A DNA stretch of 64,000 bases, taken from an uncultured Candidatus Saccharibacteria bacterium. Lineage in GTDB: Bacteria > Patescibacteriota > Minisyncoccia > Phycocordibacterales > UBA918. The notes under the pieces are model-generated. The model was not told where the DNA came from and searched no databases. It saw only the letters and a program-made list of their open reading frames with translations. This document shows, one piece after another, positions 1 through 64,000 of the stretch. The position numbers and the translations under genes were made by a program. How positions within the stretch are numbered: position 1 is the stretch's first letter; every line of letters begins with the position of its first letter. The stretch spans positions 382 through 64,381 of the forward strand of contig CAYGLK010000002.1 in the NCBI GenBank assembly GCA_964350985.1, written 5' to 3'.

Positions 1-137
1 TTATCTATACCAACAATAACCGTCTCATACTTGGCTTTATCTAATGCCTCAATAATATTCTTAGCTGACAAAAGCGATATTTCATGTTCGGCAGATTTTC
101 CACCACATAAGATGATGACGTTTGTTTTTTCTTTCAT
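1..137 (-). CDS. ddl: D-alanine--D-alanine ligase, N-terminal part (gene continues beyond window start)
   Basis: Reverse-strand translation from ATG at 137 reads MKEKTNVIILCGGKSAEHEISLLSAKNIIEALDKAKYETVIVGID, the conserved Ddl N-terminus (GGxSxEHEVSLxSA). Confidence 0.7.
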   Translation of the reverse strand, partial: MKEKTNVIILCGGKSAEHEISLLSAKNIIEALDKAKYETVIVGID

Positions 138-172
138 ATTGTTTAAAACTAGCCCTTAAGCGAAAAAGTTAT

Positions 173-208
173 AAAAACAGGGACTCCTAAAAGGAGTCCC
201 TGTTTTTA
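173..208. terminator. Bidirectional intrinsic terminator hairpin (cagggactcct-aaa-aggagtccctg) with flanking A/T runs
   Basis: Perfect 11-bp inverted repeat followed by TTTTT; lies downstream of the minus-strand glutaredoxin gene. Confidence 0.6.
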
Positions 209-224
209 TAAGCAGCTTGTTTAA

Positions 225-458
225 CTAAGCCAACAATTCCTTTATCTTCCCTTCATCAAACCCGACCACCACATCATCTCCAATTCGAATTACTGGCACC
301 CCCATTTGTCCAGTCATATCGATCATCTCTTGGCGTTTTTCATGATCTGCGGCCACATCATGTTCTGTAAAAGCAACATTATTTTCCTTAAAGTAATCTT
401 TAGCAGCATGGCAGAAATGACATACTGGAGTACTGTAAATTGTAACTGTTTTGTCCAT
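225..458 (-). CDS. Glutaredoxin-like protein (NrdH/Grx family)
   Basis: 77 aa; CHFC active-site motif near N-terminus (YSTPVCHFCHAAKDYF); thioredoxin-fold size. Confidence 0.7.
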   Translation of the reverse strand: MDKTVTIYSTPVCHFCHAAKDYFKENNVAFTEHDVAADHEKRQEMIDMTGQMGVPVIRIGDDVVVGFDEGKIKELLA

Positions 459-500
459 ACAAAAAATTTATTTTTTAATTATCTACTATTATATCATCTA

Positions 501-896
501 TTACCAAAACCGATACCAAGCTCTTTTTGTGGTAGTGGAGGTTGTTTCTACTACTTCTGGTTCTGATTTATTTTCATCGTCTAAAATAATAATTAATTGC
601 TCGCCTTCACGAGTAATATCAAATTGCCGTCGCAGTTCAGCTTCAATACCCCTCTCGTTTGTTAGATAGTTAACTTCTTTTTCGAGTGATTGACGCCTGG
701 TTTCAAGCGCCTCAATCTCTGACTCAACAGCACTGCGTCTTTCGTCCATATCTCTGGCGATTAAGTACCGATTATAGGCACTTATCAATACAAATATAGC
801 TAAAATTAAAAACAAAGCTTGTGTCACTCTTGAAGCGACAATACTCTTCATTTTTCTTTTTTGCTGAAAATCAAACATGTGGTAATATTCTAGCAT
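501..896 (-). CDS. Septum formation initiator (FtsB/DivIC-like) protein; true start probably at the internal Met near 852
   Basis: Single N-terminal TM followed by a coiled-coil (ESEIEALETRRQSLEKEVNYLTNE), typical FtsB/DivIC architecture. Confidence 0.5.
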   Translation of the reverse strand: MLEYYHMFDFQQKRKMKSIVASRVTQALFLILAIFVLISAYNRYLIARDMDERRSAVESEIEALETRRQSLEKEVNYLTNERGIEAELRRQFDITREGEQLIIILDDENKSEPEVVETTSTTTKRAWYRFW

Positions 897-1057
897 CTAT
901 GAGCATACTTTTTTCAAAACGCGGCAAAGGCATTATTAAGTGGATTTGGATCGTTATGGCAATCATGATTATTCTAAGTATGATCTTTGCCTATTCTGGA
1001 GGAGCTGGAGGACTATTTTAGTCTTATTTAAAATAAAGGGAAAATGATCAAAAGTGA

Positions 1058-2851
1058 CTAGTCACTTTTGATCATTTTCATAAACACTTCCTGAGGGATA
1101 TTTACTCTCCCTTTTCCAAGTTCAAGCGCTTTTTTCTTTCCTTTCTTTTGCTTCTCTCGCAGCTTCATCTTTCTAGTAATATCTCCTCCATAAAGATATC
1201 CGGTCACGTCTTTTTTGAGTGCAGAAAGTGTTTTTGAAGCAATAATCTTTCCTCGAACTTTTGTTTGGATTTTTGTTACATATTGCTGTCTCGGTAGGTT
1301 TTCATACAATTTTTCAACTGTTGCTCTAGCATCAAATTCAGCCCTTCTATCACCTACCACTCTAGAAAAAGCGGTGATTAGTTCTTCAGCTACTAAGACA
1401 TCTAATCTAACAACATCTGCTGGTCGCATTTCTGCAATTTCATATGAAAGTGAGGCGTAGCCACTACTAACATTTTTCAACTTATCAAAAAAGTTCCGCA
1501 TTAGTTCGCGCAAAGGCATTTCAATAGTGACCAAGTTACGCCCATCAGTCAAAACTTCCGTCTCCAATACACCTCCTTCGTGGTCAAAAAGCAGGTTCAT
1601 GATATTACCGACATACTCTGGTGGCGAAATAATTTGTCCCATCAGCCAAGGTTCACGAACGGTAGCTTGAACGCCATATTCTGGAAAACGAGTTGCTGCA
1701 TAGATGGACTCTACTTTACCGTCAGGATAAGTAACTTCATAAGCAATTGAAGGCGAAGTAATAATAATTTCTAGATTAAATTCTCGACGTAATCTTTCAG
1801 TCACAATTTCGAGATGAAGCATTCCCAAAAAACCGCAGCGGAAACCTCGTCCAAGAACACCAGAAGATTCTTCCTCATAAGAAAGAGACGAATCTGAAAG
1901 CTTTAAACGATCCAGGGCTTGCCTAAGTACTGTAAAGTCGTCCTGACTATCAGGGAAGACAGAGGCCCAAACCACCGGTCTAGCCTCCTGGTAGCCTGCC
2001 AGAGCTTCTGCAGGCCGTTTTTCTAGTATTAGAGTGTCTCCGACAGTAGCTACTCCAGGTTCTTTAATACCAGTCACGATATAGCCAATCTCTCCTGCCT
2101 CTAGTTTATCTACCGGAACTTCTCCCGGAACAAGTTTACCTACTTCAAGTGCGGTAAAAGTCTTCCCGCTAGCAACAAACTTGAGTTGGTCACCTTTCTT
2201 TACCTCACCATCAAAAACACGCATAAAGACAATCACTCCTCGGTGGTTAGAATATTGGAAGTCAAAGATTAAGCCGCGATAAGCATCTAGAGCGGTTTGC
2301 CTTGGTGCTGGAATTTTTTCACAAATTGCCTCAAGTAAGTCCGGGACTCCAGCTCCAGTTTTACCAGAAACAAGTAAAATATCTTCACGTTCACAACCAA
2401 GTAGTTTCATTACCGAAGCTCCGATTTCTTCTGGTCTAGAGTGCCCCATATCTGTCTTGGTCAAAACAGGAATTATCTTAAGCCCTTGTTCTTTAGCCAT
2501 CTGCAAAGTAGTTAGAGTTTGTGCTTGTACTCCTTGCGTACTGTCTACTAGTAAAAGCACTCCTTCTACCGCCTTTAGTGCCCTGGACACTTCATAAGAG
2601 AAGTCGATGTGGCCTGGAGTATCGATAAGATTGAGTTGAAAATCTTTTTTATTATGGACATAACTCATTCTAACGGGCTGCATTTTTATCGTAATACCAC
2701 GTTCACGCTCAAGTTCCATTGAGTCGAGAATTTGGTTCATCATCTTACGATGTTCTACCGTTTTGGTATGTTCAATCATCCGGTCAGCCAGAGTGGACTT
2801 TCCGTGGTCAATATGAGCAATAATACTAAAATTTCTAATCTGTGTTTCCAT
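1058..2851 (-). CDS. lepA: Elongation factor 4 (LepA)
   Basis: N-terminus IRNFSIIAHIDHGKSTLADR, 597 aa, GTPase G-motifs. Confidence 0.95.
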   Translation of the reverse strand: METQIRNFSIIAHIDHGKSTLADRMIEHTKTVEHRKMMNQILDSMELERERGITIKMQPVRMSYVHNKKDFQLNLIDTPGHIDFSYEVSRALKAVEGVLLLVDSTQGVQAQTLTTLQMAKEQGLKIIPVLTKTDMGHSRPEEIGASVMKLLGCEREDILLVSGKTGAGVPDLLEAICEKIPAPRQTALDAYRGLIFDFQYSNHRGVIVFMRVFDGEVKKGDQLKFVASGKTFTALEVGKLVPGEVPVDKLEAGEIGYIVTGIKEPGVATVGDTLILEKRPAEALAGYQEARPVVWASVFPDSQDDFTVLRQALDRLKLSDSSLSYEEESSGVLGRGFRCGFLGMLHLEIVTERLRREFNLEIIITSPSIAYEVTYPDGKVESIYAATRFPEYGVQATVREPWLMGQIISPPEYVGNIMNLLFDHEGGVLETEVLTDGRNLVTIEMPLRELMRNFFDKLKNVSSGYASLSYEIAEMRPADVVRLDVLVAEELITAFSRVVGDRRAEFDARATVEKLYENLPRQQYVTKIQTKVRGKIIASKTLSALKKDVTGYLYGGDITRKMKLREKQKKGKKKALELGKGRVNIPQEVFMKMIKSD

Positions 2852-2886
2852 AATTACTTGTACTCTACCTTAGTTCAGAGAAAAAA

Positions 2887-4563
2887 CTAGAGGCTATCTG
2901 CTGGCATTCCCACAACCTTGTTTTTAAAGACTTTAGAGTGCAATGAACGGTAGATTTCACTTAATTCATTGGAGCCTAATAGATAGTAAGTAATCAAAGC
3001 CCCTAATAGCCCAACAAGGCCTGCTATACCACCCTGAATCATGATTCCGATAAAAGTCTGTTGATTGATTCCATCAACGACAAAATTTAACGCTCCATAA
3101 GAAGCAAAAGCGGCCACCAAAGCTGCGAGTGTTGCTGTAGATAGATGTTTAGCCAAGCCTGTCCATTTAATGTTGAATTCACGCGTTGTTACAATAAACA
3201 TCAGTAATGCTTCTACTAAGATACCTATCACAAAAGCAGCGCCAAGAATTAACACCTCGGTTCCAGCCAAATCCTCAACTCTAAACAGTGTCTTAAGCCA
3301 AGTGTTTAAATAAGGATAAACTTCAATTAGTTTCAATGAAGATATCATTGCCACAACTGACACCAAAGCTCCAAATAAAGCTATCAGGAGTGGCATTCTG
3401 GTCTTTCCAGCTGCATAAAAACTACGGACAAGCAAAAGTAATATTGATTGAGCTGTTAGCGAAACAATGAACAGAGCCAAGACGGCTGCAGTCAGCCTGG
3501 TATCACTCCAGCTAAATTCCCCACTTCCTAAAACTACTCTGACTATCTGTGCTCGAAGAATAATTACTAATGCAATGATTGGGAAAGACCAAAAAATAAT
3601 ATGTCTAAACGCAGTTAAAAGATGGTTATTGAAAGCTTCCGTCTCTTTTTTAGCAAACAAATCTGCCAAGACCGGAAAAGCGGCTACCGAATAACTCATC
3701 CCAATAATTACTAAAGGTACTGATTGAAGATTGAGCGCAAACTGAAAAACAGAAACAGATCCAGCACTCATCATAGTAGCTACTCCAACCAAAACTAGTA
3801 AAACTATTTGATGTAAGGAAAGTGTCAAAGCTCTAGGCAAAGCTACTAAGACCACCGACTTGATTAGGTTACGATCGAATACCCGAGATACTCCGAAGGC
3901 TAGCTCACTTTTACACACCAAAGGTAACTGGACTAGCATATGTCCAACGGCACCTAAGACCACACCTAAAGCTAAACCTTGAATACCAAAGTAGGGATAG
4001 AAAAATACAATACCGATAATAATACCGATATTGTAAATTAATGGACTGATGGCATACAGGACAAAACGATGGGAAAGCTGTGTCACAACCCCAAAAAGAC
4101 TTGATACTCCCAAAAGAAGTGGTTGCAACAACAAGATTCTAATTAGATTGACCAGTATATTTGAATCATCTACTAATCCGGGAAAGAAGAAAGGAGTAAT
4201 ATATGGAACTGCAAAGAAAACAATGGTCGCAACAATAATGTATCCCCAAAGGAACAGAGTGAACATCTGACTCAGAACTTGAGCTCCTGCCTTTGAATCG
4301 ACTGAGGCTCTGGCTTTTGTAACAAAAGGCAAAAGCACATAGACCGAAAGAACAGAAACAAAAATCACAAAAAGAATATCTGGAATCCTAAATGCAGCGT
4401 AATAGAGATCAAGCTCATTACTAGCACCAAAGGTATGAGCTAAGAGACGATCTCTGACCAAAGCCAATAACTGCGAACCAAAAGCAAATAAAGCTAGAAT
4501 ATAGGCCGCTTGATGTAAGCCGCGAATTTCGCTATAAACTAATTTTAATACTCTTTTAACCAT
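2887..4563 (-). CDS. murJ: Lipid II flippase MurJ (MviN family)
   Basis: 558-aa polytopic membrane protein with a MurJ-like N-terminal region (LALVRDRLLAHTFGASNELDLYYAAFRIPD). Confidence 0.85.
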   Translation of the reverse strand: MVKRVLKLVYSEIRGLHQAAYILALFAFGSQLLALVRDRLLAHTFGASNELDLYYAAFRIPDILFVIFVSVLSVYVLLPFVTKARASVDSKAGAQVLSQMFTLFLWGYIIVATIVFFAVPYITPFFFPGLVDDSNILVNLIRILLLQPLLLGVSSLFGVVTQLSHRFVLYAISPLIYNIGIIIGIVFFYPYFGIQGLALGVVLGAVGHMLVQLPLVCKSELAFGVSRVFDRNLIKSVVLVALPRALTLSLHQIVLLVLVGVATMMSAGSVSVFQFALNLQSVPLVIIGMSYSVAAFPVLADLFAKKETEAFNNHLLTAFRHIIFWSFPIIALVIILRAQIVRVVLGSGEFSWSDTRLTAAVLALFIVSLTAQSILLLLVRSFYAAGKTRMPLLIALFGALVSVVAMISSLKLIEVYPYLNTWLKTLFRVEDLAGTEVLILGAAFVIGILVEALLMFIVTTREFNIKWTGLAKHLSTATLAALVAAFASYGALNFVVDGINQQTFIGIMIQGGIAGLVGLLGALITYYLLGSNELSEIYRSLHSKVFKNKVVGMPADSL

Positions 4564-4578
4564 GCACTAAATCCAACT

Positions 4579-7113
4579 CTATTCTGCAGGATTATTAGCA
4601 TCTTCTGCTTCGGTTGGCTCTTCTTCAGTGGTGTCTGCGTTTTCTTCAGAAGTATTAGAACCTTCTTCACCTTGTCTATTTATATTAGTAACAAGATCAG
4701 TATCAGATTCTCTGTCTGTAGTTACCACATCTCCGTCTTGAACCACTCCATCACTACTACCAATCGGAATGCCGAAGCTATTGTCTGGCTTAATATAATC
4801 ACCATTCTCAACCTGAGTAATAATATCTTTTACTAGTTGACTATCTTGGTTGTCTTCAAGAATAATTCTCAATTGTGCCAAAGCATCTTCCTCTCGACCA
4901 AGGTCAAGGTAAGTCAAAGATAAGAAGTATCTTGCGTTAGCATAATCATTACTTAACAAGATCGCTTGCTCAAACGCTGCCGCCGCTTCAGTAAACTTTT
5001 GATCAGCTCCTAGAAGTAATCCAAGTTGGAAATATCTAACTGGATTATTTGGTTCAATAAGGATTATTGAACGAGCGAACTGTAATGCTGACTCAAGATT
5101 ACCTTGTTCAATGTCTAGTTGTGAAAGTAGGTATAGGGCGTCAGTGTAATTATTCTTTAGATTTACAGCCTCTATTAGATACCTTCTAGTTTCATCAAAT
5201 TGTTCTAACCTAGCTTTATGTTGTGCCAATAGTACCAAGTAGAGAGGATTTTTTGGTTCTAACGCTCGAACCTTTTCGAACAAAGCTTCATTTCTAGCTA
5301 CGACACCTTCAAATTCCTGAGGGTTTAATAGATTGTAGAAGTTACTCAAAAGAATATAGTTTGTTGGATTTGTAGAATCTAAAGCAATAGCCTGCTGTGC
5401 TAATTCAACCCCTTCAGATAACATTCGTGCATACAGAGCCTGATTTTCTTCAGAGACCTCCAGACTATTTAGTCTAGCTATTTCTGCTAATCTGAGTTGC
5501 GCTCTTTCAGCCACAAACAACTCTTGAGGATTCAAATTCTGAGCTTTAACTAATCCTGCATCAGTCTCAGCAAAACTCGCACCATTACTAAAGTTGTTTA
5601 CTGTATTGATGTAGGTGGTATTAGACATAAACTGCTTACTGACTCCCGCTAAAGCTAGCGAACCACTTCCAAAGAGTACTATTGCCACCGCAATCAGAAC
5701 AAAGCCATATTTTTTATTGCCAACCACATCAAACTCAAAAGTCTTTTGCTTTCTTGATGAAAGGCCAGCCGAAACCGCCAAACCACTCATTAGAACTGTT
5801 AAACATAAGACTGTCACACCAGGCACGTAAGCAATAGCTAGTAGCCAGAGATAGACAGACGAGACAAACGAAATAACTCCGATAAGGTACCAACCGTGGT
5901 CAGTCACTTCCCTAACAAAAATATTTCGATAAGTTGTATATAGGAATGTTCCCAAGAAGATCAAGAAGAACAGACTGCCGGCAATACCAGTGGTGATAAA
6001 GATTGTTGACACATAACCACTACCTGAAGTGAAGTTAGTATTCCAAAAAGCAGTTTCATTTATTATCGGGTTTTTGTACAAACGCCAAGCATCTTCAAAT
6101 CTATTTGGCCCTATTCCCAACAACGCATTCTCAGAATAAACAGCTTTAGCTATATCTAGAGTTGAATCAATAGAAGGTCTAATCTCAATATAACTGATGC
6201 CACTAATAGAATTTGCTTTGCCTCCGAAGTAATCCCCATTTATAACAAAGGCTGCTGAAGTGATAAATATCAACCCTACAATCGCTAGAGTAAAATATGA
6301 AGTTGGAGTTTTGTTTTCTTCACTATCTTTTAACCAAGTGTCCTTAGAAATAAAATACAAAACAGCTAATAGACTTACGAAGCCGATAACTACCCAAATA
6401 AGGTAAAAGTTAATGATAGCCAAGAGCAGCAAGGAGTTAACTACGAGTACTGTAGCTACTATTTTTCCAAAGATTCTCTGGGCTAACTGTGGTAACAAAA
6501 CCAAAGTAACCAAAAGTACCAAACCAGAAAAAATAGCCAAGTCATTTAAGCCACCTATGAGTGACGAGGTGTTAATTGGAAACAGTCCACCGAAAGATAA
6601 AGTTTCTGGACCAAAGAATAATCTAACTAGATGAAAGATTTGTAGGATTATTGTAGAAACAGATAGTAAAGTAAAGAGCTTTATGACTGTCTTTTTTGAC
6701 TGACTTAAGAAAAGCATTGCTGTCATTACTAATCCAAGAAGGATCAAAAAACCGACAGTATGGATCTCAAAACTATTCCCGGTGAAAGCGTCTAAACGAT
6801 CTCCTGACAAAGCGGCCGCTACTGCTGCCATAGCAATAAATGCCCAGAAAAATATTATCGTTTTTGGTACAAAGACTGAAAGTCTTCCACTTCGCAGAAC
6901 ACCTAAAACAAATAATGTCAGTGCAGCAAAGATTCCGATAGCTAAGAGGTAGATCTTAGCAAAACCCAGAGACGCATAAACGTTTGGAATGAACAATATT
7001 GGTAATAGACCTAATGTAATTGCTAATATATTCTGTGCGGAGGCAAAGAATGAACTACTCAATTTATCTTCCGTTTTTGGTTTAATTTGCGGCGAAAAAA
7101 TATTTTGTTCCAT
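4579..7113 (-). CDS. Large membrane protein with O-antigen-ligase-like polytopic N-terminal domain and C-terminal TPR repeats, acidic C-terminal tail
   Basis: About 12 predicted TM helices followed by repeated TPR-like helical motifs (ALYLLSQLDIEQGNLESALQF...). Confidence 0.55.
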   Translation of the reverse strand: MEQNIFSPQIKPKTEDKLSSSFFASAQNILAITLGLLPILFIPNVYASLGFAKIYLLAIGIFAALTLFVLGVLRSGRLSVFVPKTIIFFWAFIAMAAVAAALSGDRLDAFTGNSFEIHTVGFLILLGLVMTAMLFLSQSKKTVIKLFTLLSVSTIILQIFHLVRLFFGPETLSFGGLFPINTSSLIGGLNDLAIFSGLVLLVTLVLLPQLAQRIFGKIVATVLVVNSLLLLAIINFYLIWVVIGFVSLLAVLYFISKDTWLKDSEENKTPTSYFTLAIVGLIFITSAAFVINGDYFGGKANSISGISYIEIRPSIDSTLDIAKAVYSENALLGIGPNRFEDAWRLYKNPIINETAFWNTNFTSGSGYVSTIFITTGIAGSLFFLIFLGTFLYTTYRNIFVREVTDHGWYLIGVISFVSSVYLWLLAIAYVPGVTVLCLTVLMSGLAVSAGLSSRKQKTFEFDVVGNKKYGFVLIAVAIVLFGSGSLALAGVSKQFMSNTTYINTVNNFSNGASFAETDAGLVKAQNLNPQELFVAERAQLRLAEIARLNSLEVSEENQALYARMLSEGVELAQQAIALDSTNPTNYILLSNFYNLLNPQEFEGVVARNEALFEKVRALEPKNPLYLVLLAQHKARLEQFDETRRYLIEAVNLKNNYTDALYLLSQLDIEQGNLESALQFARSIILIEPNNPVRYFQLGLLLGADQKFTEAAAAFEQAILLSNDYANARYFLSLTYLDLGREEDALAQLRIILEDNQDSQLVKDIITQVENGDYIKPDNSFGIPIGSSDGVVQDGDVVTTDRESDTDLVTNINRQGEEGSNTSEENADTTEEEPTEAEDANNPAE

Positions 7114-7160
7114 AAAGCATAAAAATTAATAACAACTCCCTGATTACGAAAATTATAACA

Positions 7161-7194
7161 TACACAAAAACACCTATTACTAGGTGTTTTTGTG
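7161..7194. terminator. Intrinsic terminator hairpin (aaaaacaccta-ttac-taggtgttttt) downstream of rnpB
   Basis: Perfect inverted repeat with A/T runs on both sides. Confidence 0.6.
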
Positions 7195-7197
7195 TAC

Positions 7198-7520
7198 ATG
7201 TAAGCCGAATTCTGTCAGGATTGCTCCTGGATGATCATATACCTAGGATGAATGTTGCCATTCACCTCATGCGGCTCTCTGGAGAATTTTTTCTTTAGAA
7301 AAAATTCTCCAGCACGGCCTTGCACGCGAGTAAGGATTTTGCCGTTTCACCCGATATATCTCTATATCGATTATTCCCGAAGGAACCCATTTGCTTTCGC
7401 TAGCGGCGTCACTGCTCGCACCTCTATGTATTACTACACGACGGGAATTACCCGCTACCCGGCTCCAATTTTACTTGGGCGTGTTCGGACTTTCCTCCCC
7501 ACAAAGTGAGGCGATCATCA
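7198..7520 (-). ncRNA. rnpB: RNase P RNA (bacterial type A-like)
   Basis: Minus strand contains GGAGGAAAGTCCGAACAC (P4 5' strand), AGCGAAAGCAAATGGGTTCC, GGGTGAAACGGCAAAATCC...GCGTGCAAGGCC and ACAGAATTCGGCTTAC (cf. consensus ACAGAACCCGGCUUA). TGTTATAAT extended -10 about 7 nt upstream of the predicted 5' end; terminator hairpin at 3' end. Ends approximate. Confidence 0.75.
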
Positions 7521-7543
7521 TGTTCATATATTATAACACAGAA

Positions 7544-8119
7544 TTAAAACTTTGGTAGTGTCACCTCTTGGCCAAGGGCAATGGTGTTACTCTCAATAAA
7601 ACCAGCGTTTGTTTCGATAACATACTTTGCTTCTACTTCAGGAGTGAAGTTTTCTGGAAAACTTTCAGGTGTAGCTCGTTTTCTATAATCAACAATCTTA
7701 TTATTTTCATCCACCCAAATAATGTCGATAGCATAATTCATATCCTTCATCCAGATTGAGTGAAAGCCGCTAGTGTCAAAGACAAAAAACTTAACTACTC
7801 CCTCAGGTAGATAAGGAGTCTCAGACAAACCTTTTATTCGATCTGGCCAAGAAATAGCTACCGAAGCCTCCACAGTAGTTGAAGCAATTGTCATTGCCTC
7901 AGTCTCGGGGAAATAAGTCCTCCGTACATAATCTTCAGTCAGTTCAGCTTTTCCTATTTCTTGATCAGGCTTCTTTTCTTCATTTATAGCTAAGTTATTT
8001 TGTACCGGTACATCAGTATTTTGATATTGATAAAAAAATACCAAGACCCCAAGAAGCATTACTCCCATCACTCCTAAAAGTGAATAAGTTAACCAAGGAT
8101 TAATGTTGTTCTTAGACAC
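7544..8119 (-). CDS. DUF192 (COG1430) family secreted/membrane-anchored protein
   Basis: N-terminal TM; C-terminal region (VVKFFVFDTSGFHSIWMKDMNYAIDIIWVDENNKIV) fits DUF192 pattern. Confidence 0.55.
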   Translation of the reverse strand: MSKNNINPWLTYSLLGVMGVMLLGVLVFFYQYQNTDVPVQNNLAINEEKKPDQEIGKAELTEDYVRRTYFPETEAMTIASTTVEASVAISWPDRIKGLSETPYLPEGVVKFFVFDTSGFHSIWMKDMNYAIDIIWVDENNKIVDYRKRATPESFPENFTPEVEAKYVIETNAGFIESNTIALGQEVTLPKF

Positions 8120-8125
8120 AATAGT

Positions 8126-8530
8126 TTATTTTAGTAACATCCAAATATAGAAAGCACTTCCGGCCACACCAGCTCCCAGTACAGTTCCCCAAGCAATATC
8201 AATAAATACGATAGACAACGGCCAGTCTTTCAGCAAAGCCAAATTGGTTAACTCATAAGTAACATAAGTAACAAAACCAAAGAAGGCACCATAACCAATA
8301 GCATTGATCAACTTTCCCTCAATCACAGCAGGGTAAGTAGCAAAAAAAGTTAGCCCCGCTAGAAAGATAAAGTAGAAAATAATGGCAGCAATCCAATTCA
8401 CATCACCGAGCAAGTGACCTAGTCTGTCTTGATAAATATCTTTTGCAATCACTCCCAACCACAGCAAATCAATCAAAAAGAAAAGCGGTACGCTGATAAA
8501 ATATAGAGTTAAAAATACTGGAATATTCAT
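8126..8530 (-). CDS. Small polytopic membrane protein (DUF2177-like)
   Basis: 134 aa, 4 predicted TM helices; weak family recollection only. Confidence 0.4.
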   Translation of the reverse strand: MNIPVFLTLYFISVPLFFLIDLLWLGVIAKDIYQDRLGHLLGDVNWIAAIIFYFIFLAGLTFFATYPAVIEGKLINAIGYGAFFGFVTYVTYELTNLALLKDWPLSIVFIDIAWGTVLGAGVAGSAFYIWMLLK

Positions 8531-8534
8531 ATTA

Positions 8535-9407
8535 TTATTTTTTAATTGAATCTAATAAAGCTGCTGTTGAAGCTAGATCACGGTTAGCACCAGCATCGAT
8601 GATGATTGTGTTCCCGTGAGATGCAGCGGTAGTAATAGCATCAATTCTATTTGTGTCAGTTAAGAACTGGACCGCTCTTTCTGAATCTAGTCCAGCCTTT
8701 TCCATCGTCTTCATCGCACCCTCAAGTCCTTTTGCAATCGCTTCTCGCATCTCAGCCATACCTTCTCCTTGAAGTTTCTTACTCTCAGCTTCTGCTTGAG
8801 CTGCACCTACCAGTTTAATTCTTTCAGCTTCTGCTTCATTGCGAGCAGCTTCCATCAAACGTTTACTAGCAATAACTTTATTGAAAGCATCTCGTACCTC
8901 GACACTCGGTTGTGGTTCATCCACTAAAACGTTTTCGATGATGTAGCCAAAACGTGCAAATTGTTCTGAGAGAGCTACTTGGACTTGTTGTTCAACTGAA
9001 TCGCGGTTGGCATAAAGTTCGGTCATCTCCATCCCGGAAGCAGTCTGACGCACGTTATTTAAGACATAAGAAGTTATTTGTCTCTCTGGAGCTTCAAGTT
9101 CGTAATGCGCCTTAACTGCACCAACTGGTTCATTACTAGCTTTGTACTGCACCTTAACCGGTAAGGTCATAAAAGCATTGTCACTAGTTTTTACTGAGAC
9201 ATCCGCATGAATCTCTTGCAGCTGAAGATTTACACGCGCCACAATAGCGGTAATTGGCCAAGGCCACTTAACTCTCAAGCCCGGAAAAACAGCCTGCTGG
9301 TGTGGTCGCCCGAAAGTCTCTAAAATAACCGCGGTCTTTCCTTTAACCACATAAACTATTGACGGTAAGAGCAGCAATAAAACAATAATCAGAATAAACC
9401 AAAACAT
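8535..9407 (-). CDS. SPFH/Band-7 (prohibitin/stomatin-like) protein; start moved to Met at 9407 because 9455 would lie inside the upstream gene's terminator
   Basis: N-terminal TM then Band-7 domain and a long coiled-coil/Ala-rich C-terminus (EAARNEAEAERIKLVGAAQAEAESKKLQ). Confidence 0.75.
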   Translation of the reverse strand: MFWFILIIVLLLLLPSIVYVVKGKTAVILETFGRPHQQAVFPGLRVKWPWPITAIVARVNLQLQEIHADVSVKTSDNAFMTLPVKVQYKASNEPVGAVKAHYELEAPERQITSYVLNNVRQTASGMEMTELYANRDSVEQQVQVALSEQFARFGYIIENVLVDEPQPSVEVRDAFNKVIASKRLMEAARNEAEAERIKLVGAAQAEAESKKLQGEGMAEMREAIAKGLEGAMKTMEKAGLDSERAVQFLTDTNRIDAITTAASHGNTIIIDAGANRDLASTAALLDSIKK

Positions 9408-9443
9408 ATATAATGTATTAACTAAATATGTACTAATTATAGC

Positions 9444-9476
9444 AAAAGCCGGCAAGCTACGCTTGCCGGCTTTTTT
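9444..9476. terminator. Intrinsic terminator hairpin (gccggcaagc-tac-gcttgccggc + TTTTTT)
   Basis: Perfect 10-bp stem followed by T-run, immediately downstream of the ZIP transporter gene. Confidence 0.65.
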
Positions 9477-9492
9477 GTTTAATCACTTGACT

Positions 9493-10296
9493 TTATATAT
9501 GATCATCGTGCTCTTCATGGTCTTCAGCATGTTCACCATCTCCGTGTGAGTGACCTTCAGACAAAGCGTTAGAGATTAACCCCATCAACATCACTCCAAT
9601 CAAAACAAAGACTAGGTGTTTGAAAAAAGTTTGATTGCTTCCATGATGTGATTTTTTGGGTAGCAGGTCGTGGATAACGACGCTCAGGAAAAATCCAGCA
9701 CTAATTGCTAACAGCCATACTTCAAGACCTTCCAAGGTAAGGGCTACGTAACCTAAAGCCACTCCGACCAAAATTGTGCTAGAGACGGCAAAATTTATAG
9801 TCAAAGCTTTAGCAACAGAATAACCGGCCTGTCTTAAGACAAAGAATTCTGACATTTCTTGTAAAAACTCATGAATCAAAATGGAAGCCAAGGCCGCCAG
9901 ACCTAAGGTTGGAGAAGCGGTAAACGCAACCACTATCACAACACCGTCGGCTACATTATGGATCGCGTCCCCAACAATCAACTTACGAGCAGCCCGATGT
10001 GACTTATGGCAGTCAGTATCATGATGGTGATGCGTTTCAGGTAAAATTTTATGTAGTGCCCAAGCCAATATGTATCCAAGAGATATTAATAAAGCACCCT
10101 CCCAAACTGAGTTAGCCAGTTCAAAAACTTCCAAAGACAGAGCTCCAGCAGTCACTAAGAAAACACCTGCCGAAAAAGAAACTAAGAAAGAAAGATTTTC
10201 TTCAATAAATTTTCTGGCTGTCTGCTGAAGAAACAATACTCCACTTAAGGACACCAACATTACAGCCAAAGCAGCTAACAAGACCTCAATTAACAT
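9493..10296 (-). CDS. ZIP-family (ZupT-like) divalent metal transporter with His-rich loop; probable zinc uptake. Start assigned to Met at 10296; track start 10335 lies inside the operator palindrome
   Basis: 8 TM helices, HHHHDTDCHKSHR loop, conserved HN..DG and HE motifs in TM4/5; divergently paired with a Fur-family regulator. Confidence 0.55.
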   Translation of the reverse strand: MLIEVLLAALAVMLVSLSGVLFLQQTARKFIEENLSFLVSFSAGVFLVTAGALSLEVFELANSVWEGALLISLGYILAWALHKILPETHHHHDTDCHKSHRAARKLIVGDAIHNVADGVVIVVAFTASPTLGLAALASILIHEFLQEMSEFFVLRQAGYSVAKALTINFAVSSTILVGVALGYVALTLEGLEVWLLAISAGFFLSVVIHDLLPKKSHHGSNQTFFKHLVFVLIGVMLMGLISNALSEGHSHGDGEHAEDHEEHDDHI

Positions 10297-10318
10297 AATC
10301 AGATTTCTTAAATAATAA

Positions 10319-10335
10319 ATGCAAATCATTTGCAT
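10319..10335. promoter_or_regulatory. Putative Zur/Fur-family operator: perfect 8-1-8 palindrome ATGCAAATcATTTGCAT, plus two further half-sites (ATTAGCAT about 10336-10343; ATGCAAAT about 10356-10363)
   Basis: Palindrome sits exactly between divergent ZIP transporter and Fur-family genes. Confidence 0.5.
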
Positions 10336-10385
10336 ATTAGCATAGATATGTTAATATGCAAATATCAGAGTTAATATATCTTTTT

Positions 10386-10757
10386 ATGCGTCTTACAAAA
10401 CATCGTCAAACTATTCTCGATTATTTAGACCGTAACGCTCAGGCACTATCAGCGGCAGAGATTCATGCTGCCCTACCCCTGATTAACCTGGTTACAATCT
10501 ATCGCAGCCTTGAATTTTTTGTTGAGAAAGGAATGATCACTAAACTACACCTTGGTAAACAAGAAGCCATCTATGAAAAACAACACGAGCCACATCACCA
10601 TGCTGTTTGTAATGAATGTGAAAAAGTAATTCACTTTACTCTTGATGACGAAAATTTAAAAAAAGAATTCTCCCTTCCGGGATTTAATATTGAGGATGTT
10701 GAGATAACAATCCGAGGTAACTGTAAAAGTACGCACCAAAAAACTAAAGTAGGATAA
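10386..10757 (+). CDS. Fur-family transcriptional regulator (likely Zur)
   Basis: MRLTKHRQTILDYL... winged-helix N-term, HHHAVCNEC...C metal-binding C-term; the first 10 codons of the track ORF overlap the operator, so start moved to Met 10386. Confidence 0.8.
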   Translation: MRLTKHRQTILDYLDRNAQALSAAEIHAALPLINLVTIYRSLEFFVEKGMITKLHLGKQEAIYEKQHEPHHHAVCNECEKVIHFTLDDENLKKEFSLPGFNIEDVEITIRGNCKSTHQKTKVG

Positions 10758-11997
10758 GCGAACTTAAACCAAGTAGAAGTATGAGGCCAAAAACATCAGT
10801 AGCGGTTGTAATAAAGATAGTCGAAGTTGATGCTGGGTCTTTACCGATATGCTTTAAGAAAAGCGGTACAAAAGCACCAAAAAATCCAGCGACCACGTGA
10901 ACCCCAACCATACTTAGTCCAACTGCCAATCCGAGTAAAGCACTATCATTCCAGACAATAGATATCAGGGCCACAATCAACCCAATAACTGTTCCATTTA
11001 AAATACCTGTTTTGACCTCAAGCCAAACTGCTGGCAAACCATTTGAAAACGATATAGTTCCAAGAGTAATACCACGCAACATTACCGCAAAAACCTGACT
11101 AGCTGCATTTCCACCCATTCCGGCAACAATAGGAATATACATTGCCAATATCACCAACTGATCGAGGGTGTCTTGAAAAAGAAAAATCATTGATCCAGCG
11201 ATAAAGGCGGTTGCTAAGTTAAGGATCAACCAGCGATAACGACTAGTGAACTTTTTTAAGACTGGGTCAAAGGGACGAGAAGTGTCGTCCATACCACTGA
11301 TTTCATATAGTGACTCAGCTGGTAACTTCCCAAACAGGGCTCTGGCATCGTCAGCATAAATAAGACCTAGAACACTGTGGTCATGATCTAGAACAACTAC
11401 TTTTTTTCTTTGTGAGAGAGTGATTATTTCTATTACCTGTGATACCTCTGCTTGGTAAGTAACTGTTTGTACTGGCTGAACAAATCTTTTTAAAGTAGCA
11501 CTGTTGCGCTCACGAACCAGTCTAGACATTGGTACGTCACCAACCAAAGTCCCTTTATCATGAACCAAAACCTCAGGAAATTTGCCAGTATCATCAAAGT
11601 GCTCTTCAATTGCACTAGCAGCTTCACCAATAGTAGACTTCACCGGTAAAAGTACGTAATTAAAACTAATCAGAGCCAAAGTAGCTTTAGGATGAAAACG
11701 TAGAAAATATTCGATTTTTTCTCGGACGTCACTTTTAAGTTTTTTAATGATCTTAAGTCGGTACTGTTCGTCTTTGATACGATATAAAACATTCTCGGCC
11801 AACCGAGGGTCCATATGATCCAACATATCAACAATCTCGTGCATCTTCAGATTACTCAAAAGATCTTCTTGAACATAAGGAGATAGACTCTGCATCACTG
11901 AACTCTGTTCCCCTAAAGATAAGTTTCGTAAGCGACCCAGTCTTTCTTTGGGACGACTTGAAATGAATTTTATTTCAGAGTCTAGATTTTTTTCCAT
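10744..11997 (-). CDS. mgtE: Magnesium transporter MgtE
   Basis: MgtE N-domain, tandem CBS region and C-terminal 5-TM divalent cation transporter domain; start moved to Met 11997 (track start lies within upstream terminator). Confidence 0.85.
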   Translation of the reverse strand: MEKNLDSEIKFISSRPKERLGRLRNLSLGEQSSVMQSLSPYVQEDLLSNLKMHEIVDMLDHMDPRLAENVLYRIKDEQYRLKIIKKLKSDVREKIEYFLRFHPKATLALISFNYVLLPVKSTIGEAASAIEEHFDDTGKFPEVLVHDKGTLVGDVPMSRLVRERNSATLKRFVQPVQTVTYQAEVSQVIEIITLSQRKKVVVLDHDHSVLGLIYADDARALFGKLPAESLYEISGMDDTSRPFDPVLKKFTSRYRWLILNLATAFIAGSMIFLFQDTLDQLVILAMYIPIVAGMGGNAASQVFAVMLRGITLGTISFSNGLPAVWLEVKTGILNGTVIGLIVALISIVWNDSALLGLAVGLSMVGVHVVAGFFGAFVPLFLKHIGKDPASTSTIFITTATDVFGLILLLGLSSLILL

Positions 11998-12030
11998 CAA
12001 GTTATTATAGCAGCTTAAATTTTGATACAG

Positions 12031-12061
12031 AAAAAGAGGTGTGAAGACACACCTCTTTTTC
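12031..12061. terminator. Intrinsic terminator hairpin (agaggtgtg-aaga-cacacctct + TTTTT)
   Basis: Perfect 9-bp stem plus T-run downstream of 12081..12992 gene. Confidence 0.6.
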
Positions 12062-12080
12062 TGTATCAAATAAAATTAAC

Positions 12081-12992
12081 TTAGAGTAAAATCTCAACTT
12101 CTGCTTCCTCTCGCAAAGTACCAATATATTCAGTGATGATTTCTTGTTCTTTTGTAAGTGTGATTTGTTGTTCAATCTGAGCACTTACTTCTTCAAGTGG
12201 TGGGAGGCCAGCTTCAGAACCACCCACTTGTTCGTAGAGGGCTGCAATTTCTTCTTCAGTTACATTAATGTTGTCAGATGGAATTTTTACTTCAAATAAT
12301 CCTTGAATCAAAAATTCATTTTCAATATCTCGTCTAAGACTCTCTTCGGTAACGTTAAATTCTGCCATCCGAGCTGCTAGAGCATCAGCTCCACCTAAAC
12401 CTTCGCTGATTTCGTTAAACCGAGTATCTATTTGCTCTTGTGAAACTTCTATTCCTTCATCAATCGCTGCTTGTCTAAGCAATTCTGCGTTAACCAAAGT
12501 TTCAATTGCTTGAGCTTCAATTTGCTCAACTACTAACGGGTCACTTACGTCAGCTCCTTGTGTTGCTTGGATATCCAAAAGTTGACTGACACTACTGTCA
12601 AAGTCTTTCTTTAAGATTGGAGAATCGTTTACTGTTGCGACTGGTTTACTTGACTCCATATTATTAATAATCCCTGAGAATAAACCTGTAGAGATTCTTC
12701 CATCTTTTTCCAAGACAAAGATCAAGCCTGCTCCGATAATAAGGATTGCTAATACAACACCAAGATAAGCCTTGATGTTAAAGTTTGCTGGACTAGTCAC
12801 TACTGACTCAGCTCCTGCATTCATTGAAGAATCCGGAGCTACATAAGGAGCTACTGGTTCTGGGTTTTGCTGATCCACTACAGGAGCTGCTGGAGTCGCT
12901 TCTGACTCAGGAGTTACCACTGGTGTCTCATGTACTGGTGTGGCTGTATCAGGATTATTCCCTACCACCGGGTCTTGTTCTCTTTCGTTCAT
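12081..12992 (-). CDS. Membrane-anchored SurA-N-domain-like chaperone (no PPIase domain evident), Pro/Thr-rich N-terminus
   Basis: Single TM, then helical region with pattern resembling SurA/PpiD N-terminal chaperone domains. Confidence 0.4.
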   Translation of the reverse strand: MNEREQDPVVGNNPDTATPVHETPVVTPESEATPAAPVVDQQNPEPVAPYVAPDSSMNAGAESVVTSPANFNIKAYLGVVLAILIIGAGLIFVLEKDGRISTGLFSGIINNMESSKPVATVNDSPILKKDFDSSVSQLLDIQATQGADVSDPLVVEQIEAQAIETLVNAELLRQAAIDEGIEVSQEQIDTRFNEISEGLGGADALAARMAEFNVTEESLRRDIENEFLIQGLFEVKIPSDNINVTEEEIAALYEQVGGSEAGLPPLEEVSAQIEQQITLTKEQEIITEYIGTLREEAEVEILL

Positions 12993-13071
12993 AAAGTAAA
13001 ATTACAAAAAATTAACAACGTGAATCACCTCCTAATAAGGGAACGTTTACAATATAATACCATACTTAGTT

Positions 13072-13845
13072 TTAAGAAGAAGCCAAAGCCTGAGGATGCT
13101 TAGCGCTCCAAGAAGCCAAAACGACAGCCGTGGCCGCTGCGGCATTTAGTGATTCACAGCGAGGGTGAATCGGAATAGAAATCAAATCATCGCAAAGTTC
13201 TTTGGTCTTTTCGCGAAGACCAGCTCCTTCGTTACCAAGAATAAAGACTGATGGTTTTGGAAAATCTTCTTTTGCAGTAGAAACAGTACCATCACCTTCA
13301 AGACCATAAACCCAACAGCCGCGCTTTTGTAGATCGCGAGCGACGCTATTAACGTTACTGATAGCCACCAAAGGAATTCGGAAAGCCATACCAGCAGAAA
13401 CTTTAACCACAGTACCAGTGACCGGAGCTTGATTGTGAGGTGGAATCAATACACCAGCTAAACCAAAAGCGGCTGCGCTACGGATTACCGCGCCAACATT
13501 ATGAGGGTCTTGTACCTCACCCAATATCAAGAAGGCTGTGTCGTCGGTGATTTTAAGATTGTTAATGAAATCTTTATAATCAACCATTAATTTTTCAGGT
13601 AAAATACCCGCCACAATCCCCTGATGAGCTGCATTAGCTGAAACACCTCGTGGTGGGTTTTTGAGGTTTAGCGGCTTAGCGATAATGCCAGAGTCTTCGA
13701 TAATCTTCAGGATTTTAGCATCAGAAAAATTCAGATCTAAAAAGATCTGCTTCACAACGTCAGGACGCTCTCTAAGGGCTTCCACAACAGCGTGTTTACC
13801 AAACATGTATTCATACTCTGGTTTCATATGGCGCCATAGTATCAT
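13072..13845 (-). CDS. SpoU/TrmH-family RNA 2'-O-methyltransferase (RlmB-like)
   Basis: SPOUT motifs: LGNEGAGL, IPIHPRCESLNAAAATAVVL. Confidence 0.8.
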   Translation of the reverse strand: MILWRHMKPEYEYMFGKHAVVEALRERPDVVKQIFLDLNFSDAKILKIIEDSGIIAKPLNLKNPPRGVSANAAHQGIVAGILPEKLMVDYKDFINNLKITDDTAFLILGEVQDPHNVGAVIRSAAAFGLAGVLIPPHNQAPVTGTVVKVSAGMAFRIPLVAISNVNSVARDLQKRGCWVYGLEGDGTVSTAKEDFPKPSVFILGNEGAGLREKTKELCDDLISIPIHPRCESLNAAAATAVVLASWSAKHPQALASS

Positions 13846-13884
13846 GTTTTGTGTAGATGGCTACAGCCATGCTAGGATTGCTGC

Positions 13885-15132
13885 ATGAAAGACAAGTGGG
13901 ACGTTATAGTCATTGGCGGTGGTCCAGCAGGCATGATGAGTGCGGCTATTGCGGCTGGTCGAGGATTTAAAGTCCTTTTGCTGGAGAAAAACCCCACTAC
14001 AGGTAAAAAGCTTCGTATCACAGGAGGGGGTCGCTGTAATATCACCAACGCTACTTTTAATAATCGTACTCTCTTAGCTCGCTATAAGGATGCTGAGCAG
14101 TTTTTATTTTCTGCTTTTGCACAGCACTCTGTCCAAGATTCTTTGAACTATTTCACTAAACTTGGTTTGGAGACAAAAACTGAAGCTGAAAACCGCATCT
14201 TCCCCACTTCGGAAAAGGCCGAGGATGTTGCGCTAGCTTTAGAGGCTAGTCTTAAGCAAAACAAAGTTGTAGTGAGAACTGACACTAAAGTAACTGGGCT
14301 TAATCATAAAAACGGAAGACTAACATCCGTCACAACTACAGATGGTGAACTAAGTGCTACTTCATTTATTTTAGCTACTGGTGGCACATCAAGACCTGAA
14401 ACAGGATCTACTGGAGATGGATATAAGTGGCTCCAAAAAATAGGTCATCAAATAATCACCCCCTTACCCTCTCTAGTACCAATCGTTGCAAAAGACACCT
14501 GGCTTACAAAAATATCTGGACTGACTTTACCTGAGTGCATTATCTCCGTTTACCAAGATGGATTACTGGTACAAAAAAATACCGGGAAAGTTTTATTCAC
14601 TCACCAGGGATTAAGCGGACCAGGAATCTTAAATCTAAGCTCGGTTATTGGTGAAGGATTAAAACACGGCCAAGTGCAGCTAAAGTTAAATCTTAATCCT
14701 AAATACACGGATGAATCTCTAAATGAAAAGCTAAAAGAATTATGTATCAATGATTCCAACAAGAAGATCAAAAACCTGATCCGGGAGATTATTCCTTCAG
14801 GCCTCGTTTCACCTGTATTAGCACAAGCTGATATTAATGAGGAGAGAAAAGGAAATACAATAACTCGAGCAGAAAGACACATTCTAACAAATAGTATCAG
14901 GGGGCTAAAAGTGAATGTCAGACACTTACTTGGAGTAGAAAAAGCGATTATTGCGAGCGGTGGAGTGGACCTGTCTGAGATTGATTTTAAAACCATGTCG
15001 TCAAAACTTTTTCCAAATTTGTTTATTGTTGGAGACCTTTTAAATATTGACCGCCCTTCCGGAGGTTATAGCCTGCAGCTTTGCTGGACCACTGGCTTTG
15101 TCGCTGGAAATAATTGTATAGCTAAAAAATAA
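13885..15132 (+). CDS. HI0933/BaiN-family FAD-dependent flavoprotein
   Basis: WDVIVIGGGPAGMMSA dinucleotide-binding motif, GGGRCNITN motif, 415 aa. Confidence 0.85.
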   Translation: MKDKWDVIVIGGGPAGMMSAAIAAGRGFKVLLLEKNPTTGKKLRITGGGRCNITNATFNNRTLLARYKDAEQFLFSAFAQHSVQDSLNYFTKLGLETKTEAENRIFPTSEKAEDVALALEASLKQNKVVVRTDTKVTGLNHKNGRLTSVTTTDGELSATSFILATGGTSRPETGSTGDGYKWLQKIGHQIITPLPSLVPIVAKDTWLTKISGLTLPECIISVYQDGLLVQKNTGKVLFTHQGLSGPGILNLSSVIGEGLKHGQVQLKLNLNPKYTDESLNEKLKELCINDSNKKIKNLIREIIPSGLVSPVLAQADINEERKGNTITRAERHILTNSIRGLKVNVRHLLGVEKAIIASGGVDLSEIDFKTMSSKLFPNLFIVGDLLNIDRPSGGYSLQLCWTTGFVAGNNCIAKK

Positions 15133-15135
15133 ATA

Positions 15136-15375
15136 TTATTTTTTAGCTGCTCTAGCCGCCAATCTTTTCTTCCATAAATAAAAATTTTCCACCTTGGCTC
15201 TAGCCCAAGGAGTTTTACGTAGAAAGACTAAGCTAGAACTAACAGATGGTTTAGTAGTGAAACATTTTATTGGGATTTGCTTGCCCAACTCTTCAAACCC
15301 AAACTCCTCTACCAAAGACTCCAAAATCGCTTTGAGAGTAAAGCCATGAAGTGGATTTTTAGGTTGTGTATCCAT
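15136..15375 (-). CDS. DUF2132/VF530-family small protein
   Basis: 79 aa; motif KCF...PS.SSSL.FLRKTPWAR.KVE.LY recalled from VF530 family. Confidence 0.45.
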   Translation of the reverse strand: MDTQPKNPLHGFTLKAILESLVEEFGFEELGKQIPIKCFTTKPSVSSSLVFLRKTPWARAKVENFYLWKKRLAARAAKK

Positions 15376-15427
15376 AGAGTGATTGTACTACAAATAAAAA
15401 TAATTATTTTTTTCAAATAATTTAATA

Positions 15428-15449
15428 GCCCCCGCTTATTGCGGGGGGC
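15428..15449. terminator. GC-rich hairpin (gcccccgc-ttatt-gcgggggc) terminator
   Basis: Perfect 8-bp GC stem at the left edge of a GC-rich insert. Confidence 0.55.
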
Positions 15450-15460
15450 CTTCTACGGAA

Positions 15461-15655
15461 CTAGCTGTTTCGTTGACGCCCGGCAAAGGACTTCAGCATG
15501 AGCCACTCATTCTTTGTCAAAGTGACCTGACCTCCGTGATCGTCACTGATCACGACTTTTTCTGGATTTTTGAAGTCCAGAGTTGGACAGCGCATACCAC
15601 TCCGACAGAGTGTCAGGACTCCGTCAACAACTTTAAGTCTTTTATCCTTAGCCAT
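15461..15655 (-). CDS. Small protein, DUF397-like (weak)
   Basis: 64 aa; C....C then VVISDDHGGQVTLTKNEWLMLKSF resembles DUF397 core; in a GC-rich (about 50%) segment. Confidence 0.3.
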   Translation of the reverse strand: MAKDKRLKVVDGVLTLCRSGMRCPTLDFKNPEKVVISDDHGGQVTLTKNEWLMLKSFAGRQRNS

Positions 15656-15785
15656 GATCTATCCTCGTAAGGGACCTAGAGCAAATTCAGAGCCGATGTC
15701 CGATGACACGGCCGTCTCTGATCCAAAAGAGACTATAAGTTAACTTTCTTGAACTGTCAAATTATTCTTAAGTCAGGTCCAAAAG

Positions 15786-15826
15786 CAGAAAGGGCCTGAA
15801 GAAAGCGCCGCTTTCTTCAGGCCCTT
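15786..15826. terminator. Intrinsic terminator hairpin (gggcctgaagaaagcg/cgctttcttcaggccc)
   Basis: 16-bp perfect stem; T-run on minus strand side. Confidence 0.6.
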
Positions 15827-15833
15827 GGTAAAC

Positions 15834-16073
15834 TCATTGACGCATCCGAACCAGCTTCCCCTTACTGTTGTACAAAAAATAGATTGGGTCAGAGGAATCC
15901 GGATTGCGATGTCTGTTGTGCAACTGAACGATCAAAGTAGCGATTGCCTTAGACTTGTAGTCTCTAGGGTCACCGTAACCATCAGCTTCAGGATCAAGTT
16001 TAACGACCCTATACATTTTCTTTGGCGCACGGAACAGACTTCTCAGCCTGCTTGCTTTGCTTTTCGGGTTCAT
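15834..16073 (-). CDS. Hypothetical basic small protein in GC-rich insert
   Basis: 79 aa ORF with its own terminator; no recognisable motif. Confidence 0.3.
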   Translation of the reverse strand: MNPKSKASRLRSLFRAPKKMYRVVKLDPEADGYGDPRDYKSKAIATLIVQLHNRHRNPDSSDPIYFLYNSKGKLVRMRQ

Positions 16074-16139
16074 CTTTTACCCCAACGAGACCAACCGAAA
16101 ATATAGCACAGCTGATATTTTTTGCTACTAGGCGATTAA

Positions 16140-16637
16140 CTAAATAGAAGCTAAGTCAGCTGAATTGAATAAAACGCCAAATTGCTTACACCAGACCAGT
16201 GCATAACGATACTTTGTTAAGTCAGTCCCTTCTGGGATCTGGTAATTAATATTTCCTTCAGTTCCCTTTAGATCACCCAAATTAATAAATTCAGTAGCTT
16301 CAAGATCTGTCGCTAGATAAACAAACAGGTCCGGACCATTGATAGTCTTAAAATCTTCGTAGCGCAAATAGTTTTCTCCATTTGCTTCTACTATTCTAGC
16401 TGTGCCAGAAGCTGGATGCCCACTAGTACCAACAACTCCAGTCGCCTTCTTCTCAGAAACGTTCCCCTCTTCAGATGTTTCGTCATGTGAAACTTGCTCT
16501 ACTTCTTCATTATTAACCTCCGTCGGCAAGGCGTCATCAACTACAACATTAATAAACAGCGGTGAAACGGCGTAGTAGATTATGTAGCCAATAATAAGAA
16601 CTCCAACAATCAAAATTATTTTCTTTAGCATATACAC
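16140..16637 (-). CDS. DM13-domain protein (membrane-anchored)
   Basis: N-terminal TM; HPASGTARIVEANGENYLRYEDFKTINGPDLFVYL matches the DM13 domain signature. Confidence 0.6.
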   Translation of the reverse strand: MYMLKKIILIVGVLIIGYIIYYAVSPLFINVVVDDALPTEVNNEEVEQVSHDETSEEGNVSEKKATGVVGTSGHPASGTARIVEANGENYLRYEDFKTINGPDLFVYLATDLEATEFINLGDLKGTEGNINYQIPEGTDLTKYRYALVWCKQFGVLFNSADLASI

Positions 16638-16656
16638 ATATTAATTCTATTAACTC

Positions 16657-17145
16657 CTACTTCAAATAGCTATCAAACCAAATAGCATGGCAGGTGTAGC
16701 CACCGATATTTCTCTCTAAATAGTCTTGGTGCTCACTCTCGGCTGGGTAAAATTTTTGCAGTGGCTCAAGCGTGGTTACTACTGGATCAGGCCATCTCTC
16801 AGAATCATTTACGATATCAATAAACTCTTCTCCTAATTTCTTCTCTTCTTCGTTTGCGTAAAAAATAGCTGATCTGTAAGACGTTCCTTTATCGTTACCT
16901 TGTTGATTTAATGTTGTCGGATTATGAATCTGAAAGAAAAAATCAAGTAGTTTTTTATATGACGTCACTTCGGGATCATACTCAATTTCTACAGCCTCAG
17001 CATGACCTTCATGACTACGATAAGTCGGGTCTTCGTTCTTACCTCCAGTATAACCAACCTCAGTATCAATCACTCCAGGTTGTTTACGCATCAAGTCCTC
17101 CAAACCCCAAAAACATCCCCCTGCTAGTACAATTTTTTTATTCAT
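16657..17145 (-). CDS. msrA: Peptide methionine sulfoxide reductase A
   Basis: GGCFWGLE active-site motif, 162 aa. Confidence 0.9.
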
Positions 17146-17536
17146 GTGTAGTTTCGTTAAAATCTGAAAAACAAACAGAGTTCATACAGTAGCGCTTACC
17201 AGTCTCTGTTGGACCATCATCAAACAAGTGACCTAAGTGTGACTCACACACCGCACAAACAGTCTCAACTCGGCGCATACCATGAGACAAATCTACTATA
17301 TCTTTTACCGCTCCTGGCAACGCTTGGTCAAAGCTCGGCCAACCGGTTCCTGATTCAAATTTTGCATCAGCAGCAAAAAGTTCATTGCCGCAAGCAGCAC
17401 ACTTATAAAAACCATCCTTGTCAGGCTTAATTAACTTTCCAGAGAATGGTGCTTCAGTACCCTTCTCTCTCAGTACTCGATATTGCTCAGGAGTTAACTT
17501 AGTTTTGAAGTCATTTTGTGAAATATTTTTATCCAT
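17138..17536 (-). CDS. msrB: Peptide methionine sulfoxide reductase B
   Basis: CxxC...CxxC zinc motifs and [22 protein letters not shown] (SelR domain); overlaps msrA by 8 nt (operon). Confidence 0.9.
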
Positions 17537-17649
17537 AAATAGATTTCGGTCTTAGACTGATAAAGCTTTTCTGTACTAATTCTATTATATATAAAAGAAC
17601 CCTCCATGTAAAGCAGACTTTACATGGAGGGTTTCCTTCTGTAGCTTGT

Positions 17650-18012
17650 TTAAAGATTTCGGTCACTCCAAATACGAGTTGATATTTTGGTAAGTACCAT
17701 CAGGATAAGAGTGATAACTAGCCAAGGATCAATAACATGATAGAAGCCTTGAACAGTTATCCCTAAGATCAAGCAGCTGGCTCCGACCAAAAAGGCGTTA
17801 CGTCCAGCCAAACTTCGATGTTGCTCATCTCTTTCATCTTCATTTTTTTCTCTCAAAATAAAGCTAGCAAAAATTCCAAACAAAACTAAAATCAGTGCCA
17901 AAACACTAGCGACCATCATATCTGGCATCCAAAAATCAAAAGGATTTAATAAGAAAATAGCTGTGGCGACAAGTAGGAATGAAACGACTGTTTCTTTAAG
18001 ATTATTTTTCAT
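17650..18012 (-). CDS. Small membrane protein co-transcribed with an XRE regulator (DUF2178-like)
   Basis: 120 aa, 4 TM; 11-nt overlap with upstream HTH gene. Confidence 0.45.
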   Translation of the reverse strand: MKNNLKETVVSFLLVATAIFLLNPFDFWMPDMMVASVLALILVLFGIFASFILREKNEDERDEQHRSLAGRNAFLVGASCLILGITVQGFYHVIDPWLVITLILMVLTKISTRIWSDRNL

Positions 18013-18214
18013 AAGTTATTTTAAATATTTTTTCAACTGGCTGCTTAAAAAAAGAAGCAATTTTCAAGGCCAACAAAATTGACGGTGTATAGTTACCTTT
18101 TTCTAACGCTATAATTGTCTGTCTACTAACTCCCACCTTATTAGCTAGTTCTTCCTGAGTAACATTGCTCTCTTGGCGGTATTTACAGACATGGTTGTGA
18201 ATTTTCTCTTGCAT
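18002..18214 (-). CDS. XRE-family helix-turn-helix transcriptional regulator
   Basis: VTQEELANKVGVSRQTIIALEKGNYTPSILLALKIASFF = canonical Cro/CI HTH. Confidence 0.8.
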   Translation of the reverse strand: MQEKIHNHVCKYRQESNVTQEELANKVGVSRQTIIALEKGNYTPSILLALKIASFFKQPVEKIFKITYEK

Positions 18215-18275
18215 GACTTGATTTATTATAATATAGCAGACAAAACTTTAATGTAAAGTTATCTTTACTTTACTT

Positions 18276-20084
18276 TTAGATCGCCTTTTGCTTCACCCAG
18301 GCACTGTACTTCTCTGCCATCTTCTCGAAGCTAGAGCTGTTGTTAGCAATCACCTCCTTTCCGTGAACCATTTTTATATCAGCTTTTAGATCTATGGGCT
18401 TATTACTTGATTTTACTTGCTCCATTCTCTTTAATCTTAACTTAGCTCTTTTAATCACCTGCTCTGGAGTCATCATCATTTCTCTAATCAAGGCTTTGCT
18501 AGACAACTTCTGTCCTGTCGCTAACTTGACCGAGTCTTTAAAAGAATACTTAGCTCCCCACTTCCAAGTTACCTTCATCTCTTTACCTACCTTAGGATTA
18601 TCGACAATGAATTCATATTTTTTATAAAAGTAGTCTCGCCACTGAGTTAAAGCGATCTTAGCCAGTGCATATCCATGATAAGAACAAGAACTATCCCAAC
18701 TATAAATATGCGGAGTATTTAATGCCATTAAAGAATCTACTTCCATGTCAAAAAATCGACGGTGATTTCTCTTAGCGATTTGTAGAATCTTTTTTGCTGT
18801 TGGCTCTTTCTCTTCATAAACTTCGCGCTCAAAAGTTGAAACAAAGATTAGGCCTAGAATGTAGGTAGGTCTAAGTAGATTTAATTTTTTCTCTTTCTTT
18901 TCAAATAGCTCAAAAGGATAAGCTTCGCCTGAATCATTCTTGGCATAATGCTGTTTCCACTCAATACTATCGAACATCGTATCAATAAACATGCTGTGTG
19001 TTTCAGCCCAACAAGCAGTCATTGGTGCGTACTCATGGTTTAGACAGACTTCCTTTTGTTCAGTGTTTAGTAAGTGCGCTGCATGCCCACCTTCATGAAA
19101 GAGAGTGTTATAGCCAACAATGCCAGAGCCAACTTGCCCGGCCACCACATTACAAGTAAAGTTTGCCGCTCCAGGCACACGCTTTCCATTTTCAAAATGA
19201 ACCAACTCTGGCCAATGACAGAAACCATTATTGTATTTTTCTTTCCGTTCTAACAAATCAAGTTTTAGTTTACCGTTTTGAAAATCGATCCCTAAAGCTG
19301 AAAAAGAACGTCCCCAGCGAGGCAACGCTTGGTCAAATTGAAAATAGGGATCTTCTTCTTTAGTGAAATCACCCGACATGAAGTAACCAAAGTTCCAAGG
19401 TTTACGCAAACCAGGTTGAGTTTTTTCTAGTTCTCGTACTTTTCCAAAATAACCACTCGTCTCTTTGGTGATGTCCTCAAATAAAGAGAAGAGCTCGTTT
19501 TTAGTCATCTTATCGACTACTTGTAAATTGTAGTCATAAAAATCTTCGTACCCGAGCATTTTTGCAAATGCATTTCTCAGTTTCACCAACTCAACATAGT
19601 CATCTAGACAGTCATGGGCCAAGGCTTCTCTGGCGACATAACATGCCTTACGAACCTTCTCGTCAGAATGCGTCTGCATTAAAGTGCGCATCTTTAATAT
19701 CGAAGCCGGGACAAACTTTTTTGTTTTTGGTTCAATATAACCTTCTGTCCTACTAGCTCTAGTCTTGCCAATTTTTGTCTCTAAGGCTGATATTTCTTTC
19801 TTTATTTTAATAGCCTCTTTTGGCATTTGATATTGTTGAAAGAACTCAATCCATATTTGCAATCTTTCTTTCTCTTTCTCTTTTGCAGTCTTTTGTATCT
19901 CTTTTGTAGCTTGCAGTATATCTGTGTCGCTTCTAAAATCATCAAGTTTACTTAGTGCTTTATTCATTTTTAAAGAGGCGCTATCGTCTCCCATATAAAA
20001 AGTCCAAAAATTAGACTCGTAGTCCTTATGAAGTTTTAAATATTTTTTGTTTAACTGATCTAGAAATTGTAGTGATGAAGACAT
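18276..20084 (-). CDS. M3-family zinc metallopeptidase (oligoendopeptidase F-like)
   Basis: FHEGGHAAH (HExGHxxH) zinc-binding motif, about 600 aa all-helical protein. Confidence 0.65.
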   Translation of the reverse strand: MSSSLQFLDQLNKKYLKLHKDYESNFWTFYMGDDSASLKMNKALSKLDDFRSDTDILQATKEIQKTAKEKEKERLQIWIEFFQQYQMPKEAIKIKKEISALETKIGKTRASRTEGYIEPKTKKFVPASILKMRTLMQTHSDEKVRKACYVAREALAHDCLDDYVELVKLRNAFAKMLGYEDFYDYNLQVVDKMTKNELFSLFEDITKETSGYFGKVRELEKTQPGLRKPWNFGYFMSGDFTKEEDPYFQFDQALPRWGRSFSALGIDFQNGKLKLDLLERKEKYNNGFCHWPELVHFENGKRVPGAANFTCNVVAGQVGSGIVGYNTLFHEGGHAAHLLNTEQKEVCLNHEYAPMTACWAETHSMFIDTMFDSIEWKQHYAKNDSGEAYPFELFEKKEKKLNLLRPTYILGLIFVSTFEREVYEEKEPTAKKILQIAKRNHRRFFDMEVDSLMALNTPHIYSWDSSCSYHGYALAKIALTQWRDYFYKKYEFIVDNPKVGKEMKVTWKWGAKYSFKDSVKLATGQKLSSKALIREMMMTPEQVIKRAKLRLKRMEQVKSSNKPIDLKADIKMVHGKEVIANNSSSFEKMAEKYSAWVKQKAI

Positions 20085-20190
20085 ATATAAAGGTTATTTT
20101 CCCTATTATAGCAAAAAAATAAAATTACTGTTTTCAACACATTTTAGCTCATGGGGTATAATAAAAGCCACTAATAATTTTTACATCAAT

Positions 20191-20565
20191 ATGCATCAAG
20201 GAAATTGGAAATGTAGTGGCTGCGGTGGGACAATTACAGAACTACCGTTTATGCCTAGGAGTGAATCAGGTCTCACTTGCCGCACCTGTTATGCCAAGTC
20301 AAAAGGTAGTTCAAGTCAACCAGCCCCAGAAATGCCCGTTGCTTCAGAAGCTCCAGACATCCCAGACTTCGCTGAAGTAGCTGGAGAACCGGCTCCGTCA
20401 GAGGACTTTGAAGGTTCTACACCTGTAGCTCCAGGTGAAAAGCCTAAATTTTCTGGAGAATGGAAATGTGCTATGTGTGGCAATACTATATCTTCCCTAC
20501 CATTTGAACCTCGTGATACCAGTAATTTAAAATGTCTAGATTGTTTTAAGAAAAGTAAAGCTTAA
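20191..20565 (+). CDS. Protein with two internally duplicated CxxC...CxxC zinc-ribbon modules separated by an acidic/Pro-rich linker
   Basis: Repeat 1 GNWKCSGCGGTITELPFMPRSESGLTCRTCYAKSK vs repeat 2 GEWKCAMCGNTISSLPFEPRDTSNLKCLDCFKKSK; extended -10 (TGGGGTATAAT) upstream. Confidence 0.5.
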   Translation: MHQGNWKCSGCGGTITELPFMPRSESGLTCRTCYAKSKGSSSQPAPEMPVASEAPDIPDFAEVAGEPAPSEDFEGSTPVAPGEKPKFSGEWKCAMCGNTISSLPFEPRDTSNLKCLDCFKKSKA

Positions 20566-20572
20566 CCAATAA

Positions 20573-20606
20573 TAAAAGCCCTATCCTCGCGGATAGGGCT
20601 TTTATT
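20573..20606. terminator. Bidirectional terminator (aaaagccctatcc-tcgc-ggatagggctttt) between convergent genes
   Basis: Perfect inverted repeat with A and T runs. Confidence 0.65.
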
Positions 20607-20618
20607 ATTTTCTTATAT

Positions 20619-21227
20619 TTAAGCAGGATCTTCTTCTGACATCTCAGCGTTGTTTTCTAAGAACAGTTCAACTTGTTCTTGCAAGACTTCGTCTTCGTCT
20701 TCAGCTTTAACATCAACTACGTCAACGTCACTTACTACTGCTTGATTTGAGTTTCCTAAGTATGTATCACTTCCAGGAAATTCAAATTCTCCGTCTCCAT
20801 CATCTTCATGTAGTACAGCAACAACCGTTTGTTCACGCACAATAGGTGAGTCTAACTGAATACTAAGGTCACTATAAGTACCAGCTTCCAACAGTTCTGA
20901 ACTTCCTAATACTGAAGTATCACTATTGCTATTCACTCGGTAGATAACTACATAACCTGGAGCTAACAAAGTAGCGCTCTGAACTCGTGCAAAGTTACCA
21001 GTTTCAGCCGGTGACAGAACAACACTATTGGCTGGTGTTGTGTTATTAGTGCCTGTATTTGTATTTGTGTTTGTATTATTTTGGTTTCCTTGATCATTCA
21101 TTTCTTCCATAGTACCAATGTCGTTATTGGAATTCATGTCATTCATAGCTGTATCATCTGCCATGAAGTAAAATACCAATCCGATCACAACAATCGCCGC
21201 AATTATTACTCCTACTATTTTTGTCAT
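20619..21227 (-). CDS. Secreted/membrane-anchored hypothetical with Asn/Thr-rich low-complexity linker and acidic C-terminus
   Basis: N-terminal TM, NTNTNTGTNNTT repeat. Confidence 0.4.
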   Translation of the reverse strand: MTKIVGVIIAAIVVIGLVFYFMADDTAMNDMNSNNDIGTMEEMNDQGNQNNTNTNTNTGTNNTTPANSVVLSPAETGNFARVQSATLLAPGYVVIYRVNSNSDTSVLGSSELLEAGTYSDLSIQLDSPIVREQTVVAVLHEDDGDGEFEFPGSDTYLGNSNQAVVSDVDVVDVKAEDEDEVLQEQVELFLENNAEMSEEDPA

Positions 21228-21248
21228 AAGTTAGTTTAATTAAAGTTT

Positions 21249-21596
21249 TTAAACATCATCCTGCATCTCAAGTCCTCGTTCTGCATCCATTCTATTCACA
21301 GGTCGTCCCATCAACATAAGCTTCACAATACCCCAAGCCACAAACCAATAAACGGCTAGTGCCAGAAGAGTACTCCACTCAAAAACACTGTCCCCCACTC
21401 TATCAGTACCAAACACATATCTGAACGGCGCCAACGGAACAAAAGTAAGTGTGTAGATCAAATTAGTGAATCCAGCAGCTGGATTTGCACCTAGTAATTT
21501 TAGGAAGAACCTAAAGAATAACAATACTTCTAACGCATAAAATAAATACCATACAACTTTTGTACTTTTATATAGTACTTGTTCGTTACTTTTCAT
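21249..21596 (-). CDS. YggT-family-like small membrane protein
   Basis: Two TM segments with pattern TFVPLAPFRYVFG...TLLALAVYW resembling YggT. Confidence 0.4.
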   Translation of the reverse strand: MKSNEQVLYKSTKVVWYLFYALEVLLFFRFFLKLLGANPAAGFTNLIYTLTFVPLAPFRYVFGTDRVGDSVFEWSTLLALAVYWFVAWGIVKLMLMGRPVNRMDAERGLEMQDDV

Positions 21597-21707
21597 AATT
21601 AACTGATTAGTCTAATAAACTTTGGTCAAACTAATATCTAATTACACTTTAAAAGTCAGGTTATCAATATCTTATTTAACTAAGTATTGACCCTTCAATT
21701 ATAACAC

Positions 21708-21905
21708 TTAAGCGATGACCTCTAACACTGATCTCTTGACTAGATTTTCTCTAGCTTCTAAGTCCTCCAGCACTGTCCTAAAGCCAGGCATGAGCTCAGA
21801 TGCATATCCCTGTCTCTCTTCTTCGATCACAGAATCAATGTCTATCGGTTTAAATGCAATTATTTCTTGTATTATCATAAGCCATTCGTAATTTACTGCC
21901 TCCAC
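21708..21905 (-). CDS. Hypothetical small acidic protein
   Basis: 65-aa ORF only. Confidence 0.25.
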   Translation of the reverse strand: MEAVNYEWLMIIQEIIAFKPIDIDSVIEEERQGYASELMPGFRTVLEDLEARENLVKRSVLEVIA

Positions 21906-21975
21906 ACATATAAAACGACTGACTAGTTGTATCCTTACAGCCAGTCGATCGTTTGTTTTAAAAGAGTAGAAATTT

Positions 21976-22989
21976 CTAGTTTTTCAGCATTTTTGCCCTA
22001 GTAAGAGCGTCGTAGTTGCCGCTTGTAGATATTTTTTTCATATTCTGATATTCAATCATTGCGGCTTGAGTGACTGGACCATAGTATCCTGTTGCCCCAG
22101 CAAGAGTTAAAGCTTGGACTGCTGGTCCTAAGTTCTTAAAGATCAAGTAAGTTTGAACCAAACCAACCGCAGTACCCTGATCCCCCAAAGTCAGATCCTG
22201 ACTTATAACGGCTGGAATTGTATCAATAACTTTTTCTAATTGATCCATTAATGCTGCTGTACTAACCACACCTTCTGCCTTTAGAACTTTTTGAATTTCA
22301 GTTGGTAGTTTATAGCCTTCATTAAGTGCAATGGTAAAGTCATTTCGATATGTTGAAACCAAAAATTCTGCCATCTCTTCCTCATCGTCTAAATCCTCAA
22401 ACATTCTGACAACAAGACTCATTTTTTCCTTCAAAGACAGCTCTTCAGTGATTCTCGGGTACGGATCCTTTGCTTCTCTATCTCTGATCTCAAAGTGTAG
22501 GTGCGCAGCTCCACCTGAGGCATTTCCAGTATTACCTACTGTTCCAATATAATCTCCTGCCTTCAACTCATCCCCTGCTTTTATATCTGCAAAATCATCT
22601 AAGTGCATGTAGCGGAAATTCTCTCCCCCAGGGTTAGCAGTGTAGACATACTTACCAGCACTATCTCCTGTACCTACTCTGGTGACAACAGCATCAGTAG
22701 GAGTCACTATTGGAGTACCCAAAATAGCTATCATGTCCTGACCTTCATGTTCTCTAGTGCCGCCTCCGCGCGGATCGCCAAAGTCTGAAGTGATTTGATT
22801 TAGAGACAGGCCAAAGAGTACTGGTATATATAAGTCTTCTACCTCATCGTCATCTAATTTATTTATTTTAGTAGTATAAGATGACTCTCCACGACTATAA
22901 GAAGTATGGTTTGCAAATGATTCACCTGGGAAAGCTACTAACGCGATTACTAAAGTAAAAAATACAAAATTTAAAGGTTTGTTTAACAT
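21976..22989 (-). CDS. M23 peptidase with C-terminal peptidoglycan-binding domain
   Basis: GNTGNASGGAAHLHFEI (M23 HxH motif) and C-terminal PG_binding_1-like LGDQGTAVGLVQTYL...YGPVTQAAMIEYQ. Confidence 0.8.
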   Translation of the reverse strand: MLNKPLNFVFFTLVIALVAFPGESFANHTSYSRGESSYTTKINKLDDDEVEDLYIPVLFGLSLNQITSDFGDPRGGGTREHEGQDMIAILGTPIVTPTDAVVTRVGTGDSAGKYVYTANPGGENFRYMHLDDFADIKAGDELKAGDYIGTVGNTGNASGGAAHLHFEIRDREAKDPYPRITEELSLKEKMSLVVRMFEDLDDEEEMAEFLVSTYRNDFTIALNEGYKLPTEIQKVLKAEGVVSTAALMDQLEKVIDTIPAVISQDLTLGDQGTAVGLVQTYLIFKNLGPAVQALTLAGATGYYGPVTQAAMIEYQNMKKISTSGNYDALTRAKMLKN

Positions 22990-23066
22990 CCTAAAATTAT
23001 ACCAAGATTTTCCACTATAGGTAACAAGAAGGATCTTTAAGTATGCTTTTAATGGTTAGCGTTGAT

Positions 23067-23645
23067 TTAGGTAATATTATTTTTATCCTTGTTTGCTCTA
23101 AGTAAGTGTAAATACAAAACAATTAAACACAAGAACAAAACTCCAGACAGAAATGGGTATGTAACAAAGCCAAATACTTCCATTACTTTCTTTGAACAAT
23201 CTGCGCTACCATCAGCCAAACATGGAAGCAGGCCTGATTGATGTAGTGATTGTGGTAGAGCCTGATAAATGTAGTGATACACCGCCACCAAGAGACCAGC
23301 AGTAGCAATGACAACACCGTATAAAGGGAAATTTTTTGTATCTTTGAGCTTAAAAGCAGTGGCTGATAGAAGTACTTGAGGATATAGTGCAATTCTCTGG
23401 AGCCAACATAGTGAACACGGAATAAATCCAAACACTTCCGAATAAAGCAAAGTTGTTGCCGAAGCTCCAGCGGTTACAGTAATCAAAATTAGCCAAATAT
23501 AAGGAGACACCCATTTTACGTATAAGTTTTGTCCATTAAAAAAATAATCAAAAATAAGGACCACCGTTGCCACGAGCATTAAAAGCCCAGCTACTGAGAA
23601 CAGTAAATTTATAGTCTGAACGTTAAACAAAAGCCAATTAATCAT
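23067..23645 (-). CDS. Disulfide bond formation protein B (BdbC/DsbB family)
   Basis: 4 TM; PCSLCWLQRIALYPQ (CxxC in first periplasmic loop) and second Cys pair (CLADGSADC). Confidence 0.7.
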   Translation of the reverse strand: MINWLLFNVQTINLLFSVAGLLMLVATVVLIFDYFFNGQNLYVKWVSPYIWLILITVTAGASATTLLYSEVFGFIPCSLCWLQRIALYPQVLLSATAFKLKDTKNFPLYGVVIATAGLLVAVYHYIYQALPQSLHQSGLLPCLADGSADCSKKVMEVFGFVTYPFLSGVLFLCLIVLYLHLLRANKDKNNIT

Positions 23646-23656
23646 ATGCGCTTAGA

Positions 23657-24040
23657 TTATACTAAATACTGTCCAAAAACTAGCAGTCCAATTAAGGACG
23701 CTGTTATTGCTGCTATTAATACTGCTCCAGCTGCTACGTCCTTTGTATCCTTAGCATATGGATGATACTCAGGTGAAGTAAGATTTATATCTATTTCAAT
23801 AGCTGTATTTATAGCTTCAGCTACAAGAACTAGCCCTGCAGCTAATATAAGCATCGTCCATTCTATTATAGTAACTCCAAAATAAAATCCTAAAGTAATA
23901 ACAAGTGCAAAAATCGCCAAATGAATCCAGGCATTATGTGTCGTTTTAACAAAAATCCACAACCCCCTACCCGCGTGTGTAAAGCTCTTCGCTCTTTTTA
24001 TGAGCGAGAACTCTCTGTCAGTATCTAAAATTTCCTGCAT
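23657..24040 (-). CDS. dgkA: Diacylglycerol/undecaprenol kinase (DgkA family)
   Basis: 127 aa, 3 TM, conserved EAINTAIE and DVAAGAVLIAAI motifs; leaderless-type promoter TGGTATACT 9 nt upstream of ATG. Confidence 0.8.
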   Translation of the reverse strand: MQEILDTDREFSLIKRAKSFTHAGRGLWIFVKTTHNAWIHLAIFALVITLGFYFGVTIIEWTMLILAAGLVLVAEAINTAIEIDINLTSPEYHPYAKDTKDVAAGAVLIAAITASLIGLLVFGQYLV

Positions 24041-24132
24041 AATGATTAAAGTATACCAAATATATACTTTCCAAAATATCGAGTTTTGCTTAGTATATAA
24101 TTAGACTATATTAGTTAATTAATCTAATTAAA

Positions 24133-24573
24133 ATGAACAAAAACGTTCTTATTGGAATTGCAGCCTTCGGAGGACTAGTTCTGATTGCTTTACTTTTACC
24201 AAACACTCCAGCAGAAGAGACTCAAGATATTGTGGCCGAAGAAAATAACGAAACATCCTTACCAAGTAAGGTTACTAACACATTCCCTACTTACCCAAAC
24301 ACTACAACCTCTGAATCTAACGAGACTGTAGGTGATGAAGGAAAGATTTATTACTCAATCAGTCTTCAGACGGAAGACAGTATTGAAGAGATCAATGAAT
24401 GGTATCGCCAAGCCTTAAGTACAAATGGTTGGTCAATAAAAAGTGACAAAAATATCGCCGGCTATCAAATAATCCAAGGCGAAAAAGACAATCTCTATAC
24501 TTCAATGCAGGCAGCTACCGGAGAAGACAATAAATTTATAATAAGCCAACAAGCTCAAATTCGAGCTCAGTAA
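24133..24573 (+). CDS. Secreted hypothetical protein
   Basis: Signal/TM N-terminus, Thr/Asn-rich linker, about 60-aa C-terminal domain. Confidence 0.4.
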   Translation: MNKNVLIGIAAFGGLVLIALLLPNTPAEETQDIVAEENNETSLPSKVTNTFPTYPNTTTSESNETVGDEGKIYYSISLQTEDSIEEINEWYRQALSTNGWSIKSDKNIAGYQIIQGEKDNLYTSMQAATGEDNKFIISQQAQIRAQ

Positions 24574-24593
24574 GTTTGATATAAATTAATAAT

Positions 24594-24845
24594 TTATGAT
24601 CCGGCTTCTTTTTCCATTTTTAACAATCTAGTGTAATAGTCAGGAATTTCTTTCAAGTGTGCCCAGGTAATTTTAGCGGTTATTGTTTCATCATTATTTG
24701 TAACATCAGTCTCCGGGTCAGAACTTCCATGTTCTAGCTCAACTGCTAATCCCATACGAAACTCTTCTAAATCATACTGTGAAAAATCTATACCTACTTT
24801 TTCGCCAATGCTCTGTGCTTCTGCGGCTGTAAATTCTTTTTTCAT
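24594..24845 (-). CDS. Conserved hypothetical (DUF5661-like)
   Basis: 83 aa; EFRMGLAVELEHG...ITWAHLKEIPDYYTRL pattern recalled; leaderless promoter TTATACT-taatca-ATG. Confidence 0.4.
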   Translation of the reverse strand: MKKEFTAAEAQSIGEKVGIDFSQYDLEEFRMGLAVELEHGSSDPETDVTNNDETITAKITWAHLKEIPDYYTRLLKMEKEAGS

Positions 24846-24871
24846 TGATTAAGTATAACAAATATTGGTTT

Positions 24872-25996
24872 TTATATTATCTTCACAGTTCCTTGATCTG
24901 CGTCTATCTCTACCAAATCTCCATCTTTCAAAATTTGACTGGCAAACTTTGTTCCAACAATACAAGGAATATTTAGTTCTCTTGCAGTTATAGCAGCATG
25001 AGACAACATCCCTCCAACATCGGTTACTACAGCAGAAGCTTTTTTTAAGGCCATCATTAAGTCTGGTGCAGTGGTGACAGCAACTAAAACTTGTCCCTTT
25101 TGCATTTTTTTCATCTTTTGCTGAACTACTTCTACATCAAAATAGTCAGAGTTTATTATTACCACCTGTCCACGAACAATCTCTCCAGTACTGTTTGCTG
25201 TCTGCCCTTTTATTTGTTTTTCTGATTTGGGCGCAACATCTTGAAAATAATCTATAAAAATACTAGCTTGGTTTTCTTCAAAAAAATAAATCTCGCCCTC
25301 GCTGTCCTTGTTAAAAACATACTTTTTTTTCCTACTTTCTATGACTTTTCTGTCTAAGGTTTCTCCTTGAATTAGCCCGATGATTTCGTCTTCCAGACAC
25401 CAAACCAAGTCTGGTACTGGAACATTAACCTTCTGACTAATTGCCACCAGTAACGTAACAAAACCTCCATCATAGACAAAAAAAAGATCATTGTACTTTT
25501 CTCTTATGTCGTTTTTATAAAAATCAACTAACTTTAAAGCCTCGTTCAGTTCCCCGTATTTATTATAAGCACCGTCTGAATAAAATGAATCAAATCTACT
25601 ATACTCTTCATGAATTTGTTCCATCAACAAAAAAGCCTCTTGAACATCCTCTTTCGTAATGTCATTAAGATTTCTATATTTCTCTGATATATGATTAGCT
25701 CTGTCAATTAATATTTCAAGAGCTTGTGCGGTCTTTTTAATATTGTCAGCATTGGAAAAAAACTTCTCACCAGTTTTATACATTTTTTCTACTGTTGTTT
25801 TTGATATGAACGATCGCACTGTCCCATCAACACATAACAAGACCGAACCAAAAGGACTATATGCCTTACAAACGATTTCTTGAAATAACAAAGTAACCCC
25901 TTTAGCTTCAAATGAAAAAATGTAATTTTCTGCCTTTGGTATTTCATGGTTTATTTCATCAAACCTACCTGGATATTTTCCCTCTAGTTTTTTCAT
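24872..25996 (-). CDS. Protein with C-terminal PEP-utilising-enzyme mobile (phosphohistidine) domain
   Basis: C-terminus VGGMLSHAAITARELNIPCIVG matches the PEP-utilizers swivelling domain; N-terminal part unassigned. Confidence 0.6.
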   Translation of the reverse strand: MKKLEGKYPGRFDEINHEIPKAENYIFSFEAKGVTLLFQEIVCKAYSPFGSVLLCVDGTVRSFISKTTVEKMYKTGEKFFSNADNIKKTAQALEILIDRANHISEKYRNLNDITKEDVQEAFLLMEQIHEEYSRFDSFYSDGAYNKYGELNEALKLVDFYKNDIREKYNDLFFVYDGGFVTLLVAISQKVNVPVPDLVWCLEDEIIGLIQGETLDRKVIESRKKKYVFNKDSEGEIYFFEENQASIFIDYFQDVAPKSEKQIKGQTANSTGEIVRGQVVIINSDYFDVEVVQQKMKKMQKGQVLVAVTTAPDLMMALKKASAVVTDVGGMLSHAAITARELNIPCIVGTKFASQILKDGDLVEIDADQGTVKII

Positions 25997-26026
25997 GAAT
26001 TAAGTATAACAAATCATAATTTCAAC

Positions 26027-26057
26027 TAAAAACACCCGCCAAAGGCGGGTGTTTTTA
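26027..26057. terminator. Intrinsic terminator (cacccgcc-aaag-gcgggtg + TTTTT)
   Basis: Hairpin plus T-run downstream of the giant surface-protein gene. Confidence 0.6.
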
Positions 26058-26075
26058 GTTGACTGAACAATTAAT

Positions 26076-29000
26076 TTATTCAGTTAGAGTTGGAAAAGCT
26101 TCGTGTCCTGGACAAATAATGTCATTGATTTTCCACTTAGTTGTCTTAAAGACGTAACCAGTTGGATTATTATCTGCTGTGATACCAGCATCAAACCAAG
26201 GATCGAGTACTTCGTCACTGTAACGTAGTTGGAAAGCTTTTACATTTTCAAACGTAACAGCGTCAAACACACCTGTCGCTGGATTATCATATCCCATCAC
26301 GATAGATAGAAACAATTGTAACTTCATTACTTCAAACCATGTGTTGTCAGTACCGATTTTTTGATACTCATCTAGGAATGGACACATAGTGGTTGTTGTA
26401 CTAGTACTTGCTCCTAACACCAAACCTTCTGGAGTTGGGGTTGCAAATCTACTAGTTTGAGTACCAGAACTTGATGACCGAGAAGAAGAACTTGGAGTTG
26501 ATGCAATCACTTCTTGTTCATTGTAGAAGTCACAAGTGTTACTGCTTGATCTTCCACTAGATAGACTAATGTTACATTCCTCTAAACCAGGACCATCAGC
26601 TAGGAAGACTCCATTTTGATTAACTGATGATTGATCCCAACCTAACTGCATCTCCTCAGAAACTGTCCAAGATCCTTCTGGAAGCATAAATGAGTAAGAT
26701 CCATCAACAGCTGTCACAGTTGTAGTTGAAGTAGTTCCGTTAGTTGCAGTAATAGTCCAGTCAGAAACTGTTGAAGTAGCAGAACCAGTCACTTCATACT
26801 TAAATCCACTAATTTCGTACATCGCAACAGGTGCAGGATCAGTGTCTACGATAGGTTCAATGATAAACAGACGTGATTCTCGCAGATTTGGCTCACCAGT
26901 TTGTTCACTTGGATTAACGATGAAACAGTAGTTGCCTGCATCCCATGTTGTTGTATCAAGTTGTGCTGAGAAATTAATACCTGAGAAGGTTGAAGTATTA
27001 TTGAATCCATCAACGTTACCAGCGATTGTACCTACACCAGCAGAACATGTTCCTGCACGGATAGCCCATTGAATATTGTCTACAGTAGTATCGTTGTCAG
27101 TATATTCAGCCTCAAAACTAAACAGAGTTCGAGGAACTACATCGTTATCTGCCGCTGGGTTTGTGATCACTAGAGTATCTGGAATCGGCTCTGTTTCAGT
27201 AGTGACAGCACAGTCTGACGCGCCATTTACTACTAGTTTGAAGAGTAGTCCAGCAGGGTTTTGTAAGTAATTACTGTTTGGTACTCCACTATTTGTTACT
27301 TCTATTCTTAGAGTGTTTTCACCACTTACTAATTCATCTAGGATTTCTGAAGTGAAGGTTTTTTGTGTGTGGGTTTGGAAGTTGTTTGCATTTCCAGTTC
27401 GATCTGCAACCAATTCATCATTTACAAACACTCGATACCCGTTATCAGCAGCCACATCAAGAGTTGCAGTATTTGGATCTACTGCTGTAAAGGTTTCCTC
27501 AAATGTCTTAATTGTAGTAACAGTAGGATCAATCACCTGGTACGCTTCCCAGATCCAGTCAGCTCCAGGGATTGAAGCTGTCCAGTTCTTGTGTACGTAG
27601 GTTGAAGTTGCGTAAGCATTATTCTCAATAACCACTGTACCAGCGTCACTATAAGCTTCTACTTCACAAGGTGGAACAAATGAAAGATCATTGTTTACCA
27701 CAGTAAATGTTTCAGTATCTTCGTCAACTTCTACCTCTGTTAGTCCTGAAGTATTCTCAAAGCCACCTTGCAATAACTCTTCTACTTCATATGAACCATA
27801 AGGCACATCTGTAAAAGTGATACAGCCGTTTGCTTCAGTCACACCAGTAAAACCTTTACTTAATGTTAGATCAATCGATCCACTATTGTCAGAGTAACCA
27901 TCGTCATACATTGTGAATTGAATATCTCCTGTAGTCGCCTTAGAAACACTTCCATAATAGACATGAGAAGGACTAAAGACATCTCCCCATAGAGCCCCAA
28001 GATCACCGTCAACCTGTACAGCTAGTCCACCGTGTACTGGTGAAGCAACTACCCATGGCAGGTAAGGTCCAACATAGTTTGCTTCACCTGGTTTTCGTTC
28101 AGAAAAACGAGCGTCCGCAAATCGATTACCATTTCCATAGTTGTATGACCCTTCTGCTTTTAGCACATAGTCACCAGCTGGGACCGCACTCATTGTTTGA
28201 GTATCTGCTGTTGGAGCAAAAGCTAATTTTAATACCTGCTCTCCAACCAAAGCCAGTTGCCATCCTGCTAGTGGATTATCTTGCTCATCATACTTACACA
28301 TAGTGACAGTTGAGTAATCAACTACCTCTGGTTCTTTCATGTTACCAAAGTAACTCTTCTTTGAACGGTCTGACTCGTCAGTATAAGTAGCAGTAGCACA
28401 GTATGGACCTTCAATAGAAGCGTTCGGTGAAAGATTATCGGTCACAATATGGTATGGCGTTCCAGACCAGTCTTGTCGTACTTGATCCCATCCAATCTGA
28501 TTCTCTTCACAGACATGGTAGATACCAGCATCGTATTGTGTTGGGAATTTATATACCCCATCAGCACCTGTTGTACTTGAGGCAATAAATGTCCAATCTC
28601 CAGCTACTTCTTTATAGAAGTTAAATTTCCAACCAGCGAGAACATCTTCTCCAATATCTCGGTCTCGGTCTCCGTTCTTGTTTTCAAATTTTAATCCACT
28701 AAAGTTGAATTGATTTTCATTGTTTAAGTCGTTAGAAACATTTCCAATCTCAGGCTTAGTCGAACGATCTGCTACATCTGTATATACAGTTCTAGTACAG
28801 TACGCTCCTTCTTCTCCTACGTTAGGTGAAGTGTTTACAGTTTGTGTATCTTCTGCTGGCGCAACTTGTGTCCAACCTAGTTGATTCACTTCACAAACAA
28901 AATATGTTCCAGCTTCTTTCTGTTGCGGGAATTTCTTTTGACCAGTGACATCTGTTGTTCCGGTAGCAACAAGACTCCAACTTGATGGCATTTCTTTATA

Positions 29001-31013
29001 TAGTCTCATTTCCCATCCAGTCAGACCTTCTTCTCCAGCGTCACGGTTATTGTCAGAGTTTCGGTTATGGAACTTGATCACAGTAATGGTTAATTGATTT
29101 TGATCATTTGGATCTACTCCTGGACTTTCAAAGTCAAAAGTAGTTACTTTAGCTGTAGTATCTAGTACCACCTTGTCAAAGTATCCGTCTAGATCAGCAT
29201 CATTTAGTGACGTATCACCAGTATTGATGGCAAACGCTCTTATCACTGAACCTGCACCTTCGTTATCCATATCAGCTGGACTAGCAGGACATGTATGAGG
29301 TGAACCACCACTAGTAGTTACAGGATAATCTTGTGTTGGATCAAAAGTTACAGTTGCAAATCCTGCTGTAGTTCCGTTTGAAGGTACTACATCGTACTTA
29401 CAGTCGTAATAATTAGTTGGACTTGTTGCTGCAAAGTTAGCGTAGACGTTTAAGTAAAATTCTTCTGAGTCAGTGTCAGCTCCTCCTGCTCCAATCTTAA
29501 AGTCATATGAGAAAGCTTCAAGCTCGGAAATATTTCCTAGCCAAAAATATTCACCGATGAATTTTCTCGGTGCATCAGTATTACTGATCGGTAGTACATA
29601 TAGTGCTCCGTCACCAATGACACTTTCATCTTCATTGAATGCAATTGGAGTAGCATTTGCTAGATCTCGATTGAATAACCACCCCTTACCAGTTCCTAGA
29701 TCATAAGTATTTCCGGTTACTTCAACAGTTTCTGACGGTTTTGGTGGTGGTAAGACAGAAGCTTCTAGTGAAAGATTATCAATTAAGTAACCTTCTCCAG
29801 CATTTGTAGGTACAGCAGTTCCGCTAGCTCTAAATAGTAGTGTTTTGAGTAGTCGTGGGCTCTGTTCTGCTGATGCTTCGTTGTCAAAACGGTAGTAATT
29901 TTCCCAAGTACTACCAGTATGGGCTAGTGCACCATCAATATAGATTTCAGCTACATCATTATCAGGACCATCTACAGTATCAATCACAAATTTAATTGTA
30001 TGAGGAACATCTCTAGACAATGTCCCAAGATCAGTTGATACAAAGTTAGCTGGATTAGTAGTTCCTTGTGTGTCAAAGAATGTCACCGCTATACCAGTTG
30101 CATTATCAGCAAATGACAAGTAACTCATCCGAGAACCATCCCCGCGATCTGGAGAAACAGAAAGAAACATGCCTGTCTGTTCTTGAGTTGGCTTTGTAGA
30201 AGCGATGTCAAACTCAGCTTCATAGTGAGTGTAACGAGTTCCAACAGCAAAAGTTCCAGCAGTAGCGTCTACTTCTCCAACAGAGTCTGCAAAAGGAGCT
30301 GCAAAAGTGTGATCACCGAAAGAACTACTTGTTACAGAGTTTGAAATCCGTAGTGACTGACAACCAAAGTCAGTATAGCCATAGGTGTTCTCTACAATCT
30401 CTTGATCAAAAGGTCCTGTTGATTTCCAAGCATTTTGCCCATCAACATCTCCTAGAGAGAAGGTGTCAAAGGTAGTGTTTCCAACATTGTCTGTCGTATC
30501 ACATACTGGAACACTAGCTACAATCTCATCACCAGAAACGACCACATTACTTATATATGCATTATCTGTACCTCCAGCTGAGTTTACGGAGAAATAAATC
30601 TCCAGATTAGGGATATCTGACGTAGCAACATTTAGTGGCAAATTATTGACTGAGCCTATTTCACCAGCCCCTAATCCAGCTTCTCCATTAACGAATCCGA
30701 CTTCTGTTGAAGCTGCTCCGATTCGATAGCCATAACGCAATGAATCGTTAGATTCCAATCCGTCAGCAGAATCTCCTTGACCAGTTAAATCATAATCAAA
30801 TGAAAGAGTGATATTTTCATTATCTGTAGTATCAACTAGACCAACATATTCAGTCACATTGGCCTCAACTAAGATCGGTCCGGCGCTACCTCCTAGCTGT
30901 GTTGCTGCATTAGCAACAAAAAAAGACGCTGGAAAAGCGCTAATAAGTAAGGATGTCATTAACAGTAGTGCGGCAGCACGAGCTGAAAATTGTTTGTGTA
31001 AAGTAGAAATCAT
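26076..31013 (-). CDS. Giant secreted cell-surface protein (about 1645 aa) with repeated Cna-B/prealbumin-like domains and a C-terminal peptidoglycan-binding-like domain
   Basis: Signal peptide (start moved to Met 31013); repeated about 100-aa modules (GWEMRLYKE...GTYFVCE / GWKFNFYKE...GIYHVCE / AGWQLALVGE); Ser/Thr-rich linker; C-terminal VMKLQLFLSIVMGY...FDAVTFENVKAFQ. Confidence 0.7.
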   Translation of the reverse strand: MISTLHKQFSARAAALLLMTSLLISAFPASFFVANAATQLGGSAGPILVEANVTEYVGLVDTTDNENITLSFDYDLTGQGDSADGLESNDSLRYGYRIGAASTEVGFVNGEAGLGAGEIGSVNNLPLNVATSDIPNLEIYFSVNSAGGTDNAYISNVVVSGDEIVASVPVCDTTDNVGNTTFDTFSLGDVDGQNAWKSTGPFDQEIVENTYGYTDFGCQSLRISNSVTSSSFGDHTFAAPFADSVGEVDATAGTFAVGTRYTHYEAEFDIASTKPTQEQTGMFLSVSPDRGDGSRMSYLSFADNATGIAVTFFDTQGTTNPANFVSTDLGTLSRDVPHTIKFVIDTVDGPDNDVAEIYIDGALAHTGSTWENYYRFDNEASAEQSPRLLKTLLFRASGTAVPTNAGEGYLIDNLSLEASVLPPPKPSETVEVTGNTYDLGTGKGWLFNRDLANATPIAFNEDESVIGDGALYVLPISNTDAPRKFIGEYFWLGNISELEAFSYDFKIGAGGADTDSEEFYLNVYANFAATSPTNYYDCKYDVVPSNGTTAGFATVTFDPTQDYPVTTSGGSPHTCPASPADMDNEGAGSVIRAFAINTGDTSLNDADLDGYFDKVVLDTTAKVTTFDFESPGVDPNDQNQLTITVIKFHNRNSDNNRDAGEEGLTGWEMRLYKEMPSSWSLVATGTTDVTGQKKFPQQKEAGTYFVCEVNQLGWTQVAPAEDTQTVNTSPNVGEEGAYCTRTVYTDVADRSTKPEIGNVSNDLNNENQFNFSGLKFENKNGDRDRDIGEDVLAGWKFNFYKEVAGDWTFIASSTTGADGVYKFPTQYDAGIYHVCEENQIGWDQVRQDWSGTPYHIVTDNLSPNASIEGPYCATATYTDESDRSKKSYFGNMKEPEVVDYSTVTMCKYDEQDNPLAGWQLALVGEQVLKLAFAPTADTQTMSAVPAGDYVLKAEGSYNYGNGNRFADARFSERKPGEANYVGPYLPWVVASPVHGGLAVQVDGDLGALWGDVFSPSHVYYGSVSKATTGDIQFTMYDDGYSDNSGSIDLTLSKGFTGVTEANGCITFTDVPYGSYEVEELLQGGFENTSGLTEVEVDEDTETFTVVNNDLSFVPPCEVEAYSDAGTVVIENNAYATSTYVHKNWTASIPGADWIWEAYQVIDPTVTTIKTFEETFTAVDPNTATLDVAADNGYRVFVNDELVADRTGNANNFQTHTQKTFTSEILDELVSGENTLRIEVTNSGVPNSNYLQNPAGLLFKLVVNGASDCAVTTETEPIPDTLVITNPAADNDVVPRTLFSFEAEYTDNDTTVDNIQWAIRAGTCSAGVGTIAGNVDGFNNTSTFSGINFSAQLDTTTWDAGNYCFIVNPSEQTGEPNLRESRLFIIEPIVDTDPAPVAMYEISGFKYEVTGSATSTVSDWTITATNGTTSTTTVTAVDGSYSFMLPEGSWTVSEEMQLGWDQSSVNQNGVFLADGPGLEECNISLSSGRSSSNTCDFYNEQEVIASTPSSSSRSSSSGTQTSRFATPTPEGLVLGASTSTTTTMCPFLDEYQKIGTDNTWFEVMKLQLFLSIVMGYDNPATGVFDAVTFENVKAFQLRYSDEVLDPWFDAGITADNNPTGYVFKTTKWKINDIICPGHEAFPTLTE

Positions 31014-31141
31014 AATTAAAGTGAATAAGTTTATAAAACTCACCACGAGCCCACAGCCCATAGATACAAATACGGTACTCTCATTTCACAAAATTGCAAG
31101 ACATTTTTATTGCCTATTGTATTCTTACTTATATAAGATAG

Positions 31142-31158
31142 TTTAAGAACTTTTATAG
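31142..31158. repeat. Island repeat copy R16 (partial: gtttaagaacttttatag); left end of cassette array
   Basis: Matches the 3' part of the repeat consensus (gttagaacttttat); overlaps the stop codon of the NUDIX-like gene. Confidence 0.5.
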
Positions 31159-31608
31159 TAAGTTCTCAGAAATAAGGAGAGTTCTTGTGCACTCACCCAT
31201 TTGGCCACCGTTCTCTTTATTTATTAAATCTAGTAGCTTTATTGGAGTTACCCACCTCATTTCAGTATATTCTTCAGTATATTCTTCAGTATTAAAATTA
31301 ATATTTCCCTCGTAGCCTTCAACAACGTAATCTGTCATCTTTAAATCATATTCTCCCCTGTCTACCAATGGTGATACCCCGAGCGGAACCTTATTTAATG
31401 TTACTTGTTCCAGTCCGAGTTTTGTCTTTACTAGTCTATTTGCAACCTGAGAAACATTCTCCCCTGGTCTTATATAAGTTGAAGGGATAGACCAAGCATT
31501 TGGAAATGAATCCTTATTAGGTGAACGCTTTAAAACCAACACTTTATCTAAGTCTCGAAATACTAATGAAATTGCTTCTTTGAAGTCTTTACTCATACAG
31601 AAAAGCAT
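31153..31608 (-). CDS. NUDIX-like hydrolase (degenerate Nudix box); cassette 1. Likely start at Met 31596
   Basis: GENVSQVANRLVKTKLGL at the Nudix-box position (REx2EE replaced), overall Nudix-fold size. Confidence 0.45.
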   Translation of the reverse strand: MLFCMSKDFKEAISLVFRDLDKVLVLKRSPNKDSFPNAWSIPSTYIRPGENVSQVANRLVKTKLGLEQVTLNKVPLGVSPLVDRGEYDLKMTDYVVEGYEGNINFNTEEYTEEYTEMRWVTPIKLLDLINKENGGQMGECTRTLLISENLL

Positions 31609-31643
31609 ACCACGTTGGGAATTAAATATAATCTAACTGTCTA

Positions 31644-31666
31644 TCTGAGACGATGTTAGAACTTTT
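31644..31666. repeat. Island repeat copy R15 (partial core tctgagacgatgttagaactttt)
   Basis: 20/23 identity to repeat core. Confidence 0.7.
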
Positions 31667-31669
31667 ATG

Positions 31670-31933
31670 CTAGAGAACAGAGAATAAGGCAGCCACGATA
31701 ATTGCTATTAACAAGGAAATTCCAAAGGAAATCAGTGATTTCTTAATTCGATTCTCGCTATTATAAACAAAACCTATTAATCCAAATATTAATGGTACCA
31801 CTATGAAATATACTGGTAAAATCCACAACCTATCCGTAAGTCCTTCAAGTGTGTGATTAGGGTTGGAACGACTAATAAAAAGAATCAGACCACTAACTAC
31901 CGTAGACGAAATAATTATTGATATGTTTTTCAT
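31670..31933 (-). CDS. Small 2-TM membrane protein; cassette 2
   Basis: Track ORF 31670..32083 reads through repeat R14 (..KKVLTSSHTAS..); real start taken at Met 31933 just downstream of a TATATTAT -10. Confidence 0.4.
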   Translation of the reverse strand: MKNISIIISSTVVSGLILFISRSNPNHTLEGLTDRLWILPVYFIVVPLIFGLIGFVYNSENRIKKSLISFGISLLIAIIVAALFSVL

Positions 31934-31945
31934 ACCTATAATATA

Positions 31946-31990
31946 GCAAATTGTGTTGCTGGCTGTGTGGGACGATGTTAGAACTTTTTT
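31946..31990. repeat. Island repeat copy R14 (gcaaattgtgttgctggctgtgtgggacgatgttagaactttttt)
   Basis: Full core; its left flank aaattgtgttgctg is identical to the flank immediately 3' of tRNA-Gln. Confidence 0.85.
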
Positions 31991-32122
31991 TATGCTGTAG
32001 TGTACAGGTTTTGAGAAGTCTATTTGACAAAGATGAATAACTAATGTATAAAACATGAGTGTCGAAAGAAAATCGATCTTCATGGATAAGTACCTTAAAT
32101 TAAATTACGAAGCGAGGGTGTC

Positions 32123-32452
32123 ATGTCGAGAATTTACGAAAAGAATAGAAACTCCCACCCCTCTAGCGCTAAGCTAGTAAGGCACTTGTTGGTGAAAGAA
32201 ATGAAACAAGTTCGAGGAGAAGGAAACGGTGGACTTCCGCAATACATAGGTATGCCATTACTTCTTCCACCCAACACAGTTCTTCAAACGCTTTTGGATG
32301 CTGAGTCATTCAAAAGCCCGATCTTTGTCTTGTACGAAGAAAGAGGGGTAGTAAACACCTACCAAACTCACAATGTCATCAGCTTTCTGCAAATTGGCGA
32401 CCTCTACTTCCTTTACACCGAGCACACTACCTATCAAGTAATGCTCGATTAA
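32123..32452 (+). CDS. Hypothetical protein (only plus-strand cassette gene)
   Basis: 109-aa ORF followed by a strong plus-strand terminator. Confidence 0.35.
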   Translation: MSRIYEKNRNSHPSSAKLVRHLLVKEMKQVRGEGNGGLPQYIGMPLLLPPNTVLQTLLDAESFKSPIFVLYEERGVVNTYQTHNVISFLQIGDLYFLYTEHTTYQVMLD

Positions 32453-32515
32453 ACTCGTCAAGAGTGAGGTCTTGTTTGATTCAAAGCATTTAAAGTGAAA
32501 TAGCCGCCCGAAGAA

Positions 32516-32560
32516 GCCTGGAGGAGCAAATGCTCAATCATGCTCCTCCAGGCGGTTTTT
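32516..32560 (+). terminator. Intrinsic terminator (gcctggaggagc...gctcctccaggc + GGTTTTT)
   Basis: 12-bp perfect stem and T-run on plus strand. Confidence 0.65.
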
Positions 32561-32569
32561 ATATAAAAT

Positions 32570-32598
32570 GGCTTTCTGGGACGATATTAGAAAAATTT
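32570..32598. repeat. Island repeat copy R13 (degenerate: ggctttctgggacgatattagaaaaattt)
   Basis: Core GGGACGAT-TTAGAA conserved; ends at the NADAR gene stop codon. Confidence 0.6.
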
Positions 32599-33073
32599 AT
32601 CCCAACAACTCTGACCTAAGCTCCATCCAAATTTCACCTAACCAATTCTTTCCCTGCCAATCTTCACCGCGTCCCCAACAACTGTCTTTTGGTGAATCTT
32701 CAACCAATTTTGTACTTCCTGTTTCTTGCAAAGTCTTTTTAATATATTCATGCTGAGACAATTTATTTCGGCAAATATCCTTCATCACTTCTCTTTTTTC
32801 TTCCTCCCAATTAATGCTTAGCTTTCCTTGATACTTAATAGCAAGTTTTAAGGCGTCATGTGCAGATTTTGCGTTTGCTATCTCCTCGATAATTTCTGAG
32901 TCATTAAAGCCAGCTGCCTGGAAAGCATGCTCTGACGTTTGCCATTCACGCCCCTTCCACGTTACGGCAAATGCGGCAAAATTTGAAAAACAATAACCAA
33001 ATTCTCCAGCATAAAAAAGAATTGGGTCTGTGATTTGTTCTGAATATTGATTCTCACCCTTGATGACAAACAT
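32597..33073 (-). CDS. NADAR-domain (YbiA/DUF1768) protein; cassette 4
   Basis: ILFYAGEFGYCFSNFAAF...WQTSEHAFQAAGF...LVEDSPKDSCWGRGEDWQGKNWLG are hallmark NADAR motifs. Confidence 0.8.
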   Translation of the reverse strand: MFVIKGENQYSEQITDPILFYAGEFGYCFSNFAAFAVTWKGREWQTSEHAFQAAGFNDSEIIEEIANAKSAHDALKLAIKYQGKLSINWEEEKREVMKDICRNKLSQHEYIKKTLQETGSTKLVEDSPKDSCWGRGEDWQGKNWLGEIWMELRSELLG

Positions 33074-33077
33074 GATA

Positions 33078-33163
33078 AAAGTATATCAAAGTTCCGTCGT
33101 ACCTGTTTGGCATAGATTTTAGAGTCGAAAATAAGTCTCAAATATCATACTGGCTGTTAAAGG
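33078..33163. repeat. Island repeat copy R12 (extended, degenerate: aagtatatcaaagttccgtcgtacc...gaaaataagtctcaaatatcatactggctgttaaagg)
   Basis: About 80% identical over about 85 bp to the extended copy upstream of the MBL gene (43966-44040). Confidence 0.7.
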
Positions 33164-33293
33164 TTTGGCCAGGATTCGTTTATTTAAATAAAGAGCTTTT
33201 GAAATCAGATACTGTAGCAGTTTTAATATTTTGTACACGACCTATCACCACCGCACCTAAAGATAAATCCTGCAGCGACAAAATTTTTACTTA

Positions 33294-34586
33294 TTATTTC
33301 ACCTTAACTCCCTCCGGAATACTGTTTGGATCAACAATAAATCCTTGCATGTCCTTACGTCCAATAATTACCGGGAAGCGTAGATGTCCCCGCGGTGTGT
33401 ATGTTGCAATTGAATCTATCTTTTTACCCTTCATTTTGAATTGCAAAGATACAGTTTGGCGTCTCTGACGCCCGCTACCTGAACGAACGCTTACAAATTT
33501 ATTACGCTCGTCTAGACCCAACTCTTCTACTAAGTCACTATCTAGTGACGTACGATAAGCACCTGTATCCACCTTGGCTCGTACCGTCTTCTTTTTCTTA
33601 TTGCCATAAATAGTAATCTTCTCTATGACCGATAGTATATTAGAAGGAATATCTTCAACGGTTTCAAGCGATACTTCCGCAAAAAGTTTTTTTGCCAATT
33701 CAACCCCTCGCTCAATTTTTTGAACCTTAAGATCAGCTATTCTTTCTAAACGAGTACGTAATGAAGCTTGGTTTGCTACTTGTATTCCTAATCCGGGTCG
33801 AGCATTTATTTCAAGCACCAACGGACCATGCTGTTGATCAAGTACAACATCAATACCCGCAAAGCCTAGTCTTGAGCATAGCTGAGCCTTTACTGCTACT
33901 TCTAAAATCTTGTCCCAATCAGGAATTTTGATGCCACGCACTTTTGTTTTAGTTCCTGGAATGTATTCTGTGACCTGTTGATTGACTACTCCATAAGTAG
34001 TAATACCTGTTCTCATGTCTATACCCACACCTAGAGCACCTAAGTGTAGGTTGGCTTTACCATCAGAAAAGATAGTCGGTAGACGCATCATCGCCATCAC
34101 CGGTACGCCGTTACAGACAATCAAACGAACATCTGGCACGCCTTTACTTATGTATTTTTTGAAAAAAGGATGTGGAATTATGCGATCTTCTATAAACGCA
34201 GCGTCTGGAAGATTATTAAGCGAATGCTCACCGTCAAGCGTACTAAAAATGATTCGCTCGAGCTCCGCTATATCTATGTCATTATTTTTTTCAGTACTTC
34301 CATGAGTACCATTCCACTTGCGCACCACTGTAATACCACGCCCACCATAACCGCGTGCTGGTTTCACTGCAAAATCCTTCGGTAGCAAAGACCAATCAAA
34401 ATTACGAACATCTTGCAATGAACGAAATACTGCCAAAATCGCATTGGTAGGAACATCATTTTCTAGTAAACGCTTTTTCGTCAATAACTTATCATCAGCT
34501 ACTAGTTTTTGACTACGTCGATTGAACTGTCTTATATATAAGTAATTGCGAGCATTCATGCCCAGCATTGAAGTGCTGATAGCCAT
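33294..34586 (-). CDS. RimK-related ATP-grasp (alpha-L-glutamate-ligase-like) enzyme fused to a C-terminal retropepsin-like aspartic protease domain
   Basis: ATP-grasp core motifs (PDVRLIVCNG, GPLVLEINARPGL); C-terminal RAKVDTGAYRTSLD (D-T-G aspartyl protease signature). Confidence 0.75.
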   Translation of the reverse strand: MAISTSMLGMNARNYLYIRQFNRRSQKLVADDKLLTKKRLLENDVPTNAILAVFRSLQDVRNFDWSLLPKDFAVKPARGYGGRGITVVRKWNGTHGSTEKNNDIDIAELERIIFSTLDGEHSLNNLPDAAFIEDRIIPHPFFKKYISKGVPDVRLIVCNGVPVMAMMRLPTIFSDGKANLHLGALGVGIDMRTGITTYGVVNQQVTEYIPGTKTKVRGIKIPDWDKILEVAVKAQLCSRLGFAGIDVVLDQQHGPLVLEINARPGLGIQVANQASLRTRLERIADLKVQKIERGVELAKKLFAEVSLETVEDIPSNILSVIEKITIYGNKKKKTVRAKVDTGAYRTSLDSDLVEELGLDERNKFVSVRSGSGRQRRQTVSLQFKMKGKKIDSIATYTPRGHLRFPVIIGRKDMQGFIVDPNSIPEGVKVK

Positions 34587-34590
34587 ACAA

Positions 34591-35565
34591 CTAATCTAGT
34601 GAAACTTTATTAAATCGAAACACTTCAAACAATCGTAGACCAAAGTAGCGGCCAACTAGAATATTTGCAGGTATGACAAGGAACAATACTTCTGGATACA
34701 AAATAATAAAATTCTGGATTGCAATACTTGTAGCCGCTAAATAGCCGACCAAACCAATTACTATTGTTGTAGCGGTGATCATAAATGTTTCTGAACTACT
34801 CTTGTGTAATTGTACTGATACGATCATGTCTCCAAGTAACATCAAAACCAAAATTGGGAAAATTGATACGCTCAAAATACGTTCAAAATCAAGTACAACT
34901 CCTACAGACAAGGCTGCAAACACAGCTAGTGATAGAAGTACCATCGACAACGAGCGCTTTGGATAAAACATGATTTTTAATTTTGTGAGACTTATTTTAG
35001 ATATATACGAAGCAATAAGAATTGCACTCAATACCAGTAATCCAACAGTTATACCGACTGCAACCAGTGCAAACGCTAAGGCAATAGGGACCAACATATC
35101 CAAAGTCGGAAGACCAACTACTGTCCGAACAAAACTAACAAGTAAAGCTAGGAACGGGGTGAGCAGGATCAAAAAAATTGTATTTGCTGGTACACCAGCT
35201 CTCACAGATTCTTGTACCCAAAAAGCCATACCATTAAACCACCCCAATTTATCAACCAAACGATCTTCAAACAGTGAGATGATTGCTACTTTTTCTGACA
35301 ACTCTTCTGGCTGGGTAATATCTTTTGATTGTACCAGTTCACGCTGAGAAATAATGCCAGCCGCGGTTGTAGAAGGTGTTGCATCTTCTGCGTTAACCGT
35401 GCCGTTAGTAGTTGTAGTGGTACTCGTTGCCACAAGTGACTCCTCAGATTGAAACTGAAAATTTGAATTAGAACCCTGAGCAAGTCCAGCCTGCGGCACA
35501 CTAAAAAACGTCGTACAAACTACAACTAGTGTGAGCATCAAACATTTGTTATATATAAATTTCAT
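34591..35565 (-). CDS. Seven-TM membrane protein of the inactive-transglutaminase-fused-7TM family
   Basis: Secreted N-terminal segment then about 7 TM helices; genomic context (between QEGLA and RimK-related ATP-grasp genes) matches the described triad. Confidence 0.5.
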   Translation of the reverse strand: MKFIYNKCLMLTLVVVCTTFFSVPQAGLAQGSNSNFQFQSEESLVATSTTTTTNGTVNAEDATPSTTAAGIISQRELVQSKDITQPEELSEKVAIISLFEDRLVDKLGWFNGMAFWVQESVRAGVPANTIFLILLTPFLALLVSFVRTVVGLPTLDMLVPIALAFALVAVGITVGLLVLSAILIASYISKISLTKLKIMFYPKRSLSMVLLSLAVFAALSVGVVLDFERILSVSIFPILVLMLLGDMIVSVQLHKSSSETFMITATTIVIGLVGYLAATSIAIQNFIILYPEVLFLVIPANILVGRYFGLRLFEVFRFNKVSLD

Positions 35566-35566
35566 A

Positions 35567-36850
35567 TTACCAATCAGTTAAAATTTCTAAGGCTTTCAAT
35601 GCTTTGATGTGGCGAGGCAGCAACGGGTTATATTTACCTAGAAAAAGTTTAGGATAGATATGTGGCTTTTCAGACAATAGATGCCAAATCTCAATATTAC
35701 CTTCCATATAGACTATATCTCTTGTGTAAATAAAGCCAGTGCTTTGTCCAGTGGTACCACGAAAGATACGTACGCACACATCCCAAGCAGAGCGTAAGGG
35801 CACTAATTTTTGATGCTCTTTGCTCACGGTCGCTAAAATTGTGTAGTAATCAACCATCACACTAAACACTGATCTAAAGTCTCGAGGTGTACCGTCCATA
35901 CCCACAGCAAGACTAGCGGCCATATAGCGATCAAAACCATAAAATTCGGTTGCTCCCTCACACTGTTGTTGAACGTATGAGGCAACGCCTTCTTCTCCTT
36001 GCAGATAAGAATCCAAACCAATTTGAAGTAAATGTAGGTTACTCCCGGCTCCACAATACGAACGCCGCACATGCACTCCGATCTCGTGTGTTGCCAATGC
36101 CTTAACTTGCAGCTTAGTCAGTAACTTAGGACGAGCAAGTAACTTTTCCTTACCAGGGATGTAGATAATCCTTTGTGGTGTACTCACTGCAAAATTGACT
36201 CTTTTGTTTTCTTGGTCTACTTGGATTTTCCACCCTGTTATCTCATACTCATCGAGAGTTTCTCTAAAAACAGCCACAACTTCATCAGGAGTCTGAATAA
36301 AAACATCATCGTGTACTAATGGAGGTAATATATCCGAACTGATATCTACTCCAGTTACGTTAATTTTAGAAAAGATTTTTTTAAGATGTCGAACTTCAAC
36401 TAAATGCTCTGGGCCCGCTAGTTTAGTCAGATTCATCACCTTTTTGGCGATATACGCAAAGTATTTATTCTTTGGTTTACCGTGCAACTGACAGCTTAGA
36501 CGATAAAATTCTTTATCGTCACTATTCATCGAAGCATTAAACATACCAACTCTGTTAATTTGATTTGTTATTTTTGCCTCATAGAGCTTTTTAACGACCT
36601 CGTTCTCTTCAGTTTTAACAATCTCTTGTAAAAGCAATTCTAAGCTTTTACAAGAAAGCGGCTCATTCATTTTTGATTCAGTATTGCTTGTGTATGAAAA
36701 AAGAGGGTTTTCTATTTCATTATCCAAAAAACGCTCACGCTCTTCGTTGTCGATTTTCATACGACTCTGGATCCAGTCCACATCGTCACTATAGCTCTTA
36801 TTTATGGCTACTAGCTGGCTAAACCAAGATCCATCGTAAATTTGTGCCAT
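35567..36850 (-). CDS. QEGLA-motif (DUF1704) family protein
   Basis: HEIGVHVRRS and LQGEEGVASYV (QEG.A-like) motifs; first gene of the three-gene module. Confidence 0.5.
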   Translation of the reverse strand: MAQIYDGSWFSQLVAINKSYSDDVDWIQSRMKIDNEERERFLDNEIENPLFSYTSNTESKMNEPLSCKSLELLLQEIVKTEENEVVKKLYEAKITNQINRVGMFNASMNSDDKEFYRLSCQLHGKPKNKYFAYIAKKVMNLTKLAGPEHLVEVRHLKKIFSKINVTGVDISSDILPPLVHDDVFIQTPDEVVAVFRETLDEYEITGWKIQVDQENKRVNFAVSTPQRIIYIPGKEKLLARPKLLTKLQVKALATHEIGVHVRRSYCGAGSNLHLLQIGLDSYLQGEEGVASYVQQQCEGATEFYGFDRYMAASLAVGMDGTPRDFRSVFSVMVDYYTILATVSKEHQKLVPLRSAWDVCVRIFRGTTGQSTGFIYTRDIVYMEGNIEIWHLLSEKPHIYPKLFLGKYNPLLPRHIKALKALEILTDW

Positions 36851-36919
36851 ATTGGCTAAAACATTAGCATTAACGCCACAATTTGTACATTATCCAAGAG
36901 TGATAAATGAAGTGTTAAT

Positions 36920-36949
36920 GGCCGTCTGGGACGAAGTTAGAACTTTTTT
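36920..36949. repeat. Island repeat copy R11 (ggccgtctgggacgaagttagaacttttttt)
   Basis: 27/31 identity to core. Confidence 0.8.
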
Positions 36950-36981
36950 ACTCTATATTTAGTCAAATAAATCTCTATTGA

Positions 36982-37425
36982 TTACTTTTCTTCAAAAAAC
37001 TCTGAATATTGACTTCCTTGCAACATAGACTCTAGAGCCTCCTTCATAAACGGCACAAATTCAGATAGTCTCTCACCCACAGGAATCCACATTACTTCAC
37101 TGCACCTGTGTGGCTCGGTATTGACTGGATCTTGGTCACAACACTCAATTTTGAAATAATAATGAGTTCTATCATGTCTACCCTCAACATTTCGGTTGTA
37201 CTGTATGTGAACAAAACTAATATCGTCGACTGAAACATCGATACCAACCTCTTCTTTTGCCTCACGCACTGCTGCTTCTCGAGGGGTTTCATCAGGGTCA
37301 ATGTGTCCAGCTGGCATATTGAGGCGACCATCACAATATCCAGTATTGCAACGACGACCTACAAACCATTTACCATCACACTCAAGTAACAAACAGACAG
37401 CAGGAATGATTACATGTTTTTCCAT
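36982..37425 (-). CDS. NUDIX hydrolase; cassette 6
   Basis: Canonical Nudix box GHIDPDETPREAAVREAKEEVGI. Confidence 0.85.
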   Translation of the reverse strand: MEKHVIIPAVCLLLECDGKWFVGRRCNTGYCDGRLNMPAGHIDPDETPREAAVREAKEEVGIDVSVDDISFVHIQYNRNVEGRHDRTHYYFKIECCDQDPVNTEPHRCSEVMWIPVGERLSEFVPFMKEALESMLQGSQYSEFFEEK

Positions 37426-37475
37426 ACATCAAAGTATATCAAAAGTTCAAAAGTGAAGGTATGAAGAATATGTTT

Positions 37476-37530
37476 ATAAATAAGCCTCAAATATCAAGCT
37501 GGCTGTGTGGGACGATGTTAGAACTTTTTT
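37476..37530. repeat. Island repeat copy R10 (ataaataagcctcaaatatcaagctggctgtgtgggacgatgttagaactttttt)
   Basis: Full extended copy. Confidence 0.9.
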
Positions 37531-37532
37531 GA

Positions 37533-37916
37533 TCAATATATAAGAAAAGCCGTACTCCAGGTGGCTTTCCTGTCATACGACTTACAATTCTTACAATGCT
37601 CAACCAGGTAATCATAAACCCGCATCCCATTCCATGGGAAATTATCAAGTTTCTGGGGAATATTTGGAAGATCTGGAGGAACAACGAAGATTACATCCAG
37701 ATCTCCTTCATCATCAGATTTTTGGATACGAATTCGATCTCCCTCCTTCACTTCGTACCAGTCTGGAAAATAACTTGATTTTTCGTTTCGTTTGAGAATT
37801 TTGTCTGATATTAGCCCGAGTTCTCTGAGCTCCGATTGCTCAATCTTTCTACCAGTACAAGTTGGTTGAAAAACAAAATCGGAACAACCAACATAGGTCT
37901 CCAGCAAAATAATCAT
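37533..37916 (-). CDS. Hypothetical protein; cassette 7
   Basis: 127-aa ORF ending 2 nt from the R10 repeat; no recognisable family. Confidence 0.4.
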   Translation of the reverse strand: MIILLETYVGCSDFVFQPTCTGRKIEQSELRELGLISDKILKRNEKSSYFPDWYEVKEGDRIRIQKSDDEGDLDVIFVVPPDLPNIPQKLDNFPWNGMRVYDYLVEHCKNCKSYDRKATWSTAFLIY

Positions 37917-37967
37917 TGTCGTTATCTCTTGTTAACTGACAGGATAATACAACAGAATATAGTTGAC

Positions 37968-38009
37968 GTCAATACTGCTGGCTGTATGGGACGATGTTAG
38001 AACTTTTTT
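37968..38009. repeat. Island repeat copy R9 (gtcaatactgctggctgtatgggacgatgttagaactttttta)
   Basis: Full core; contains the TAA stop of the upstream gene (gTTAgaac). Confidence 0.9.
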
Positions 38010-38419
38010 AGTAGTTCAAGATCACCATTAAGAACTAAGGGATCCATCGCTTCGATCTCATCAGTATAACCACTCTGCGGGGCTGGGTTTAAAATCGCCA
38101 AATCCTTACCCAATACGTGACCAAACCCCATTTCTAAAAATGTATTAGCGCCGATGTAGTTTTGAATACCATTCTTTTCAGTATTTACTACTAGTACAAT
38201 GTCATATTCTTTTATTTTTTCGTAGTAGCCTTTTATCAAATCCAGCTCTTTTTTATCTACCGCACGTTCTGTCTCAGTAACATGAGTGAAGTCATTGTCT
38301 CGAAACTTTTTCACACCATGAGGAATTTCTACCGTGAATCCCATGGCTTCAAGCTCACTTTGAATTTTTAATACAGTGCCTGACGCAGAGATTGAACAAC
38401 AAATTATAATTGATTTCAT
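37997..38419 (-). CDS. Nucleoside 2-deoxyribosyltransferase-like (flavodoxin-fold) protein; cassette 8
   Basis: MKSIIICCSISASG...YDIVLVVNTEKNG...GANTFLEMGFGHVLGKDLAILNP pattern of NDT-like proteins; start set to Met 38419 because the first Met (38428) overlaps the TATAAT -10. Confidence 0.5.
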   Translation of the reverse strand: MKSIIICCSISASGTVLKIQSELEAMGFTVEIPHGVKKFRDNDFTHVTETERAVDKKELDLIKGYYEKIKEYDIVLVVNTEKNGIQNYIGANTFLEMGFGHVLGKDLAILNPAPQSGYTDEIEAMDPLVLNGDLELLKKF

Positions 38420-38475
38420 AATGTGCATTATAACAAAAGTTCTATAGTCCTTGACGGGTACTAAATTTCAGATTT

Positions 38476-38528
38476 AAAAATAAGCCTCAAAAATGTTGCT
38501 GGCTGTATGGGACGATGTTAGAACTTTT
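38476..38528. repeat. Island repeat copy R8 (aaaaataagcctcaaaaatgttgctggctgtatgggacgatgttagaactttt)
   Basis: Full extended copy. Confidence 0.9.
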
Positions 38529-38988
38529 ATAGATACAATATCTTAATTCCAAGACGCTCTGCCTGCTCGTGCTCCCACTTAGAGCCGAAAGATGTTTGCC
38601 AATCTGGTAAAAAATAAAACTCGGAAATGTGTCCAGATTCAAAAAGAGGTAAATAAAACTGATTTAATAAATCCATATCATATCCAGCCTGCTCTGTGTT
38701 CGATCTAATATTCTGTATTGGAACCTCAAAAGGTATTTGATTAAAAATTTTAACTCCCTCCTTTGATAAATTTTCTATAGTAACTTCAAAAAGCTCCAAA
38801 TTTTTCTCAACTGAACCTAATCCTCCAGTTGATATAGGGCCGCAAACTTGTATGACAGGTTGTGGCATTCGCTCAATAACAGACATCGCTATTTTTTGGA
38901 GGTCATAATAATTTCTAGCGTTTTCTAAAAGAATATAATCTCCTGGTTCCCAGTATTTGTAATTCATAGCTAGCTCTTTTTCTTCCAT
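38527..38988 (-). CDS. DUF4406 / nucleoside-deoxyribosyltransferase-like protein; cassette 9 (second gene)
   Basis: VIQVCGPISTGG...YFLPDWQTSFGSKWEHEQAERLGIKI fits DUF4406-like pattern; overlaps upstream MTase gene by 19 nt. Confidence 0.45.
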   Translation of the reverse strand: MEEKELAMNYKYWEPGDYILLENARNYYDLQKIAMSVIERMPQPVIQVCGPISTGGLGSVEKNLELFEVTIENLSKEGVKIFNQIPFEVPIQNIRSNTEQAGYDMDLLNQFYLPLFESGHISEFYFLPDWQTSFGSKWEHEQAERLGIKILYL

Positions 38989-39644
38989 TTCAATAATAAG
39001 AAACCTGGGTATGTATCTACTATTTGTTCAGCTGCACTATCAAAGCGCTCGTCATAAGCTTCTAATATAAAATGATCTAACATAAAGGAAGAGAAGTACT
39101 CTTTTAAGGTATGTGTAGGCTCTTCAAAAGTTAGCTTTCCATCAAAGCAAATAGACTCCACAATCTCCTTTTCAAAATAATCTTTTGGTTGTTTCTTCTT
39201 TTCAATAAACTGCCTTAATGGATGAGCTACTAATAGTACAAAATAACCCCCCGGCTTTAACACACGAAATACCTCATTCCATATGGGTTCCAAATCTGAA
39301 GCAGTCTGCAGTGCATATTTTGAAAATACATAATCAAAACTATCAGATTCTGATGGAACATCCTCAAACAAACCATATTTAAAATCTAATTCTGGATAAC
39401 TCTCTTTTGCCTGCATCAGTAATTCTCTTGAGGCATCGATACCAAGAACATAATCGGCACCTAATTGTGAGAGCAAATTAGTTTCAAAACCATTACCAGA
39501 TCCAAGATCCAAGATTTTTCTTCCCGAAAGATCCTCAGGTAGAACTTCATTATATGCTGCACGACTATCTACATTACCTAGCTCTAGAGCATCAGAAAAT
39601 TCAGTCGCAATGTTATCGTACTGATGACTTAAGCTTTTATTCAT
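38970..39644 (-). CDS. Class I SAM-dependent methyltransferase; cassette 9 (first gene)
   Basis: Motif I ILDLGSGNG, motif II/III spacing; leaderless promoter TGGTATACT upstream. Confidence 0.8.
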   Translation of the reverse strand: MNKSLSHQYDNIATEFSDALELGNVDSRAAYNEVLPEDLSGRKILDLGSGNGFETNLLSQLGADYVLGIDASRELLMQAKESYPELDFKYGLFEDVPSESDSFDYVFSKYALQTASDLEPIWNEVFRVLKPGGYFVLLVAHPLRQFIEKKKQPKDYFEKEIVESICFDGKLTFEEPTHTLKEYFSSFMLDHFILEAYDERFDSAAEQIVDTYPGFLLLKWKKKS

Positions 39645-39715
39645 AAAAGTAAGTATACCAAAAACAAGACTGTCCTCAAACTTTTATACGTTTTAAAATA
39701 TAGCTGCTTTAGCGA

Positions 39716-39748
39716 GCTGGCTGTCTGGGACGATGTTAGAACTTTTTT
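39716..39748. repeat. Island repeat copy R7 (gctggctgtctgggacgatgttagaactttttt)
   Basis: Full core. Confidence 0.9.
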
Positions 39749-39876
39749 GATATAAAAAGCGGTTGCGCGCCGTTACATTATGTAAATACACGTAAATGAA
39801 ACTCTGCTATCAAAAGTAGAAAACCGCTCCCCCCATGCGGTTTTCATGGTTAGAGCGGTTAGAGTTGTGGTTGATC

Positions 39877-40791
39877 TCATCGAATTGTCAGGGCATTGTC
39901 GATGGAAAGCACGAGAGCTCCCATCTGTTGCTTGCCTTCAATCAACAGCTCCTTCAATTGATTGAGTTCGTCCATGCTCGCTCCATTGATTGCTTTCGCA
40001 AACTCTGGACCCCGCATCTCGAGAAGAACATCCATATCTGCACTCAAACGTTGGAAGAACCGTTCGGCATGACGACGCACATCACGAGGCCTTCCCGTGC
40101 GTTTCTCGCCAGTAATACTCTCCACACACTTGCGTGCATGAGCAAGCCGAAAACGAAGTGGAACCCTGAGCATTTGCTGATACACCACCAGCTGCTGTTC
40201 CGTCGAAAGAGCCGAAAGTACGACAGCTTCACCAAAACGAAGAAGTTCCTTTTCGTTGGTTTCGGGATGCATCTTTTGCTGAAGTTCGGGTACAAGCCGC
40301 TGCAGCGAAAGGTATTGGTAGACCCAAGAAGGCGACTTGTCCAAACCCTCAGCTAGCAGTGCTACCTTTTCATGTCGATCCACCTGGTATTGCAACGCGC
40401 AAGATATTTCCATGTGCGTTTGGCCTTCCCGGTGGTGATTGGAAATCAAGGAAAGCAAATGTTGCTCGCGATCTTCAGGATTTCCCTCCTCAACACAAAT
40501 CCGGATGGTCTGAAGACCGGCAATCTGGTGAGCCAGCCAACGACGTTCGCCGTCGATGATCTCATAATCACAACCATCTTCGGTGGTGGACAGTTTTCTG
40601 ACCTGAATCGGCGTACGCTGGCCATGCATGACGATTGAACGAGCAAGGCTGCGAAGCGCTGATTCTTTGAAATAGGTTCGTGGCTGATTCTTGTACCGAC
40701 GAACCGATGACACAGGTACACGTAATTCGTGTTGGCTTTGAACCTCTGGTGTGCCGTCCATATTCCCTCCCCAATAACTCTCAAGGCCCAA
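39877..40791 (-). CDS. ParB/Sulfiredoxin N-terminal-domain (ParB-like nuclease) protein; cassette 10, GC-rich (about 50%)
   Basis: YEIIDGERRWLAHQIAG is the ParB-Nter DGxxR motif; markedly higher GC and different codon usage from neighbours. Confidence 0.6.
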   Translation of the reverse strand: MGLESYWGGNMDGTPEVQSQHELRVPVSSVRRYKNQPRTYFKESALRSLARSIVMHGQRTPIQVRKLSTTEDGCDYEIIDGERRWLAHQIAGLQTIRICVEEGNPEDREQHLLSLISNHHREGQTHMEISCALQYQVDRHEKVALLAEGLDKSPSWVYQYLSLQRLVPELQQKMHPETNEKELLRFGEAVVLSALSTEQQLVVYQQMLRVPLRFRLAHARKCVESITGEKRTGRPRDVRRHAERFFQRLSADMDVLLEMRGPEFAKAINGASMDELNQLKELLIEGKQQMGALVLSIDNALTIR

Positions 40792-40838
40792 TGCCTGAGT
40801 TGCGGACCATTAAATACGTGTTCTTCGATTATGTCAAT

Positions 40839-40871
40839 GCTGGCTGTATGGGACGATGTTAGAACTTTTTT
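40839..40871. repeat. Island repeat copy R6 (gctggctgtatgggacgatgttagaactttttt)
   Basis: Full core; HAD gene stop TAA overlaps its T-run. Confidence 0.9.
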
Positions 40872-41469
40872 AACAATCAACTTTCAGTAGCCGCAATTCA
40901 GTTATGAGATTATCATAGTCAGTAAATAAGATTGATTTAATTTCTAATTTTTTTGCAGCGTCAGTATTTTTAACCTGATCATCAATAAAGACCACCTCTT
41001 CAGGAATTAATCCCGTAATAGTTAAGGCTCTATCAAAATAGAGAGGGTCAGGCTTTTTCAAACCTTCCTTAAAAGACAATATCTCATAATCAAAGTATTC
41101 ATAAAGACCCATTTCAATATCTGCCCCATATCTTTGTTCCGTTAAATTGGTTAGTGCGGCTAATACATAATTTTTCTTAAGTTGCTTTAGCAAGGAAAGT
41201 ACTTGAGCATCCACAGATGACAATCTTACAGTTTCTTCACTCCACACATTTAGCATATCCTCTACTCTGAACTTGTTGTTAATCCCAAAAGCACAAAGCA
41301 TGTGTTCTGAAGTGACAGCTCCTGTCAAAAGATCATTTAAATGTTCTTCATGGTAAGCAGAGACTATATCAGCTGAGATTCCGACTCGCTCTGAAAATAG
41401 TTGGTATATTTTCGAAAAATCACCATGTGTAATTACTTTATGAATATCAAAAAAAATACCTTTAATCAT
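40870..41469 (-). CDS. HAD-superfamily hydrolase; cassette 11 (second gene). Start at Met 41469
   Basis: IKGIFFDIHKV (motif I variant) and VVFIDDQVKN (motif IV). Confidence 0.6.
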   Translation of the reverse strand: MIKGIFFDIHKVITHGDFSKIYQLFSERVGISADIVSAYHEEHLNDLLTGAVTSEHMLCAFGINNKFRVEDMLNVWSEETVRLSSVDAQVLSLLKQLKKNYVLAALTNLTEQRYGADIEMGLYEYFDYEILSFKEGLKKPDPLYFDRALTITGLIPEEVVFIDDQVKNTDAAKKLEIKSILFTDYDNLITELRLLKVDC

Positions 41470-41525
41470 GGCGCAAGTATAACAAAACCACCCCAGCGAG
41501 AAAACTATCTCCTCGCATAGGGTGG

Positions 41526-42065
41526 TCACAAATACCGCGTCAAAATTTCAACAACTTCATCCATTTTCTTGTCGGACACATCAACCACGGCGACAACTGG
41601 TATATTACCTTGGACGAGCGCTGGATTACCCCACTCATCGGATATTTTCTTGTAGACACCAATGTCGTGTGGTTTACCCAAAGAACCCCTTTCGACGCAA
41701 AGAAATCGCTGTCTGCGAACTTCTTCTCTACAGGTTAAGTTAACGACCTGCAGCTCGACTTCCAGCTTTAGACACAGGTCACTCAGCCAGAGCAGGTAAT
41801 CCTTACCAATATGAGCATGGTTTGAATGCGTCATGATGAGTGTCTGCACAGAGCCAGATTCCGCTGCACTACGAATAATGACCTCCCTGAGACTGTAAAG
41901 CAACTCAGTGGAAGCACTTCCGAGCCAAGCATCTCCATAGATTGATTTGACAATGTTGGTGGTCAAGTGGTTGTGCACCAGAGGATTGTTGGTTTTTTCT
42001 GAAAGAGCTGCACCAATCGTCCTCTTACCTATCCCGCAACCGCCGCTTATCAAAAATAGCTTCAC
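41526..42065 (-). CDS. P-loop NTPase, small nucleoside/nucleotide-kinase-like; cassette 11 (first gene)
   Basis: Walker A ISGGCGIGKRT at N-terminus, 179 aa. Confidence 0.6.
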   Translation of the reverse strand: MKLFLISGGCGIGKRTIGAALSEKTNNPLVHNHLTTNIVKSIYGDAWLGSASTELLYSLREVIIRSAAESGSVQTLIMTHSNHAHIGKDYLLWLSDLCLKLEVELQVVNLTCREEVRRQRFLCVERGSLGKPHDIGVYKKISDEWGNPALVQGNIPVVAVVDVSDKKMDEVVEILTRYL

Positions 42066-42134
42066 GGATTTCCCCCTTTAAGTAATTGATGTGTTTTTTA
42101 TCTATAACACATATTTAGTATTCTGTCACTAGTT

Positions 42135-42167
42135 GCTGGCTGTATGGGACGATGTTGGAACTTTTTT
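42135..42167. repeat. Island repeat copy R5 (gctggctgtatgggacgatgttggaactttttt)
   Basis: Core with one substitution. Confidence 0.9.
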
Positions 42168-42245
42168 GACACAAAAACAGCCCGCCGAAACGAGTCCATA
42201 GGACTGTCTTTGCGAGCTTGGTAGATCATACAATTGACACTCAAA

Positions 42246-42770
42246 TTACAGTTTGACACCGACATATTGGCCACTGCATACAAAGCCGGGACCTAAAAAA
42301 TGGTCATGCAGATTCAGGGCGTCGTCGATGAATTCACCAGTGTTACTGTCGTACCGCAACATCCCACCGTATGTGCCATTTGGCTTGTCCCCTCGGCTGC
42401 CGAAGCAGCAGAAGTAGTTGACCGAGCCCTCCCTCATTTCAGGCTGGTGTTCGGTCAAATAAGCACGGCATTCGCGCAGGTCGGCATACCGATACCCTAG
42501 GCTAGGAAGCGTCGGATCGCCGTGTTTAGGGGATACGATAGCCATTTCCAGCGTTCGCGCGTTGTAGACCTCAGGAATACTGAATGTGACACTACGTCCC
42601 CAATCACCTTCCCCCGATACGACTTGTGCTGGAGTGTCCGGTATCTCGACAGTCTGAGGATTGATGAAATCATCATTTCCAAAGATAGCGGTCCCTACCC
42701 AGAGAACGATTCCGGCAAGACCGCCGAACACAACCGTTCCAGCGAAAACATTTGCAAAAGTACTGGCCAT
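42246..42770 (-). CDS. Hypothetical membrane-anchored protein; cassette 12, GC-rich
   Basis: 174-aa ORF, N-terminal TM, GC about 52%. Confidence 0.35.
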   Translation of the reverse strand: MASTFANVFAGTVVFGGLAGIVLWVGTAIFGNDDFINPQTVEIPDTPAQVVSGEGDWGRSVTFSIPEVYNARTLEMAIVSPKHGDPTLPSLGYRYADLRECRAYLTEHQPEMREGSVNYFCCFGSRGDKPNGTYGGMLRYDSNTGEFIDDALNLHDHFLGPGFVCSGQYVGVKL

Positions 42771-42845
42771 CTTTAAACTCCGTTAGGTTGAGAACGAGAT
42801 TGTTCAAGTAAAACAATAACACTGTAAAACATGTATGTCAATACT

Positions 42846-42876
42846 GCTGGCTGTCTGGGACGATGTTAGAACTTTT
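42846..42876. repeat. Island repeat copy R4 (gctggctgtctgggacgatgttagaactttt)
   Basis: Full core. Confidence 0.9.
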
Positions 42877-42939
42877 CTATCAATATAAAAGGGCCCCGTT
42901 TTCACAGGACCCTCCTTTTCTCTCTGTATCCGCCGAGCG

Positions 42940-43218
42940 TCAGATGTAAACGAAGTACAGAATGATAGTCAGAACCGACAGACTGAATGAGATTGCCATG
43001 GACACCATTCCGCTCCAGCTCTTCCTGAGAAAGAACTCTGTGGCAAATGCAGCCTGCACGACCGCAAAGATGGCGAACATTTGCCACGCCACGCCAGCAA
43101 CGATACCGGTACGGATGATTGCGACGGGTTGAGGAATCAGGGCGATGATATTTACAAAGCCCATCAACCACATCACCTTGTTCCAGTGGAACTTTTGGAT
43201 GAACTCTTCACGGGTCAC
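42940..43218 (-). CDS. Small 3-TM PQ-loop (SemiSWEET-like) membrane protein; cassette 13, GC-rich
   Basis: 92 aa, three TM helices, LIPQPVAIIRTG resembles the PQ motif of TM1. Confidence 0.35.
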   Translation of the reverse strand: MTREEFIQKFHWNKVMWLMGFVNIIALIPQPVAIIRTGIVAGVAWQMFAIFAVVQAAFATEFFLRKSWSGMVSMAISFSLSVLTIILYFVYI

Positions 43219-43282
43219 GAGACTCTCCTTATTTAGCCCTGAATTATTAATATAAGAGCATATTTTTTATGCTTTGTAAAGT

Positions 43283-43315
43283 GCTGGCTGTATGGGACGA
43301 TGTTAGAACAGTTTT
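43283..43315. repeat. Island repeat copy R3 (gctggctgtatgggacgatgttagaacagtttt)
   Basis: Core with 2 substitutions. Confidence 0.85.
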
Positions 43316-43317
43316 AA

Positions 43318-43959
43318 CTAGAAATCTTTAGTCTCTCCATTACCTAACCTAACAAAATTAATACCCTTGGAACTTAACTGATTCTCAAATAGACCATATA
43401 TTAGCGCAATTCCATCTTCATTTAGCAACCAATCGTGTACCGGGAATGTTGTTTTAGGATTTACTCGCAAAGCGTAAGAAATAGCATCAGAAGATTTACA
43501 CCAGGGACCAGCTACAGGTAAGGCTAATACCTGAACCTCTTTACCTGGTTCTGTATATGCATCTCCTGGATAGAAGAGTTTTTTAGAAATAAAGTAACCT
43601 GTATTTTGCACCAAACCATATTCTTCAAATATTTCTGCGTGCTTACCATCATAGGCTTCTATAGAAACCCCATCTACGGCTTCTTCAGACCTCCCTTCCA
43701 GTACTTGGAAATTAATACCCAACCCGCTTAGAATTTTTCCAACACTACTATTTGTGACAATCCTTACTTTGGGATTATTTTTTACAATCTCTTTAATAGA
43801 CTCACTGTGCAGATGGTCTGTGTGTTCATGAGTAATTAGAACCAAATCAATATTCATTAACTTATTTTGAGAAACACTAAATTTTCCCGGGTCAGTTAAA
43901 ATCCTCTTACCGTCAACCTCTATAAGAAGACAGCACTGTCCAAATTTTGTAATTTTCAT
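43318..43959 (-). CDS. MBL-fold metallo-hydrolase; cassette 14. Start at Met 43959 (track ORF reads through repeat R2)
   Basis: LVLITHEHTDH (HxHxDH) motif; leaderless promoter TGGTATACT-tttaata-ATG. Confidence 0.75.
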   Translation of the reverse strand: MKITKFGQCCLLIEVDGKRILTDPGKFSVSQNKLMNIDLVLITHEHTDHLHSESIKEIVKNNPKVRIVTNSSVGKILSGLGINFQVLEGRSEEAVDGVSIEAYDGKHAEIFEEYGLVQNTGYFISKKLFYPGDAYTEPGKEVQVLALPVAGPWCKSSDAISYALRVNPKTTFPVHDWLLNEDGIALIYGLFENQLSSKGINFVRLGNGETKDF

Positions 43960-44014
43960 TATTAAAAGTATACCAAAGTTCCGCCGTACCCGTCCGGTAT
44001 AGAATTTAGGTGTT

Positions 44015-44070
44015 GAAAAATAAGCATCAAATCTCGAGCTGGCTGTCTGGGACGATATTAGAACTTTTTT
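44015..44070. repeat. Island repeat copy R2 (gaaaaataagcatcaaatctcgagctggctgtctgggacgatattagaactttttt); extended conserved region starts about 43966
   Basis: Full extended copy. Confidence 0.9.
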
Positions 44071-44071
44071 G

Positions 44072-44443
44072 TCATTTCCGAACGTTACCACTACCTAGAT
44101 GGAAGTGTAACTGCGCCACCTCCTGTCGGCTTCCACCATTAATCACAATTGTGTAGTCAGTCTCCTGCCAGCCATTATCTTTGATAATTTCCTGAGCCAC
44201 TTTGTATACCTCTGCCACGTACTCAAAGTCATTAGGTTGAAGAGCGGAGATATTTTTAATTGCCTTCTTAGGTACGATTAAAATATGATTTTCCCAGTAT
44301 GGTTTGGGGTGCCAAAATGCTAATACTTTTTCTGTCTCTTGGATTCGTTTCACTGGTAGCAACTTTGAAAAATTGCCGAATGCAATACCTACGATAAGTT
44401 CTCCTAATGGTGACTTTGCTAAAGCTAAAAGTGCTTTTTTCAT
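44072..44443 (-). CDS. HIT-family (histidine triad) nucleotide hydrolase/transferase; cassette 15
   Basis: AQLHFHLGSG histidine triad; 123 aa. Confidence 0.75.
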   Translation of the reverse strand: MKKALLALAKSPLGELIVGIAFGNFSKLLPVKRIQETEKVLAFWHPKPYWENHILIVPKKAIKNISALQPNDFEYVAEVYKVAQEIIKDNGWQETDYTIVINGGSRQEVAQLHFHLGSGNVRK

Positions 44444-44484
44444 AGCAATAGTATACCAAAAGTTCTAAATCCCTTTTTAATGTT

Positions 44485-44538
44485 GAAAAATAAGCTCCAA
44501 ATGTGTTGCTGGCTGCATGGGACGATGTTAGAACTTTT
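44485..44538. repeat. Island repeat copy R1 (gaaaaataagctccaaatgtgttgctggctgcatgggacgatgttagaactttt)
   Basis: Full extended copy; flank tgtgttgctg matches tRNA-Gln 3' flank. Confidence 0.9.
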
Positions 44539-44542
44539 ATAA

Positions 44543-45181
44543 CTACAAAACCATCTTCGCGAATATTCTAATCCATTTAATTTCAGCTCTGCCGTGAACG
44601 TCTTCTTCATTTACCACCTCATCCACCCTGAAACCAGTTTCCTCTAACAAACCCGTTAATTCTTCACTCTTATAGTAGCGAAAGAATCTATCGTGATTTG
44701 ATAACTTATCAGATACAATTTCAGTTTTATTACTACCTAATTGTTCTTTCACATAGATATAAACCCATCCATGTGCTTTAAGTACCCTCTTAAACTCTCT
44801 CACGGCATTCCTTACATCATCAAATGTTTCCAGATGTACTAATGACGCATGCGCCCAAACACCATCGAAGGTCTCATTGGGAAATGGTAACTTAATAAAA
44901 TTTCCATTTATAAATTCAATTTCCGGGTGTAATTTTTTTGCTACTTTAATTAGTCCTGTAGATATATCAATGCCAGTCACTTGAGCTCCAAAGGAAGCTA
45001 GGGTTTCTGAATCTCTTCCGTCTCCACAACCGACATCAAGAATTCTTGGTGTATCTTTAGATATTTTATCCAAGAAACTTTTTGCAGTGTCATTAAATTT
45101 TTTATCTCTAGTATCTAGAGAATATTTATCAGCATTGTTGTCGTACCAGTCAATTGTTTCTTTGAGTCCAGAGACTTTCAT
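44543..45181 (-). CDS. Class I SAM-dependent methyltransferase; cassette 16 (adjacent to tRNA-Gln)
   Basis: Motif I ILDVGCGDGRD; about 210 aa. Confidence 0.8.
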   Translation of the reverse strand: MKVSGLKETIDWYDNNADKYSLDTRDKKFNDTAKSFLDKISKDTPRILDVGCGDGRDSETLASFGAQVTGIDISTGLIKVAKKLHPEIEFINGNFIKLPFPNETFDGVWAHASLVHLETFDDVRNAVREFKRVLKAHGWVYIYVKEQLGSNKTEIVSDKLSNHDRFFRYYKSEELTGLLEETGFRVDEVVNEEDVHGRAEIKWIRIFAKMVL

Positions 45182-45186
45182 AATTG

Positions 45187-45249
45187 AAAGTATATCAAAC
45201 CTGAGACTCGAACCAAATTAATGTTGCTAAATATAGCTAAATTGTGTTG
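45187..45249. repeat. Island repeat copy R0: partial tRNA-like fragment (cctgagactcgaacc) plus flank, directly abutting the genuine tRNA-Gln 3' end
   Basis: gagactcgaacc mirrors gggactcgaacc of the adjacent tRNA; aaattaatgttgcta resembles aaattgtgttgctg. Confidence 0.6.
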
Positions 45250-45320
45250 CTGCCGGACAGGGACTCGAACCCCGATAGACGGCACCAAAAACCGTAGTCC
45301 TACCATTAGACGATCCGGCA
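45250..45320 (-). tRNA. tRNA-Gln (anticodon UUG)
   Basis: Cloverleaf: acceptor UGCCGGA/UCCGGCA with U1-A72, discriminator G73, anticodon loop UUUUGGU, T-loop TTCGAGT; 71 nt, no encoded CCA. Confidence 0.85.
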
Positions 45321-45424
45321 AAGGATCTTACGCTATATAACTAGCGCGTCACTACTGTATCACATTTATTTTAATATTTCAGCTCTTTTTAAGGGTATTA
45401 AAAAGCCCTCAAACTAACCTATGT

Positions 45425-47089
45425 CTACTTATGTTCGTAGGCCGCTTTTATAAAGCTAGTAAACAAAGGGTGTGGAGAAGTTGGCCGAGCTATTAGTTCA
45501 GGGTGGAATTGAGTCGCTACAAAAAACGGATGTTTTTCTGATGGTAGTTCCATGATTTCCATTAGTTTACGGTCGGCTGATTTACCAGAGAAAACTACTC
45601 CTGCTTCTTGTAGACGATCTACATATTCTGGATTTACCTCATAGCGATGTCTATGTCTTTCTATTATTGATGCTTTTTTATAAGCTCTAAACGCTTGTGT
45701 GTTCTTGGATAGTTTAGCTTCGTATTCACCGAGTCGCATAGTTCCTCCCAGCTTCCCTTCGAGCAAAAGTTGTTTCTGCTCGGGCATAATATCTATCAAT
45801 ATATGGTCTGCTTTTGGATTTATTTCAGCTGTACTGGCGTTTTTTAGTTTTAAAACATTTTGAGCAAACTCTAATACCGCCAACTGCATGCCGTAGCAAA
45901 TACCAAAATAAGGAATCTTTTTTTCACGAGCGTACTTGATAACATTTAACTTTCCCTCTACTCCAGTTTTACCAAAACCACCAGGTACTAAAATACCGTC
46001 ATAATTTTTTAGACTCTTTAATTTTGTACTATCTGAGAAATCACCAGATGAAAGATAGGTTATCTTTGGCTTTAAACCTAAAGAGTATGCGGAATATTTA
46101 ATTGCTTCTAGGACAGAAATGTAAACGTCAGATAAGACAAAGTCGCCTGAATTGAAATACTTCCCGACCACCGCTATTTTTACCTCAGCTTTTGTATTGG
46201 CAATAGAGTTAGTGAACTTGCGCCACTGACTCAAATTGGCCTTGCCAGAAGCTTTTAAAGTTAAAAGGTCACAAAGCTTTGAAGACATCTTTTCTGCTTC
46301 AAACAAGAGTGGAATATCGTAGACACTTGGTACATCAGGAGCTGAAAAAACATGATCAATCTGCACATTACAAAAACGAGCAATTTTTTCTTTTCGTTTT
46401 TGATCTACCTTGCTTGAGCTACGAGCAATGATAATGTCCGCAAATACTCCGACACCATTTAGGGCTCGTACAGCTGTCTGAGTCGGCTTGGTCTTCATTT
46501 CTCCAATACTGCCCGGGACTGGCAAGTAACTAACCATTACAGTAGCAACGTCATGAGGTGTCTCAGATTTCATCATTCGGATCGCTTCCAAGAAGAGAAC
46601 GTTTTGATACTCTCCCACAGTCCCACCTACCTCAACCAAGACCACGTCAGCCTTAGCTGCCTGACCCGCTCTCTTAATACGACCGATGATCTCAAGTGGA
46701 ATATCTGGTACGACTTCAACATTTTTACCTTCATAGCCCAGGTTACGTTCTTTCTCAATGACAGATAAATAGACGCTACCAGTTGTCATGTAGTTGAGAG
46801 CGAGAAGGTCCTGATCGAGGAAACGTTCATAGTTCCCCATATCTTGATCTGTCTCCAAGCCATCTTTGAGAACAAAAACCTCACCGTGCTCGGTCGGGTT
46901 CATTGTTCCAGCGTCAACATTAATATACGGATCAATTTTTATAGCTGTCACATTGAGTCCTCTAGCTTTCATTAAAAGTGCTATGGAAGAAGTGGTTACC
47001 CCTTTCCCAACTCCACTCATAACTCCACCGACAACAAAAATATACTTAGTTTTTTTGGCTTTAGTTAATCTTTTTTTTGCTAACGCCAT
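45425..47089 (-). CDS. pyrG: CTP synthase
   Basis: KYIFVVGGVMSGVGKG N-terminal synthetase motif, C-terminal glutamine amidotransferase (GICYGMQ, HPE); short N-terminal extension (MALAKKRLTKAKKT) uncertain. Confidence 0.9.
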   Translation of the reverse strand: MALAKKRLTKAKKTKYIFVVGGVMSGVGKGVTTSSIALLMKARGLNVTAIKIDPYINVDAGTMNPTEHGEVFVLKDGLETDQDMGNYERFLDQDLLALNYMTTGSVYLSVIEKERNLGYEGKNVEVVPDIPLEIIGRIKRAGQAAKADVVLVEVGGTVGEYQNVLFLEAIRMMKSETPHDVATVMVSYLPVPGSIGEMKTKPTQTAVRALNGVGVFADIIIARSSSKVDQKRKEKIARFCNVQIDHVFSAPDVPSVYDIPLLFEAEKMSSKLCDLLTLKASGKANLSQWRKFTNSIANTKAEVKIAVVGKYFNSGDFVLSDVYISVLEAIKYSAYSLGLKPKITYLSSGDFSDSTKLKSLKNYDGILVPGGFGKTGVEGKLNVIKYAREKKIPYFGICYGMQLAVLEFAQNVLKLKNASTAEINPKADHILIDIMPEQKQLLLEGKLGGTMRLGEYEAKLSKNTQAFRAYKKASIIERHRHRYEVNPEYVDRLQEAGVVFSGKSADRKLMEIMELPSEKHPFFVATQFHPELIARPTSPHPLFTSFIKAAYEHK

Positions 47090-47098
47090 AGCGGGAAA

Positions 47099-48019
47099 CT
47101 AAACGCGCAAGTATCGAGCTACTGCTAAAGCACTAGAGATCAGACCGAGAGCCACACCGGATCCAAGCAAAACTAAGAAGATGTAACTGAAGTTTGAGAT
47201 GAAATAAGTGAAAAGGTTAAATTCAAAGAAAGTCTCTGAAATTGGGCCAAGCCAGATCATAATCGGATAGAAGATCAACAGACAAAGAATACCCGCTACT
47301 AAGCCATACATTACTCCCTGGAGCATAAATGGGCCTCTAATAAACATATTTGAAGCTCCCACCAACCGCATGATAGAAATCTCTTCCCGGGCTGTATAAA
47401 TAGCCAGTCTAATAGTGTTAAAGGTGATCAGAGTAGCAGCAACAATCAAAACCAGCATAGTAATCAAACTAACTCGTTCAACAGCGCCGATAATGTTTGT
47501 TAGAGTATCAATCGCTTCTTTGTTACGGACATAGTTGATTTCATCAATCACTGGATTTTGTGGAGAAGCTAAATCTCGCTTCTCTTGCAAGAATCGAGCA
47601 ATGCTTTCATATTGTGAAGTTTGTTTAGCTTGAATAGCGATGTTAGCCCCAAGAGGATTGTCGTCTAGTTCAGCTAAAGCCTGCATCGCAATTTCGTCGT
47701 TTTGGTTTCGTTCTCGGTATTTTGACAAAGCTTCTTCTCTGGATGTATAGATAACGTTAGATACGTCAGGTAGTGCCTCCACCGCTAGACGGATAGAATC
47801 AATTTCATCTTGTGGTGCACTTGGTACGAAGTAGACGTTAATATCTACTTTTTCTTGGAGATTTTTTAAAGATGTAGTTAGCAGCTGATCAATAAACATT
47901 GTTGAACCAACTACAAACAAAGCTACAGTAATAACAAAAACTGAAGCGATTGAAACGTAGGCATTTCTCCAAAATCCAACGAATCCTGCTTTGGCTACTC
48001 TTTTAATTCCAGTGAACAT
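47099..48019 (-). CDS. ftsX: Cell-division ABC transporter permease FtsX
   Basis: FtsX N-terminal TM, large periplasmic loop, 3 C-terminal TM; directly downstream of ftsE. Confidence 0.85.
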   Translation of the reverse strand: MFTGIKRVAKAGFVGFWRNAYVSIASVFVITVALFVVGSTMFIDQLLTTSLKNLQEKVDINVYFVPSAPQDEIDSIRLAVEALPDVSNVIYTSREEALSKYRERNQNDEIAMQALAELDDNPLGANIAIQAKQTSQYESIARFLQEKRDLASPQNPVIDEINYVRNKEAIDTLTNIIGAVERVSLITMLVLIVAATLITFNTIRLAIYTAREEISIMRLVGASNMFIRGPFMLQGVMYGLVAGILCLLIFYPIMIWLGPISETFFEFNLFTYFISNFSYIFLVLLGSGVALGLISSALAVARYLRV

Positions 48020-48036
48020 AACTTGTCAAAAAATAA

Positions 48037-48720
48037 TTATAGAACGTATTTACCATTTTGGTCGTCACGAACAATTCTTCCTTCATCCATAGTAATAACT
48101 CGACGACCTAACTCATCAATAACTCCCTTGTTGTGAGTAGTCATTATAACAGTTGTTCCAAGATCATTAATCTTTCGTAAAATTTGAACCACTTCATAAG
48201 TCGCAATTGGGTCTAGGTTTCCAGTAGGTTCATCGGCCACGATAATGTCCGGCTGATTTACGATTGCTCGAGCTATTGCTACCCGTTGTTTTTCTCCACC
48301 TGAAAGCTCATGAGGAAAATTCCATGCTTTATCGTCTAGGTCTACCAAAGAAAGCGCTTGGGGCACGTTTTCTAAAATCTCCTCATCACTACGTCCGTTT
48401 GCTTCCATCGCAAAAGCGATATTTTCGTAAGCAGTTTTATGAGCCAGAAGTTTGAAATCCTGAAAAACAGTTCCAATCTTTCGTCTGTATCGAGGCAGCT
48501 TTCCTCGAGGAATTTGGTGAATATCTAATGACTCAAAAAATACTTGTCCGTGACTTGGCTTATCTTCCGCAATAATCATTTTAAGTAGAGTTGTCTTTCC
48601 AGCACCTGAATGGCCAACGATAGAAACGAATTCTTTTGGAGTAACTTGAAATGTCACCTCCTGCAAAGCCGCTGAGCGACCGTCGTTGTAGAGCTTGGAA
48701 ACATTATCAAAGTAAATCAT
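48037..48720 (-). CDS. ftsE: Cell-division ABC transporter ATP-binding protein FtsE
   Basis: Walker A GHSGAGKTT, LSGGEKQRVAIARA signature, Walker B IIVADEPTGNLD. Confidence 0.9.
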   Translation of the reverse strand: MIYFDNVSKLYNDGRSAALQEVTFQVTPKEFVSIVGHSGAGKTTLLKMIIAEDKPSHGQVFFESLDIHQIPRGKLPRYRRKIGTVFQDFKLLAHKTAYENIAFAMEANGRSDEEILENVPQALSLVDLDDKAWNFPHELSGGEKQRVAIARAIVNQPDIIVADEPTGNLDPIATYEVVQILRKINDLGTTVIMTTHNKGVIDELGRRVITMDEGRIVRDDQNGKYVL

Positions 48721-48741
48721 AAAGATTAGTATAACATGAGA

Positions 48742-49617
48742 TTATAAAGACTTGCCCGCAGCTATAAACGGATCTATTTCACCGCCAAGAACCTTGTTTA
48801 CATCCCTTACTTCAAGGTTATTTCGATGATCTTTAACTAGTTGATACGGATGCAGAACGTATGAACGAATCTGACTCCCCCATTCAATCTTTAAAGTCTT
48901 TTCAATACTTAAACCTTGAAGCTCTCGCAATTGCTGCGCTTCATAAAAAGCATAGACTCGTCCAGCGAGTAAACTAAGAGCTTGTTCACGATTTTTTTGT
49001 TGTGAACGCTCTGAAGAAACATTAACCATAATATTAGTTGGCTTATGAACTATTCGTACCGCTGTCTCTCGCTTGTTTACATTTTGTCCGCCAGCACCAC
49101 CTGACTTGGCAAAAGTAACTTCGATTTCATCTTCCTTAAGTTCTATTGCAGCCAAGTCGTCAATCTTGGGTGAAACTTCCACCAAGACAAATGAAGTCTG
49201 TCTTTTTCCGTTACTATTGAAAGGTGATATTCGAACTAAGCGGTGAACACCTGACTCCATTCTTAAAGTTCCGTAAGCTTCTTTGCCTTGAACTTCAATA
49301 GTGATGTTACGGTAGCCGTTATGATCATTGTTGTTACTGTCTAGAATAAAAAAAGACCAATTACGATTTTCTGTATAGCGTTGATACATTTCAACTAACA
49401 TCCGGGCAAAATCTTCTGCATCGTCTCCCCCAGCACCTGCCACAATGGTAATGACTGCATTATTTCGGTCGTACTTTCCTTTACCGTCCGAAGTATCTTT
49501 AAGTTCTTGGAGTTCTTTAATCATTGCTTGCGCCTTTTGTGGGTCACTCCAAAAATCATTCTGCAACATAGCAGCTTCAATTTCCTCTATCCGTTTAGCA
49601 ATAGCTTCAGGCGACAT
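48742..49617 (-). CDS. prfB: Peptide chain release factor 2 (compact, 291 aa, no programmed frameshift)
   Basis: SPF tripeptide (RF2-specific) and GGQ motif ([11 protein letters not shown]); single uninterrupted ORF. Confidence 0.85.
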
Positions 49618-49643
49618 TATTTAATGATTATATCAGAAAAAGC

Positions 49644-49671
49644 AAAAGCGCGGACCAGGGTCCGCGCTTTT
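49644..49671. terminator. Bidirectional terminator (aagcgcggacc-a-ggtccgcgctt)
   Basis: Perfect 11-bp stem flanked by A and T runs. Confidence 0.65.
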
Positions 49672-49675
49672 CGAC

Positions 49676-49888
49676 TCACTCTTCAAATCCGATCTCTCCG
49701 ACTTCACTTTTTTCAAGTAACCTCATCATGTTAAAGAAGGAATGCAGGATTCCCCCAATAAACAAAAAGGACCAGAAGAAGTCGGTATAGGTTATTGGTT
49801 CTTTACTCAAGAACCAAATGGAAGTCGCTTGCCACACTAATGCGGCAAGCGAAGATACAAAAAGCACGACAAAGTGCCAGAGTTTCAT
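49676..49888 (-). CDS. Small 2-TM membrane protein (hypothetical)
   Basis: 70-aa ORF. Confidence 0.3.
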   Translation of the reverse strand: MKLWHFVVLFVSSLAALVWQATSIWFLSKEPITYTDFFWSFLFIGGILHSFFNMMRLLEKSEVGEIGFEE

Positions 49889-49958
49889 TTCTTCTCCCCC
49901 GTTACTAACTACCTAGATCTTACTTCTTACTACAATACTGTCAACGACGTCTTAAATG

Positions 49959-50031
49959 AGCCATCAAACAGAATCGAACTGTTGACCTCGTCCTTACCAT
50001 GGACGTGCTCTACCAACTGAGCTATGATGGC
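49959..50031 (-). tRNA. tRNA-Thr (anticodon GGU)
   Basis: GCCATCA acceptor, anticodon stem CGTCC/GGACG with loop ATGGTAA, T-loop TTCGATT; 73 nt. Confidence 0.85.
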
Positions 50032-50078
50032 GACTTTTAAAATTAGACAATTAAATATGATTCATATTGTCTAACGAA

Positions 50079-50112
50079 TCTGGGCGCAGAAAATGAATTT
50101 TCTGCGCCCAGA
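50079..50112. terminator. Intrinsic terminator hairpin (tctgggcgcagaaaat / attttctgcgcccaga)
   Basis: 16-bp inverted repeat. Confidence 0.6.
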
Positions 50113-50144
50113 TAGAATACCAGAATTTAGTTCAAACTCAAAAA

Positions 50145-50342
50145 CTACAGTTTGTGCGCTTCCATGAATCCGCGAGTTGCTAAGTAACCTAAAACCATCA
50201 CCGCCGCTCCACTAAACCATAGTGGTACCGAATAACCTGCAACTGAAGCTTCAAAAACAAAGATGATCCGTCCTAGATGAGCAATAGCTATTACAGTGAA
50301 AGCAATAGCTGAAGCGGTTAAGTACCATTTATTATTTGTCAT
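50145..50342 (-). CDS. Small 2-TM membrane protein (hypothetical)
   Basis: 65-aa ORF. Confidence 0.3.
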   Translation of the reverse strand: MTNNKWYLTASAIAFTVIAIAHLGRIIFVFEASVAGYSVPLWFSGAAVMVLGYLATRGFMEAHKL

Positions 50343-50388
50343 ATATATTATTATAACCTGTCTTTCTTCAAGAAAGCTGTCTTGCCCA

Positions 50389-51909
50389 CTAAAAATCTCT
50401 AGGCTTCTCTTTCTCTAAACCGTAGCGCTTCAAAGCATCTTCTCTAGCAGTTTTATGTTCCACCAAAGGTACGCTTGGTGACATGAGAATTTCATTTTTT
50501 GAACTGAGCCACTTATCGCGATAGGCAGAAGACTTATCGTAGTTTTTTGCTTGCAGCTCTGGATTAAAAATACGAATAGGCTTAGGGTCAGCCCCGACTG
50601 AAGCCCCCCACTGCCAACCACCACTATTTGAAGCTTCATCTAAATCAATCAAAGCGGCTCTAAAGTACTCTTGACCCCATCGCCAATCAACACCGAGATT
50701 CTTGGTTAAAATACTCGCCACAATCATTCTGGCGCGATTATGCATCCACCCAGTCTCTGCTATTTGTTTCATAGCAGCATCAACTACATCATATCCAGTC
50801 TCACCTTTTATCCAGGCGACAAAACGCTCCTTGGCTACTTTATTATTTTCCCATTTTATAGACTGACGAAAACGCTTTTGGAATTCAGTTTGCATTAACT
50901 CTGGGTGATGGAACAGCTGATAGCGATAAAACTCACGCCAGATTAATTCAGAAATAAAAATTAAAGCCCCTTTCTCTACCCTTGAAGAATCTGGATTATC
51001 AAAATCTTCGTCAAAGTGTTTTTTGATCATGGAAGTTAAGGTTCTAACAGAAACCAAACCCCAAGCCAAAGCGAGGCTCATTCGTGACGTACGACCCTCA
51101 TACGCTCTTCTATCAGCTTCTTTCCCTGCATCCAGCTCAAGTGAGTCGCGGTTGGTTGAATAAGCTTCTAAGTCCCCTGAATCTAAGTAATCAGCAAAGC
51201 GTTTTAAAGCAGCTTTTTCATCTATATACCAACCTTCTAAGTTAGATTTAGGTAAAAGTTGATCAAGATCAATAATCTCCTCACCTACTTTAATTAATCT
51301 TTTTTCACTAAAAACATTTTCTAATGTTTCTGTATTAGTTTTAACTTGTTTTGGTAAATTAGAAAATTCTTTTTCTCCTAAATAATGTAAGTCTTTATTA
51401 TTAAAGGTAGCCAGATGTTTCTTCTGTACAAAATCAACCCAGACTCTTTTTTTAAATGGAGTAAAGACGCTATAGAGATTTCCTTCTTGTGATCTTGTCT
51501 CTTTTGAAACAGACAAAGCGTCCTCCAAGACACTTATTTTAATACCAGCAGCTTCTATTTTTTGAACTTGTTTATAAAAGTCTTCATAGACGTCATCGTT
51601 CACAAAAACTTCAAGCTCATATTTCTGGCTTAGTTTTATAAAATAACTAGCAGCTTTATCTTGAACTAACAAAAACCGATCAAATTTTAAAGCAAAATCC
51701 GGTAAGGCTCTGGAGAGAAACCATCTTGATGGATGGCCAAACTGAAAATCAGTCCCGCCTTCTTTCATGTAATCTTCAATAATGAAGATTGGAAGAAATG
51801 GAGTCTTGGTTTGACGGCTTGCCTCGACAGCCTTCAGCAAAGCTGGATTGTCAGCCAGACGCAGGTCGCGTCTTGCCCAGTAAAGTATCAGTTTATCTTT
51901 TTGCATCAA
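50389..51909 (-). CDS. phr: Deoxyribodipyrimidine photolyase / cryptochrome-family protein
   Basis: N-terminal photolyase alpha/beta domain (LILYWARRDLRLADNPAL), C-terminal FAD-binding domain (GWMHNRARMIVASIL, WQWGASVG). Confidence 0.85.
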   Translation of the reverse strand: MMQKDKLILYWARRDLRLADNPALLKAVEASRQTKTPFLPIFIIEDYMKEGGTDFQFGHPSRWFLSRALPDFALKFDRFLLVQDKAASYFIKLSQKYELEVFVNDDVYEDFYKQVQKIEAAGIKISVLEDALSVSKETRSQEGNLYSVFTPFKKRVWVDFVQKKHLATFNNKDLHYLGEKEFSNLPKQVKTNTETLENVFSEKRLIKVGEEIIDLDQLLPKSNLEGWYIDEKAALKRFADYLDSGDLEAYSTNRDSLELDAGKEADRRAYEGRTSRMSLALAWGLVSVRTLTSMIKKHFDEDFDNPDSSRVEKGALIFISELIWREFYRYQLFHHPELMQTEFQKRFRQSIKWENNKVAKERFVAWIKGETGYDVVDAAMKQIAETGWMHNRARMIVASILTKNLGVDWRWGQEYFRAALIDLDEASNSGGWQWGASVGADPKPIRIFNPELQAKNYDKSSAYRDKWLSSKNEILMSPSVPLVEHKTAREDALKRYGLEKEKPRDF

Positions 51910-51950
51910 ACTATGGGTAGTGAAATACTACCCCAAAGATTACCCTTCTC

Positions 51951-52724
51951 TTAATTAGACTCTTCGATTCTTTTTACATCAACTCCAGCTTCAGTCAGTG
52001 ATCCTTTCACAGTAACCCTCATGGTTTCAAAAAGTACTTCATCTGTACAAACCTTTTCTTCACCATCCTTTAGAATACAGTTACTCTCCCCACTTAAGAA
52101 TAGTGGTGCAGTATGTCCCATAACTCCGTTTTGTTCAAAAACTAAGTGCCAATATTGAGAATCAAGAGGTGCTGGTAAACTATCTTTCATTAAGAATCCT
52201 TCTCGGTCAAAACTAAACTCACCGACATCTGGGGCTTGTTCGCCAGATCCACAAGAAATATCTTTAATTAACCAAAAACCTTCTGCTCTCTTATCTAGAT
52301 CAACAACTACTTGTGTTGCAAGGGTGTTTTCTTTTGGAGTAATAAGAAGTTGTGCAGCTTTCTCATTTTCAAATATAACCTTTACTCTAAGTTTTTCAGG
52401 TACTTCATACTGACAAAGAATTGGATCTTTCTCATTTGTTCTAAAGTCATTTTCAGCATCAGCTATCTTTTGATTTAAATCTTTACTAAAGGCTGCTGTT
52501 GGTACTAACTTTGCAGCATAAGGGTCAGTTGTTGTTGATCGCCTCGCCTCCATCCACACTTCATAAAAGTCCAAAACAATACCTCGGGAATCCCCTTCCA
52601 CTCCCGGACTATCATCTATAGTAATTCCACTGTCAGTTTTTTTATCAGATAAAGATGCCCAAGCTACAACCAAAGCAATTGCTAAAAGCAGCAAGGCCGG
52701 TATTAAAATTTTACGAATATTCAT
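51951..52724 (-). CDS. Secreted hypothetical protein
   Basis: N-terminal signal/TM, 257 aa. Confidence 0.4.
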   Translation of the reverse strand: MNIRKILIPALLLLAIALVVAWASLSDKKTDSGITIDDSPGVEGDSRGIVLDFYEVWMEARRSTTTDPYAAKLVPTAAFSKDLNQKIADAENDFRTNEKDPILCQYEVPEKLRVKVIFENEKAAQLLITPKENTLATQVVVDLDKRAEGFWLIKDISCGSGEQAPDVGEFSFDREGFLMKDSLPAPLDSQYWHLVFEQNGVMGHTAPLFLSGESNCILKDGEEKVCTDEVLFETMRVTVKGSLTEAGVDVKRIEESN

Positions 52725-52930
52725 CGGTAAATAATATCATGAGAAAGTAATTTTAGGTATAGAAAAAGCCCAGAAGGGCTTTGTTTTCTTCTGGTCACGA
52801 GTTACTAACTATAATTGTTCGTCTCCGACTCCAATTATAGTAAGGACTCTCGACCCCGACTCATCTGTTGCAAGCAACATGATTCCGTCTCGCAGTTTGA
52901 TACAGAAGCAAAGCAGTTTGCTTCTTAAAA

Positions 52931-52967
52931 CAAAAAACAACAGTCAAAGACTGTTGTTTTTTGTTTT
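52931..52967. terminator. Intrinsic terminator (aaaacaacagtc-aaa-gactgttgtttt)
   Basis: 12-bp stem with flanking A/T runs, downstream of tRNA-Asp. Confidence 0.6.
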
Positions 52968-52976
52968 ATCTAACTG

Positions 52977-53050
52977 CGCGAGCGATGGGATTCGAACCCA
53001 CGGCCTCTTCCGTGACAGGGAAGCGCTCTAACCAGCTGAGCTACGCCCGC
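52977..53050 (-). tRNA. tRNA-Asp (anticodon GUC)
   Basis: GCGGGCG acceptor, anticodon loop CTGTCAC, T-loop TTCGAAT. Confidence 0.85.
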
Positions 53051-53144
53051 AATATTCCTCCCTACTTACAACTTAAGTAGTGGGAAGAGTATATACATTT
53101 TCAACAAAAAGGGCAACATCTAGATTAGTGGAGTTGTTTTATAT

Positions 53145-53450
53145 TGTGTCGACGGGAGGGAATGATCCTTACAGGATCAGTACACCTTTTGGCTATTTCT
53201 TTTCATATTTCAAGAAATAACACAAAAGCTCATCGTTCCCTCACGAACAGTTCATTGAACTGTTCTCCGTCTCCATTAAAAATACTTCGTAATTTGTGTC
53301 GACGGGAGGGAACGATCCTTACAGGATCAGTACACCTTTTGGCTATTTCTTTTCATACTTCAAGAAATAGCACAAAAGCTCATCGTTCCCTCACGAACAG
53401 TTTCCCAAACTGTTCTCCTTCGACACAGAAATAGCCTAAAGTCTTTTATT
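53145..53450. repeat. Tandem direct repeat, about 150-155 bp x 2 full units, each beginning with a copy of the tRNA-Met 3' end (tgtgtcgacgggagggaa(c/t)gatcc); a third copy is the 3' end of the intact tRNA-Met itself
   Basis: Units at about 53145-53294 and 53295-53449 are over 90% identical; each also contains a second T-arm-like segment (catcgttccctcacgaacag) and a palindrome (gaacagttcattgaactgttc / gaacagtttcccaaactgttc). Confidence 0.8.
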
Positions 53451-53451
53451 G

Positions 53452-53525
53452 TGTCGACGGGAGGGAACGATCCTCCGACCTTAGCTTTATGAGTGCTACG
53501 CTCTAACCAACTGAGCTACGCCGAC
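53452..53525 (-). tRNA. tRNA-Met/Ile2 (anticodon CAU; elongator type with G1-C72)
   Basis: GTCGGCG acceptor, anticodon loop CTCATAA, atypical T-loop ATCGTTC. Confidence 0.75.
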
Positions 53526-53565
53526 AGTGCGCAAAAGATACTACATTTTGACCGGTTAATCAATC

Positions 53566-54252
53566 TTACTTTCCTCTTTTAGCCAGAATCTTTTCAGCTT
53601 TTTCAATATCTTCTGGGTAACCGATCGGAATCCATAGGTCCTGCTCAATTATCTGTACTCGATTATTCTTCGCAAACTCTGTGACCATATCAGTGACATA
53701 TATCTCTCCTGAAGCAGAAATTGGCATTTCATATGAAAAAATAGAATCATTCAGTACATATCCGCCTATATTTATATGATTTGAAGGTGGATTTGCTGGT
53801 TTTTCAATAATCTCTTTTAAGGTTCCATCAGAATTAGAAACTAAGACTCCAAACCTTTCAGGTGTTTTTGAATGATAGCCAAAAATCATAGAGTCGAAAG
53901 AAACAGCCTGTTTAAGCATAGCCTCTCCATAAATATCATCGCCGTTTAGGAGGAGGAATTTTCCGCGTAAAATATTTTTTGTACACATTAGAGCATCTCC
54001 TGTTCCCCCTGCCGGATTTTGCTGTTCACAATAGGTTACTTTTTTTCCAAAATAATTAGAACCACATGTCTCAATAATTCTTTCCTTAAGATAAGAGACG
54101 ACTAAGATTATTTCATCAATTTCTGATGGTAATGCTCTAACTATATGCTCTAGGACAGGCGCCTCGCAAACTTCAATTAGAGGCTTAGGGACAGTTTCCG
54201 TAATTGGTCGCAGACGAGTACCTTTGCCTGCACATAAAATTACGCACTGCAT
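53566..54252 (-). CDS. Sugar-phosphate nucleotidyltransferase (NTP_transferase domain) paralog 1
   Basis: MQCVILCAGKGTRLRPITETVPKPLIEV N-terminal signature. Confidence 0.75.
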   Translation of the reverse strand: MQCVILCAGKGTRLRPITETVPKPLIEVCEAPVLEHIVRALPSEIDEIILVVSYLKERIIETCGSNYFGKKVTYCEQQNPAGGTGDALMCTKNILRGKFLLLNGDDIYGEAMLKQAVSFDSMIFGYHSKTPERFGVLVSNSDGTLKEIIEKPANPPSNHINIGGYVLNDSIFSYEMPISASGEIYVTDMVTEFAKNNRVQIIEQDLWIPIGYPEDIEKAEKILAKRGK

Positions 54253-54258
54253 ATATAA

Positions 54259-54936
54259 TTAATCTCTTAAGAGTCTTGCTTCAGCCTTAACAATATCTTC
54301 GGGATAACCTATAGCCAACCATAGATTTTGTTCAACTACAGCAATGGGATATTTTTCTTTATATCTCATGATTATTTCTGGCATGAAATATTCATTATTA
54401 ATCGGAGACTCTGGAGGAAAGTCAAAAATGTTTCTATCAAGCACCATTGGGCCAGTAGCAACAAGGTTTGATGATGGTGAAGCTGGTTTCTCTGCCATGT
54501 CGGCAATTGTTCCGTCAGGATTTCTCACGATCACTCCAAATCTTTCTGGAAAATCACTAGTTGTCGCTAAAATTGATCTGGTATAAGAAACTGAACGAGC
54601 TAAGTCTTCCTTACCATGAATATCATCAGCAAACATGTATAGAAAGCGTCCTTTAATCAAATCTTTAGCTAGCCACAAAGCTTTTGCTGGTCCATTGATT
54701 TCTTTCTGTTCTATATAGGTTACTGGCCGACCATAAAATTCGTTTCCGCAATACTCGCGGATCATATCACCCCGATAGCCGACTACTATTAACAACTCCT
54801 TAACCGCACTAGGAAGCGCTCCTACTATATGATCGAGTAGCGTCTTCCCTGCCACTTTTACTAAAGGTTTAGGAATCGTCTCAGTTAGAGGTCTCAGTCT
54901 TGACCCCTTTCCGGCAGCTAAAATGACACATTGCAT
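54259..54936 (-). CDS. Sugar-phosphate nucleotidyltransferase paralog 2
   Basis: MQCVILAAGKGSRLRPLTETIPKPLVKV; about 35% identity to neighbour. Confidence 0.75.
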   Translation of the reverse strand: MQCVILAAGKGSRLRPLTETIPKPLVKVAGKTLLDHIVGALPSAVKELLIVVGYRGDMIREYCGNEFYGRPVTYIEQKEINGPAKALWLAKDLIKGRFLYMFADDIHGKEDLARSVSYTRSILATTSDFPERFGVIVRNPDGTIADMAEKPASPSSNLVATGPMVLDRNIFDFPPESPINNEYFMPEIIMRYKEKYPIAVVEQNLWLAIGYPEDIVKAEARLLRD

Positions 54937-55289
54937 AATATTAAAATATACTAGATTTACTTGATAAGCTCAACTTATAAGCAGAACCAGGTTAAATAAA
55001 TAATCTATTTACCAGTTTTTCGTTGTGTATTTCGAGGGTGTCCTTCCATCCGTGAGGCCACCCGACGCGGTTGCTGTATCTTATTAGTGTGATGGTTTAC
55101 GTTTAGTGCCCGTCCTGAATGGTTTTTACTCATAGACATTAATTGTACTCCATGAGCTTAGTGAAACATACAGAGAAGGTTGTAAAAACATTATCATTTA
55201 CCAATTAAGAAAGGTTGTAAATATTATGATGAGAATTTTAACCCTGTGGACAGCAGCTTTTAAAAGTGTATACTTTTACTTGCTTCCCT

Positions 55290-55362
55290 AGCGGGGTAGA
55301 GGAGTGGTACCTCGGGAGGCTCATAACCTCCAGACCCCGGTTCGAATCCGGGCCCCGCAACA
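55290..55362 (+). tRNA. Initiator tRNA-fMet (anticodon CAU)
   Basis: Unpaired 1:72 (A1xA72), A11:U24 pair, anticodon stem GGAGG/CCTCC with loop CTCATAA, T-loop TTCGAAT; preceded by TGTGTATACT -10 and followed by a terminator. Confidence 0.8.
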
Positions 55363-55365
55363 AAT

Positions 55366-55404
55366 AAAGAAAAACTGCCTTCAATTGAAGGCAGTTTTTC
55401 TTTA
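55366..55404 (+). terminator. Intrinsic terminator (gaaaaactgccttc-aatt-gaaggcagtttttc)
   Basis: 14-bp stem and T-run after tRNA-fMet. Confidence 0.65.
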
Positions 55405-55413
55405 TTTGACCTC

Positions 55414-56037
55414 TTAGTGCAATCCTAACTCAAAGAAAACACGACGATATTGCTTGATAGTGTCCTGAGCAAGTTTCTGGGTTAAGACAAAATCAGCTCC
55501 ACCATGGGCAATTTGGTTACGTATCTTGTGCGCCTGCCAAGCATCATCAAGTGACTCTAGTTGAGCTGGGGAGATACTACGCAACCGTTCCCCGAGAGAA
55601 GTCCCGCCGTATCCTGATTCTTTGAGTAATTCATCCAATATAATATCCGCTTCAATAATAGCCAGCTTCCAATCACTTGGGTTATCAGAACCAATATGAT
55701 CAAGCATGTCTTGGACCCGATTGTTTTTTGGTACACCAGTAAAATGTTCTTCGTATAACTGTTCCCTTCTTGTTCTAGCTTCCTCATCAAGTTGTTCCCG
55801 CATTTTCTTCCCCATTGATGCATGGATATACAAATATAGAAGAAAGATACAAAAAATATAAGCGCAGATAGCGTAGACAAACCAAACTGTATTTAAAAAC
55901 TCTAAAACAGCATCAACACTAAAGTAACCATTACCAGACAGGCGATCCAAAAGTGGAGTTAATATATCAAAACCGCCAGGCGAAAGTCTGGTTGTAGTAG
56001 CCTCTACTGCTGGTGAAGTAAGAGTAATTGGATCCAT
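55414..56037 (-). CDS. Hypothetical membrane-anchored protein
   Basis: 207 aa, one TM, helical C-terminal domain. Confidence 0.35.
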   Translation of the reverse strand: MDPITLTSPAVEATTTRLSPGGFDILTPLLDRLSGNGYFSVDAVLEFLNTVWFVYAICAYIFCIFLLYLYIHASMGKKMREQLDEEARTRREQLYEEHFTGVPKNNRVQDMLDHIGSDNPSDWKLAIIEADIILDELLKESGYGGTSLGERLRSISPAQLESLDDAWQAHKIRNQIAHGGADFVLTQKLAQDTIKQYRRVFFELGLH

Positions 56038-56047
56038 TATTGAAAAC

Positions 56048-57463
56048 TTAGAGACGTTCGTCGTAGACCTTTTCCGCTATTTCAAACAGACGAGCGTCAC
56101 CACCATGTGGTGCTATATATTGTACCCCAACCGGAAGCTTGATACCTTCCCTTTCAACTGTACCCATCGGGAAAGATATTGCTGGAACACCGGTTAGATT
56201 TACTGGTACTGTAAAAATATCTTGTCGATACATCGCCAAAACATCTTCTTGCTCTCCGATTTTGAAAGCTGGTGTTGGAGCGGTTGGTGTCAAAATAAAA
56301 TCAACTTGTTTAAAGTTTTTAGCTAGTTCAGCTCGCATTAAATCCCGGACTTGTTCTGCTTTACCATAGTAAGCATCATAGTAACCAGCAGACAAAACAT
56401 ACGTACCCAAAAGAATTCGTCGCTTCACTTCTGGACCAAAACCAAGAGCTCTGGTCTTCTGATAGACATCAAGTAAGTTATCACCCTCAGCTGAAAGCCC
56501 ATAACGAATACCGTCAAAACGAGCTAAGTTTGAAGAAACTTCAGCCGGCATCACAATATAGTAAGCCGCCAAACCTTTTTCAAAAATAGGTAAATCAATA
56601 TCAACAACGTTGTGCCCCATCTCTTTTAGTGAAGCAACGTGATCGTTGAAAGTAGTCAAAACATCAGGATCAATTCCGTCTGTTAGAAACTTACTTGGGA
56701 TACCAAAAGTGTAAGTCTTTTTTGCGGGCATTTCTGGATAGGTATCTTTAGAAATAGTAGTTGCATCATTTGGATCAATGCCAGAAATTACTTCATGAAG
56801 TAATTTTGTATCAGCAACCGTATTAGTCAGCGGTCCAGCTTGATCAAGTGAAGAACCCATAGCAATCAAACCAAAACGTGAGACAGCTCCATAGGTCGGT
56901 TTAAACCCGACAAGTCCACAAAAACTAGCTGGTTGACGCACTGAACCGCCAGTGTCCGTACCTAATGCAGCCGGTACCGCACCCATTGCCACAGCAGCAG
57001 CTGACCCTCCTGAAGAACCACCTGGAACTCGCTTCAGGTCATGAGGATTTTTAGTGACACCAAAAGCTGAATTCTCAGTCGAGCCACCCATAGCAAACTC
57101 ATCCATGTTAGTAGTACCAATAAAGATAGCACCTGCCGCTCGCAATCTTTCGATCACAGTAGCGTCATAAACCGCTGTATAATTTTCTAAAATTTTTGAA
57201 GAGGCGGTAGCTTTCTTCCCCTTAATCAAAATATTATCCTTGATCGCCAAAGGTATTCCAAGCAAACTAGGTGTTTTTTCTCTATCTTTCTTGTAAAGAG
57301 CTGTGGCTGCTTCTGCTTCAGCTCTCGCTTCTTTAAACACAGCTGAAAAAGCTTTTATATCTTCATTATCTTTTTCGATAACTTTAATAGCATCATCAAA
57401 AACCTGTACTGGTGTTAGCTCTCCAGAAATAAACTTTTTTCGCAGCTCAGTAATAGTAAGCAT
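56048..57463 (-). CDS. gatA: Glutamyl-tRNA(Gln) amidotransferase subunit A
   Basis: Amidase signature GGSSGGSAAAVA, 471 aa. Confidence 0.9.
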   Translation of the reverse strand: MLTITELRKKFISGELTPVQVFDDAIKVIEKDNEDIKAFSAVFKEARAEAEAATALYKKDREKTPSLLGIPLAIKDNILIKGKKATASSKILENYTAVYDATVIERLRAAGAIFIGTTNMDEFAMGGSTENSAFGVTKNPHDLKRVPGGSSGGSAAAVAMGAVPAALGTDTGGSVRQPASFCGLVGFKPTYGAVSRFGLIAMGSSLDQAGPLTNTVADTKLLHEVISGIDPNDATTISKDTYPEMPAKKTYTFGIPSKFLTDGIDPDVLTTFNDHVASLKEMGHNVVDIDLPIFEKGLAAYYIVMPAEVSSNLARFDGIRYGLSAEGDNLLDVYQKTRALGFGPEVKRRILLGTYVLSAGYYDAYYGKAEQVRDLMRAELAKNFKQVDFILTPTAPTPAFKIGEQEDVLAMYRQDIFTVPVNLTGVPAISFPMGTVEREGIKLPVGVQYIAPHGGDARLFEIAEKVYDERL

Positions 57464-57467
57464 AAAA

Positions 57468-57764
57468 TTATCCTTCAGTATTTAAAATCTTTTTCACCAC
57501 CATAAACCGGCCATCTGTCTCAGGCATTTCAGCTAAGATAGCATCTGTGAATTGATCGGGTTCATTAGTAACTTCGTCTTTCCGAAACACATTATGAACC
57601 GCTCCAACTTTCTTCTCTGATGATGCTTCGTCACCAACAATATCTTTAATTTGACCAACATAGTCTAAGACTGATGATATTTCATCAGTAAAAGTAGCAA
57701 TTTCTTCCTCAGTCAACTCAATACGAGCAAGCTTAGCTAAGTGTGTGACCTCTTCTTTATTCAT
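57468..57764 (-). CDS. gatC: Glutamyl-tRNA(Gln) amidotransferase subunit C
   Basis: 98 aa, VTHLAKLARIELTEEE...; immediately upstream of gatA. Confidence 0.85.
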   Translation of the reverse strand: MNKEEVTHLAKLARIELTEEEIATFTDEISSVLDYVGQIKDIVGDEASSEKKVGAVHNVFRKDEVTNEPDQFTDAILAEMPETDGRFMVVKKILNTEG

Positions 57765-57793
57765 AGAATTGCATCATAACATCTCACCTAAAA

Positions 57794-60568
<2,775 letters not shown>

Positions 60569-60591
<23 letters not shown>

Positions 60592-61150
60592 AAAGATAAG
60601 TATCTACTTCTACTCTCTGCTCTTCAATCAAAGAACCAGTCCTCCAAGTTACTACAGAACGAACCCAGACCTCTCCAGCATCTGCTTCGAGGAAAATCTT
60701 TCTAGTAAAGGGTGTTGCTGTGTTACTTAGGTCATCGTCATGAGTAAACCGTGAGCGGTTAAGATTTAAGTCATCATCACTTCGATAGATACGACAAGCA
60801 TTTGGGCTACAAGGCACAGCTGGTGCAATAGTGCCGTCTACCCCAGACCACTCTAAACCACAGCCGGGTCCGTCGTAACAGTCTTCGTAAATACCTCCGC
60901 TATTATCTGTAAAATTGGTCCAGCCATTTGTTAAATTAGCTAACAATAAGTCGTTTCGGGCTTTTTCCACTAACTCAATCCCTTCTTGGGCTAAGAAGAA
61001 TGCTTGAATCTGCTCAGTAGCAAAACTAGAACTCTTGGCCGCTCTGGTAGAGATAGTCATCGGTCCAACAATCACAATCAAAAGAATAGAAATAGCCACC
61101 AATGTTTCCACTAGAGAAAAGCCAGCTTGTTTTTTTTGAAAGAAAATCAT
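60569..61150 (-). CDS. Prepilin-type N-terminal cleavage/methylation-domain protein (pseudopilin)
   Basis: AGFSLVETLVAISIL class III signal. Confidence 0.6.
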
Positions 61151-61779
61151 AAATCAAGAATACGTTGAGTTACCGTGGTTTGTAGATAGTAAACCTTACT
61201 ATCTGCACTTTCCTTTTCGACCGCCTCAATATAAATAGTAACAGTTGGTTGTTCAGTGTCACCATCGTCCAAGTCTTCGCTACCGGAAACATAAAATTGC
61301 ATCTCACTGATCTCTAGTCCGGAAGAGACAATCGACTGTGCTGTGCCGTTCCCAACTCGACGCCAAATAGTCTTTTCATCTTCAGCGTAATAATACAAAA
61401 TTCGATCATCATCTCCAGAGAGGCTATTTCCTCCCTCAAAGAAAGAAATCCCTTGTCTTAAAGCTCCGTTACGACCGTCAGCACAATCTTGAGTAGTTGT
61501 AGCCAAAGATTCGTGTCCAGCACCGGTAAACACAGTACTGCTATCTGTATCTGTGGAAGCACAGTAATAATTATAGCCAGTACGGATCTCTCTAGTCATC
61601 GTATCTAGCGCGAAAGAAAGATTTGTCATAACACTTTGCTCGGCCTGAAGTTGCTGGTTGGTTGAGATCAAAACCAACATTGCTCCCACTGCTGTAGTAA
61701 CCACAATAGAAAAAACTCCCAAAGAAACAATCATTTCAATTAGTGTAAAACCGAGATTATTATTTTTGAGTTTTTTCAT
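61147..61779 (-). CDS. Prepilin-type pseudopilin (PilW/PilV-like)
   Basis: LGFTLIEMIVSLGVFSIV class III signal. Confidence 0.6.
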   Translation of the reverse strand: MKKLKNNNLGFTLIEMIVSLGVFSIVVTTAVGAMLVLISTNQQLQAEQSVMTNLSFALDTMTREIRTGYNYYCASTDTDSSTVFTGAGHESLATTTQDCADGRNGALRQGISFFEGGNSLSGDDDRILYYYAEDEKTIWRRVGNGTAQSIVSSGLEISEMQFYVSGSEDLDDGDTEQPTVTIYIEAVEKESADSKVYYLQTTVTQRILDL

Positions 61780-61800
61780 TTTAAATAAAGGTCTTTAGAT

Positions 61801-62592
61801 TTAAGACTCCTCAAGCTCTCCTCCCCCTCCTGGGTCAATAGTCCCGCCTCCACCAGGTTCAATGATTACACCCCCTCCTGGATCAATTGTTCCACTCCCT
61901 CCTCCGCCTCCACCCGGCTTTGTTCCTTCGTCATCGCCTCCACCCCCTGGATCAATTGGATCTTGTATTTGATTTGGAGGTGTTGAGTTTACTGATTGAA
62001 CAATGATCTGACCTGTTTTTGACACTTCGATAGTTCGCAGACTTCCCGCCCCTTCATCAGTTGAGCCTTTTAAGCGAATTCCTAACTCAACTCCTGTAAC
62101 TCCTAAAACCTCTTCATCATCTCCATCAACATAAAATCGAGCATCAAAGTTTGGTCTTTCAAAAATAATAGATACGGCTTGTGGAGTTGATTCCCCAGCC
62201 CCAGTTAATGTTATCTGATCTAACTCAAAACGACGATCAATATTTTCTCTTTTACCAATCTCTTCTCCTAGGTCGTAGTTAAAATTCTTTTCACCACCAC
62301 CAAAACCGTCTACAAAGACTAGATACGAATTTGGATTTAGGGTGGTATTAAAGTAGAGTCCAGTAACATTACGATATTCATCACCCTGTCCAACAGCACT
62401 GACTGCTTGAAGCTGCACTTCACGCATCTTCAGAGCGATATCATAAGCTTGTGAACGTAGTAAGACAGCACTGTTATAACTATCGTGTCTAGCTAAAATA
62501 ACGCTAGTCACTAATACCACGATACTAATACTAACCATGAGCTCTATCAGCCCAAAACCAATCTGCAGTGTATTTTTATTTTTTTTATGCAT
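61801..62592 (-). CDS. Prepilin-type pseudopilin with Gly-rich PGGGG C-terminal repeats
   Basis: IGFGLIELMVSISIVVLV class III signal; C-terminal DPGGGGDDEG...GGGGGGSGTIDPGGG. Confidence 0.55.
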   Translation of the reverse strand: MHKKNKNTLQIGFGLIELMVSISIVVLVTSVILARHDSYNSAVLLRSQAYDIALKMREVQLQAVSAVGQGDEYRNVTGLYFNTTLNPNSYLVFVDGFGGGEKNFNYDLGEEIGKRENIDRRFELDQITLTGAGESTPQAVSIIFERPNFDARFYVDGDDEEVLGVTGVELGIRLKGSTDEGAGSLRTIEVSKTGQIIVQSVNSTPPNQIQDPIDPGGGGDDEGTKPGGGGGGSGTIDPGGGVIIEPGGGGTIDPGGGGELEES

Positions 62593-63418
62593 AACTTAAT
62601 AGTGAAACAACATCGATTCCCCAAAACAGGACGGTCAGGTATCCTAGAATCAAAAACGGAGCAAACGGAACAGCACTTTTAATTGTAAGCTCTGCTGGCA
62701 AGAAACGTAAGTGCGGTTGTCCACGTCGCTTTATTTTCTGATACCCAAGTAAAATAAGTCCGACCAAAGCACCAATCCAAAAAGATAGAACGACCAAAGA
62801 AAATACTGAGGCGTAACCAACTCCAAGAGCGAGTGGAATAACAAGCTTTACGTCCCCAAAACCAATCCAACGACCGTCTGAAAATCGCCACAATAAAAGT
62901 AAAAACAGTGAAGCTAGTAGCGCTGCCATAATATTCCAGGCAAAGTTAACTAATGGCACTCCTGTTAGATGAAGGTAGAACTGATTACCTAATACTAAAC
63001 CTAAAACAGCCAAGGTTAACTCGTCTGGAATGATAAAGTGATAGATATCATAAACAGCAATAACTACTAGTACTGAAACAGTAGCAAGCAAAAAGAACAT
63101 GCTGTAGATATCATTGACTGTTAGTACTACACCAACAAACAAACTTCCAGTTAATAACTCGACCCAGAAGTAACGTGAAGGGATATAAGAGTGACAAGTG
63201 CGACACCTTCCACGCAAAAATAAATATGAAAACAACGGAAATAACTCGTAAAACTTAAGAGGTGTCGCACACGATAAGCAGTGTGAATTACCCATCAGAG
63301 ACTTACCAGTATGAAAACGGTAAATATAGACATTGAGAAAGCTACCGATAATTACCCCAAACATGAAGGCAATAGTTGCCAGTAAACTAGTTGGTAAGGT
63401 AGAAAGTAAATATTCCAT
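62585..63418 (-). CDS. pilD: Prepilin peptidase (A24 family)
   Basis: CLSCATPLKF...GRCRTCHSYIP tetracysteine motif and polytopic C-terminal domain. Confidence 0.85.
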   Translation of the reverse strand: MEYLLSTLPTSLLATIAFMFGVIIGSFLNVYIYRFHTGKSLMGNSHCLSCATPLKFYELFPLFSYLFLRGRCRTCHSYIPSRYFWVELLTGSLFVGVVLTVNDIYSMFFLLATVSVLVVIAVYDIYHFIIPDELTLAVLGLVLGNQFYLHLTGVPLVNFAWNIMAALLASLFLLLLWRFSDGRWIGFGDVKLVIPLALGVGYASVFSLVVLSFWIGALVGLILLGYQKIKRRGQPHLRFLPAELTIKSAVPFAPFLILGYLTVLFWGIDVVSLLSYA

Positions 63419-63484
63419 ATTTCCTCAAGTATATCACCCAGGTATGCTCACCGATGAATGTTTTAACGGATAAATGAGACAAAT

Positions 63485-63514
63485 AAAAAAGCGCGCCCGG
63501 AGGCGCGCTTTTTA
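63485..63514. terminator. Bidirectional terminator (aagcgcgcc-cgga-ggcgcgctt)
   Basis: GC stem with A and T runs downstream of pilA. Confidence 0.65.
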
Positions 63515-63528
63515 TTTAAACTATAAAG

Positions 63529-63945
63529 CTAGTTACAACTATAATCTGTATCAGATGACAAGGTAGTAGCTGTAGTAGTTGTAGCCATTCCCGAACTGTC
63601 AACACAGAAAAATCCACCGATATTCAAGTCGGCAGTAGCTGCCCATGCTTGCGCTGATTGGTTACAATCTAAAGCAGTTCCAGGTCCATTAGAAACTGCA
63701 GCTGTTCTAAGAGCAAGAGTTGTAGTAGAAGTACAAACTGTAGCGTATGAATAATTATTTGCGTTGTAGATAATTTCTGCTTGTGAACGCATGTTAGTCA
63801 TACTTTGCTTTACTGAAGCATCACTTCCTCCCTGACGTGCATCATTCAAAGAAGACAACACTACTGCTGCCAAAATACCGATAATAGCGATCACCACCAA
63901 AAGTTCGATGAGGGTGAAACCGCGTGAGAACATTGATTTTTTCAT
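63529..63945 (-). CDS. pilA: Type IV major pilin
   Basis: MKKSMFSRGFTLIELLVVIAIIGILAAVVL class III signal peptide, 138 aa, C-terminal Cys pair. Confidence 0.8.
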   Translation of the reverse strand: MKKSMFSRGFTLIELLVVIAIIGILAAVVLSSLNDARQGGSDASVKQSMTNMRSQAEIIYNANNYSYATVCTSTTTLALRTAAVSNGPGTALDCNQSAQAWAATADLNIGGFFCVDSSGMATTTTATTLSSDTDYSCN

Positions 63946-64000
63946 AATAATTTATTGATTTTAATTAATATTTTCTTTTTTTATTCAGATATCAGCTGTG

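Follow-up and report, generated by a model that had tools for sequence, protein, structure and literature searches.

A putative array of small gene cassettes anchored at a tRNA-Gln gene in a Patescibacteria chromosome, with cargo rich in nucleotide- and NAD-derivative enzymes

The window analysed here, the whole stretch of 64 kb, contains a run of small and diverse genes, and the question raised by this locus is whether their products form a functional set or whether the locus is better described by how it is built. A sequence-only reading had taken the cargo to be dominated by enzymes of nucleotide and ADP-ribose housecleaning and not to be a random sample of accessory genes. The locus as a whole is best explained as approximately 16 small cassettes, anchored at a tRNA-Gln gene and co-oriented by 27-nt blocks, in a Paceibacteria-like Patescibacteria chromosome, a reading that we hold with a probability of about 0.6. 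This cassette system is a more unusual feature than the nucleotide-enzyme theme.

The array begins at a tRNA-Gln gene (Table 1), and its 3' end ...GTTCGAGTCCCTGTCCGGCAGC is followed without a gap by the leader of cassette 1. The tRNA 3' end and this downstream leader are homologous to the block and leader of the cassettes, which share a plan of a leader, one to three genes and a 27-nt block at the 3' end. The block, GTTCTAACATCGTCCCAnACAGCCAGC, imitates the segment of tRNA-Gln that runs from the T-loop to the 3' end. Fourteen full blocks are present on a single strand, with none elsewhere in the 64 kb. The 13-mer GTTCYAACNYCGT occurs 13 times, always on the minus strand within 31650-44534, where 0.72 occurrences are expected, which shows that the array is real. 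Blocks farther from the tRNA are of lower quality (rho -0.32, p = 0.012). GC content shifts between 0.34 and 0.49 at the block boundaries (0.39 in the flanks), and these jumps point to a mosaic origin. The cassettes carry their own promoters, and many leaders feature an extended -10 box 6-8 nt ahead of the start codon; at this spacing TGnTAYAHT is found in front of 32/115 cargo ORFs compared to 31/270 background ORFs (p = 1.4e-4). Terminator hairpins often follow the blocks.

Table 1. The tRNA-Gln gene and the predicted cassettes of the array, listed from the head to the distal end
Feature	Coordinates	Strand	Evidence
tRNA-Gln(UUG), array head	45249..45320	-	ARAGORN; Rfam tRNA 53.9 bits; sequence
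Cassette 1: leader with -10 box TGATATACT; class I SAM methyltransferase 44543-45181; block 44508-44534	44508..45248	-	Pfam Methyltransf_11 86 bits
Cassette 2: HIT-family protein 44072-44443; block 44038-44064	44038..44507	-	Pfam HIT 53 bits
Cassette 3: MBL-fold protein, probable start 43959, stop 43318; block 43283-43309	43283..44037	-	Pfam Lactamase_B_3 87.7 bits
Cassette 4: gene 42940-43218 for a 92-aa membrane protein without a family; block 42846-42872; GC 0.465	42846..43282	-	
Cassette 5: gene 42246-42770 for a 174-aa protein without a family that has a TM segment at its N-terminus; block 42135-42161; GC 0.491	42135..42845	-	
Cassette 6: overlapping genes for a weak P-loop kinase-like protein 41526-42065 and a HAD hydrolase 40870-41529; block 40839-40865	40839..42134	-	Pfam AAA_18 (below cut-off), Hydrolase
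Cassette 7: ParB/Spo0J-type protein 39877-40791; block 39716-39742; GC 0.491	39716..40838	-	Pfam ParB_N 61 bits; TIGR00180
Cassette 8: overlapping genes for a SAM methyltransferase 38970-39644 and a DUF4406/NDT-superfamily protein 38527-38988; block 38498-38524	38498..39715	-	Pfam
Cassette 9: divergent nucleoside 2-deoxyribosyltransferase-like (NDT-like) protein 37997-38428; block 37977-38003, which contains its stop codon (TAA)	37977..38497	-	Homologues
Cassette 10: gene 37533-37916 for a 127-aa member of a rare family that lacks annotation; block 37498-37524	37498..37976	-	
Cassette 11: canonical NUDIX hydrolase 36982-37425; block 36917-36943	36917..37497	-	Pfam NUDIX 66.7 bits; Nudix box regex
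Cassette 12: three genes, MATCAP/DUF1704 35567-36850, 7TM_transglut 34591-35565, ATP-grasp (ATPgrasp_ST) and aspartyl protease 33294-34586; degenerate block 33149-33178	33149..36916	-	Pfam
Cassette 13: conserved leader; NADAR protein 32597-33073; degenerate block 32567-32593, strong hairpin beside it on the cassette 14 side	32567..33148	-	Pfam NADAR 109 bits
Cassette 14: sole ORF reverse-oriented, 109 aa, 32123-32452 (+); block 31958-31984	31958..32566	-	
Cassette 15: 87-aa membrane protein 31670-31933; degenerate block 31636-31662	31636..31957	-	
Cassette 16 (distal end): NUDIX-fold protein with degenerate Nudix box 31153-31608; partial block AAGTTCTTAAAC 31141-31152 only, then the gene of a 1661-aa surface protein	31141..31635	-	Pfam NUDIX 37.7 bits

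Conservation of the block ends at the base that matches the tRNA 3' end, and the sequences diverge directly after ...CAGCCAGC. Block variants move with the upstream gene, and blocks with identical downstream sequence nevertheless differ internally and have different upstream genes. The block is without dyad symmetry, folding is better than in shuffled sequence for just 2-3 of the 14 junctions, and attC hairpins are absent from the array. We infer that the cassettes would be joined directly after ...CAGC by site-specific recombination, which would place the newest cassette next to the tRNA, with the recombining enzyme presumably encoded away from the locus and supplied in trans. By analogy, the tRNA would play the part of the integron attI and the block that of attC. 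The ten flanking genes contain no integrase or transposase domain in Pfam, the remaining ORFs of the window appear housekeeping-like, with no recombinase found by eye or with a crude tyrosine-recombinase regex, and a similar motif scan of approximately 0.56 Mb of sequence gave no recombinase signature. Cassette circles, empty sites and excision products were not observed.

The block was also found in 65 other contigs, where it bounds approximately 110 cassettes, and all of the block-bearing contigs from named genomes belong to Patescibacteria, mostly with a tRNA-Gln gene ahead of the blocks. The 14 GTDB species with its exact 26-nt core are likewise all Patescibacteria, the core also occurs in 51 metagenome contigs, and the block was not found in IMG/VR viral contigs. 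None of the 163 block copies is inverted, and tRNA-Gln lies upstream of the block in approximately 24 loci, with no other tRNA adjoining. The 109 complete cassettes have a median length of approximately 590 bp; 135 cassette ORFs are in forward and 38 in reverse orientation, and the non-redundant ORFs (n = 122) are nearly all singletons. The NDT-like gene of cassette 9 and its block are common to the window and the L072 array, where the neighbours differ, and the homologue of the cassette 10 protein in L080 has blocks on either side. Distant CPR classes have this pseudo-tRNA block in common, and the acceptor stems of their own tRNA-Gln are not the same. A sister block in L068 combines the same head with a tRNA-Asp-like tail and has the equivalent role behind tRNA-Asp. 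The prfB-ftsE-ftsX-pyrG flanks of the array share 74-94% identity with a MAG that carries the label Ca. Paceibacteria, and the relatives with such flanks carry cassettes unrelated to those of the window. On the basis of this identity and of a repeat that is restricted to CPR among named records, the host is assigned by sequence to a reduced-genome Patescibacteria lineage, in line with the reduced-genome host suggested earlier. Other loci contain genome-specific true copies of the tRNA-Gln 3' end together with Rep/FtsK or IS elements at the same site. Modules termed class H, which occur behind tRNA-Met in the window and at further loci, carry one inverted and one direct copy of a tRNA 3' end that pair across a covarying three-way junction; they are absent from the tRNA-Gln array of the window.

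The families of the encoded proteins were assigned using Pfam gathering scores, NCBIfam and homologues, and nearly all earlier assignments were upheld. Both NUDIX proteins exceed the gathering score. The cassette 11 protein has a canonical, catalytically intact box (GHIDPDETPREAAVREAKEEVGI), and in the cassette 16 protein the box is GENVSQVANRLVKTKLGL, without the catalytic RE..EE. The NADAR, HIT, HAD, MBL and both SAM methyltransferase proteins are likewise above their gathering scores, each methyltransferase with Methyltransf_11. The HIT motif is QLHFHLG, with Gln in place of the first His, and the HAD protein (49 bits) has the motif I FDIHKV, with His for the second Asp. The MBL-fold protein features HEHTDH, and its true start is probably ATG 43959 since the longer ORF (43318-44091) runs through the repeat. 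The protein described as a ParB-like nuclease does belong to the ParB family (above the gathering score for ParB_N; TIGR00180 parB_part, 82.6 bits against a cut-off of 58.45) and by these profiles represents the full ParB/Spo0J type, with nothing to indicate a nuclease. Of the two proposed NDT-like proteins, that of cassette 8 gave a weaker call (DUF4406, 24.4 bits with a cut-off of 22), and for that of cassette 9 direct searches of Pfam, NCBIfam and PDB gave no match; homologues of the latter (approximately 45% identity) carry PF05014 Nuc_deoxyrib_tr. The P-loop kinase call is weak (AAA_18, 17.5 bits, below the cut-off of 29.4), and this protein has a BLAST homologue in the L027 array that is probably the one cassette protein there to match AAA_17/18/33 and cytidylate-kinase models. 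None of the nucleotide-type proteins is an NCBIfam equivalog of a characterised enzyme. A direct family match is absent for six ORFs (31670, 32123+, 37533, 42246, 42940 and 37997). The sequence-only reading had omitted the three-gene module of cassette 12 and six unknown or membrane proteins or ORFs without a family. Cassette 12, the largest in the window, is predicted to be a peptide-ligase module.

Nucleotides or NAD derivatives are the likely business of 7-8 of the 20 array ORFs (35-40%), an unusually high share, and the cargo is therefore rich in such enzymes, not dominated by them. Elsewhere these classes account for only about 14% of cassette ORFs; almost all cassettes are unique, and approximately 60-65% lack a Pfam family. 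Among 85 short-cassette ORFs of other arrays, NUDIX (3) and NMP-kinase-like (3) proteins are jointly at the top, followed by GNAT (2), and dCTP deaminase, HD_3, CYTH, ASCH, a RibD_C/DHFR-like protein and an ADP-ribosyltransferase are also encoded. The remaining cargo includes GNAT, YafQ/RelB/ParE, glyoxalase, APH, SDR, Clp, C39 and transporter genes. The same enzyme kinds thus recur in equivalent islands, but NUDIX enrichment is not significant (5/105 cassette ORFs against 2/150 size-matched flanking ORFs, p = 0.13), and clear non-randomness is not supported. NUDIX, AAA_18 and GNAT each account for 2/150 flanking small ORFs, as counted from the best 25 of 99 families. Only when NUDIX and AAA_18 were pooled post hoc was p = 0.044 reached, and every odds ratio (2.7-3.7) points in one direction. 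Divergent NDT-like genes (65-70% identity) adjoin NADAR and HIT genes in L068, where NADAR is 38% identical to that of the window, and a NUDIX gene in L067; in L081 a NUDIX gene adjoins a homologue of the cassette 10 gene.

It is possible, if somewhat doubtful, that the array is a selected toolkit for scavenging or detoxifying nucleotides, nucleosides and NAD or ADP-ribose derivatives, with functionally non-random cargo. The share of such families in the window, their rank in other arrays and the repeated neighbourhoods favour this, whereas their low share elsewhere, the non-significant enrichment and the peptide-ligase content of the largest cassette argue against it, and GNAT, toxin-antitoxin, protease, SDR, transporter and glyoxalase cassettes are equally typical. 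A bias produced by cassette size and annotation, with no functional theme, is tentatively plausible: just 100-220-aa single-domain proteins fit, the most recognisable being NUDIX, HIT, HAD, GNAT, methyltransferases and P-loop kinases, and the same families occur among small flanking ORFs. Integron cassette surveys are similar, with about two-thirds unknown genes in addition to acetyltransferases, toxin-antitoxin genes and methylases (PMC7370490). The consistent direction of the odds ratios speaks against such a bias, as do independent divergent NDT-like genes beside NADAR, HIT or NUDIX in three genomes. NADAR, NUDIX, HIT, dCTP deaminase and ART-PolyVal ADP-ribosyltransferase are also families used in defence conflicts, and toxin-antitoxin cassettes occur in other arrays, with an AbiEii gene downstream in L080. 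Anti-phage defence or counter-defence modules acting on nucleotide second messengers or ADP-ribosylation, an alternative raised earlier, are nonetheless distinctly unlikely, since the PADLOC matches (PDC-S07 for NUDIX, ThsC2 for HIT, and mad2) are all single generic domains with modest scores and give no complete system, the block is absent from IMG/VR viral contigs, and the cassettes encode single enzymes under constitutive promoters, with no sensors or effectors. Under the preferred reading of a tRNA-anchored cassette array, the cargo would have been drawn, with a filter on size (median cassette about 0.6 kb), from a flexible gene pool that is very large and for the most part unannotated, and in that pool small self-contained nucleotide, nucleoside and NAD-derivative enzymes are a recurrent minority; the tilt is modest and statistically weak. 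CPR bacteria are generally known to lack nucleotide biosynthesis, and judging from this background and the family names, the nucleotide-type cassettes would most likely provide accessory salvage and nucleotide-pool sanitation in a nucleotide-auxotrophic episymbiont.

How the units came together can also be explained differently. A classical integron or CALIN, with attC-bounded cassettes moved by IntI, would account for cassettes that share one orientation, mostly hold a single gene and resemble integron cassettes in size and diversity, as well as for the repeat after each gene and the stop codon that one repeat provides. This is very improbable and largely refuted by the lack of an intI or tyrosine recombinase signature in the sequence scanned, the asymmetric repeat with few foldable junctions, the promoters within cassettes and an anchor that is a tRNA gene whose 3' end the repeat mimics. 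Site-specific recombination might instead be absent, the blocks being portable homology patches swapped through natural transformation and RecA, or regulatory 3'-end elements spread by duplication. The lack of a recombinase nearby in the sequence scanned is consistent with both, natural competence is documented in Saccharibacteria (PMC10633639), and a block at the 3' end of every gene, often with a terminator hairpin after it, fits the regulatory version. Both are rather unlikely, as 27 nt is marginal for homologous recombination, and neither explains why the block stops so sharply at the tRNA 3' end, why its head stays constant when the tail is specific to the tRNA (Gln or Asp), or why every copy lies within one tRNA-anchored locus. 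Conservation of the block across CPR classes argues for a dedicated machine.

Compared with known enzymes, the nucleotide-type cargo agrees in fold and family, by profile search, with NUDIX/MutT, HIT/Hint, NADAR/YbiA, nucleoside 2-deoxyribosyltransferase and HAD nucleotidases, but differs in one NUDIX without a box, the altered HIT and HAD residues and the sub-threshold kinase. With sedentary chromosomal integrons and CALINs the array shares long one-directional runs of mostly single-gene cassettes of approximately 0.5-1 kb, each with a 3' repeat, the probable crossover at the far end of that repeat, more decayed distal sites and very diverse cargo, about two-thirds unknown, with GNAT, toxin-antitoxin, glyoxalase, methylase and NUDIX-type genes (PMC7370490). 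It differs in having no IntI, a conserved asymmetric 27-mer in place of a structure-conserved hairpin, a tRNA gene in place of attI/Pc, leaderless-type promoters in many cassettes and a Patescibacteria host. Tycheposon islands of Prochlorococcus grow at a tRNA 3' end by repeated insertion, with tRNA-3'-end-like direct repeats between units and newer units displacing older ones (bioRxiv 10.1101/2020.12.28.424599). As in these and in integrative element/CIME accretion at tRNA genes, a flexible island with such repeats lies at a tRNA 3' end; here, however, the units are single genes of approximately 0.6 kb without integrase or replication modules, and the repeat is a pseudo-tRNA block and not a copy of the host tRNA. 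The class H modules may be linked to recombination, as pairing of the inverted with the direct copy within one strand would recreate a tRNA-end site in double-stranded form. This resembles CTX-phi-type IMEX integration, in which a folded single-stranded att site mimics the double-stranded site of the host, although Xer and dif features are missing here and most junctions of the tRNA-Gln array have no inverted arm.

Profile searches back the calls of NUDIX, NADAR, HIT, HAD, MBL, two SAM methyltransferases and ParB_N that the sequence-only reading had made for the array, the series of small gene cassettes behind tRNA-Gln, and the coding strand of all real genes in 31153-45181 is the minus strand. 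Where "two or three" NUDIX hydrolases had been counted, two have a Pfam match and one of these has the canonical box; because its Nudix box fails, the second NUDIX-fold protein is probably not a canonical pyrophosphohydrolase. In the HIT protein the triad HxHxHxx reads QLHFHLG, in which the last two His residues are kept and the first is Gln. The product described as a ParB-like nuclease shows no nuclease mark; it is a full ParB/Spo0J-type protein, with a full-length match to TIGR00180 (ParB/RepB/Spo0J partition protein; 82.6 bits, cut-off 58.45, residues 24-181). The two nucleoside 2-deoxyribosyltransferase (NDT)-like proteins and the P-loop kinase stand in part. One of the pair passes marginally with DUF4406, and the other (37997-38428) has no direct match in Pfam, NCBIfam or PDB sequence searches, its sole tie to the NDT family being homologues (44-46% identity) that carry PF05014 Nuc_deoxyrib_tr. 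The two show no mutual similarity. The AAA_18 match of the kinase stayed below threshold, and its BLAST homologue in another array is probably a member that matches NMP-kinase-type models. PDB sequence searches with the ORFs 37997, 38527 and 41526 gave no match below E=0.02, and the structure of the 37533 protein, predicted from an 8-sequence alignment, was too poor for a fold search (pLDDT 59). The largest cassette, a three-gene module, and six ORFs without any family had been omitted from the sequence-only reading. PADLOC returned only generic single-domain matches on the cargo.

Features of the cassette array, with the evidence for each call
Feature	Coordinates	Strand	Evidence or remark
tRNA-Gln(UUG)	45249-45320		array head, intact
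NUDIX	36982-37425	-	Pfam 66.7 bits; exact Nudix box GX5EX7REUXEEXGU
NUDIX fold	31153-31608	-	Pfam 37.7 bits; box degenerate, fails consensus
NADAR (YbiA-like) family	32597-33073	-	PF08719 109.2 bits against gathering score 35.1; profile positions 9-162 of 163
HIT	44072-44443	-	Pfam HIT 53.1 bits
HAD	40870-41529	-	profile search
MBL fold	43318-44091	-	profile search
Class I SAM methyltransferases (two)	38970-39644, 44543-45181	-	profile search
ParB_N protein	39877-40791	-	profile search
NDT-superfamily candidate	38527-38988	-	DUF4406, 24.4 bits against cut-off 22, marginal pass
"Kinase"	41526-42065	-	AAA_18 17.5 bits, under threshold
ATP-grasp / 7TM-transglutaminase-like / MATCAP (DUF1704) three-gene module	33294-36850	-	largest cassette

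The earlier observation was largely right on family names and overstated in calling the cargo "dominated" by nucleotide and ADP-ribose enzymes and "not a random sample". Seven to eight of the 20 array ORFs are related to this theme, which is a rich share and not a dominant one. A Pfam census of 85 ORFs of at least 60 aa from the short cassettes of other arrays assigned a family to ~35-40% of them, headed by NUDIX (3), AAA_18/NMP-kinase-like (3) and GNAT (2). Nucleotide-related singletons were a dCTP deaminase-like protein, HD_3, CYTH, ASCH (plus DUF3850), RibD_C/DHFR-like and ART-PolyVal, and the nucleotide-related class comprises ~14% of all census ORFs and ~40% of the annotated ones. The other families were typical of a flexible gene pool: YafQ, RelB, ParE, glyoxalase, APH, SDR, Clp, C39 peptidase, SET, EamA, GtrA, CutA1 and exo/endonuclease-phosphatase. 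The 150 flanking ORFs of 80-250 aa used as a control contained NUDIX, AAA_18 and GNAT twice each, and enrichment over them was not significant for either leading family singly (Fisher test; NUDIX, 5/105 in arrays vs 2/150, p=0.13; AAA_18, 4/105 vs 2/150, p=0.23), with p=0.044 only when the two were pooled post hoc. A Nudix-box regex matched 4/144 vs 1/282.

A functional theme is favoured by NDT-like genes recurring beside NADAR, HIT or NUDIX. On one compared contig (L068) such a gene adjoins a HIT gene and a NADAR gene whose product has 38% identity to that of the window, the NDT-like and NADAR genes being translationally coupled there, and on another (L067) it adjoins NUDIX; the two NDT-like genes are divergent, with 65-70% identity to the window's. 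At a third locus (L081) NUDIX neighbours a homologue of 37533. The remaining homologues of the NDT-like protein have unrelated or core genes around them. Metagenomic integron cassettes contain about two thirds unknown genes together with acetyltransferases, toxin-antitoxin genes and methylases (PMC7370490), and the cargo profile of the arrays matches this. The cargo is best read as drawn from a huge pool through a filter on size, with small enzymes acting on nucleotides and NAD derivatives modestly but recurrently favoured. Such a tilt would fit a nucleotide-auxotrophic episymbiont, as expected from CPR metabolism in general.

The platform that carries this cargo is a more novel element than the cargo theme. 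Almost every gene of the array is followed by a 27-nt block, which reads GTTCTAACATCGTCCCAnACAGCCAGC on the coding strand and usually has AAAA just before it. Fourteen good copies lie in one orientation between 31636 and 44534, with a decayed copy at 33149-33178 and a block stump, AAGTTCTTAAAC, at the distal array end; there are none elsewhere in the 64-kb window, in which the 13-nt core is observed 13 times against an expected 0.72. The tRNA-Gln 3' end and the sequence following it (GTTCGAGTCCCTGTCCGGCAGC, then AACACAATTTAGCTATATTT) are homologous to the in-array block and leader (…GTCCCACACAGCCAGC, then AACACAATTTGCTATATT), and this homology identifies the block as a pseudo-copy of the T-loop-to-3'-end segment of tRNA-Gln, whose right edge falls exactly at the tRNA end. 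The window blocks carry 5 inserted nucleotides relative to the host tRNA end and differ from it in the acceptor strand, and the block is identical across taxa whose tRNA-Gln acceptor stems differ. It is an asymmetric, sequence-conserved 27-mer without dyad symmetry, and junction folding gave z < -2 in only 2-3 of the 14 window junctions, one of them due to a terminator.

GC content jumps at block boundaries (0.34-0.49; flanks 0.39), and in nine of the ~15 window cassettes a predicted -10 box, TTTGnTATAMT, is located 6-9 nt before the start codon. The jumps and the cassettes' own -10 boxes point to units that would have been acquired and expressed separately. An extended -10 box at 6-8 nt precedes 32/115 array ORFs vs 31/270 flanking genes (odds ratio 3.0, p=1.4e-4). 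The pattern TGnTAYAHT, at exactly 6-8 nt before the start codon, also occurs in 11% of ordinary genes of the window and of the flanks at other loci, which suggests that leaderless transcription may be widespread in these organisms.

Judged by the ORFs assessed, ordinary chromosomal sequence makes up the remainder of the window, with pyrG, ftsX, ftsE, prfB, photolyase, ligA, gatA, lepA, murJ, msrAB, pilins and RNase P RNA. All 2-kb bins of 1-64000 have a negative GC skew, and the minus strand carries nearly all genes; therefore the whole window lies on one replichore, with genes and blocks co-oriented with replication. Abutting the distal array end, 26076-31061 encodes a 1661-aa protein with SpaA, SdrD_B prealbumin-like and peptidoglycan-binding domains that is probably a surface adhesin. 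In the prfB ORF (48742-49617) the PCRF match is limited to the C-terminal part (profile positions 94-194), in keeping with an upstream programmed +1 frameshift of the usual kind.

The same architecture is found in other genomes. Fourteen GTDB species genomes contain the exact 26-nt core; all are Patescibacteria, labelled Saccharibacteria, Paceibacteria, Kaiserbacteria or Elulimicrobium. The core is also present in 51 metagenome contigs. A profile scan identified 163 block copies, never inverted within a locus, and ~24 loci have an intact, same-strand tRNA-Gln upstream of the blocks, with never another adjacent tRNA. The 109 complete cassettes have a median length of ~590 bp, cassette ORFs are oriented forward in 135 cases and reverse in 38, and nearly all of the 122 non-redundant ORFs are BLAST singletons. 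Conservation stops directly after …CAGCCAGC; the next leader travels with the downstream gene, and identical leaders are preceded by internally different blocks after different genes. Since leaders stay constant and blocks vary with the upstream gene, the block goes with the gene that precedes it, which places the joint directly after …CAGC.

One NDT-like gene recurs with its block in the array of another contig (L072), at 79% protein identity and among different neighbours. The homology spans the -10 box to the block end, and in both arrays the TAA of the block is the stop codon of the gene. The NUDIX and kinase cassettes had also been considered as the same cassettes as their homologues at three other loci (L059, L050, L027), an idea rejected on finding that the DNA aligns in the blocks only. 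The closest genome compared, a MAG labelled Ca. Paceibacteria (L014), shares prfB-ftsE-ftsX-pyrG-tRNA-Gln at 74-94% protein identity, and its cassettes are unrelated to those of the window despite these common flanks. Blocks farther from the tRNA are of lower quality (pooled rho -0.32, p=0.012), which is what insertion next to the tRNA would be expected to produce. The only other contig with the window's exact pyrG, a 7.5-kb Logan contig (L066), ends just past pyrG and so stops short of tRNA-Gln and the array. Short-read assemblies are probably broken by arrays of this kind, which would leave them under-represented in MAGs.

In other lineages the upstream neighbours of tRNA-Gln are the housekeeping genes pyrG-ftsX-ftsE-prfB, or a dnaX-like gene and tandem His-phosphatases. 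At seven loci (L005, L022, L027, L035, L045, L055, L059) one to three tandem ~210-aa His_Phos_1 paralogues lie directly upstream of tRNA-Gln, and this site may be a second variable spot; His_Phos_1 occurs in 12/150 background ORFs, and the tandem paralogues are those of one lineage.

Anchoring extends to another tRNA in L068, where a mini-array at 9653-12096 is anchored at tRNA-Asp. The constant head of the block is GTTCYAACNYCGT, and the L068 blocks, AGTTCCAACTTCGTTCACTAGGTCGCGCA and AGTTCTAACACCGTTCACTAGTCCGCTA, combine the Gln-block head with a tail similar to the acceptor strand of tRNA-Asp. In L081, at 5660-7040, cassettes that include NUDIX and a homologue of 37533-37916 are separated by a third repeat family, (G)GTTCCAAATTGCGAGTGGTATTAAAGCATCAGACTATT. 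A further element, the class H module, is ~200 nt long and is located in ~20 loci between the block (or tRNA) and the next cassette. It is built from a terminator hairpin, the genome's own tRNA 3' end in inverted orientation, two hairpins and a true copy of that end in direct orientation; in the RNAalifold structure the inverted and direct copies pair within a three-way junction, with compensatory changes in 21/29 pairs. The module is absent from the window's tRNA-Gln array and present in the window as two tandem copies (150-nt repeat) at 53149-53394, in the stretch 53149-53474 on the minus strand, behind tRNA-Met (53451-53525). Here the inverted tRNA-Met 3' end with an inserted hairpin is followed by the motif AGCTTTTG...CCAAAAGGTGTACTG, a hairpin with the loop CTGTAAG and the direct tRNA-Met 3' end (GATCGTTCCCTCCCGTCGACAC); the same module is adapted to tRNA-Gln in the ~20 other loci. 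Downstream of tRNA-Asp (52976-53050), the window has at 52780-52975 a terminator hairpin and then …TGCGAGACGG…GTCGGGGTCGAGAG…, which looks like a degenerate class H-like module; in L068 the stretch from tRNA-Asp to tRNA-Thr is occupied instead by cassettes for NDT-like+NADAR and for HIT, whose blocks mimic tRNA-Asp. Rfam gave no match to block or class H at gathering thresholds in the window and none at E<=1 in eight loci.

True tRNA 3'-end copies occur only in some other loci. At five loci (L008, L022, L057, L035, L036) an interval of 3-5 kb separates tRNA-Gln from the first block, and these intervals encode Rep proteins (HUH; REP_ORF2-G2P/RepSA-like; Viral_Rep plus S3 helicase), FtsK/SpoIIIE, an IS110-family transposase and an IS200-like Y1 transposase.

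Several explanations for how the cassettes are joined were considered. An integrase conserved beside the tRNA was rejected, the upstream neighbours in other lineages being housekeeping genes instead. Near the window's array, Pfam searches on ten flanking genes returned only housekeeping and surface-protein domains, the remaining window ORFs appear by eye to be housekeeping and lack the tyrosine-recombinase box II pattern, a crude tyrosine-recombinase regex found none over all loci examined, and no integrase was detected in the long tRNA-Gln-site intervals of other loci. Carriage of the block by phages was likewise rejected: IMG/VR has no exact match, and its five matches to a degenerate block head are isolated chance matches in coding sequence without tRNA or array. 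Reading the inverted tRNA arm as a primer-binding site fails on its pairing, which is with genomic sequence past the discriminator base and not with the CCA end. The array is best read as a tRNA-anchored, integron-like, IntI-independent cassette platform, in which an enzyme acting in trans would join cassettes site-specifically where the tRNA ends; this may be a tyrosine integrase from an unlinked element, a single-strand-specific HUH enzyme or another.

Taken jointly, the arrays may represent an undescribed, phylum-wide capture system of Patescibacteria, analogous to integrons and working by tRNA mimicry, a tentative reading with a probability of roughly one in three (0.35). The cassette site would consist of the constant head and a tail that mimics the anchor tRNA's acceptor 3' strand (Gln in the window, Asp in L068), joining would occur exactly at the tRNA 3' end through an unlinked recombinase, and the covarying three-way junctions of class H would be folded attachment sites. 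Cassettes would bring leaderless promoters of their own and accessory enzymes, notably for nucleotides and NAD derivatives, to auxotrophic episymbionts. No description of such arrays in CPR was found in the full-text literature searched. CPR/Patescibacteria make up a large share of bacterial diversity and have tiny genomes, and their gain and exchange of accessory genes are poorly understood. If the reading is true, the CPR flexible genome would have a concrete mechanism that can be searched for with the 27-nt block as a simple probe: a conserved tRNA-anchored platform common to groups labelled Saccharibacteria, Paceibacteria and Kaiserbacteria. It would also be a new example of site-specific recombination exploiting tRNA mimicry. 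The arrays would form a defined catalogue of genes worth carrying for these symbionts, in which nucleotide-pool management is suggested as one probable need by the recurrent cassettes for NUDIX, NDT-like, NADAR, HIT, kinase and dCTP-deaminase proteins.

Among known systems, chromosomal integrons and accretion of the tycheposon type at tRNA genes come closest. Like an integron, the array runs in one direction and is composed of small, unrelated, mostly single-gene cassettes. A classical integron was nevertheless rejected on three differences: an integron has an adjacent IntI, whereas none was found in the ORFs scanned around the array; attC sites are hairpins conserved in structure, whereas the block is conserved in sequence and lacks attC-type folding; and integron cassettes are promoterless and share a common Pc, whereas the array cassettes appear to carry promoters of their own. 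Tycheposon-like accretion shares insertion at the 3' end of an intact tRNA gene. There, however, the units are flanked by copies of the host tRNA 3' end, which the window blocks are not, and the elements encode a tyrosine recombinase, in some cases beside a replication module, whereas no such recombinase was detected among the window ORFs assessed.

Follow-up and report, generated by a model that had tools for sequence, protein, structure and literature searches.

A Patescibacterial set of a MATCAP-type carboxypeptidase, a 7TM membrane protein and a ligase-retropepsin fusion, related to RloABC and located in a repeat array at tRNA-Gln

In this study, three co-oriented genes on the minus strand (36850-33294) of a 64-kb window, which is the whole stretch of DNA that was analysed, were found to be a stripped-down relative of the Pseudomonas stress-tolerance system RloABC. 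The trio probably constitutes a CPR (Patescibacteria) set of a probable glutamate-chain builder, two probable chain trimmers and a membrane partner. The explanation favoured here, with confidence slightly above even, is that these genes are the Patescibacteria version of the RloABC or RimK-RimB type, namely a circuit at the membrane by which acidic peptide chains, most likely of poly-alpha-glutamate, are assembled and trimmed. The first-pass annotation of this DNA had regarded the biochemical function of such modules as still unknown, which is outdated. The genetics of RloABC and the cleavage of poly-Glu by RloA and RimB were published in 2025 (PMC12239564, PMC11957791), and the TMCP/MATCAP enzymes have been characterized as deglutamylases (PMC10499314).

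Three adjacent genes and their protein families

ORF calling identified gene A (35567-36850, 427 aa), gene B (34591-35565, 324 aa) and gene C (33294-34586, 430 aa), all on the minus strand, which encode a zinc metallocarboxypeptidase of the MATCAP/DUF1704 (QEGLA) type, a 7TM_transglut-type membrane protein and an ATP-grasp ligase with a C-terminal retropepsin, respectively. The tightly packed operon with spacers of 1-4 nt that had been noted earlier was recovered exactly, with 1 nt at the A/B junction (TGG TAA t ATG) and 4 nt at the B/C junction (GAT TAG ttgt ATG). The three genes are probably co-transcribed and probably translationally coupled, and they are real genes rather than chance ORFs because homologues of the fusion protein reach E = 1e-167 to 1e-282. 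A promoter-like sequence, TTAACA-18-GATAAT (36889-36918, minus strand), lies 39 nt upstream of gene A and matches at 10 of 12 positions, which is weak evidence; promoter-like sites showed no excess over shuffled sequence in the whole region. The family assignments of the first-pass annotation held for the Pfam models, as MATCAP, 7TM_transglut, ATPgrasp_ST and Asp_protease_2 all scored above gathering, but the cut-offs of TIGR02421, TIGR02291 and RloB were not reached.

Gene A matched Pfam MATCAP (PF08014) with 73.8 bits (cut-off 27) and obtained 72.2 bits, below the cut-off of 338.65, on NCBIfam TIGR02421, the proteobacterial QEGLA equivalog. Moreover, a profile from 19 CPR orthologues of gene A matched human MATCAP (7Z5G) with E = 1.9e-25 and with the motifs aligned. 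The HEIGVH motif (HExxxH; aa 255-260, 36071-36088, minus strand), which is predicted to be zinc-binding and catalytic, aligns with HEIGTH of the human enzyme, and its residues H255, E256 and H260 are invariant across the 19 diverged orthologues. Likewise invariant are E287, G288 and A290 of QGEEGVA (the 'EEG' or QEGLA motif; aa 284-290, 35981-36001, minus strand), which may supply the third metal ligand; in TMCP/MATCAP, the third site for metal binding has been putatively assigned to the EEG motif (Nicot et al. 2023, PMC10499314). Both motifs had been pointed out in the first-pass annotation, together with the AKVDTGAYRTSLD motif of gene C, and all three are present. The protein is cytoplasmic, as no hydrophobic or transmembrane segment was found along its length, and it is predicted to act as a metallocarboxypeptidase on C-terminal residues.

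Gene B matched PF14402 (7TM_transglut) with 74.1 bits (cut-off 25), only aa 131-321 being covered. Hydropathy and linker composition divided the protein into three parts: aa 1-29 form a signal peptide, aa 30-125 an outer linker that is acidic and rich in Ser/Thr, and aa 126-324 a transmembrane bundle. The RloB model was matched only at its positions 313-504 of 508 and gave 50 bits (cut-off 900). The protein had been described as an inactive-transglutaminase-fused type, which proved incorrect: profile search, hydropathy and composition revealed no such domain, and the N-terminal 125 aa consist of the signal peptide and the low-complexity linker. The cytoplasmic C-terminal tail, GLRLFEVFRF (34612-34641, minus strand), is a candidate docking site for the ligase, and its residues G309, L310, R311, E314, R317 and F318 are 93-100% conserved among 81 sequences. 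In addition, the GLRxxExxRF motif of the tail runs straight into the ATP-grasp domain in a natural triple fusion (P0148). A docking role of gene B may be inferred from these features, and a role in export would be a guess.

The ATP-grasp amidoligase domain of gene C (aa 1-302, 33681-34586, minus strand) is of the RloC/TIGR02291 (ATPgrasp_ST) type, RloC being presumably a member of the TIGR02291 family. It matched ATPgrasp_ST (PF14397) with 215.9 bits (cut-off 31.4), and the Pfam name of this family, 'sugar-transfer associated', points to a cell-surface polymer. TIGR02291 (rimK-related alpha-L-glutamate ligase-like) was by far the best family for aa 6-302, with 265.5 bits, yet below its equivalog cut-off of 314.2; the RimK family model TIGR00768 gave 46.2 bits over aa 225-266 only (cut-off 143.4). 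The ligase residues K75, D246, E259 and N261 are invariant in homologues. Structure prediction of the fusion, which the first-pass annotation had proposed, yielded an AlphaFold model with a mean pLDDT of 84.5, in which the ligase was nearest to ArgX/LysX and RimK and the protease was near retropepsins; a low-confidence linker (aa 303-316) joins the two domains.

The retropepsin-like aspartic protease domain (aa 317-430, 33297-33638, minus strand) matched Asp_protease_2 (PF13650) with 31.5 bits (cut-off 24.3). The suggested link to DUF785/Zn_protease was partly sustained, as the domain reached 26.2 bits on the Zn_protease/RimB-like PF05618, just under the cut-off of 27, and DUF785 2PMA was found along with RloA 9G58 and RloA2 9G59 among the top PDB matches of the domain model, all of which were retropepsins. 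The AKVDTGAYRTSLD segment (aa 337-349) contains the catalytic signature D340-T341-G342 (33561-33569, minus strand). These three residues and A343 are invariant in 44 homologues, so the conservation of the D-T-G motif on which the earlier assignment had depended was verified, and KxDTGAY aligns with RloA2 9G59. Neither a hydrophobic segment nor a signal peptide was found on the protease, which indicates that it is cytoplasmic.

The repeat array at tRNA-Gln

The module is the largest unit of a co-oriented array on the minus strand (31635-45320) composed of 14 repeat cores and small accessory genes, including two NUDIX genes, NADAR, methyltransferases, HAD, ParB_N, a metallo-beta-lactamase fold and DUF4406. 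The array lies directly 3' of tRNA-Gln(TTG) (45249-45320, minus strand) in the same orientation, as a tRNA-anchored integrative island would, and is anchored there; pyrG, ftsX, ftsE and prfB are ahead of the tRNA at the array head. The repeat core (25-35 nt) always starts no more than about 10 nt from a stop codon, and many array units carry a promoter-like element of their own. The two repeats between which the module had been placed both exist. The upstream copy (36916-36966, minus strand), between the NUDIX cassette and gene A, is good and contains the 17-nt core GTTCTAACTTCGTCCCA at 36927-36943 with one mismatch, whereas the downstream copy (33117-33189, minus strand) is degenerate; the left half of its core is replaced, and only the right half, ACAGCCAG...GGAACTTTGATATACT, is kept and leads into the NADAR cassette.

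Relatives of the module share a synteny that extends from ATPase and DsbA over the module to YHYH and PolB-exo through GH1, EamA and GH42. None of these neighbourhood genes was found within the 64-kb window, and in the present genome the module has moved away from the chromosomal location that it usually occupies. The description of the module as mobile cargo in a cassette array was thus correct with respect to the repeat array and the unusual location, but the array is not integron-like in mechanism. Folding of the attC kind was better than in shuffled sequence at only 2 of 8 sites, the hairpin test gave z = -0.74 for the upstream and z = +0.12 for the downstream repeat of the module, and a scan of 20 ORFs of the array and its surroundings found no recombinase or integrase.

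Similar arrays were found in 69 metagenome contigs, the module being absent from all 69, and the gene content was nearly wholly different between arrays. A tRNA adjoined the array in 19 of the metagenome loci, and in all 19 it was tRNA-Gln, which shared the strand of the array and lay upstream of its first core. Moreover, two of the repeat units, r44507 and r31957, resemble the tRNA 3' end with its flank (z ~11); the left core half, however, is not tRNA-like. One array (L016) contains a perfect 51-nt duplicate of the 3' part of tRNA-Gln. A large serine recombinase is encoded in 6 of the 69 related arrays and abuts tRNA-Gln in two of them (L099 and L146). The constant tRNA, the matching repeat units, the duplicate, the recombinases and the differing gene content all weigh against the explanation that the core is a conserved signal in transcription or at the RNA level, placed after the genes of a variable region that the module entered by ordinary rearrangement. 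This explanation is considered rather unlikely, although it deserves some weight: the position of the core close to stop codons would suit a terminator-like or RNA-processing signal, and the rarity of sites that fold better than shuffled sequence, the flanking sites without hairpins, the degenerate downstream repeat and the failure to find a recombinase in the scanned ORFs speak against mobility. The array itself may be a more novel object than the module.

Relatives and the proposed glutamate-chain circuit

The first-pass annotation had called the fusion of ligase and protease unusual and had suggested a survey of its spread. The fusion turned out to be the standard architecture across Patescibacteria, where over 120 clusters of 59-100% identity were found, and a relative was encoded by 389 stretches in species-representative genomes, the best 80 of the 389 all being full length. 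In about 79 of 81 loci, the gene directly upstream of the fusion encodes the 7TM protein. A MATCAP gene is linked, in two differing gene orders, in 18 of 80 species-representative loci; its lack in the other 62 suggests that MATCAP does not belong to the core but is accessory to it. Natural fusions among relatives of the protease domain comprise protease-7TM, two proteases-7TM, protease-7TM-ATP-grasp and ATP-grasp-protease-MATCAP, and since they join all four domains, the domains act as one unit. The earlier view of the three genes as a self-contained unit is therefore upheld by conserved adjacency and by natural fusions in every combination.

In the favoured circuit, the ATP-grasp domain of gene C would ligate amino acids in the cytoplasm using ATP, and the retropepsin would dimerise and, like RimB, not only stimulate the ligase but also cleave long stretches of glutamate at internal positions. 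Gene A would then remove residues singly from the C-terminal end of the chain. With its invariant cytoplasmic tail, gene B may tether the ligase to the membrane, across which it would probably pass either the product or a signal. Because the protease is intracellular here but extracellular in RloA and in the protease-7TM fusions, one mechanism may not fit all variants. Glutamate as the substrate is extrapolated from RimK, RimB and RloA; the net charge of +12 of the protease domain fits the positive charge of the RloA poly-Glu channel (PMC12239564) and thereby supports the poly-Glu reading. RloA cleaves runs of at least 8 Glu (PMC12239564), and poly-Glu synthesis requires RimB, which binds RimK and increases its ATPase activity four-fold (PMC11957791). 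The sharing of tasks proposed for the two peptidases may be inferred, as may a cellular role that is osmotic or concerns the envelope. RloABC serves in hypo-osmotic tolerance, with rloB and rloC epistatic to rloA (PMC12239564), and a QEGLA gene of Photobacterium and its ATP-grasp neighbour were induced 27- and 38-fold at low salinity.

A modification of protein tails in the manner of RimK and RpsF should also be weighed, in which the ligase glutamylates the C-terminus of a cytoplasmic protein (e.g., ribosomal protein S6), the peptidases reset it and the 7TM protein only regulates on a membrane or envelope signal. The structures nearest to the ligase, RimK and ArgX/LysX, are all enzymes that add residues onto the C-terminal glutamate of a protein, glutamylated RpsF is trimmed by RimB, MATCAP enzymes work on protein C-terminal tails, and both the protease and MATCAP are cytoplasmic here. 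This is nonetheless judged unlikely, as the ligase scored 265 bits on TIGR02291 but only 46 on the model for the RimK family, a purely ribosomal target hardly accounts for a 7TM partner that is nearly universal or for the fusions with the protease outside, and a separate RimK-like gene often adjoins the 7TM/ligase-protease pair, which suggests different jobs for the two ligases. Still more doubtful is an envelope polymer, for which the ligase would add amino acids to a sugar- or lipid-linked precursor that the 7TM protein flips outward and the peptidases edit, because the Pfam label 'sugar-transfer associated ATP-grasp', the defects of Rlo mutants in cell shape, antibiotic sensitivity and biofilm, the altered membrane-vesicle production on RloB-type disruption (PMC12096838) and PBP1A nearby in many distant CPR loci are opposed by the lack of a glycosyltransferase consistently linked to the pair among the loci examined, by the strict requirement of RloA and RimB for poly-Glu runs and by MATCAP-family enzymes being known only on peptide C-termini.

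A wider reading, which extends the favoured circuit and is improbable as a whole, would see the 7TM protein and the ligase-protease as the ancient and minimal core of a trans-membrane poly-Glu machine. If it were true, a polyanionic peptide would be made in the cytoplasm, passed through the 7TM protein and trimmed on either side, which would explain why the protease is placed inside (ligase-fused) or outside (7TM-fused, secreted). Through the MATCAP link, the machine would then represent the prokaryotic forerunner of the eukaryotic writer-eraser pair of tubulin glutamylation and detyrosination, and an undescribed, integron-like CPR cassette system with its anchor at tRNA-Gln and a serine recombinase as its driver would have taken the whole machine as one unit.

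Comparison with known systems

The array resembles chromosomal integrons and CALINs in its long series of small, co-oriented and highly variable accessory genes separated by a conserved repeat that starts right after each stop codon. It differs from them in that no IntI was found among the ORFs scanned, the repeats have no consistent attC hairpin, the array is anchored at tRNA-Gln and the sole recombinase seen in related arrays belongs to the large serine type.

Gene A belongs to the same Pfam family as MATCAP/TMCP1-2 (KIAA0895L, KIAA0895), the eukaryotic tubulin carboxypeptidases and deglutamylases, and aligns with 7Z5G at the HExxxH and EEG metal-site motifs; both are paired with an ATP-grasp 'writer', which is TTL/TTLL in eukaryotes and the fused ligase here. 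The similarity is limited to about 140 aligned residues of the catalytic core, and the bacterial host has no tubulin.

RimK-RimB likewise pairs a cytoplasmic ATP-grasp ligase, the glutamate ligase RimK, with a retropepsin-like endopeptidase, the two proteins interacting physically and RimB stimulating RimK. A covalent hybrid of the two, the proteolytically active RimBK of Desulfotalea psychrophila, has already been published (Little et al. 2025, JBC, PMC11957791). Unlike gene C, RimBK has the protease at its N-terminus and no obligatory 7TM partner, it occurs in Flavobacteriales and Rhodobacterales, not in CPR, and its ligase is of another clade, all of which indicate that gene C arose by an independent fusion event.

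RloABC, an operon of Pseudomonas aeruginosa (Lormand et al. 2025, mBio, PMC12239564), is together with RimK-RimB the closest system. The protease here is fused to the ligase and cytoplasmic, whereas RloA is separate and secreted with a signal peptide; gene B lacks the inactive-transglutaminase domain that RloB carries; the operon includes a MATCAP/QEGLA carboxypeptidase gene; the host belongs to Patescibacteria rather than Gammaproteobacteria; and the scores are far under the RloB, RloA2 and RloA3 equivalog cut-offs. Both operons nevertheless combine a retropepsin-like protease with a DTG signature and a basic surface, a 7TM_transglut protein and an ATP-grasp ligase. In Pseudomonas, deletion of rloB or rloC suppresses the rloA1-3 mutant (PMC12239564), and the genetics demonstrate that the three parts of RloABC serve a single process.

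Architecture of the three-gene module

The module consists of three closely spaced genes on the minus strand, as the first-pass annotation had described, namely gene A (36850-35567, 427 aa), gene B (35565-34591, 324 aa) and gene C (34586-33294, 430 aa). The gene A/gene B junction reads TGG-TAA-t-ATG and the gene B/gene C junction reads GAT-TAG-ttgt-ATG, leaving spacers of 1 and 4 nt, which imply that the genes would be co-transcribed and are probably translationally coupled. No compositional anomaly was observed, the GC content being the same in the module (0.396) as in the window (0.394). The motifs quoted in that annotation were all found in the expected proteins, with HEIGVH and QGEEGVA at residues 255-260 and 284-290 of gene A and AKVDTGAYRTSLD at residues 337-349 of gene C. 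Overall, the observation was confirmed and its interpretation was supported in part. The three family leads (QEGLA/DUF1704, 7TM and a RimK-related ligase with a retropepsin) hold as Pfam-level matches; all three proteins fall below the NCBIfam cut-offs for equivalogs of the proteobacterial families.

The gene C product, referred to here as the fusion, contains an N-terminal ligase of the ATPgrasp_ST/TIGR02291 type (215.9 and 265.5 bits, respectively) and a C-terminal aspartic protease domain (Asp_protease_2, 31.5 bits). Structure prediction with AlphaFold (mean pLDDT 84.5) agreed with this arrangement, with a low-confidence linker at residues 303-316 between the two domains. The structures nearest to the ligase half were ArgX/LysX and RimK, and a separate model of the protease domain (mean pLDDT 73) matched only retropepsins, including RloA (9G58), RloA2 (9G59) and DUF785 (2PMA). 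The proposed D-T-G catalytic motif (D340, T341 and G342) and A343 were invariant in 44 homologues, as were the Mg/ATP residues K75, D246, E259 and N261. The fused protease is a cytoplasmic form with a net charge of +12.

For genes A and B, profiles were required, as PDB searches with single sequences gave no informative result. The gene A product matched the Pfam MATCAP family (formerly DUF1704) with 73.8 bits (cut-off 27) and fell below the proteobacterial QEGLA equivalog TIGR02421 (72 bits, cut-off 338). In an alignment with 19 CPR (Patescibacteria) orthologues, some only 19% identical, residues H255, E256, H260, E287, G288 and A290 were invariant, and the profile of these orthologues matched human MATCAP (7Z5G; E = 1.9e-25) with HExxxH and EEGxA aligned. 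MATCAP/TMCP enzymes are metallocarboxypeptidases that take the C-terminal tyrosine and glutamate off tubulin and shorten polyglutamate chains (PMC10499314). Decay or replacement of the MATCAP gene of the window, considered for its identity of 49% vs 85% for the fusion, was rejected because a 1.5-2.3-fold faster evolution of MATCAP is seen in every genome pair and the catalytic residues are intact.

The 7TM_transglut match of gene B was confined to residues 131-321, and the RloB model was matched solely in its C-terminal 7TM part; gene B has no transglutaminase domain. At its N-terminus, a signal peptide precedes a linker of about 96 aa that is rich in Ser/Thr and has a net charge of -7. Across CPR loci, the outer domain of the 7TM partner is either missing, a linker, or a PKD domain with an unknown region, and no transglutaminase domain was found among the partners sampled. 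Within the 7TM protein, conservation is highest in the cytoplasmic tail GLRxxExxRF (93-100% in 81 sequences).

Conserved pair and natural domain fusions

The fusion of ligase and protease had been regarded as unusual, a view that could not be retained, since ligase and protease are as a rule fused in Patescibacteria. Identity with the fusion of the window was 59-100% in more than 120 clusters (about 429 aa), and a relative was encoded on 389 stretches from species-representative genomes, the best 80 of which were all full length and belonged to Paceibacterota and Microgenomates. Moreover, the 7TM gene lay immediately upstream of the fusion gene in about 79 of 81 loci, and this pair is the conserved core of the module. 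MATCAP was linked in 18 of those best 80 loci; its gene is upstream in the close relatives and directly downstream in several that are more distant. The pair is frequently adjoined by RimK-like genes and by another ATP-grasp gene (about 500 aa). In many distant CPR genomes (L034-L086, e.g. L048 3829-5337 and L068 10803-11720), one or two additional ATP-grasp genes lie downstream of the pair (about 500 aa; RimK-like about 300 aa), which hints at a pathway with several ligases.

A search with the protease domain alone over 1.84 billion representative proteins recovered 512 relatives in the following architectures: stand-alone protease proteins; ATP-grasp-protease; protease-7TM (six checked, the cluster of one including a Chloroflexota protein); two proteases-7TM; protease-7TM-ATP-grasp in a single 657-aa chain; and ATP-grasp-protease-MATCAP (800 aa, with a 798-aa representative as a putative second case). 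Judged from domain architecture, these fusions in every combination show that the ligase, the protease, the 7TM protein and the MATCAP-type carboxypeptidase would form one pathway. The proposal that the module is a self-contained unit is thus upheld, both by the natural fusions that join its parts and by the conserved adjacency of the pair. In the triple fusion, the GLRxxExxRF tail runs directly into the ligase, and this invariant tail is a likely contact point among the parts of the pathway. In the protease-7TM forms, a signal peptide or membrane anchor precedes the protease, which places the protease outside the cell in those forms. Large viral contigs from IMG/VR (L157-L177, 38-508 kb) encode stand-alone retropepsin-like domains 28-34% identical to residues 335-419 of the fusion. 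Carriage of the module by phage was rejected, because the core is missing from viral contigs and the matches there are distant stand-alone retropepsin domains only.

Position of the module in a tRNA-Gln-anchored array

In close relatives, the module has a conserved neighbourhood (P-type ATPase, DsbA, in some cases RimK, the module, YHYH and PolB-exo, then GH1, EamA and GH42), and in more distant relatives the pair sits between YebC-RuvC and TyrS/PBP1A. None of these neighbouring genes was found in the 64-kb window, where the module sits inside an array of 14 co-oriented repeat cores (GTTCTAACATCGTCCCA; 31.6-44.5 kb) with small accessory genes between the cores. The array starts at a tRNA-Gln (45249-45320). 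The module was found in none of 69 other arrays, and its relocation is real and unique in this sample. The description of the module as mobile cargo of a cassette array therefore stands as regards its place in the array, away from the usual synteny; active mobility is inferred, and less securely because the downstream repeat is degenerate.

In the clade of L016-L018, in which the fusion is about 59% identical, the module directly neighbours a tRNA-Gln, lying 0.65-1 kb upstream of tRNA-Gln(CTG). In L017 (10050-10951), the tRNA-Gln is followed by a cassette-like 191-aa ORF and then a perfect repeat core, and in L016 a 51-nt 3' part of the tRNA-Gln is perfectly duplicated (9953-10003 and 10061-10111). 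The suggestion that the downstream spacer of the module is a relic of this tRNA-Gln(CTG) was rejected, its alignment score being no better than that of shuffled sequence.

The 25-nt core GTTCTAACATCGTCCCANRCRGCCA occurred in 69 metagenome stretches (L088-L156), each carrying as many as 10 co-oriented copies, and gene content was almost wholly different from array to array. In all 19 loci with an adjacent tRNA, this was a tRNA-Gln that lies upstream of the first core and shares the strand of the array. The 3' end of the tRNA and its flank matched two repeat units (z about 11). The core's left half does not resemble a tRNA, and its origin as a T-arm copy was not supported. The array is not integron-like, and attC sites were rejected as an identity for its repeats, since folding surpassed that of shuffled sequence in only two of eight, neither of them a site flanking the module, and the 20 ORFs scanned included no integrase. 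An attC R' site was considered for the apparent inverse core GAACTTTT, but the simpler account is that this sequence belongs to an extended -10-like element, TGnTATACT, located 6-9 nt ahead of the ATG and present at non-array genes across the window as well. Such elements, TGnTATA(C/A)T, end 6-9 nt before many start codons (e.g. 33080-33090, 37432-37440, 39651-39659, 44450-44458 and 45188-45196; at non-array genes starting at 22989, 24040, 25996, 48720, 49617 and 63418) and leave no room for a Shine-Dalgarno sequence, which suggests that leaderless transcripts may be common in this genome. No known RNA family was found in the array with Rfam.

A large serine recombinase (Resolvase, Recombinase and Zn_ribbon_recom domains) was encoded in six of the 69 arrays, L099 (5186-6712), L146 (96-1607), L102 (6334-7833), L113, L123 and L150, and in L099 and L146 the end of its gene overlaps the 3' end of the tRNA-Gln. 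This recombinase is a candidate for the enzyme building these arrays; none was found among the 20 ORFs scanned in and around the array of the window. The array may represent an undescribed CPR cassette system and, being widespread in metagenomes, a hitherto overlooked way for bacteria with very small genomes to exchange genes.

Several other features of the window were recorded. The module is flanked by cassettes for a NADAR-domain protein (32597-33073) and a NUDIX hydrolase (36982-37425), with weak matches to the PADLOC candidate families PDC-M42C (31.6 bits) and PDC-S07 (38.2 bits), respectively. Two array stretches (40-41 and 42-43 kb) have about 47% GC vs about 39% elsewhere. At the low-coordinate border of the array, a 1661-aa ORF (26076-31061, minus strand) with an N-terminal hydrophobic segment and repeated domains, as read by eye from the translation, looks like a giant surface protein. 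Three tandem copies of an approximately 150-nt unit (34-nt core GTnTTnTATTGTGTCGACGGGAGGGAAnGATCCT) occupy 53136-53474, between tRNA-Asp (52976-53050) and tRNA-Met (53451-53525). A class A bacterial RNase P RNA (7185-7530, minus strand, 105 bits), together with pyrG, ftsEX and prfB adjoining the array, shows by gene content that the window would be ordinary chromosome rather than plasmid or phage.

Proposed mechanism and comparison with Rlo and Rim systems

The ligase would be docked on the tail of the 7TM protein and, at the membrane, would assemble acidic peptides that are probably poly-glutamate. The protease fused to it is strongly basic (+12) and would both activate the ligase and cleave long runs. 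MATCAP would shorten the chains at their C-terminus, and the 7TM protein could couple this chain-making and trimming activity to the cell exterior. The linkage gives the bacterial relatives of this tubulin detyrosinase/deglutamylase a concrete and testable job, that is, erasing what an ATP-grasp ligase writes. In Photobacterium, a QEGLA gene and its ATP-grasp neighbour were induced 27- and 38-fold at low salinity (PMC10308900), which is circumstantial support for a possible osmotic role of the module. The module had no significant match to known anti-phage defence systems in PADLOC, and that assignment was rejected.

The module is an Rlo/Rim-type system that differs from the known members. The RloABC operon of Pseudomonas aeruginosa encodes a secreted retropepsin, an inactive-transglutaminase 7TM protein and an ATP-grasp protein; RloA cuts runs of at least eight glutamates, and a triple protease mutant, which dies under hypo-osmotic conditions, is rescued when rloB or rloC is deleted (PMC12239564). 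In contrast to the secreted RloA, the protease of the window is cytoplasmic and fused to the ligase, and its 7TM protein lacks the inactive transglutaminase. RimB is the cytoplasmic counterpart of RloA; it binds RimK, raises the ATPase activity of RimK four-fold and is required for poly-alpha-glutamate synthesis (PMC11957791). A RimB-RimK hybrid with an N-terminal protease and a true RimK ligase also exists (PMC11957791), whereas in the protein of the window the domains come in the reverse order and the ligase is of the TIGR02291 type (265 bits vs 46 for the RimK family); this protein thus looks like an independent fusion. The value of the module lies in its minimal CPR architecture, in the fusion evidence tying in MATCAP and in its host array. 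RloB and RloC matter in Pseudomonas for antibiotic tolerance, biofilm formation and virulence; the CPR version, with a bare 7TM protein and one ligase/protease polypeptide, offers a simpler starting point for in-vitro reconstitution.

Follow-up and report, generated by a model that had tools for sequence, protein, structure and literature searches.

Behind the tRNA(CAU) gene of an uncultured Candidatus Saccharibacteria bacterium lie two tandem stretches of about 150 bp, each ending with a copy of the end of that tRNA. They raise the question whether such stretches are traces left by other mobile DNA or elements in their own right. The original prediction, made for a 64,000-nucleotide stretch of contig CAYGLK010000002.1 (here referred to as the window), took them for the footprint of repeated integration and excision at a tRNA 3' end. 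Based on fold, covariation and comparison with related loci, we regard the chance as about even that the units are selfish, non-autonomous structured insertion elements located at tRNA T-arms and 3' ends and swapped as DNA blocks.

Organisation of the locus and of the two units

The intact minus-strand tRNA(CAU) predicted upstream of the repeat was found by both ARAGORN and Rfam. It is the host gene whose 3' end recurs as copies in both units (Table 1). Its T-loop is unusual (AUCGUUC) and its 3' end is identical in 27 CPR genomes. The unit pair is neighboured by an NTP-transferase gene and tRNA-Asp, and no terminator was found between tRNA-Met and the units in the window. On its right, the insertion site is bordered by a conserved promoter-like sequence for tRNA-Asp, which in the relatives L010 and L025, where the site is empty, is located directly 3' of tRNA-Met. 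The block of related elements behind tRNA-Asp is also present in L169 and contains no copy of tRNA-Asp, and modules of its 'type-2' kind (outer domain only) occur in L002, L015, L018 and L025 as well.

Tandem Repeats Finder reported a repeat at 53144–53418 (period 150, 1.8 copies, 93% matches, score 494). The self-repeat check likewise yielded two near-identical units, with 128-nt copies at 53144–53271 and 53294–53421 sharing 93% identity. The units differ at about 7% of positions, and their 5' segments and P2 loops are different. Three copies of the 24-mer GGATCGTTCCCTCCCGTCGACACA lie on the minus strand, at the tRNA end and, as predicted, at the end of each unit (0 and 1 mismatch), compared to a chance expectation of 0.00. 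Read directly, the unit boundaries consist of the tRNA end GTCGACACA and its complement. The copy number in the window is that of the one usable assembly of the organism; in the other (Logan) assembly of the same sample, contigs end on both sides of the repeat. An assembly duplication is an unlikely source of the pair because of the divergence of about 7%, the different 5' segments and comparable tandem arrays in 12 independent contigs.

Table 1 Features of the tRNA(CAU)/tRNA-Asp region, with positions in the window
Feature	Position	Strand	Description
tRNA(CAU) 'Met35', intact	53452–53525	−	Start at 53451/2 depending on the caller; ARAGORN and Rfam tRNA, 59.9 bits
24-mer at the tRNA end	53450–53473	−	GGATCGTTCCCTCCCGTCGACACA
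Spacer between tRNA(CAU) and unit A	53428–53450		23 nt, without terminator hairpin
Unit A, proximal, type-1 element	53295–53427	−	Folds alone into P1–P5, −60.3 kcal/mol, z = −7.9
Unit A, P1 5' strand	53417–53427	−	UGUGUCGAAGG; antisense to acceptor 3' strand and trailer (CCGUCGACACA); inverted repeat and fold
Unit A, P2 hairpin	53395–53415	−	GAACAGUU-UGGGA-AACUGUUC; splits the antisense arm exactly at the acceptor/T-stem junction
Unit A, P3 5' strand	53382–53394	−	GUGAGGGAACGAU; antisense to T-loop and T-stem 3' strand (AUCGUUCCCUCCC); inverted repeats and fold
Unit A, conserved core	53314–53383	−	Match to model R1, 82.5 bits; covariation
Unit A core, P4 hairpin	53335–53379		Followed by the invariant GGUGUAC linker
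Unit A core, P5 hairpin	53314–53328		UGUAA loop
Unit A, downstream arm (IR-R)	53295–53318	−	Exact copy of tRNA nt ~52–76, GGATCGTTCCCTCCCGTCGACACA, 0 mismatches
Unit B, distal, type-1 element	53145–53275	−	Folds alone, −53.0 kcal/mol, z = −6.9
Unit B, P1 5' strand	53267–53275	−	UGGAGACGG, as in L018
Unit B, P2	53245–53265	−	
Unit B, P3 5' strand	53232–53244	−	
Unit B, core	53164–53233	−	Match to model R1, 81.3 bits
Unit B, IR-R	53145–53168	−	1 mismatch
Promoter-like sequence for tRNA-Asp	53088–53116	−	TTGCCC-17-TATACT
tRNA-Asp(GUC), next downstream gene	52977–53050	−	ARAGORN and Rfam
Elements related to the units, behind tRNA-Asp	52793–52968	−	
Terminator hairpin behind tRNA-Asp	52926–52968	−	
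P2-type hairpin behind tRNA-Asp	52905–52924	−	GAAGCAAACUGCUUUGCUUC
'Type-2' unit behind tRNA-Asp	52793–52892	−	Ends with CUCGUGACC

Each unit comprises five helices, with a core (P4, GGUGUAC and P5 with its UGUAA loop) placed between an antisense upstream and a sense downstream arm. In the predicted fold of both units, P1 is an acceptor-like helix that contains the tRNA 3' strand. The T-loop bases are paired within P3, and only the real tRNAs match Rfam. The second partial T-arm-like segment noted earlier is indeed present (53232–53245 and 53382–53395), but it is the reverse complement of the T-loop and T-stem and hence the antisense arm. Since the T-loop of tRNA(CAU) is not palindromic, the P3 strand of unit A is true antisense. 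A perfect 10-bp palindrome had been assigned to each unit. This holds for unit B (GAACAGTTCA-T-TGAACTGTTC, 53245–53265), while unit A has GAACAGTTT-CCC-AAACTGTTC (53395–53415). Relatives of P2 with compensatory U-A/C-G changes were found in L005, L008 and L020. The 96-aa ORF at 53144–53434 overlaps RNA-structured sequence and lacks Pfam support (best E = 0.09), which fits its earlier dismissal as an artefact of the repeat.

A family of elements with arms matching the adjoining gene

A core motif chosen independently of tRNA sequence yielded more than 120 metagenome loci and was followed by a covariance model (R1). The model found 111 cores in 100 of these loci. Among the 27 CPR genome loci, 15 yielded cores, and the window contains exactly two. 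In total, the model covers 131 copies across Patescibacteria genomes and metagenomes. The family is large and has so far been found only in Patescibacteria (CPR). The element of the window is 135–150 nt in length and non-coding, with a structured module of about 110 nt. The 'empty att-like scars' of the original prediction are therefore not empty, each unit holding this conserved, covarying module and an antisense arm.

Double-sided changes were observed in 15 of 21 core pairs, and 93.3% of paired cells in the core alignment can pair, compared to 70.2% in shuffles. The covariation score of 0.575 (0.158 in shuffles) was matched by none of 500 shuffles. The excess of G-U over A-C is on the tRNA-sense strand and is modest as a strand signal (14:2 in P5, 17:12 in P4 and 71:36 in the model-fitted alignment). 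Units of different tRNAs share a P2 consensus, which bears no relation to the anticodon arm of the host tRNA. Searches with Rfam 15 at gathering and permissive thresholds (window, eight CPR loci, 18 metagenome loci and the long form of L025) matched only tRNAs, RNase P and true group I introns, leaving the units unmatched; the units and the 200-nt long form had no Rfam match at E ≤ 10. True group I introns in L008, L011 and L015 were detected by the same kind of search. A description of the element family was not found in a full-text literature search.

Of all cores, 58/131 are located behind a tRNA on the same strand, representing 27 isoacceptor types and 18 amino acids, and in these the arms always correspond to the host tRNA. 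The strand 3' of P5 is a copy of the adjoining tRNA's own 3' end. The antisense arm forms a duplex of −27.7 kcal/mol with the cognate tRNA and of −16.3 kcal/mol with non-cognate tRNAs (p ~ 1e-15). Where the T-loop of tRNA-Met reads UCCGAGU, for example, the arm reads ACUCGGA in place of GAACGAU. The upstream arm complements the T-loop itself as well as trailer bases past the tRNA end. In 32 of 34 units it fits the real tRNA better than the unit's own downstream copy, which would not be expected from a pure 'cis fold' model. Many downstream copies are degenerate, a qualitative observation since the block alignment mis-registers where copies carry indels. The idea that the arm is a binding site for a mature-tRNA primer was rejected, as the arm in the window complements the genomic trailer (…ACA) and not CCA.

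Turnover of the insertion sites and search for a mobile source

A comparison of unit copy number among relatives, as had been suggested, showed that the site turns over. Orthologous sites are empty in L010, L011 and L025 and filled in L018 and the window, and the junctions between filled and empty sites (L010/L025 versus L018/window) are precise. In the close relatives L169/L170 (flanking gene 90% identical), the place of the window's two units is taken by a single one of a different type, and an extra unit behind tRNA-Asp is precisely missing from the window. In L025, cores of about 186 nt behind tRNA-fMet and tRNA-Asp are one substitution apart and have different, tRNA-specific arms, which points to exchange within the genome. 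Arrays elsewhere combine different unit types, and a tRNA-Met-specific scaffold is kept across several genera. In most relatives, a hairpin resembling an intrinsic terminator is located between tRNA and unit and arrives together with the unit.

Cores were also found within the T-arm of partial tRNA copies (L082, L108, L125 and L032). An intact tRNA adjoins every interrupted partial copy examined, and no case was seen in which the interrupted copy was the sole one. Other cores lie beside duplicated ends of rplK, msrA and a kinase gene, with an 86-bp direct repeat in L058; overall, flanking duplications are about 17 to 86 nt long. No tRNA is present within 300 nt of 48/131 cores, most of which are without a surviving flanking repeat. 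An L1/L11 leader, considered for the core that follows rplK in three contigs, was dropped because rplA does not follow in L050.

Pfam scans of about 58 of the larger ORFs of the window, several of which remain without annotation, revealed no integrase, transposase, reverse transcriptase or homing endonuclease. A RAYT or IS transposase was likewise not seen within the 64-kb window. The tRNA-end motif had 0 matches in viral contigs, and the unit was unmatched by blastn in phage and plasmid collections. The core motif had 19 matches in viral contigs, which at about 20 bits with R1 represent noise. Homing-endonuclease drive was rejected as a general engine, as tblastn finds no LAGLIDADG near about 120 metagenome cores. 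A LAGLIDADG gene does occur inside the element of L007 and in the tRNA-Met/Asp spacer of L012, L019 and L174/L175. A large serine recombinase is encoded a few kb from the site in the relative L169. A tRNA-Gln locus nearby features 14 cassette boundaries resembling the tRNA-Gln 3' end. The likeness drawn earlier between this array and the units is limited to the theme of tRNA 3'-end copies, since the array repeats have neither antisense arm nor core.

Nature of the units and comparison with known systems

The preferred reading, selfish insertion elements, is one that we hold with evenly balanced confidence. The upstream arm is antisense to the tRNA, starting in the T-loop and reaching shortly beyond the 3' end, and is split by P2, and the downstream arm is a direct copy of tRNA nt ~52–76. 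As these arms pair, a unit is predicted to fold like a miniature tRNA, with an acceptor-like stem, an extended T stem and the core at the place of the T-loop. The element's usual site would be the T-arm and 3' end of tRNAs, with other conserved genes carrying it at their ends less frequently. Unit and gene-end copy would form one block that is gained, lost or exchanged as DNA, probably by recombination or template switching via the tRNA-derived arms and the universally conserved T-loop, and presumably served by an enzyme acting in trans. An intact gene copy would always be left in place, and selection would maintain the element's fold, as RNA or as single-stranded DNA.

Several points count against this reading. 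Neither a mobilising enzyme nor an excised or circular form was seen. Presence and absence may reflect loss between direct repeats instead of gain, and spacer alleles could be swapped by homologous recombination in the nearly invariant flanking tRNA genes. Given the strong covariation and a tRNA-Met-specific scaffold retained in different genera, the units may instead serve the host at the RNA level. The better fit of the arm to the real tRNA (32/34), the cores without a tRNA (48/131) and the modest strand signal also count on this side.

Like the units, REP/BIME/REPIN sequences, bacterial MITEs and Rickettsia palindromic elements are small, hairpin-rich, non-coding, multi-copy, mosaic and often tandem elements, presumed to be selfish and mobilised in trans. 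They sit just after genes or terminators, or inside genes of reduced genomes. The units resemble REP/BIME/REPIN sequences or MITEs in being short, non-coding, hairpin-forming, multi-copy and extragenic. However, their arms are rewritten to match the adjoining gene end, whereas REP and MITE families have fixed terminal repeats. Their flanking duplications are long and variable (17–86 nt) and not the short, fixed target-site duplications of MITEs, and no RAYT or transposase was seen within the 64-kb window. Like integron attC arrays, the units are anchored at one site and have an imperfect palindrome per junction (tRNA-end copy, loop, antisense arm), which could fold in single-stranded DNA and mimic a duplex target. 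Unlike integrons, the window lacks IntI, attI and Pc, the unit boundaries lack RYYYAAC ... GTTRRRY core sites, and the 'cassette' is a structured RNA-like module and not a gene.

A doubtful extension of the selfish reading is that the antisense arm serves as a programmable guide, in which case the units would represent a new class of non-autonomous, guide-bearing mobile elements in CPR bacteria. The scaffold, as RNA or folded single-stranded DNA, would pair with the end of a conserved gene, mostly from the tRNA T-loop to the 3' end. This pairing would direct insertion beside the gene and leave the target copy, by means of a trans-acting enzyme or host replication and repair. In a variant of the idea, the mini-tRNA scaffold would act as a decoy 'landing pad' that absorbs invaders targeting the T-arm. 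Known elements that find targets by base pairing include group II introns with their EBS/IBS pairings (class C inserts after terminators), IS200/IS605 with guide tetranucleotides and IS110 with its bridge RNA. The units share with these a structured scaffold, a variable segment complementary to the target and the position after a terminator-like hairpin. They differ by lacking ribozyme domains, an associated protein and an Rfam match, and by an arm of 20 or more nt accompanied by a sense copy; their guide role is putative. TIGR arrays, discussed together with IS110 in the context of base-pairing-guided systems, consist of units of about 36 nt with two 8–12-nt repeats and two spacers of about 9 nt, beside a Nop-domain Tas gene (PMC12045711). 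A TIGR array was rejected here, as the period is 150 nt and window scans yielded no Nop/Tas gene.

The rival explanation to be weighed first is a structured RNA with a host function, transcribed with tRNA-Met and acting on tRNA biology in cis or trans, which we consider unlikely. The units could serve as a mini-tRNA decoy or processing module (RNase P, RNase Z, CCA-adding enzyme), insulate the transcription units of tRNA-Met and tRNA-Asp from each other, or act on the tRNA 3' end as an antisense regulator or a sponge. The strong covariation, the stable fold and the strand bias of G-U over A-C are in line with such an RNA, as are the lack of a terminator in the window, the retained complementarity of the antisense arm to the real tRNA and the scaffold shared by several genera. 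The position of P2 at the acceptor/T-stem junction also corresponds to a tRNA-like three-way shape. As in tRNA-like RNAs (tmRNA TLD, YrlA, plant mitochondrial t-elements), the 5' and 3' ends pair in an acceptor-like helix whose 3' strand has the sequence of the real tRNA. However, the units are unmatched by tRNA, tmRNA and YrlA models, and no tRNA elbow is expected because the T-loop nucleotides are paired with the antisense strand and replaced by the core. Given the terminator-like hairpin before the unit in most relatives, little transcription is expected of most copies. The units are dispensable, the sites of L010, L011 and L025 being empty, and close relatives differ in type and copy number. 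The degeneration of downstream copies and the presence of the core at protein-gene ends and inside decaying pseudo-tRNAs also argue against a host RNA.

Tandem tRNA pseudogenes are a rather improbable origin. Here, a small T-arm-specific, intron-like element would have invaded the T-arm, the D and anticodon arms would later have collapsed to P2, and the arms would be the acceptor and T stems of the pseudogene itself. Consistent with this, recognisable partial tRNA copies beside an intact gene are interrupted by the core in their T-arm, the P1 5' strand of the unit (GUCGAAG) resembles the tRNA 5' acceptor strand (GUCGGCG), and P2 stands where the D and anticodon arms would be. Nevertheless, the upstream arm complements T-loop and trailer, which a tRNA 5' half would not do, and the shared P2 consensus has no relation to host anticodon arms. 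No Rfam intron match was obtained, although nearby true group I introns were detected, and no interrupted copy was seen to be the only one. In contrast to self-splicing tRNA introns, the units have no recognisable ribozyme core and, in every case examined, leave the functional gene copy uninterrupted.

Integrase footprints, that is attL/attR-type duplications from which the cargo was deleted, as in cis-mobilisable remnants of integrative elements, are very unlikely. Part of the earlier claim of integration and excision stands, as the units behave like blocks, bounded by direct tRNA-end copies, that are inserted or deleted at the tRNA 3' end. The direct repeats span the T-loop to the 3' end, which is the classic att geometry, and the tandem array, the nearby tRNA-Gln locus and the serine recombinase of L169 are further points in favour. 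The tRNA att duplications of phages, ICEs and genomic islands can likewise form tandem arrays or persist as cis-mobilisable remnants, and they share further traits with the units: the tRNA is left intact, copies can accrete in tandem, and recombination between the repeats can remove the block. The units differ in being about 150 nt long and non-coding, and neither an integrase or other recombinase among the about 58 window ORFs screened nor an attP-bearing replicon was found. Serine recombinases are not known to generate 24-nt duplications. Neither the att-like motif nor the unit was recovered from collections of viruses, phages or plasmids. The interior represents a conserved, covarying module and not decayed cargo, and integration does not account for the additional antisense copy of the tRNA end. 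Finally, one core lineage behind 27 isoacceptors and at protein-gene ends is not what one sequence-specific integrase would be expected to produce.

Plain local tandem duplication or an assembly artefact, suggested by two adjacent copies with a 150-nt period and the break of the Logan assembly at the repeat, can be given next to no weight, as the copies are not 100% identical, differ in their 5' segments and P2 loops, have homologues in more than 100 independent contigs and occur elsewhere in arrays of mixed unit types.

The CPR/Patescibacteria represent a large share of bacterial diversity. Their genomes are tiny and usually encode each tRNA only once. In this group, a family of more than 130 structured elements, absent from Rfam 15, lies against tRNA genes, with arms rewritten per host tRNA and turnover between close relatives. 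If the elements are selfish, they show how mobile DNA can colonise essential single-copy RNA genes without killing them, and they would also account for assembly breaks and spurious ORFs beside CPR tRNAs. If the arm is a guide, the family would be a new natural case of base-pair-programmed DNA targeting. If the units are functional, they would represent a new class of RNAs linked to tRNAs. Each of these readings is directly testable with the covariance model and the arm rule.

Anatomy of the repeat behind tRNA-Met

The tandem repeat predicted downstream of the minus-strand tRNA-Met(CAU) was recovered together with the copies of the tRNA end (Table), of which none are expected by chance. The two units, A (proximal) and B (distal), differ in the palindrome originally ascribed to both, which is a perfect 10-bp palindrome in unit B, while 9-bp arms flank CCC in unit A. 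The 96-aa reading frame over the repeat, taken for an artefact, is without protein family support.

Read in tRNA orientation, each unit begins with the antisense of the acceptor 3' strand and trailer (UGUGUCGAAGG in unit A), followed by hairpin P2, the antisense of the T-loop and of the 3' T-stem strand (GUGAGGGAACGAU), the long hairpin P4, the linker GGUGUACU, the 5-bp hairpin P5 with the loop UGUAA and finally the 24-nt tRNA-end copy. P4, linker and P5 are here called the core. Folded alone, each unit is predicted to form five helices, at -60.3 kcal/mol (z = -7.9) for A and -53.0 kcal/mol (z = -6.9) for B. Because the antisense strands pair with the tRNA-end copy, the modelled unit looks like a miniature tRNA in which the core replaces the T-loop. 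The T-arm-like segment noted earlier is present, not as a duplicated sense T-arm: since the T-loop AUCGUUC is not palindromic, GAACGAU is a true antisense. This T-loop is kept in 27 genomes of the candidate phyla radiation (CPR, Patescibacteria), with UCCGAGU in another genus.

The locus is embedded in core chromosome (two NTP-transferase genes, gatA, ligA, pyrG, prfB, photolyase, RNase P RNA). No terminator was found between tRNA-Met and the units in the window, and the promoter-like TTGCCC-17-TATACT of tRNA-Asp comes after unit B.

Features in the window and, with L-numbers, in loci of other CPR genomes or metagenomes
Feature	Position	Remarks
tRNA(CAU)	53451/2-53525	minus strand; ARAGORN and Rfam agree; atypical T-loop, A54/U58 in place of T54/A58; may be elongator Met or Ile2 (53452-53525)
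Tandem repeat	53144-53418	Tandem Repeats Finder: period 150, 93% matches, score 494
128-nt copies	53144-53271, 53294-53421	repeat search
Unit A	53295-53427	copy of last 24 nt of tRNA (GGATCGTTCCCTCCCGTCGACACA) at 53295-53318, exact
Unit B	53145-53275	same copy at 53145-53168, 1 mismatch
tRNA(CAU)	55290-55361	initiator by appearance
Block behind tRNA-Asp	52793-52968	perfect 20-bp AT-rich terminator hairpin; P2-type hairpin (GAAGCAAACUGCUUUGCUUC); related type-2 element ending CUCGUGACC
257-aa ORF	51951-52724	secreted-looking; no Pfam family
tRNA-Gln(UUG) array	31635-45320	minus strand, downstream of tRNA; 14 copies of ~34-50-nt repeat (AAAAAAGTTCTAACATCGTCCCAnACAGCCAGCA)
ParB_N-domain protein	39877-40791	among array cargo
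RNase P RNA	7185-7530	bacterial type A; 105 bits (gathering cut-off 100); low score fits a divergent CPR lineage
Large serine recombinase	L169:1380-3125	581 aa; Resolvase and Recombinase domains
LAGLIDADG homing-endonuclease genes	L007:4162-4839, L174:4568-5245, L012, L019, L175	recurring specifically in the tRNA-Met/tRNA-Asp spacer; remnant at L008:130-276
Group I introns (Rfam)	L011:2038-2260, L008:3472-3697, L015:7337-7601	L011 intron seems to split tRNA-Asp at the anticodon loop

A covarying core with gene-matched arms

Of the 21 base pairs that RNAalifold yielded for the core, 15 show compensatory changes on both sides. In pair-count controls 93.3% of cells were paired compared to 70.2% in shuffles, the covariation score of 0.575 (0.158 in shuffles) was equalled by 0/500 shuffles, and slid partners were only 42-58% paired. 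G-U exceeded A-C pairs by 14:2 in P5 and 17:12 in P4 in an unbiased count, and by 71:36 in the model-fitted alignment. These data give modest support for selection acting on an RNA fold of the tRNA-sense strand; selection may act on single-stranded DNA.

Covariance model R1, derived from 27 cores, detected exactly two cores in the window (82.5 and 81.3 bits; next best 11.5 bits), cores in 15 of 27 genome loci and at least 111 cores in at least 100 of the metagenome contigs listed. The tRNA-independent core motif AAGGTGTACNGNNNNTGTAAG occurs in more than 120 metagenome contigs among the matches listed. All 27 species-representative genomes in which the tRNA end was found are Patescibacteria, and about 10 of them carry a homologous unit behind tRNA-Met, with the same arms and different hairpin sequences. 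Behind tRNA-Asp of L002, L015 and L018 stands this core too, its arms there matching tRNA-Asp. The units matched no Rfam 15 family at any threshold and nothing in viral, phage or plasmid collections; a description of the family was found neither in Rfam 15 nor by searches of open-access full text. The full-length core of ~200 nt combines the outer parts of type-2 units (outer domain only) with the inner part of type-1 units, and the window's units are inner-only derivatives of it.

Among the 131 cores listed, tandem cores occur at 12 loci, 58 cores lie no more than 300 nt downstream of a tRNA on the same strand (27 isoacceptor types, 18 amino acids), 11 are closely followed by the tRNA and 48 lack a nearby tRNA. 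The strand 3' of P5 is a copy of the host tRNA from position ~52-58 to its end. Antisense arms form stronger duplexes with the cognate tRNA end (-27.7 kcal/mol) than with non-cognate ends (-16.3 kcal/mol, p ~ 1e-15); in the genus with the tRNA-Met T-loop UCCGAGU, the arm reads ACUCGGA. For 32/34 arms, the real tRNA was a better pairing partner than the downstream copy within the unit, in a fixed-span comparison that underestimates copies with an inserted hairpin. Because the arm tracks the real tRNA in this way, a guide-type mechanism keeps a small chance. Most relatives have a terminator-like hairpin between tRNA and antisense arm, so that a single long palindrome runs from the tRNA end through the hairpin to the arm; at L035 its 27-nt arms are perfect.

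Gain, loss and turnover

At empty sites (L010, L025) the tRNA-Asp promoter CAAAGCAAGATATTGCCC… lies directly 3' of tRNA-Met, whereas at filled sites (L018 and the window) a unit and the 24-nt copy are inserted ahead of CAAAGCAAGATATTGCCC…; the terminator hairpin arrives together with the unit. The proposed comparison of copy number across relatives revealed differences in both number and type: in L169/L170, whose flanking gene is 90% identical to the window's, tRNA-Met is followed by one unit instead of two, whose P2 differs and whose interior is type-2. Their tRNA-Asp is followed by a type-1 unit with its copy, both precisely missing from the window, and the two sequences restart at GTTAGATAAAAC. 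The type-2 element behind the window's tRNA-Asp lacks a tRNA-Asp copy, and the same block is found in L169. As L169 holds further tRNA-Asp-matched units in place of the 257-aa ORF, this spacer is hypervariable. In L025, syntenic with the window, tRNA-fMet and tRNA-Asp are each followed by a long-form element; the two elements have ~186 nt in common, one substitution apart, while arms and P2 differ and are tRNA-specific. Short-read Logan contigs of the same organism (L001/L168, ERR3534985) break within unit A and ~97 nt upstream of the 257-aa ORF; the elements fragment CPR assemblies beside tRNA genes.

Pfam scans of ~58 window ORFs detected no recombinase, transposase, reverse transcriptase or homing endonuclease. 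The serine recombinase of L169 lies shortly upstream of the NTP-transferase gene pair, a position occupied in the window by tRNA-fMet and a 207-aa ORF. It probably represents an integrated element without relation to the units. The LAGLIDADG gene of L007 lies within a type-2 element, and none were found near cores elsewhere.

Comparison with known systems and origin of the units

Units lack at least one defining feature of integron attC sites, group I/II introns, tRNA-like RNAs and TIGR arrays (PMC12045711). They resemble REP/BIME/MITE and Rickettsia-palindromic-element selfish DNA in size, hairpins and location, but differ in terminal repeats re-templated on the host gene and in long, variable duplications. 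The repeat of the tRNA-Gln array is a diverged copy of the T-arm/acceptor 3' end of tRNA-Gln with a 5-nt T-loop insertion. Every interval contains a single small gene or operon, and each of these has a separate TTTGGTATACT-like promoter; among the cargo are two NUDIX, NADAR, an ATP-grasp/7TM/MATCAP operon, two methyltransferases, ParB_N, HAD, MBL and HIT. The layout is integron-like and tRNA-anchored, and no recombinase, antisense arm or core was found in the array. For Tas operons, parB-like genes are mentioned in the TIGR-Tas paper (PMC12045711); neither a Tas/Nop gene nor a TIGR array was detected in this case.

A conserved covarying core, gene-end-matched arms and presence or absence of a block between direct repeats were observed, as were fast changes of type and copy number among relatives and near-identical cores at different tRNAs of one genome. 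A host-functional RNA, a reading open to a covarying fold, is unlikely for units of such turnover. Rather improbable, and partly overlapping with a selfish element, is the invasion of tRNA pseudogenes by a T-arm intron-like element. Cores do lie in the T-arm of partial tRNA copies beside the intact gene (L082, Ile; L108 and L125, Gly) and, at L032 (Ala), with two pseudo-copies upstream of it. They also occur 3' of rplK with a duplicated rplK end, upstream of msrA, and between perfect 86-bp repeats of a kinase gene 5' end, the P5 3' strand lying within the repeat. Direct repeats begin exactly at the core 3' end in L067 and L096; at most non-tRNA sites no flanking direct repeats were found. Integrase att sites share the direct-repeat geometry, but three other defining features of att duplications were looked for in the units and not found. 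The empty att-like scars of the original prediction are highly improbable, giving way to conserved structured units; of the active tRNA-targeting recombination system it proposed, a recombinationally active site stands, with no integrase system evident. An artefact is extremely improbable.

In CPR bacteria, structured elements matched to tRNAs form a large family, to which the units belong. With moderate confidence, we regard them as a selfish, non-autonomous element that would spread at the DNA level via its gene-derived arms and the universal T-loop. Spread might proceed by recombination, by template switching at the element's hairpins or by a hypothetical trans-acting enzyme, and loss by recombination between direct repeats. 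An intact gene copy is kept in every case seen, and selection may retain those events that leave the tRNA intact.
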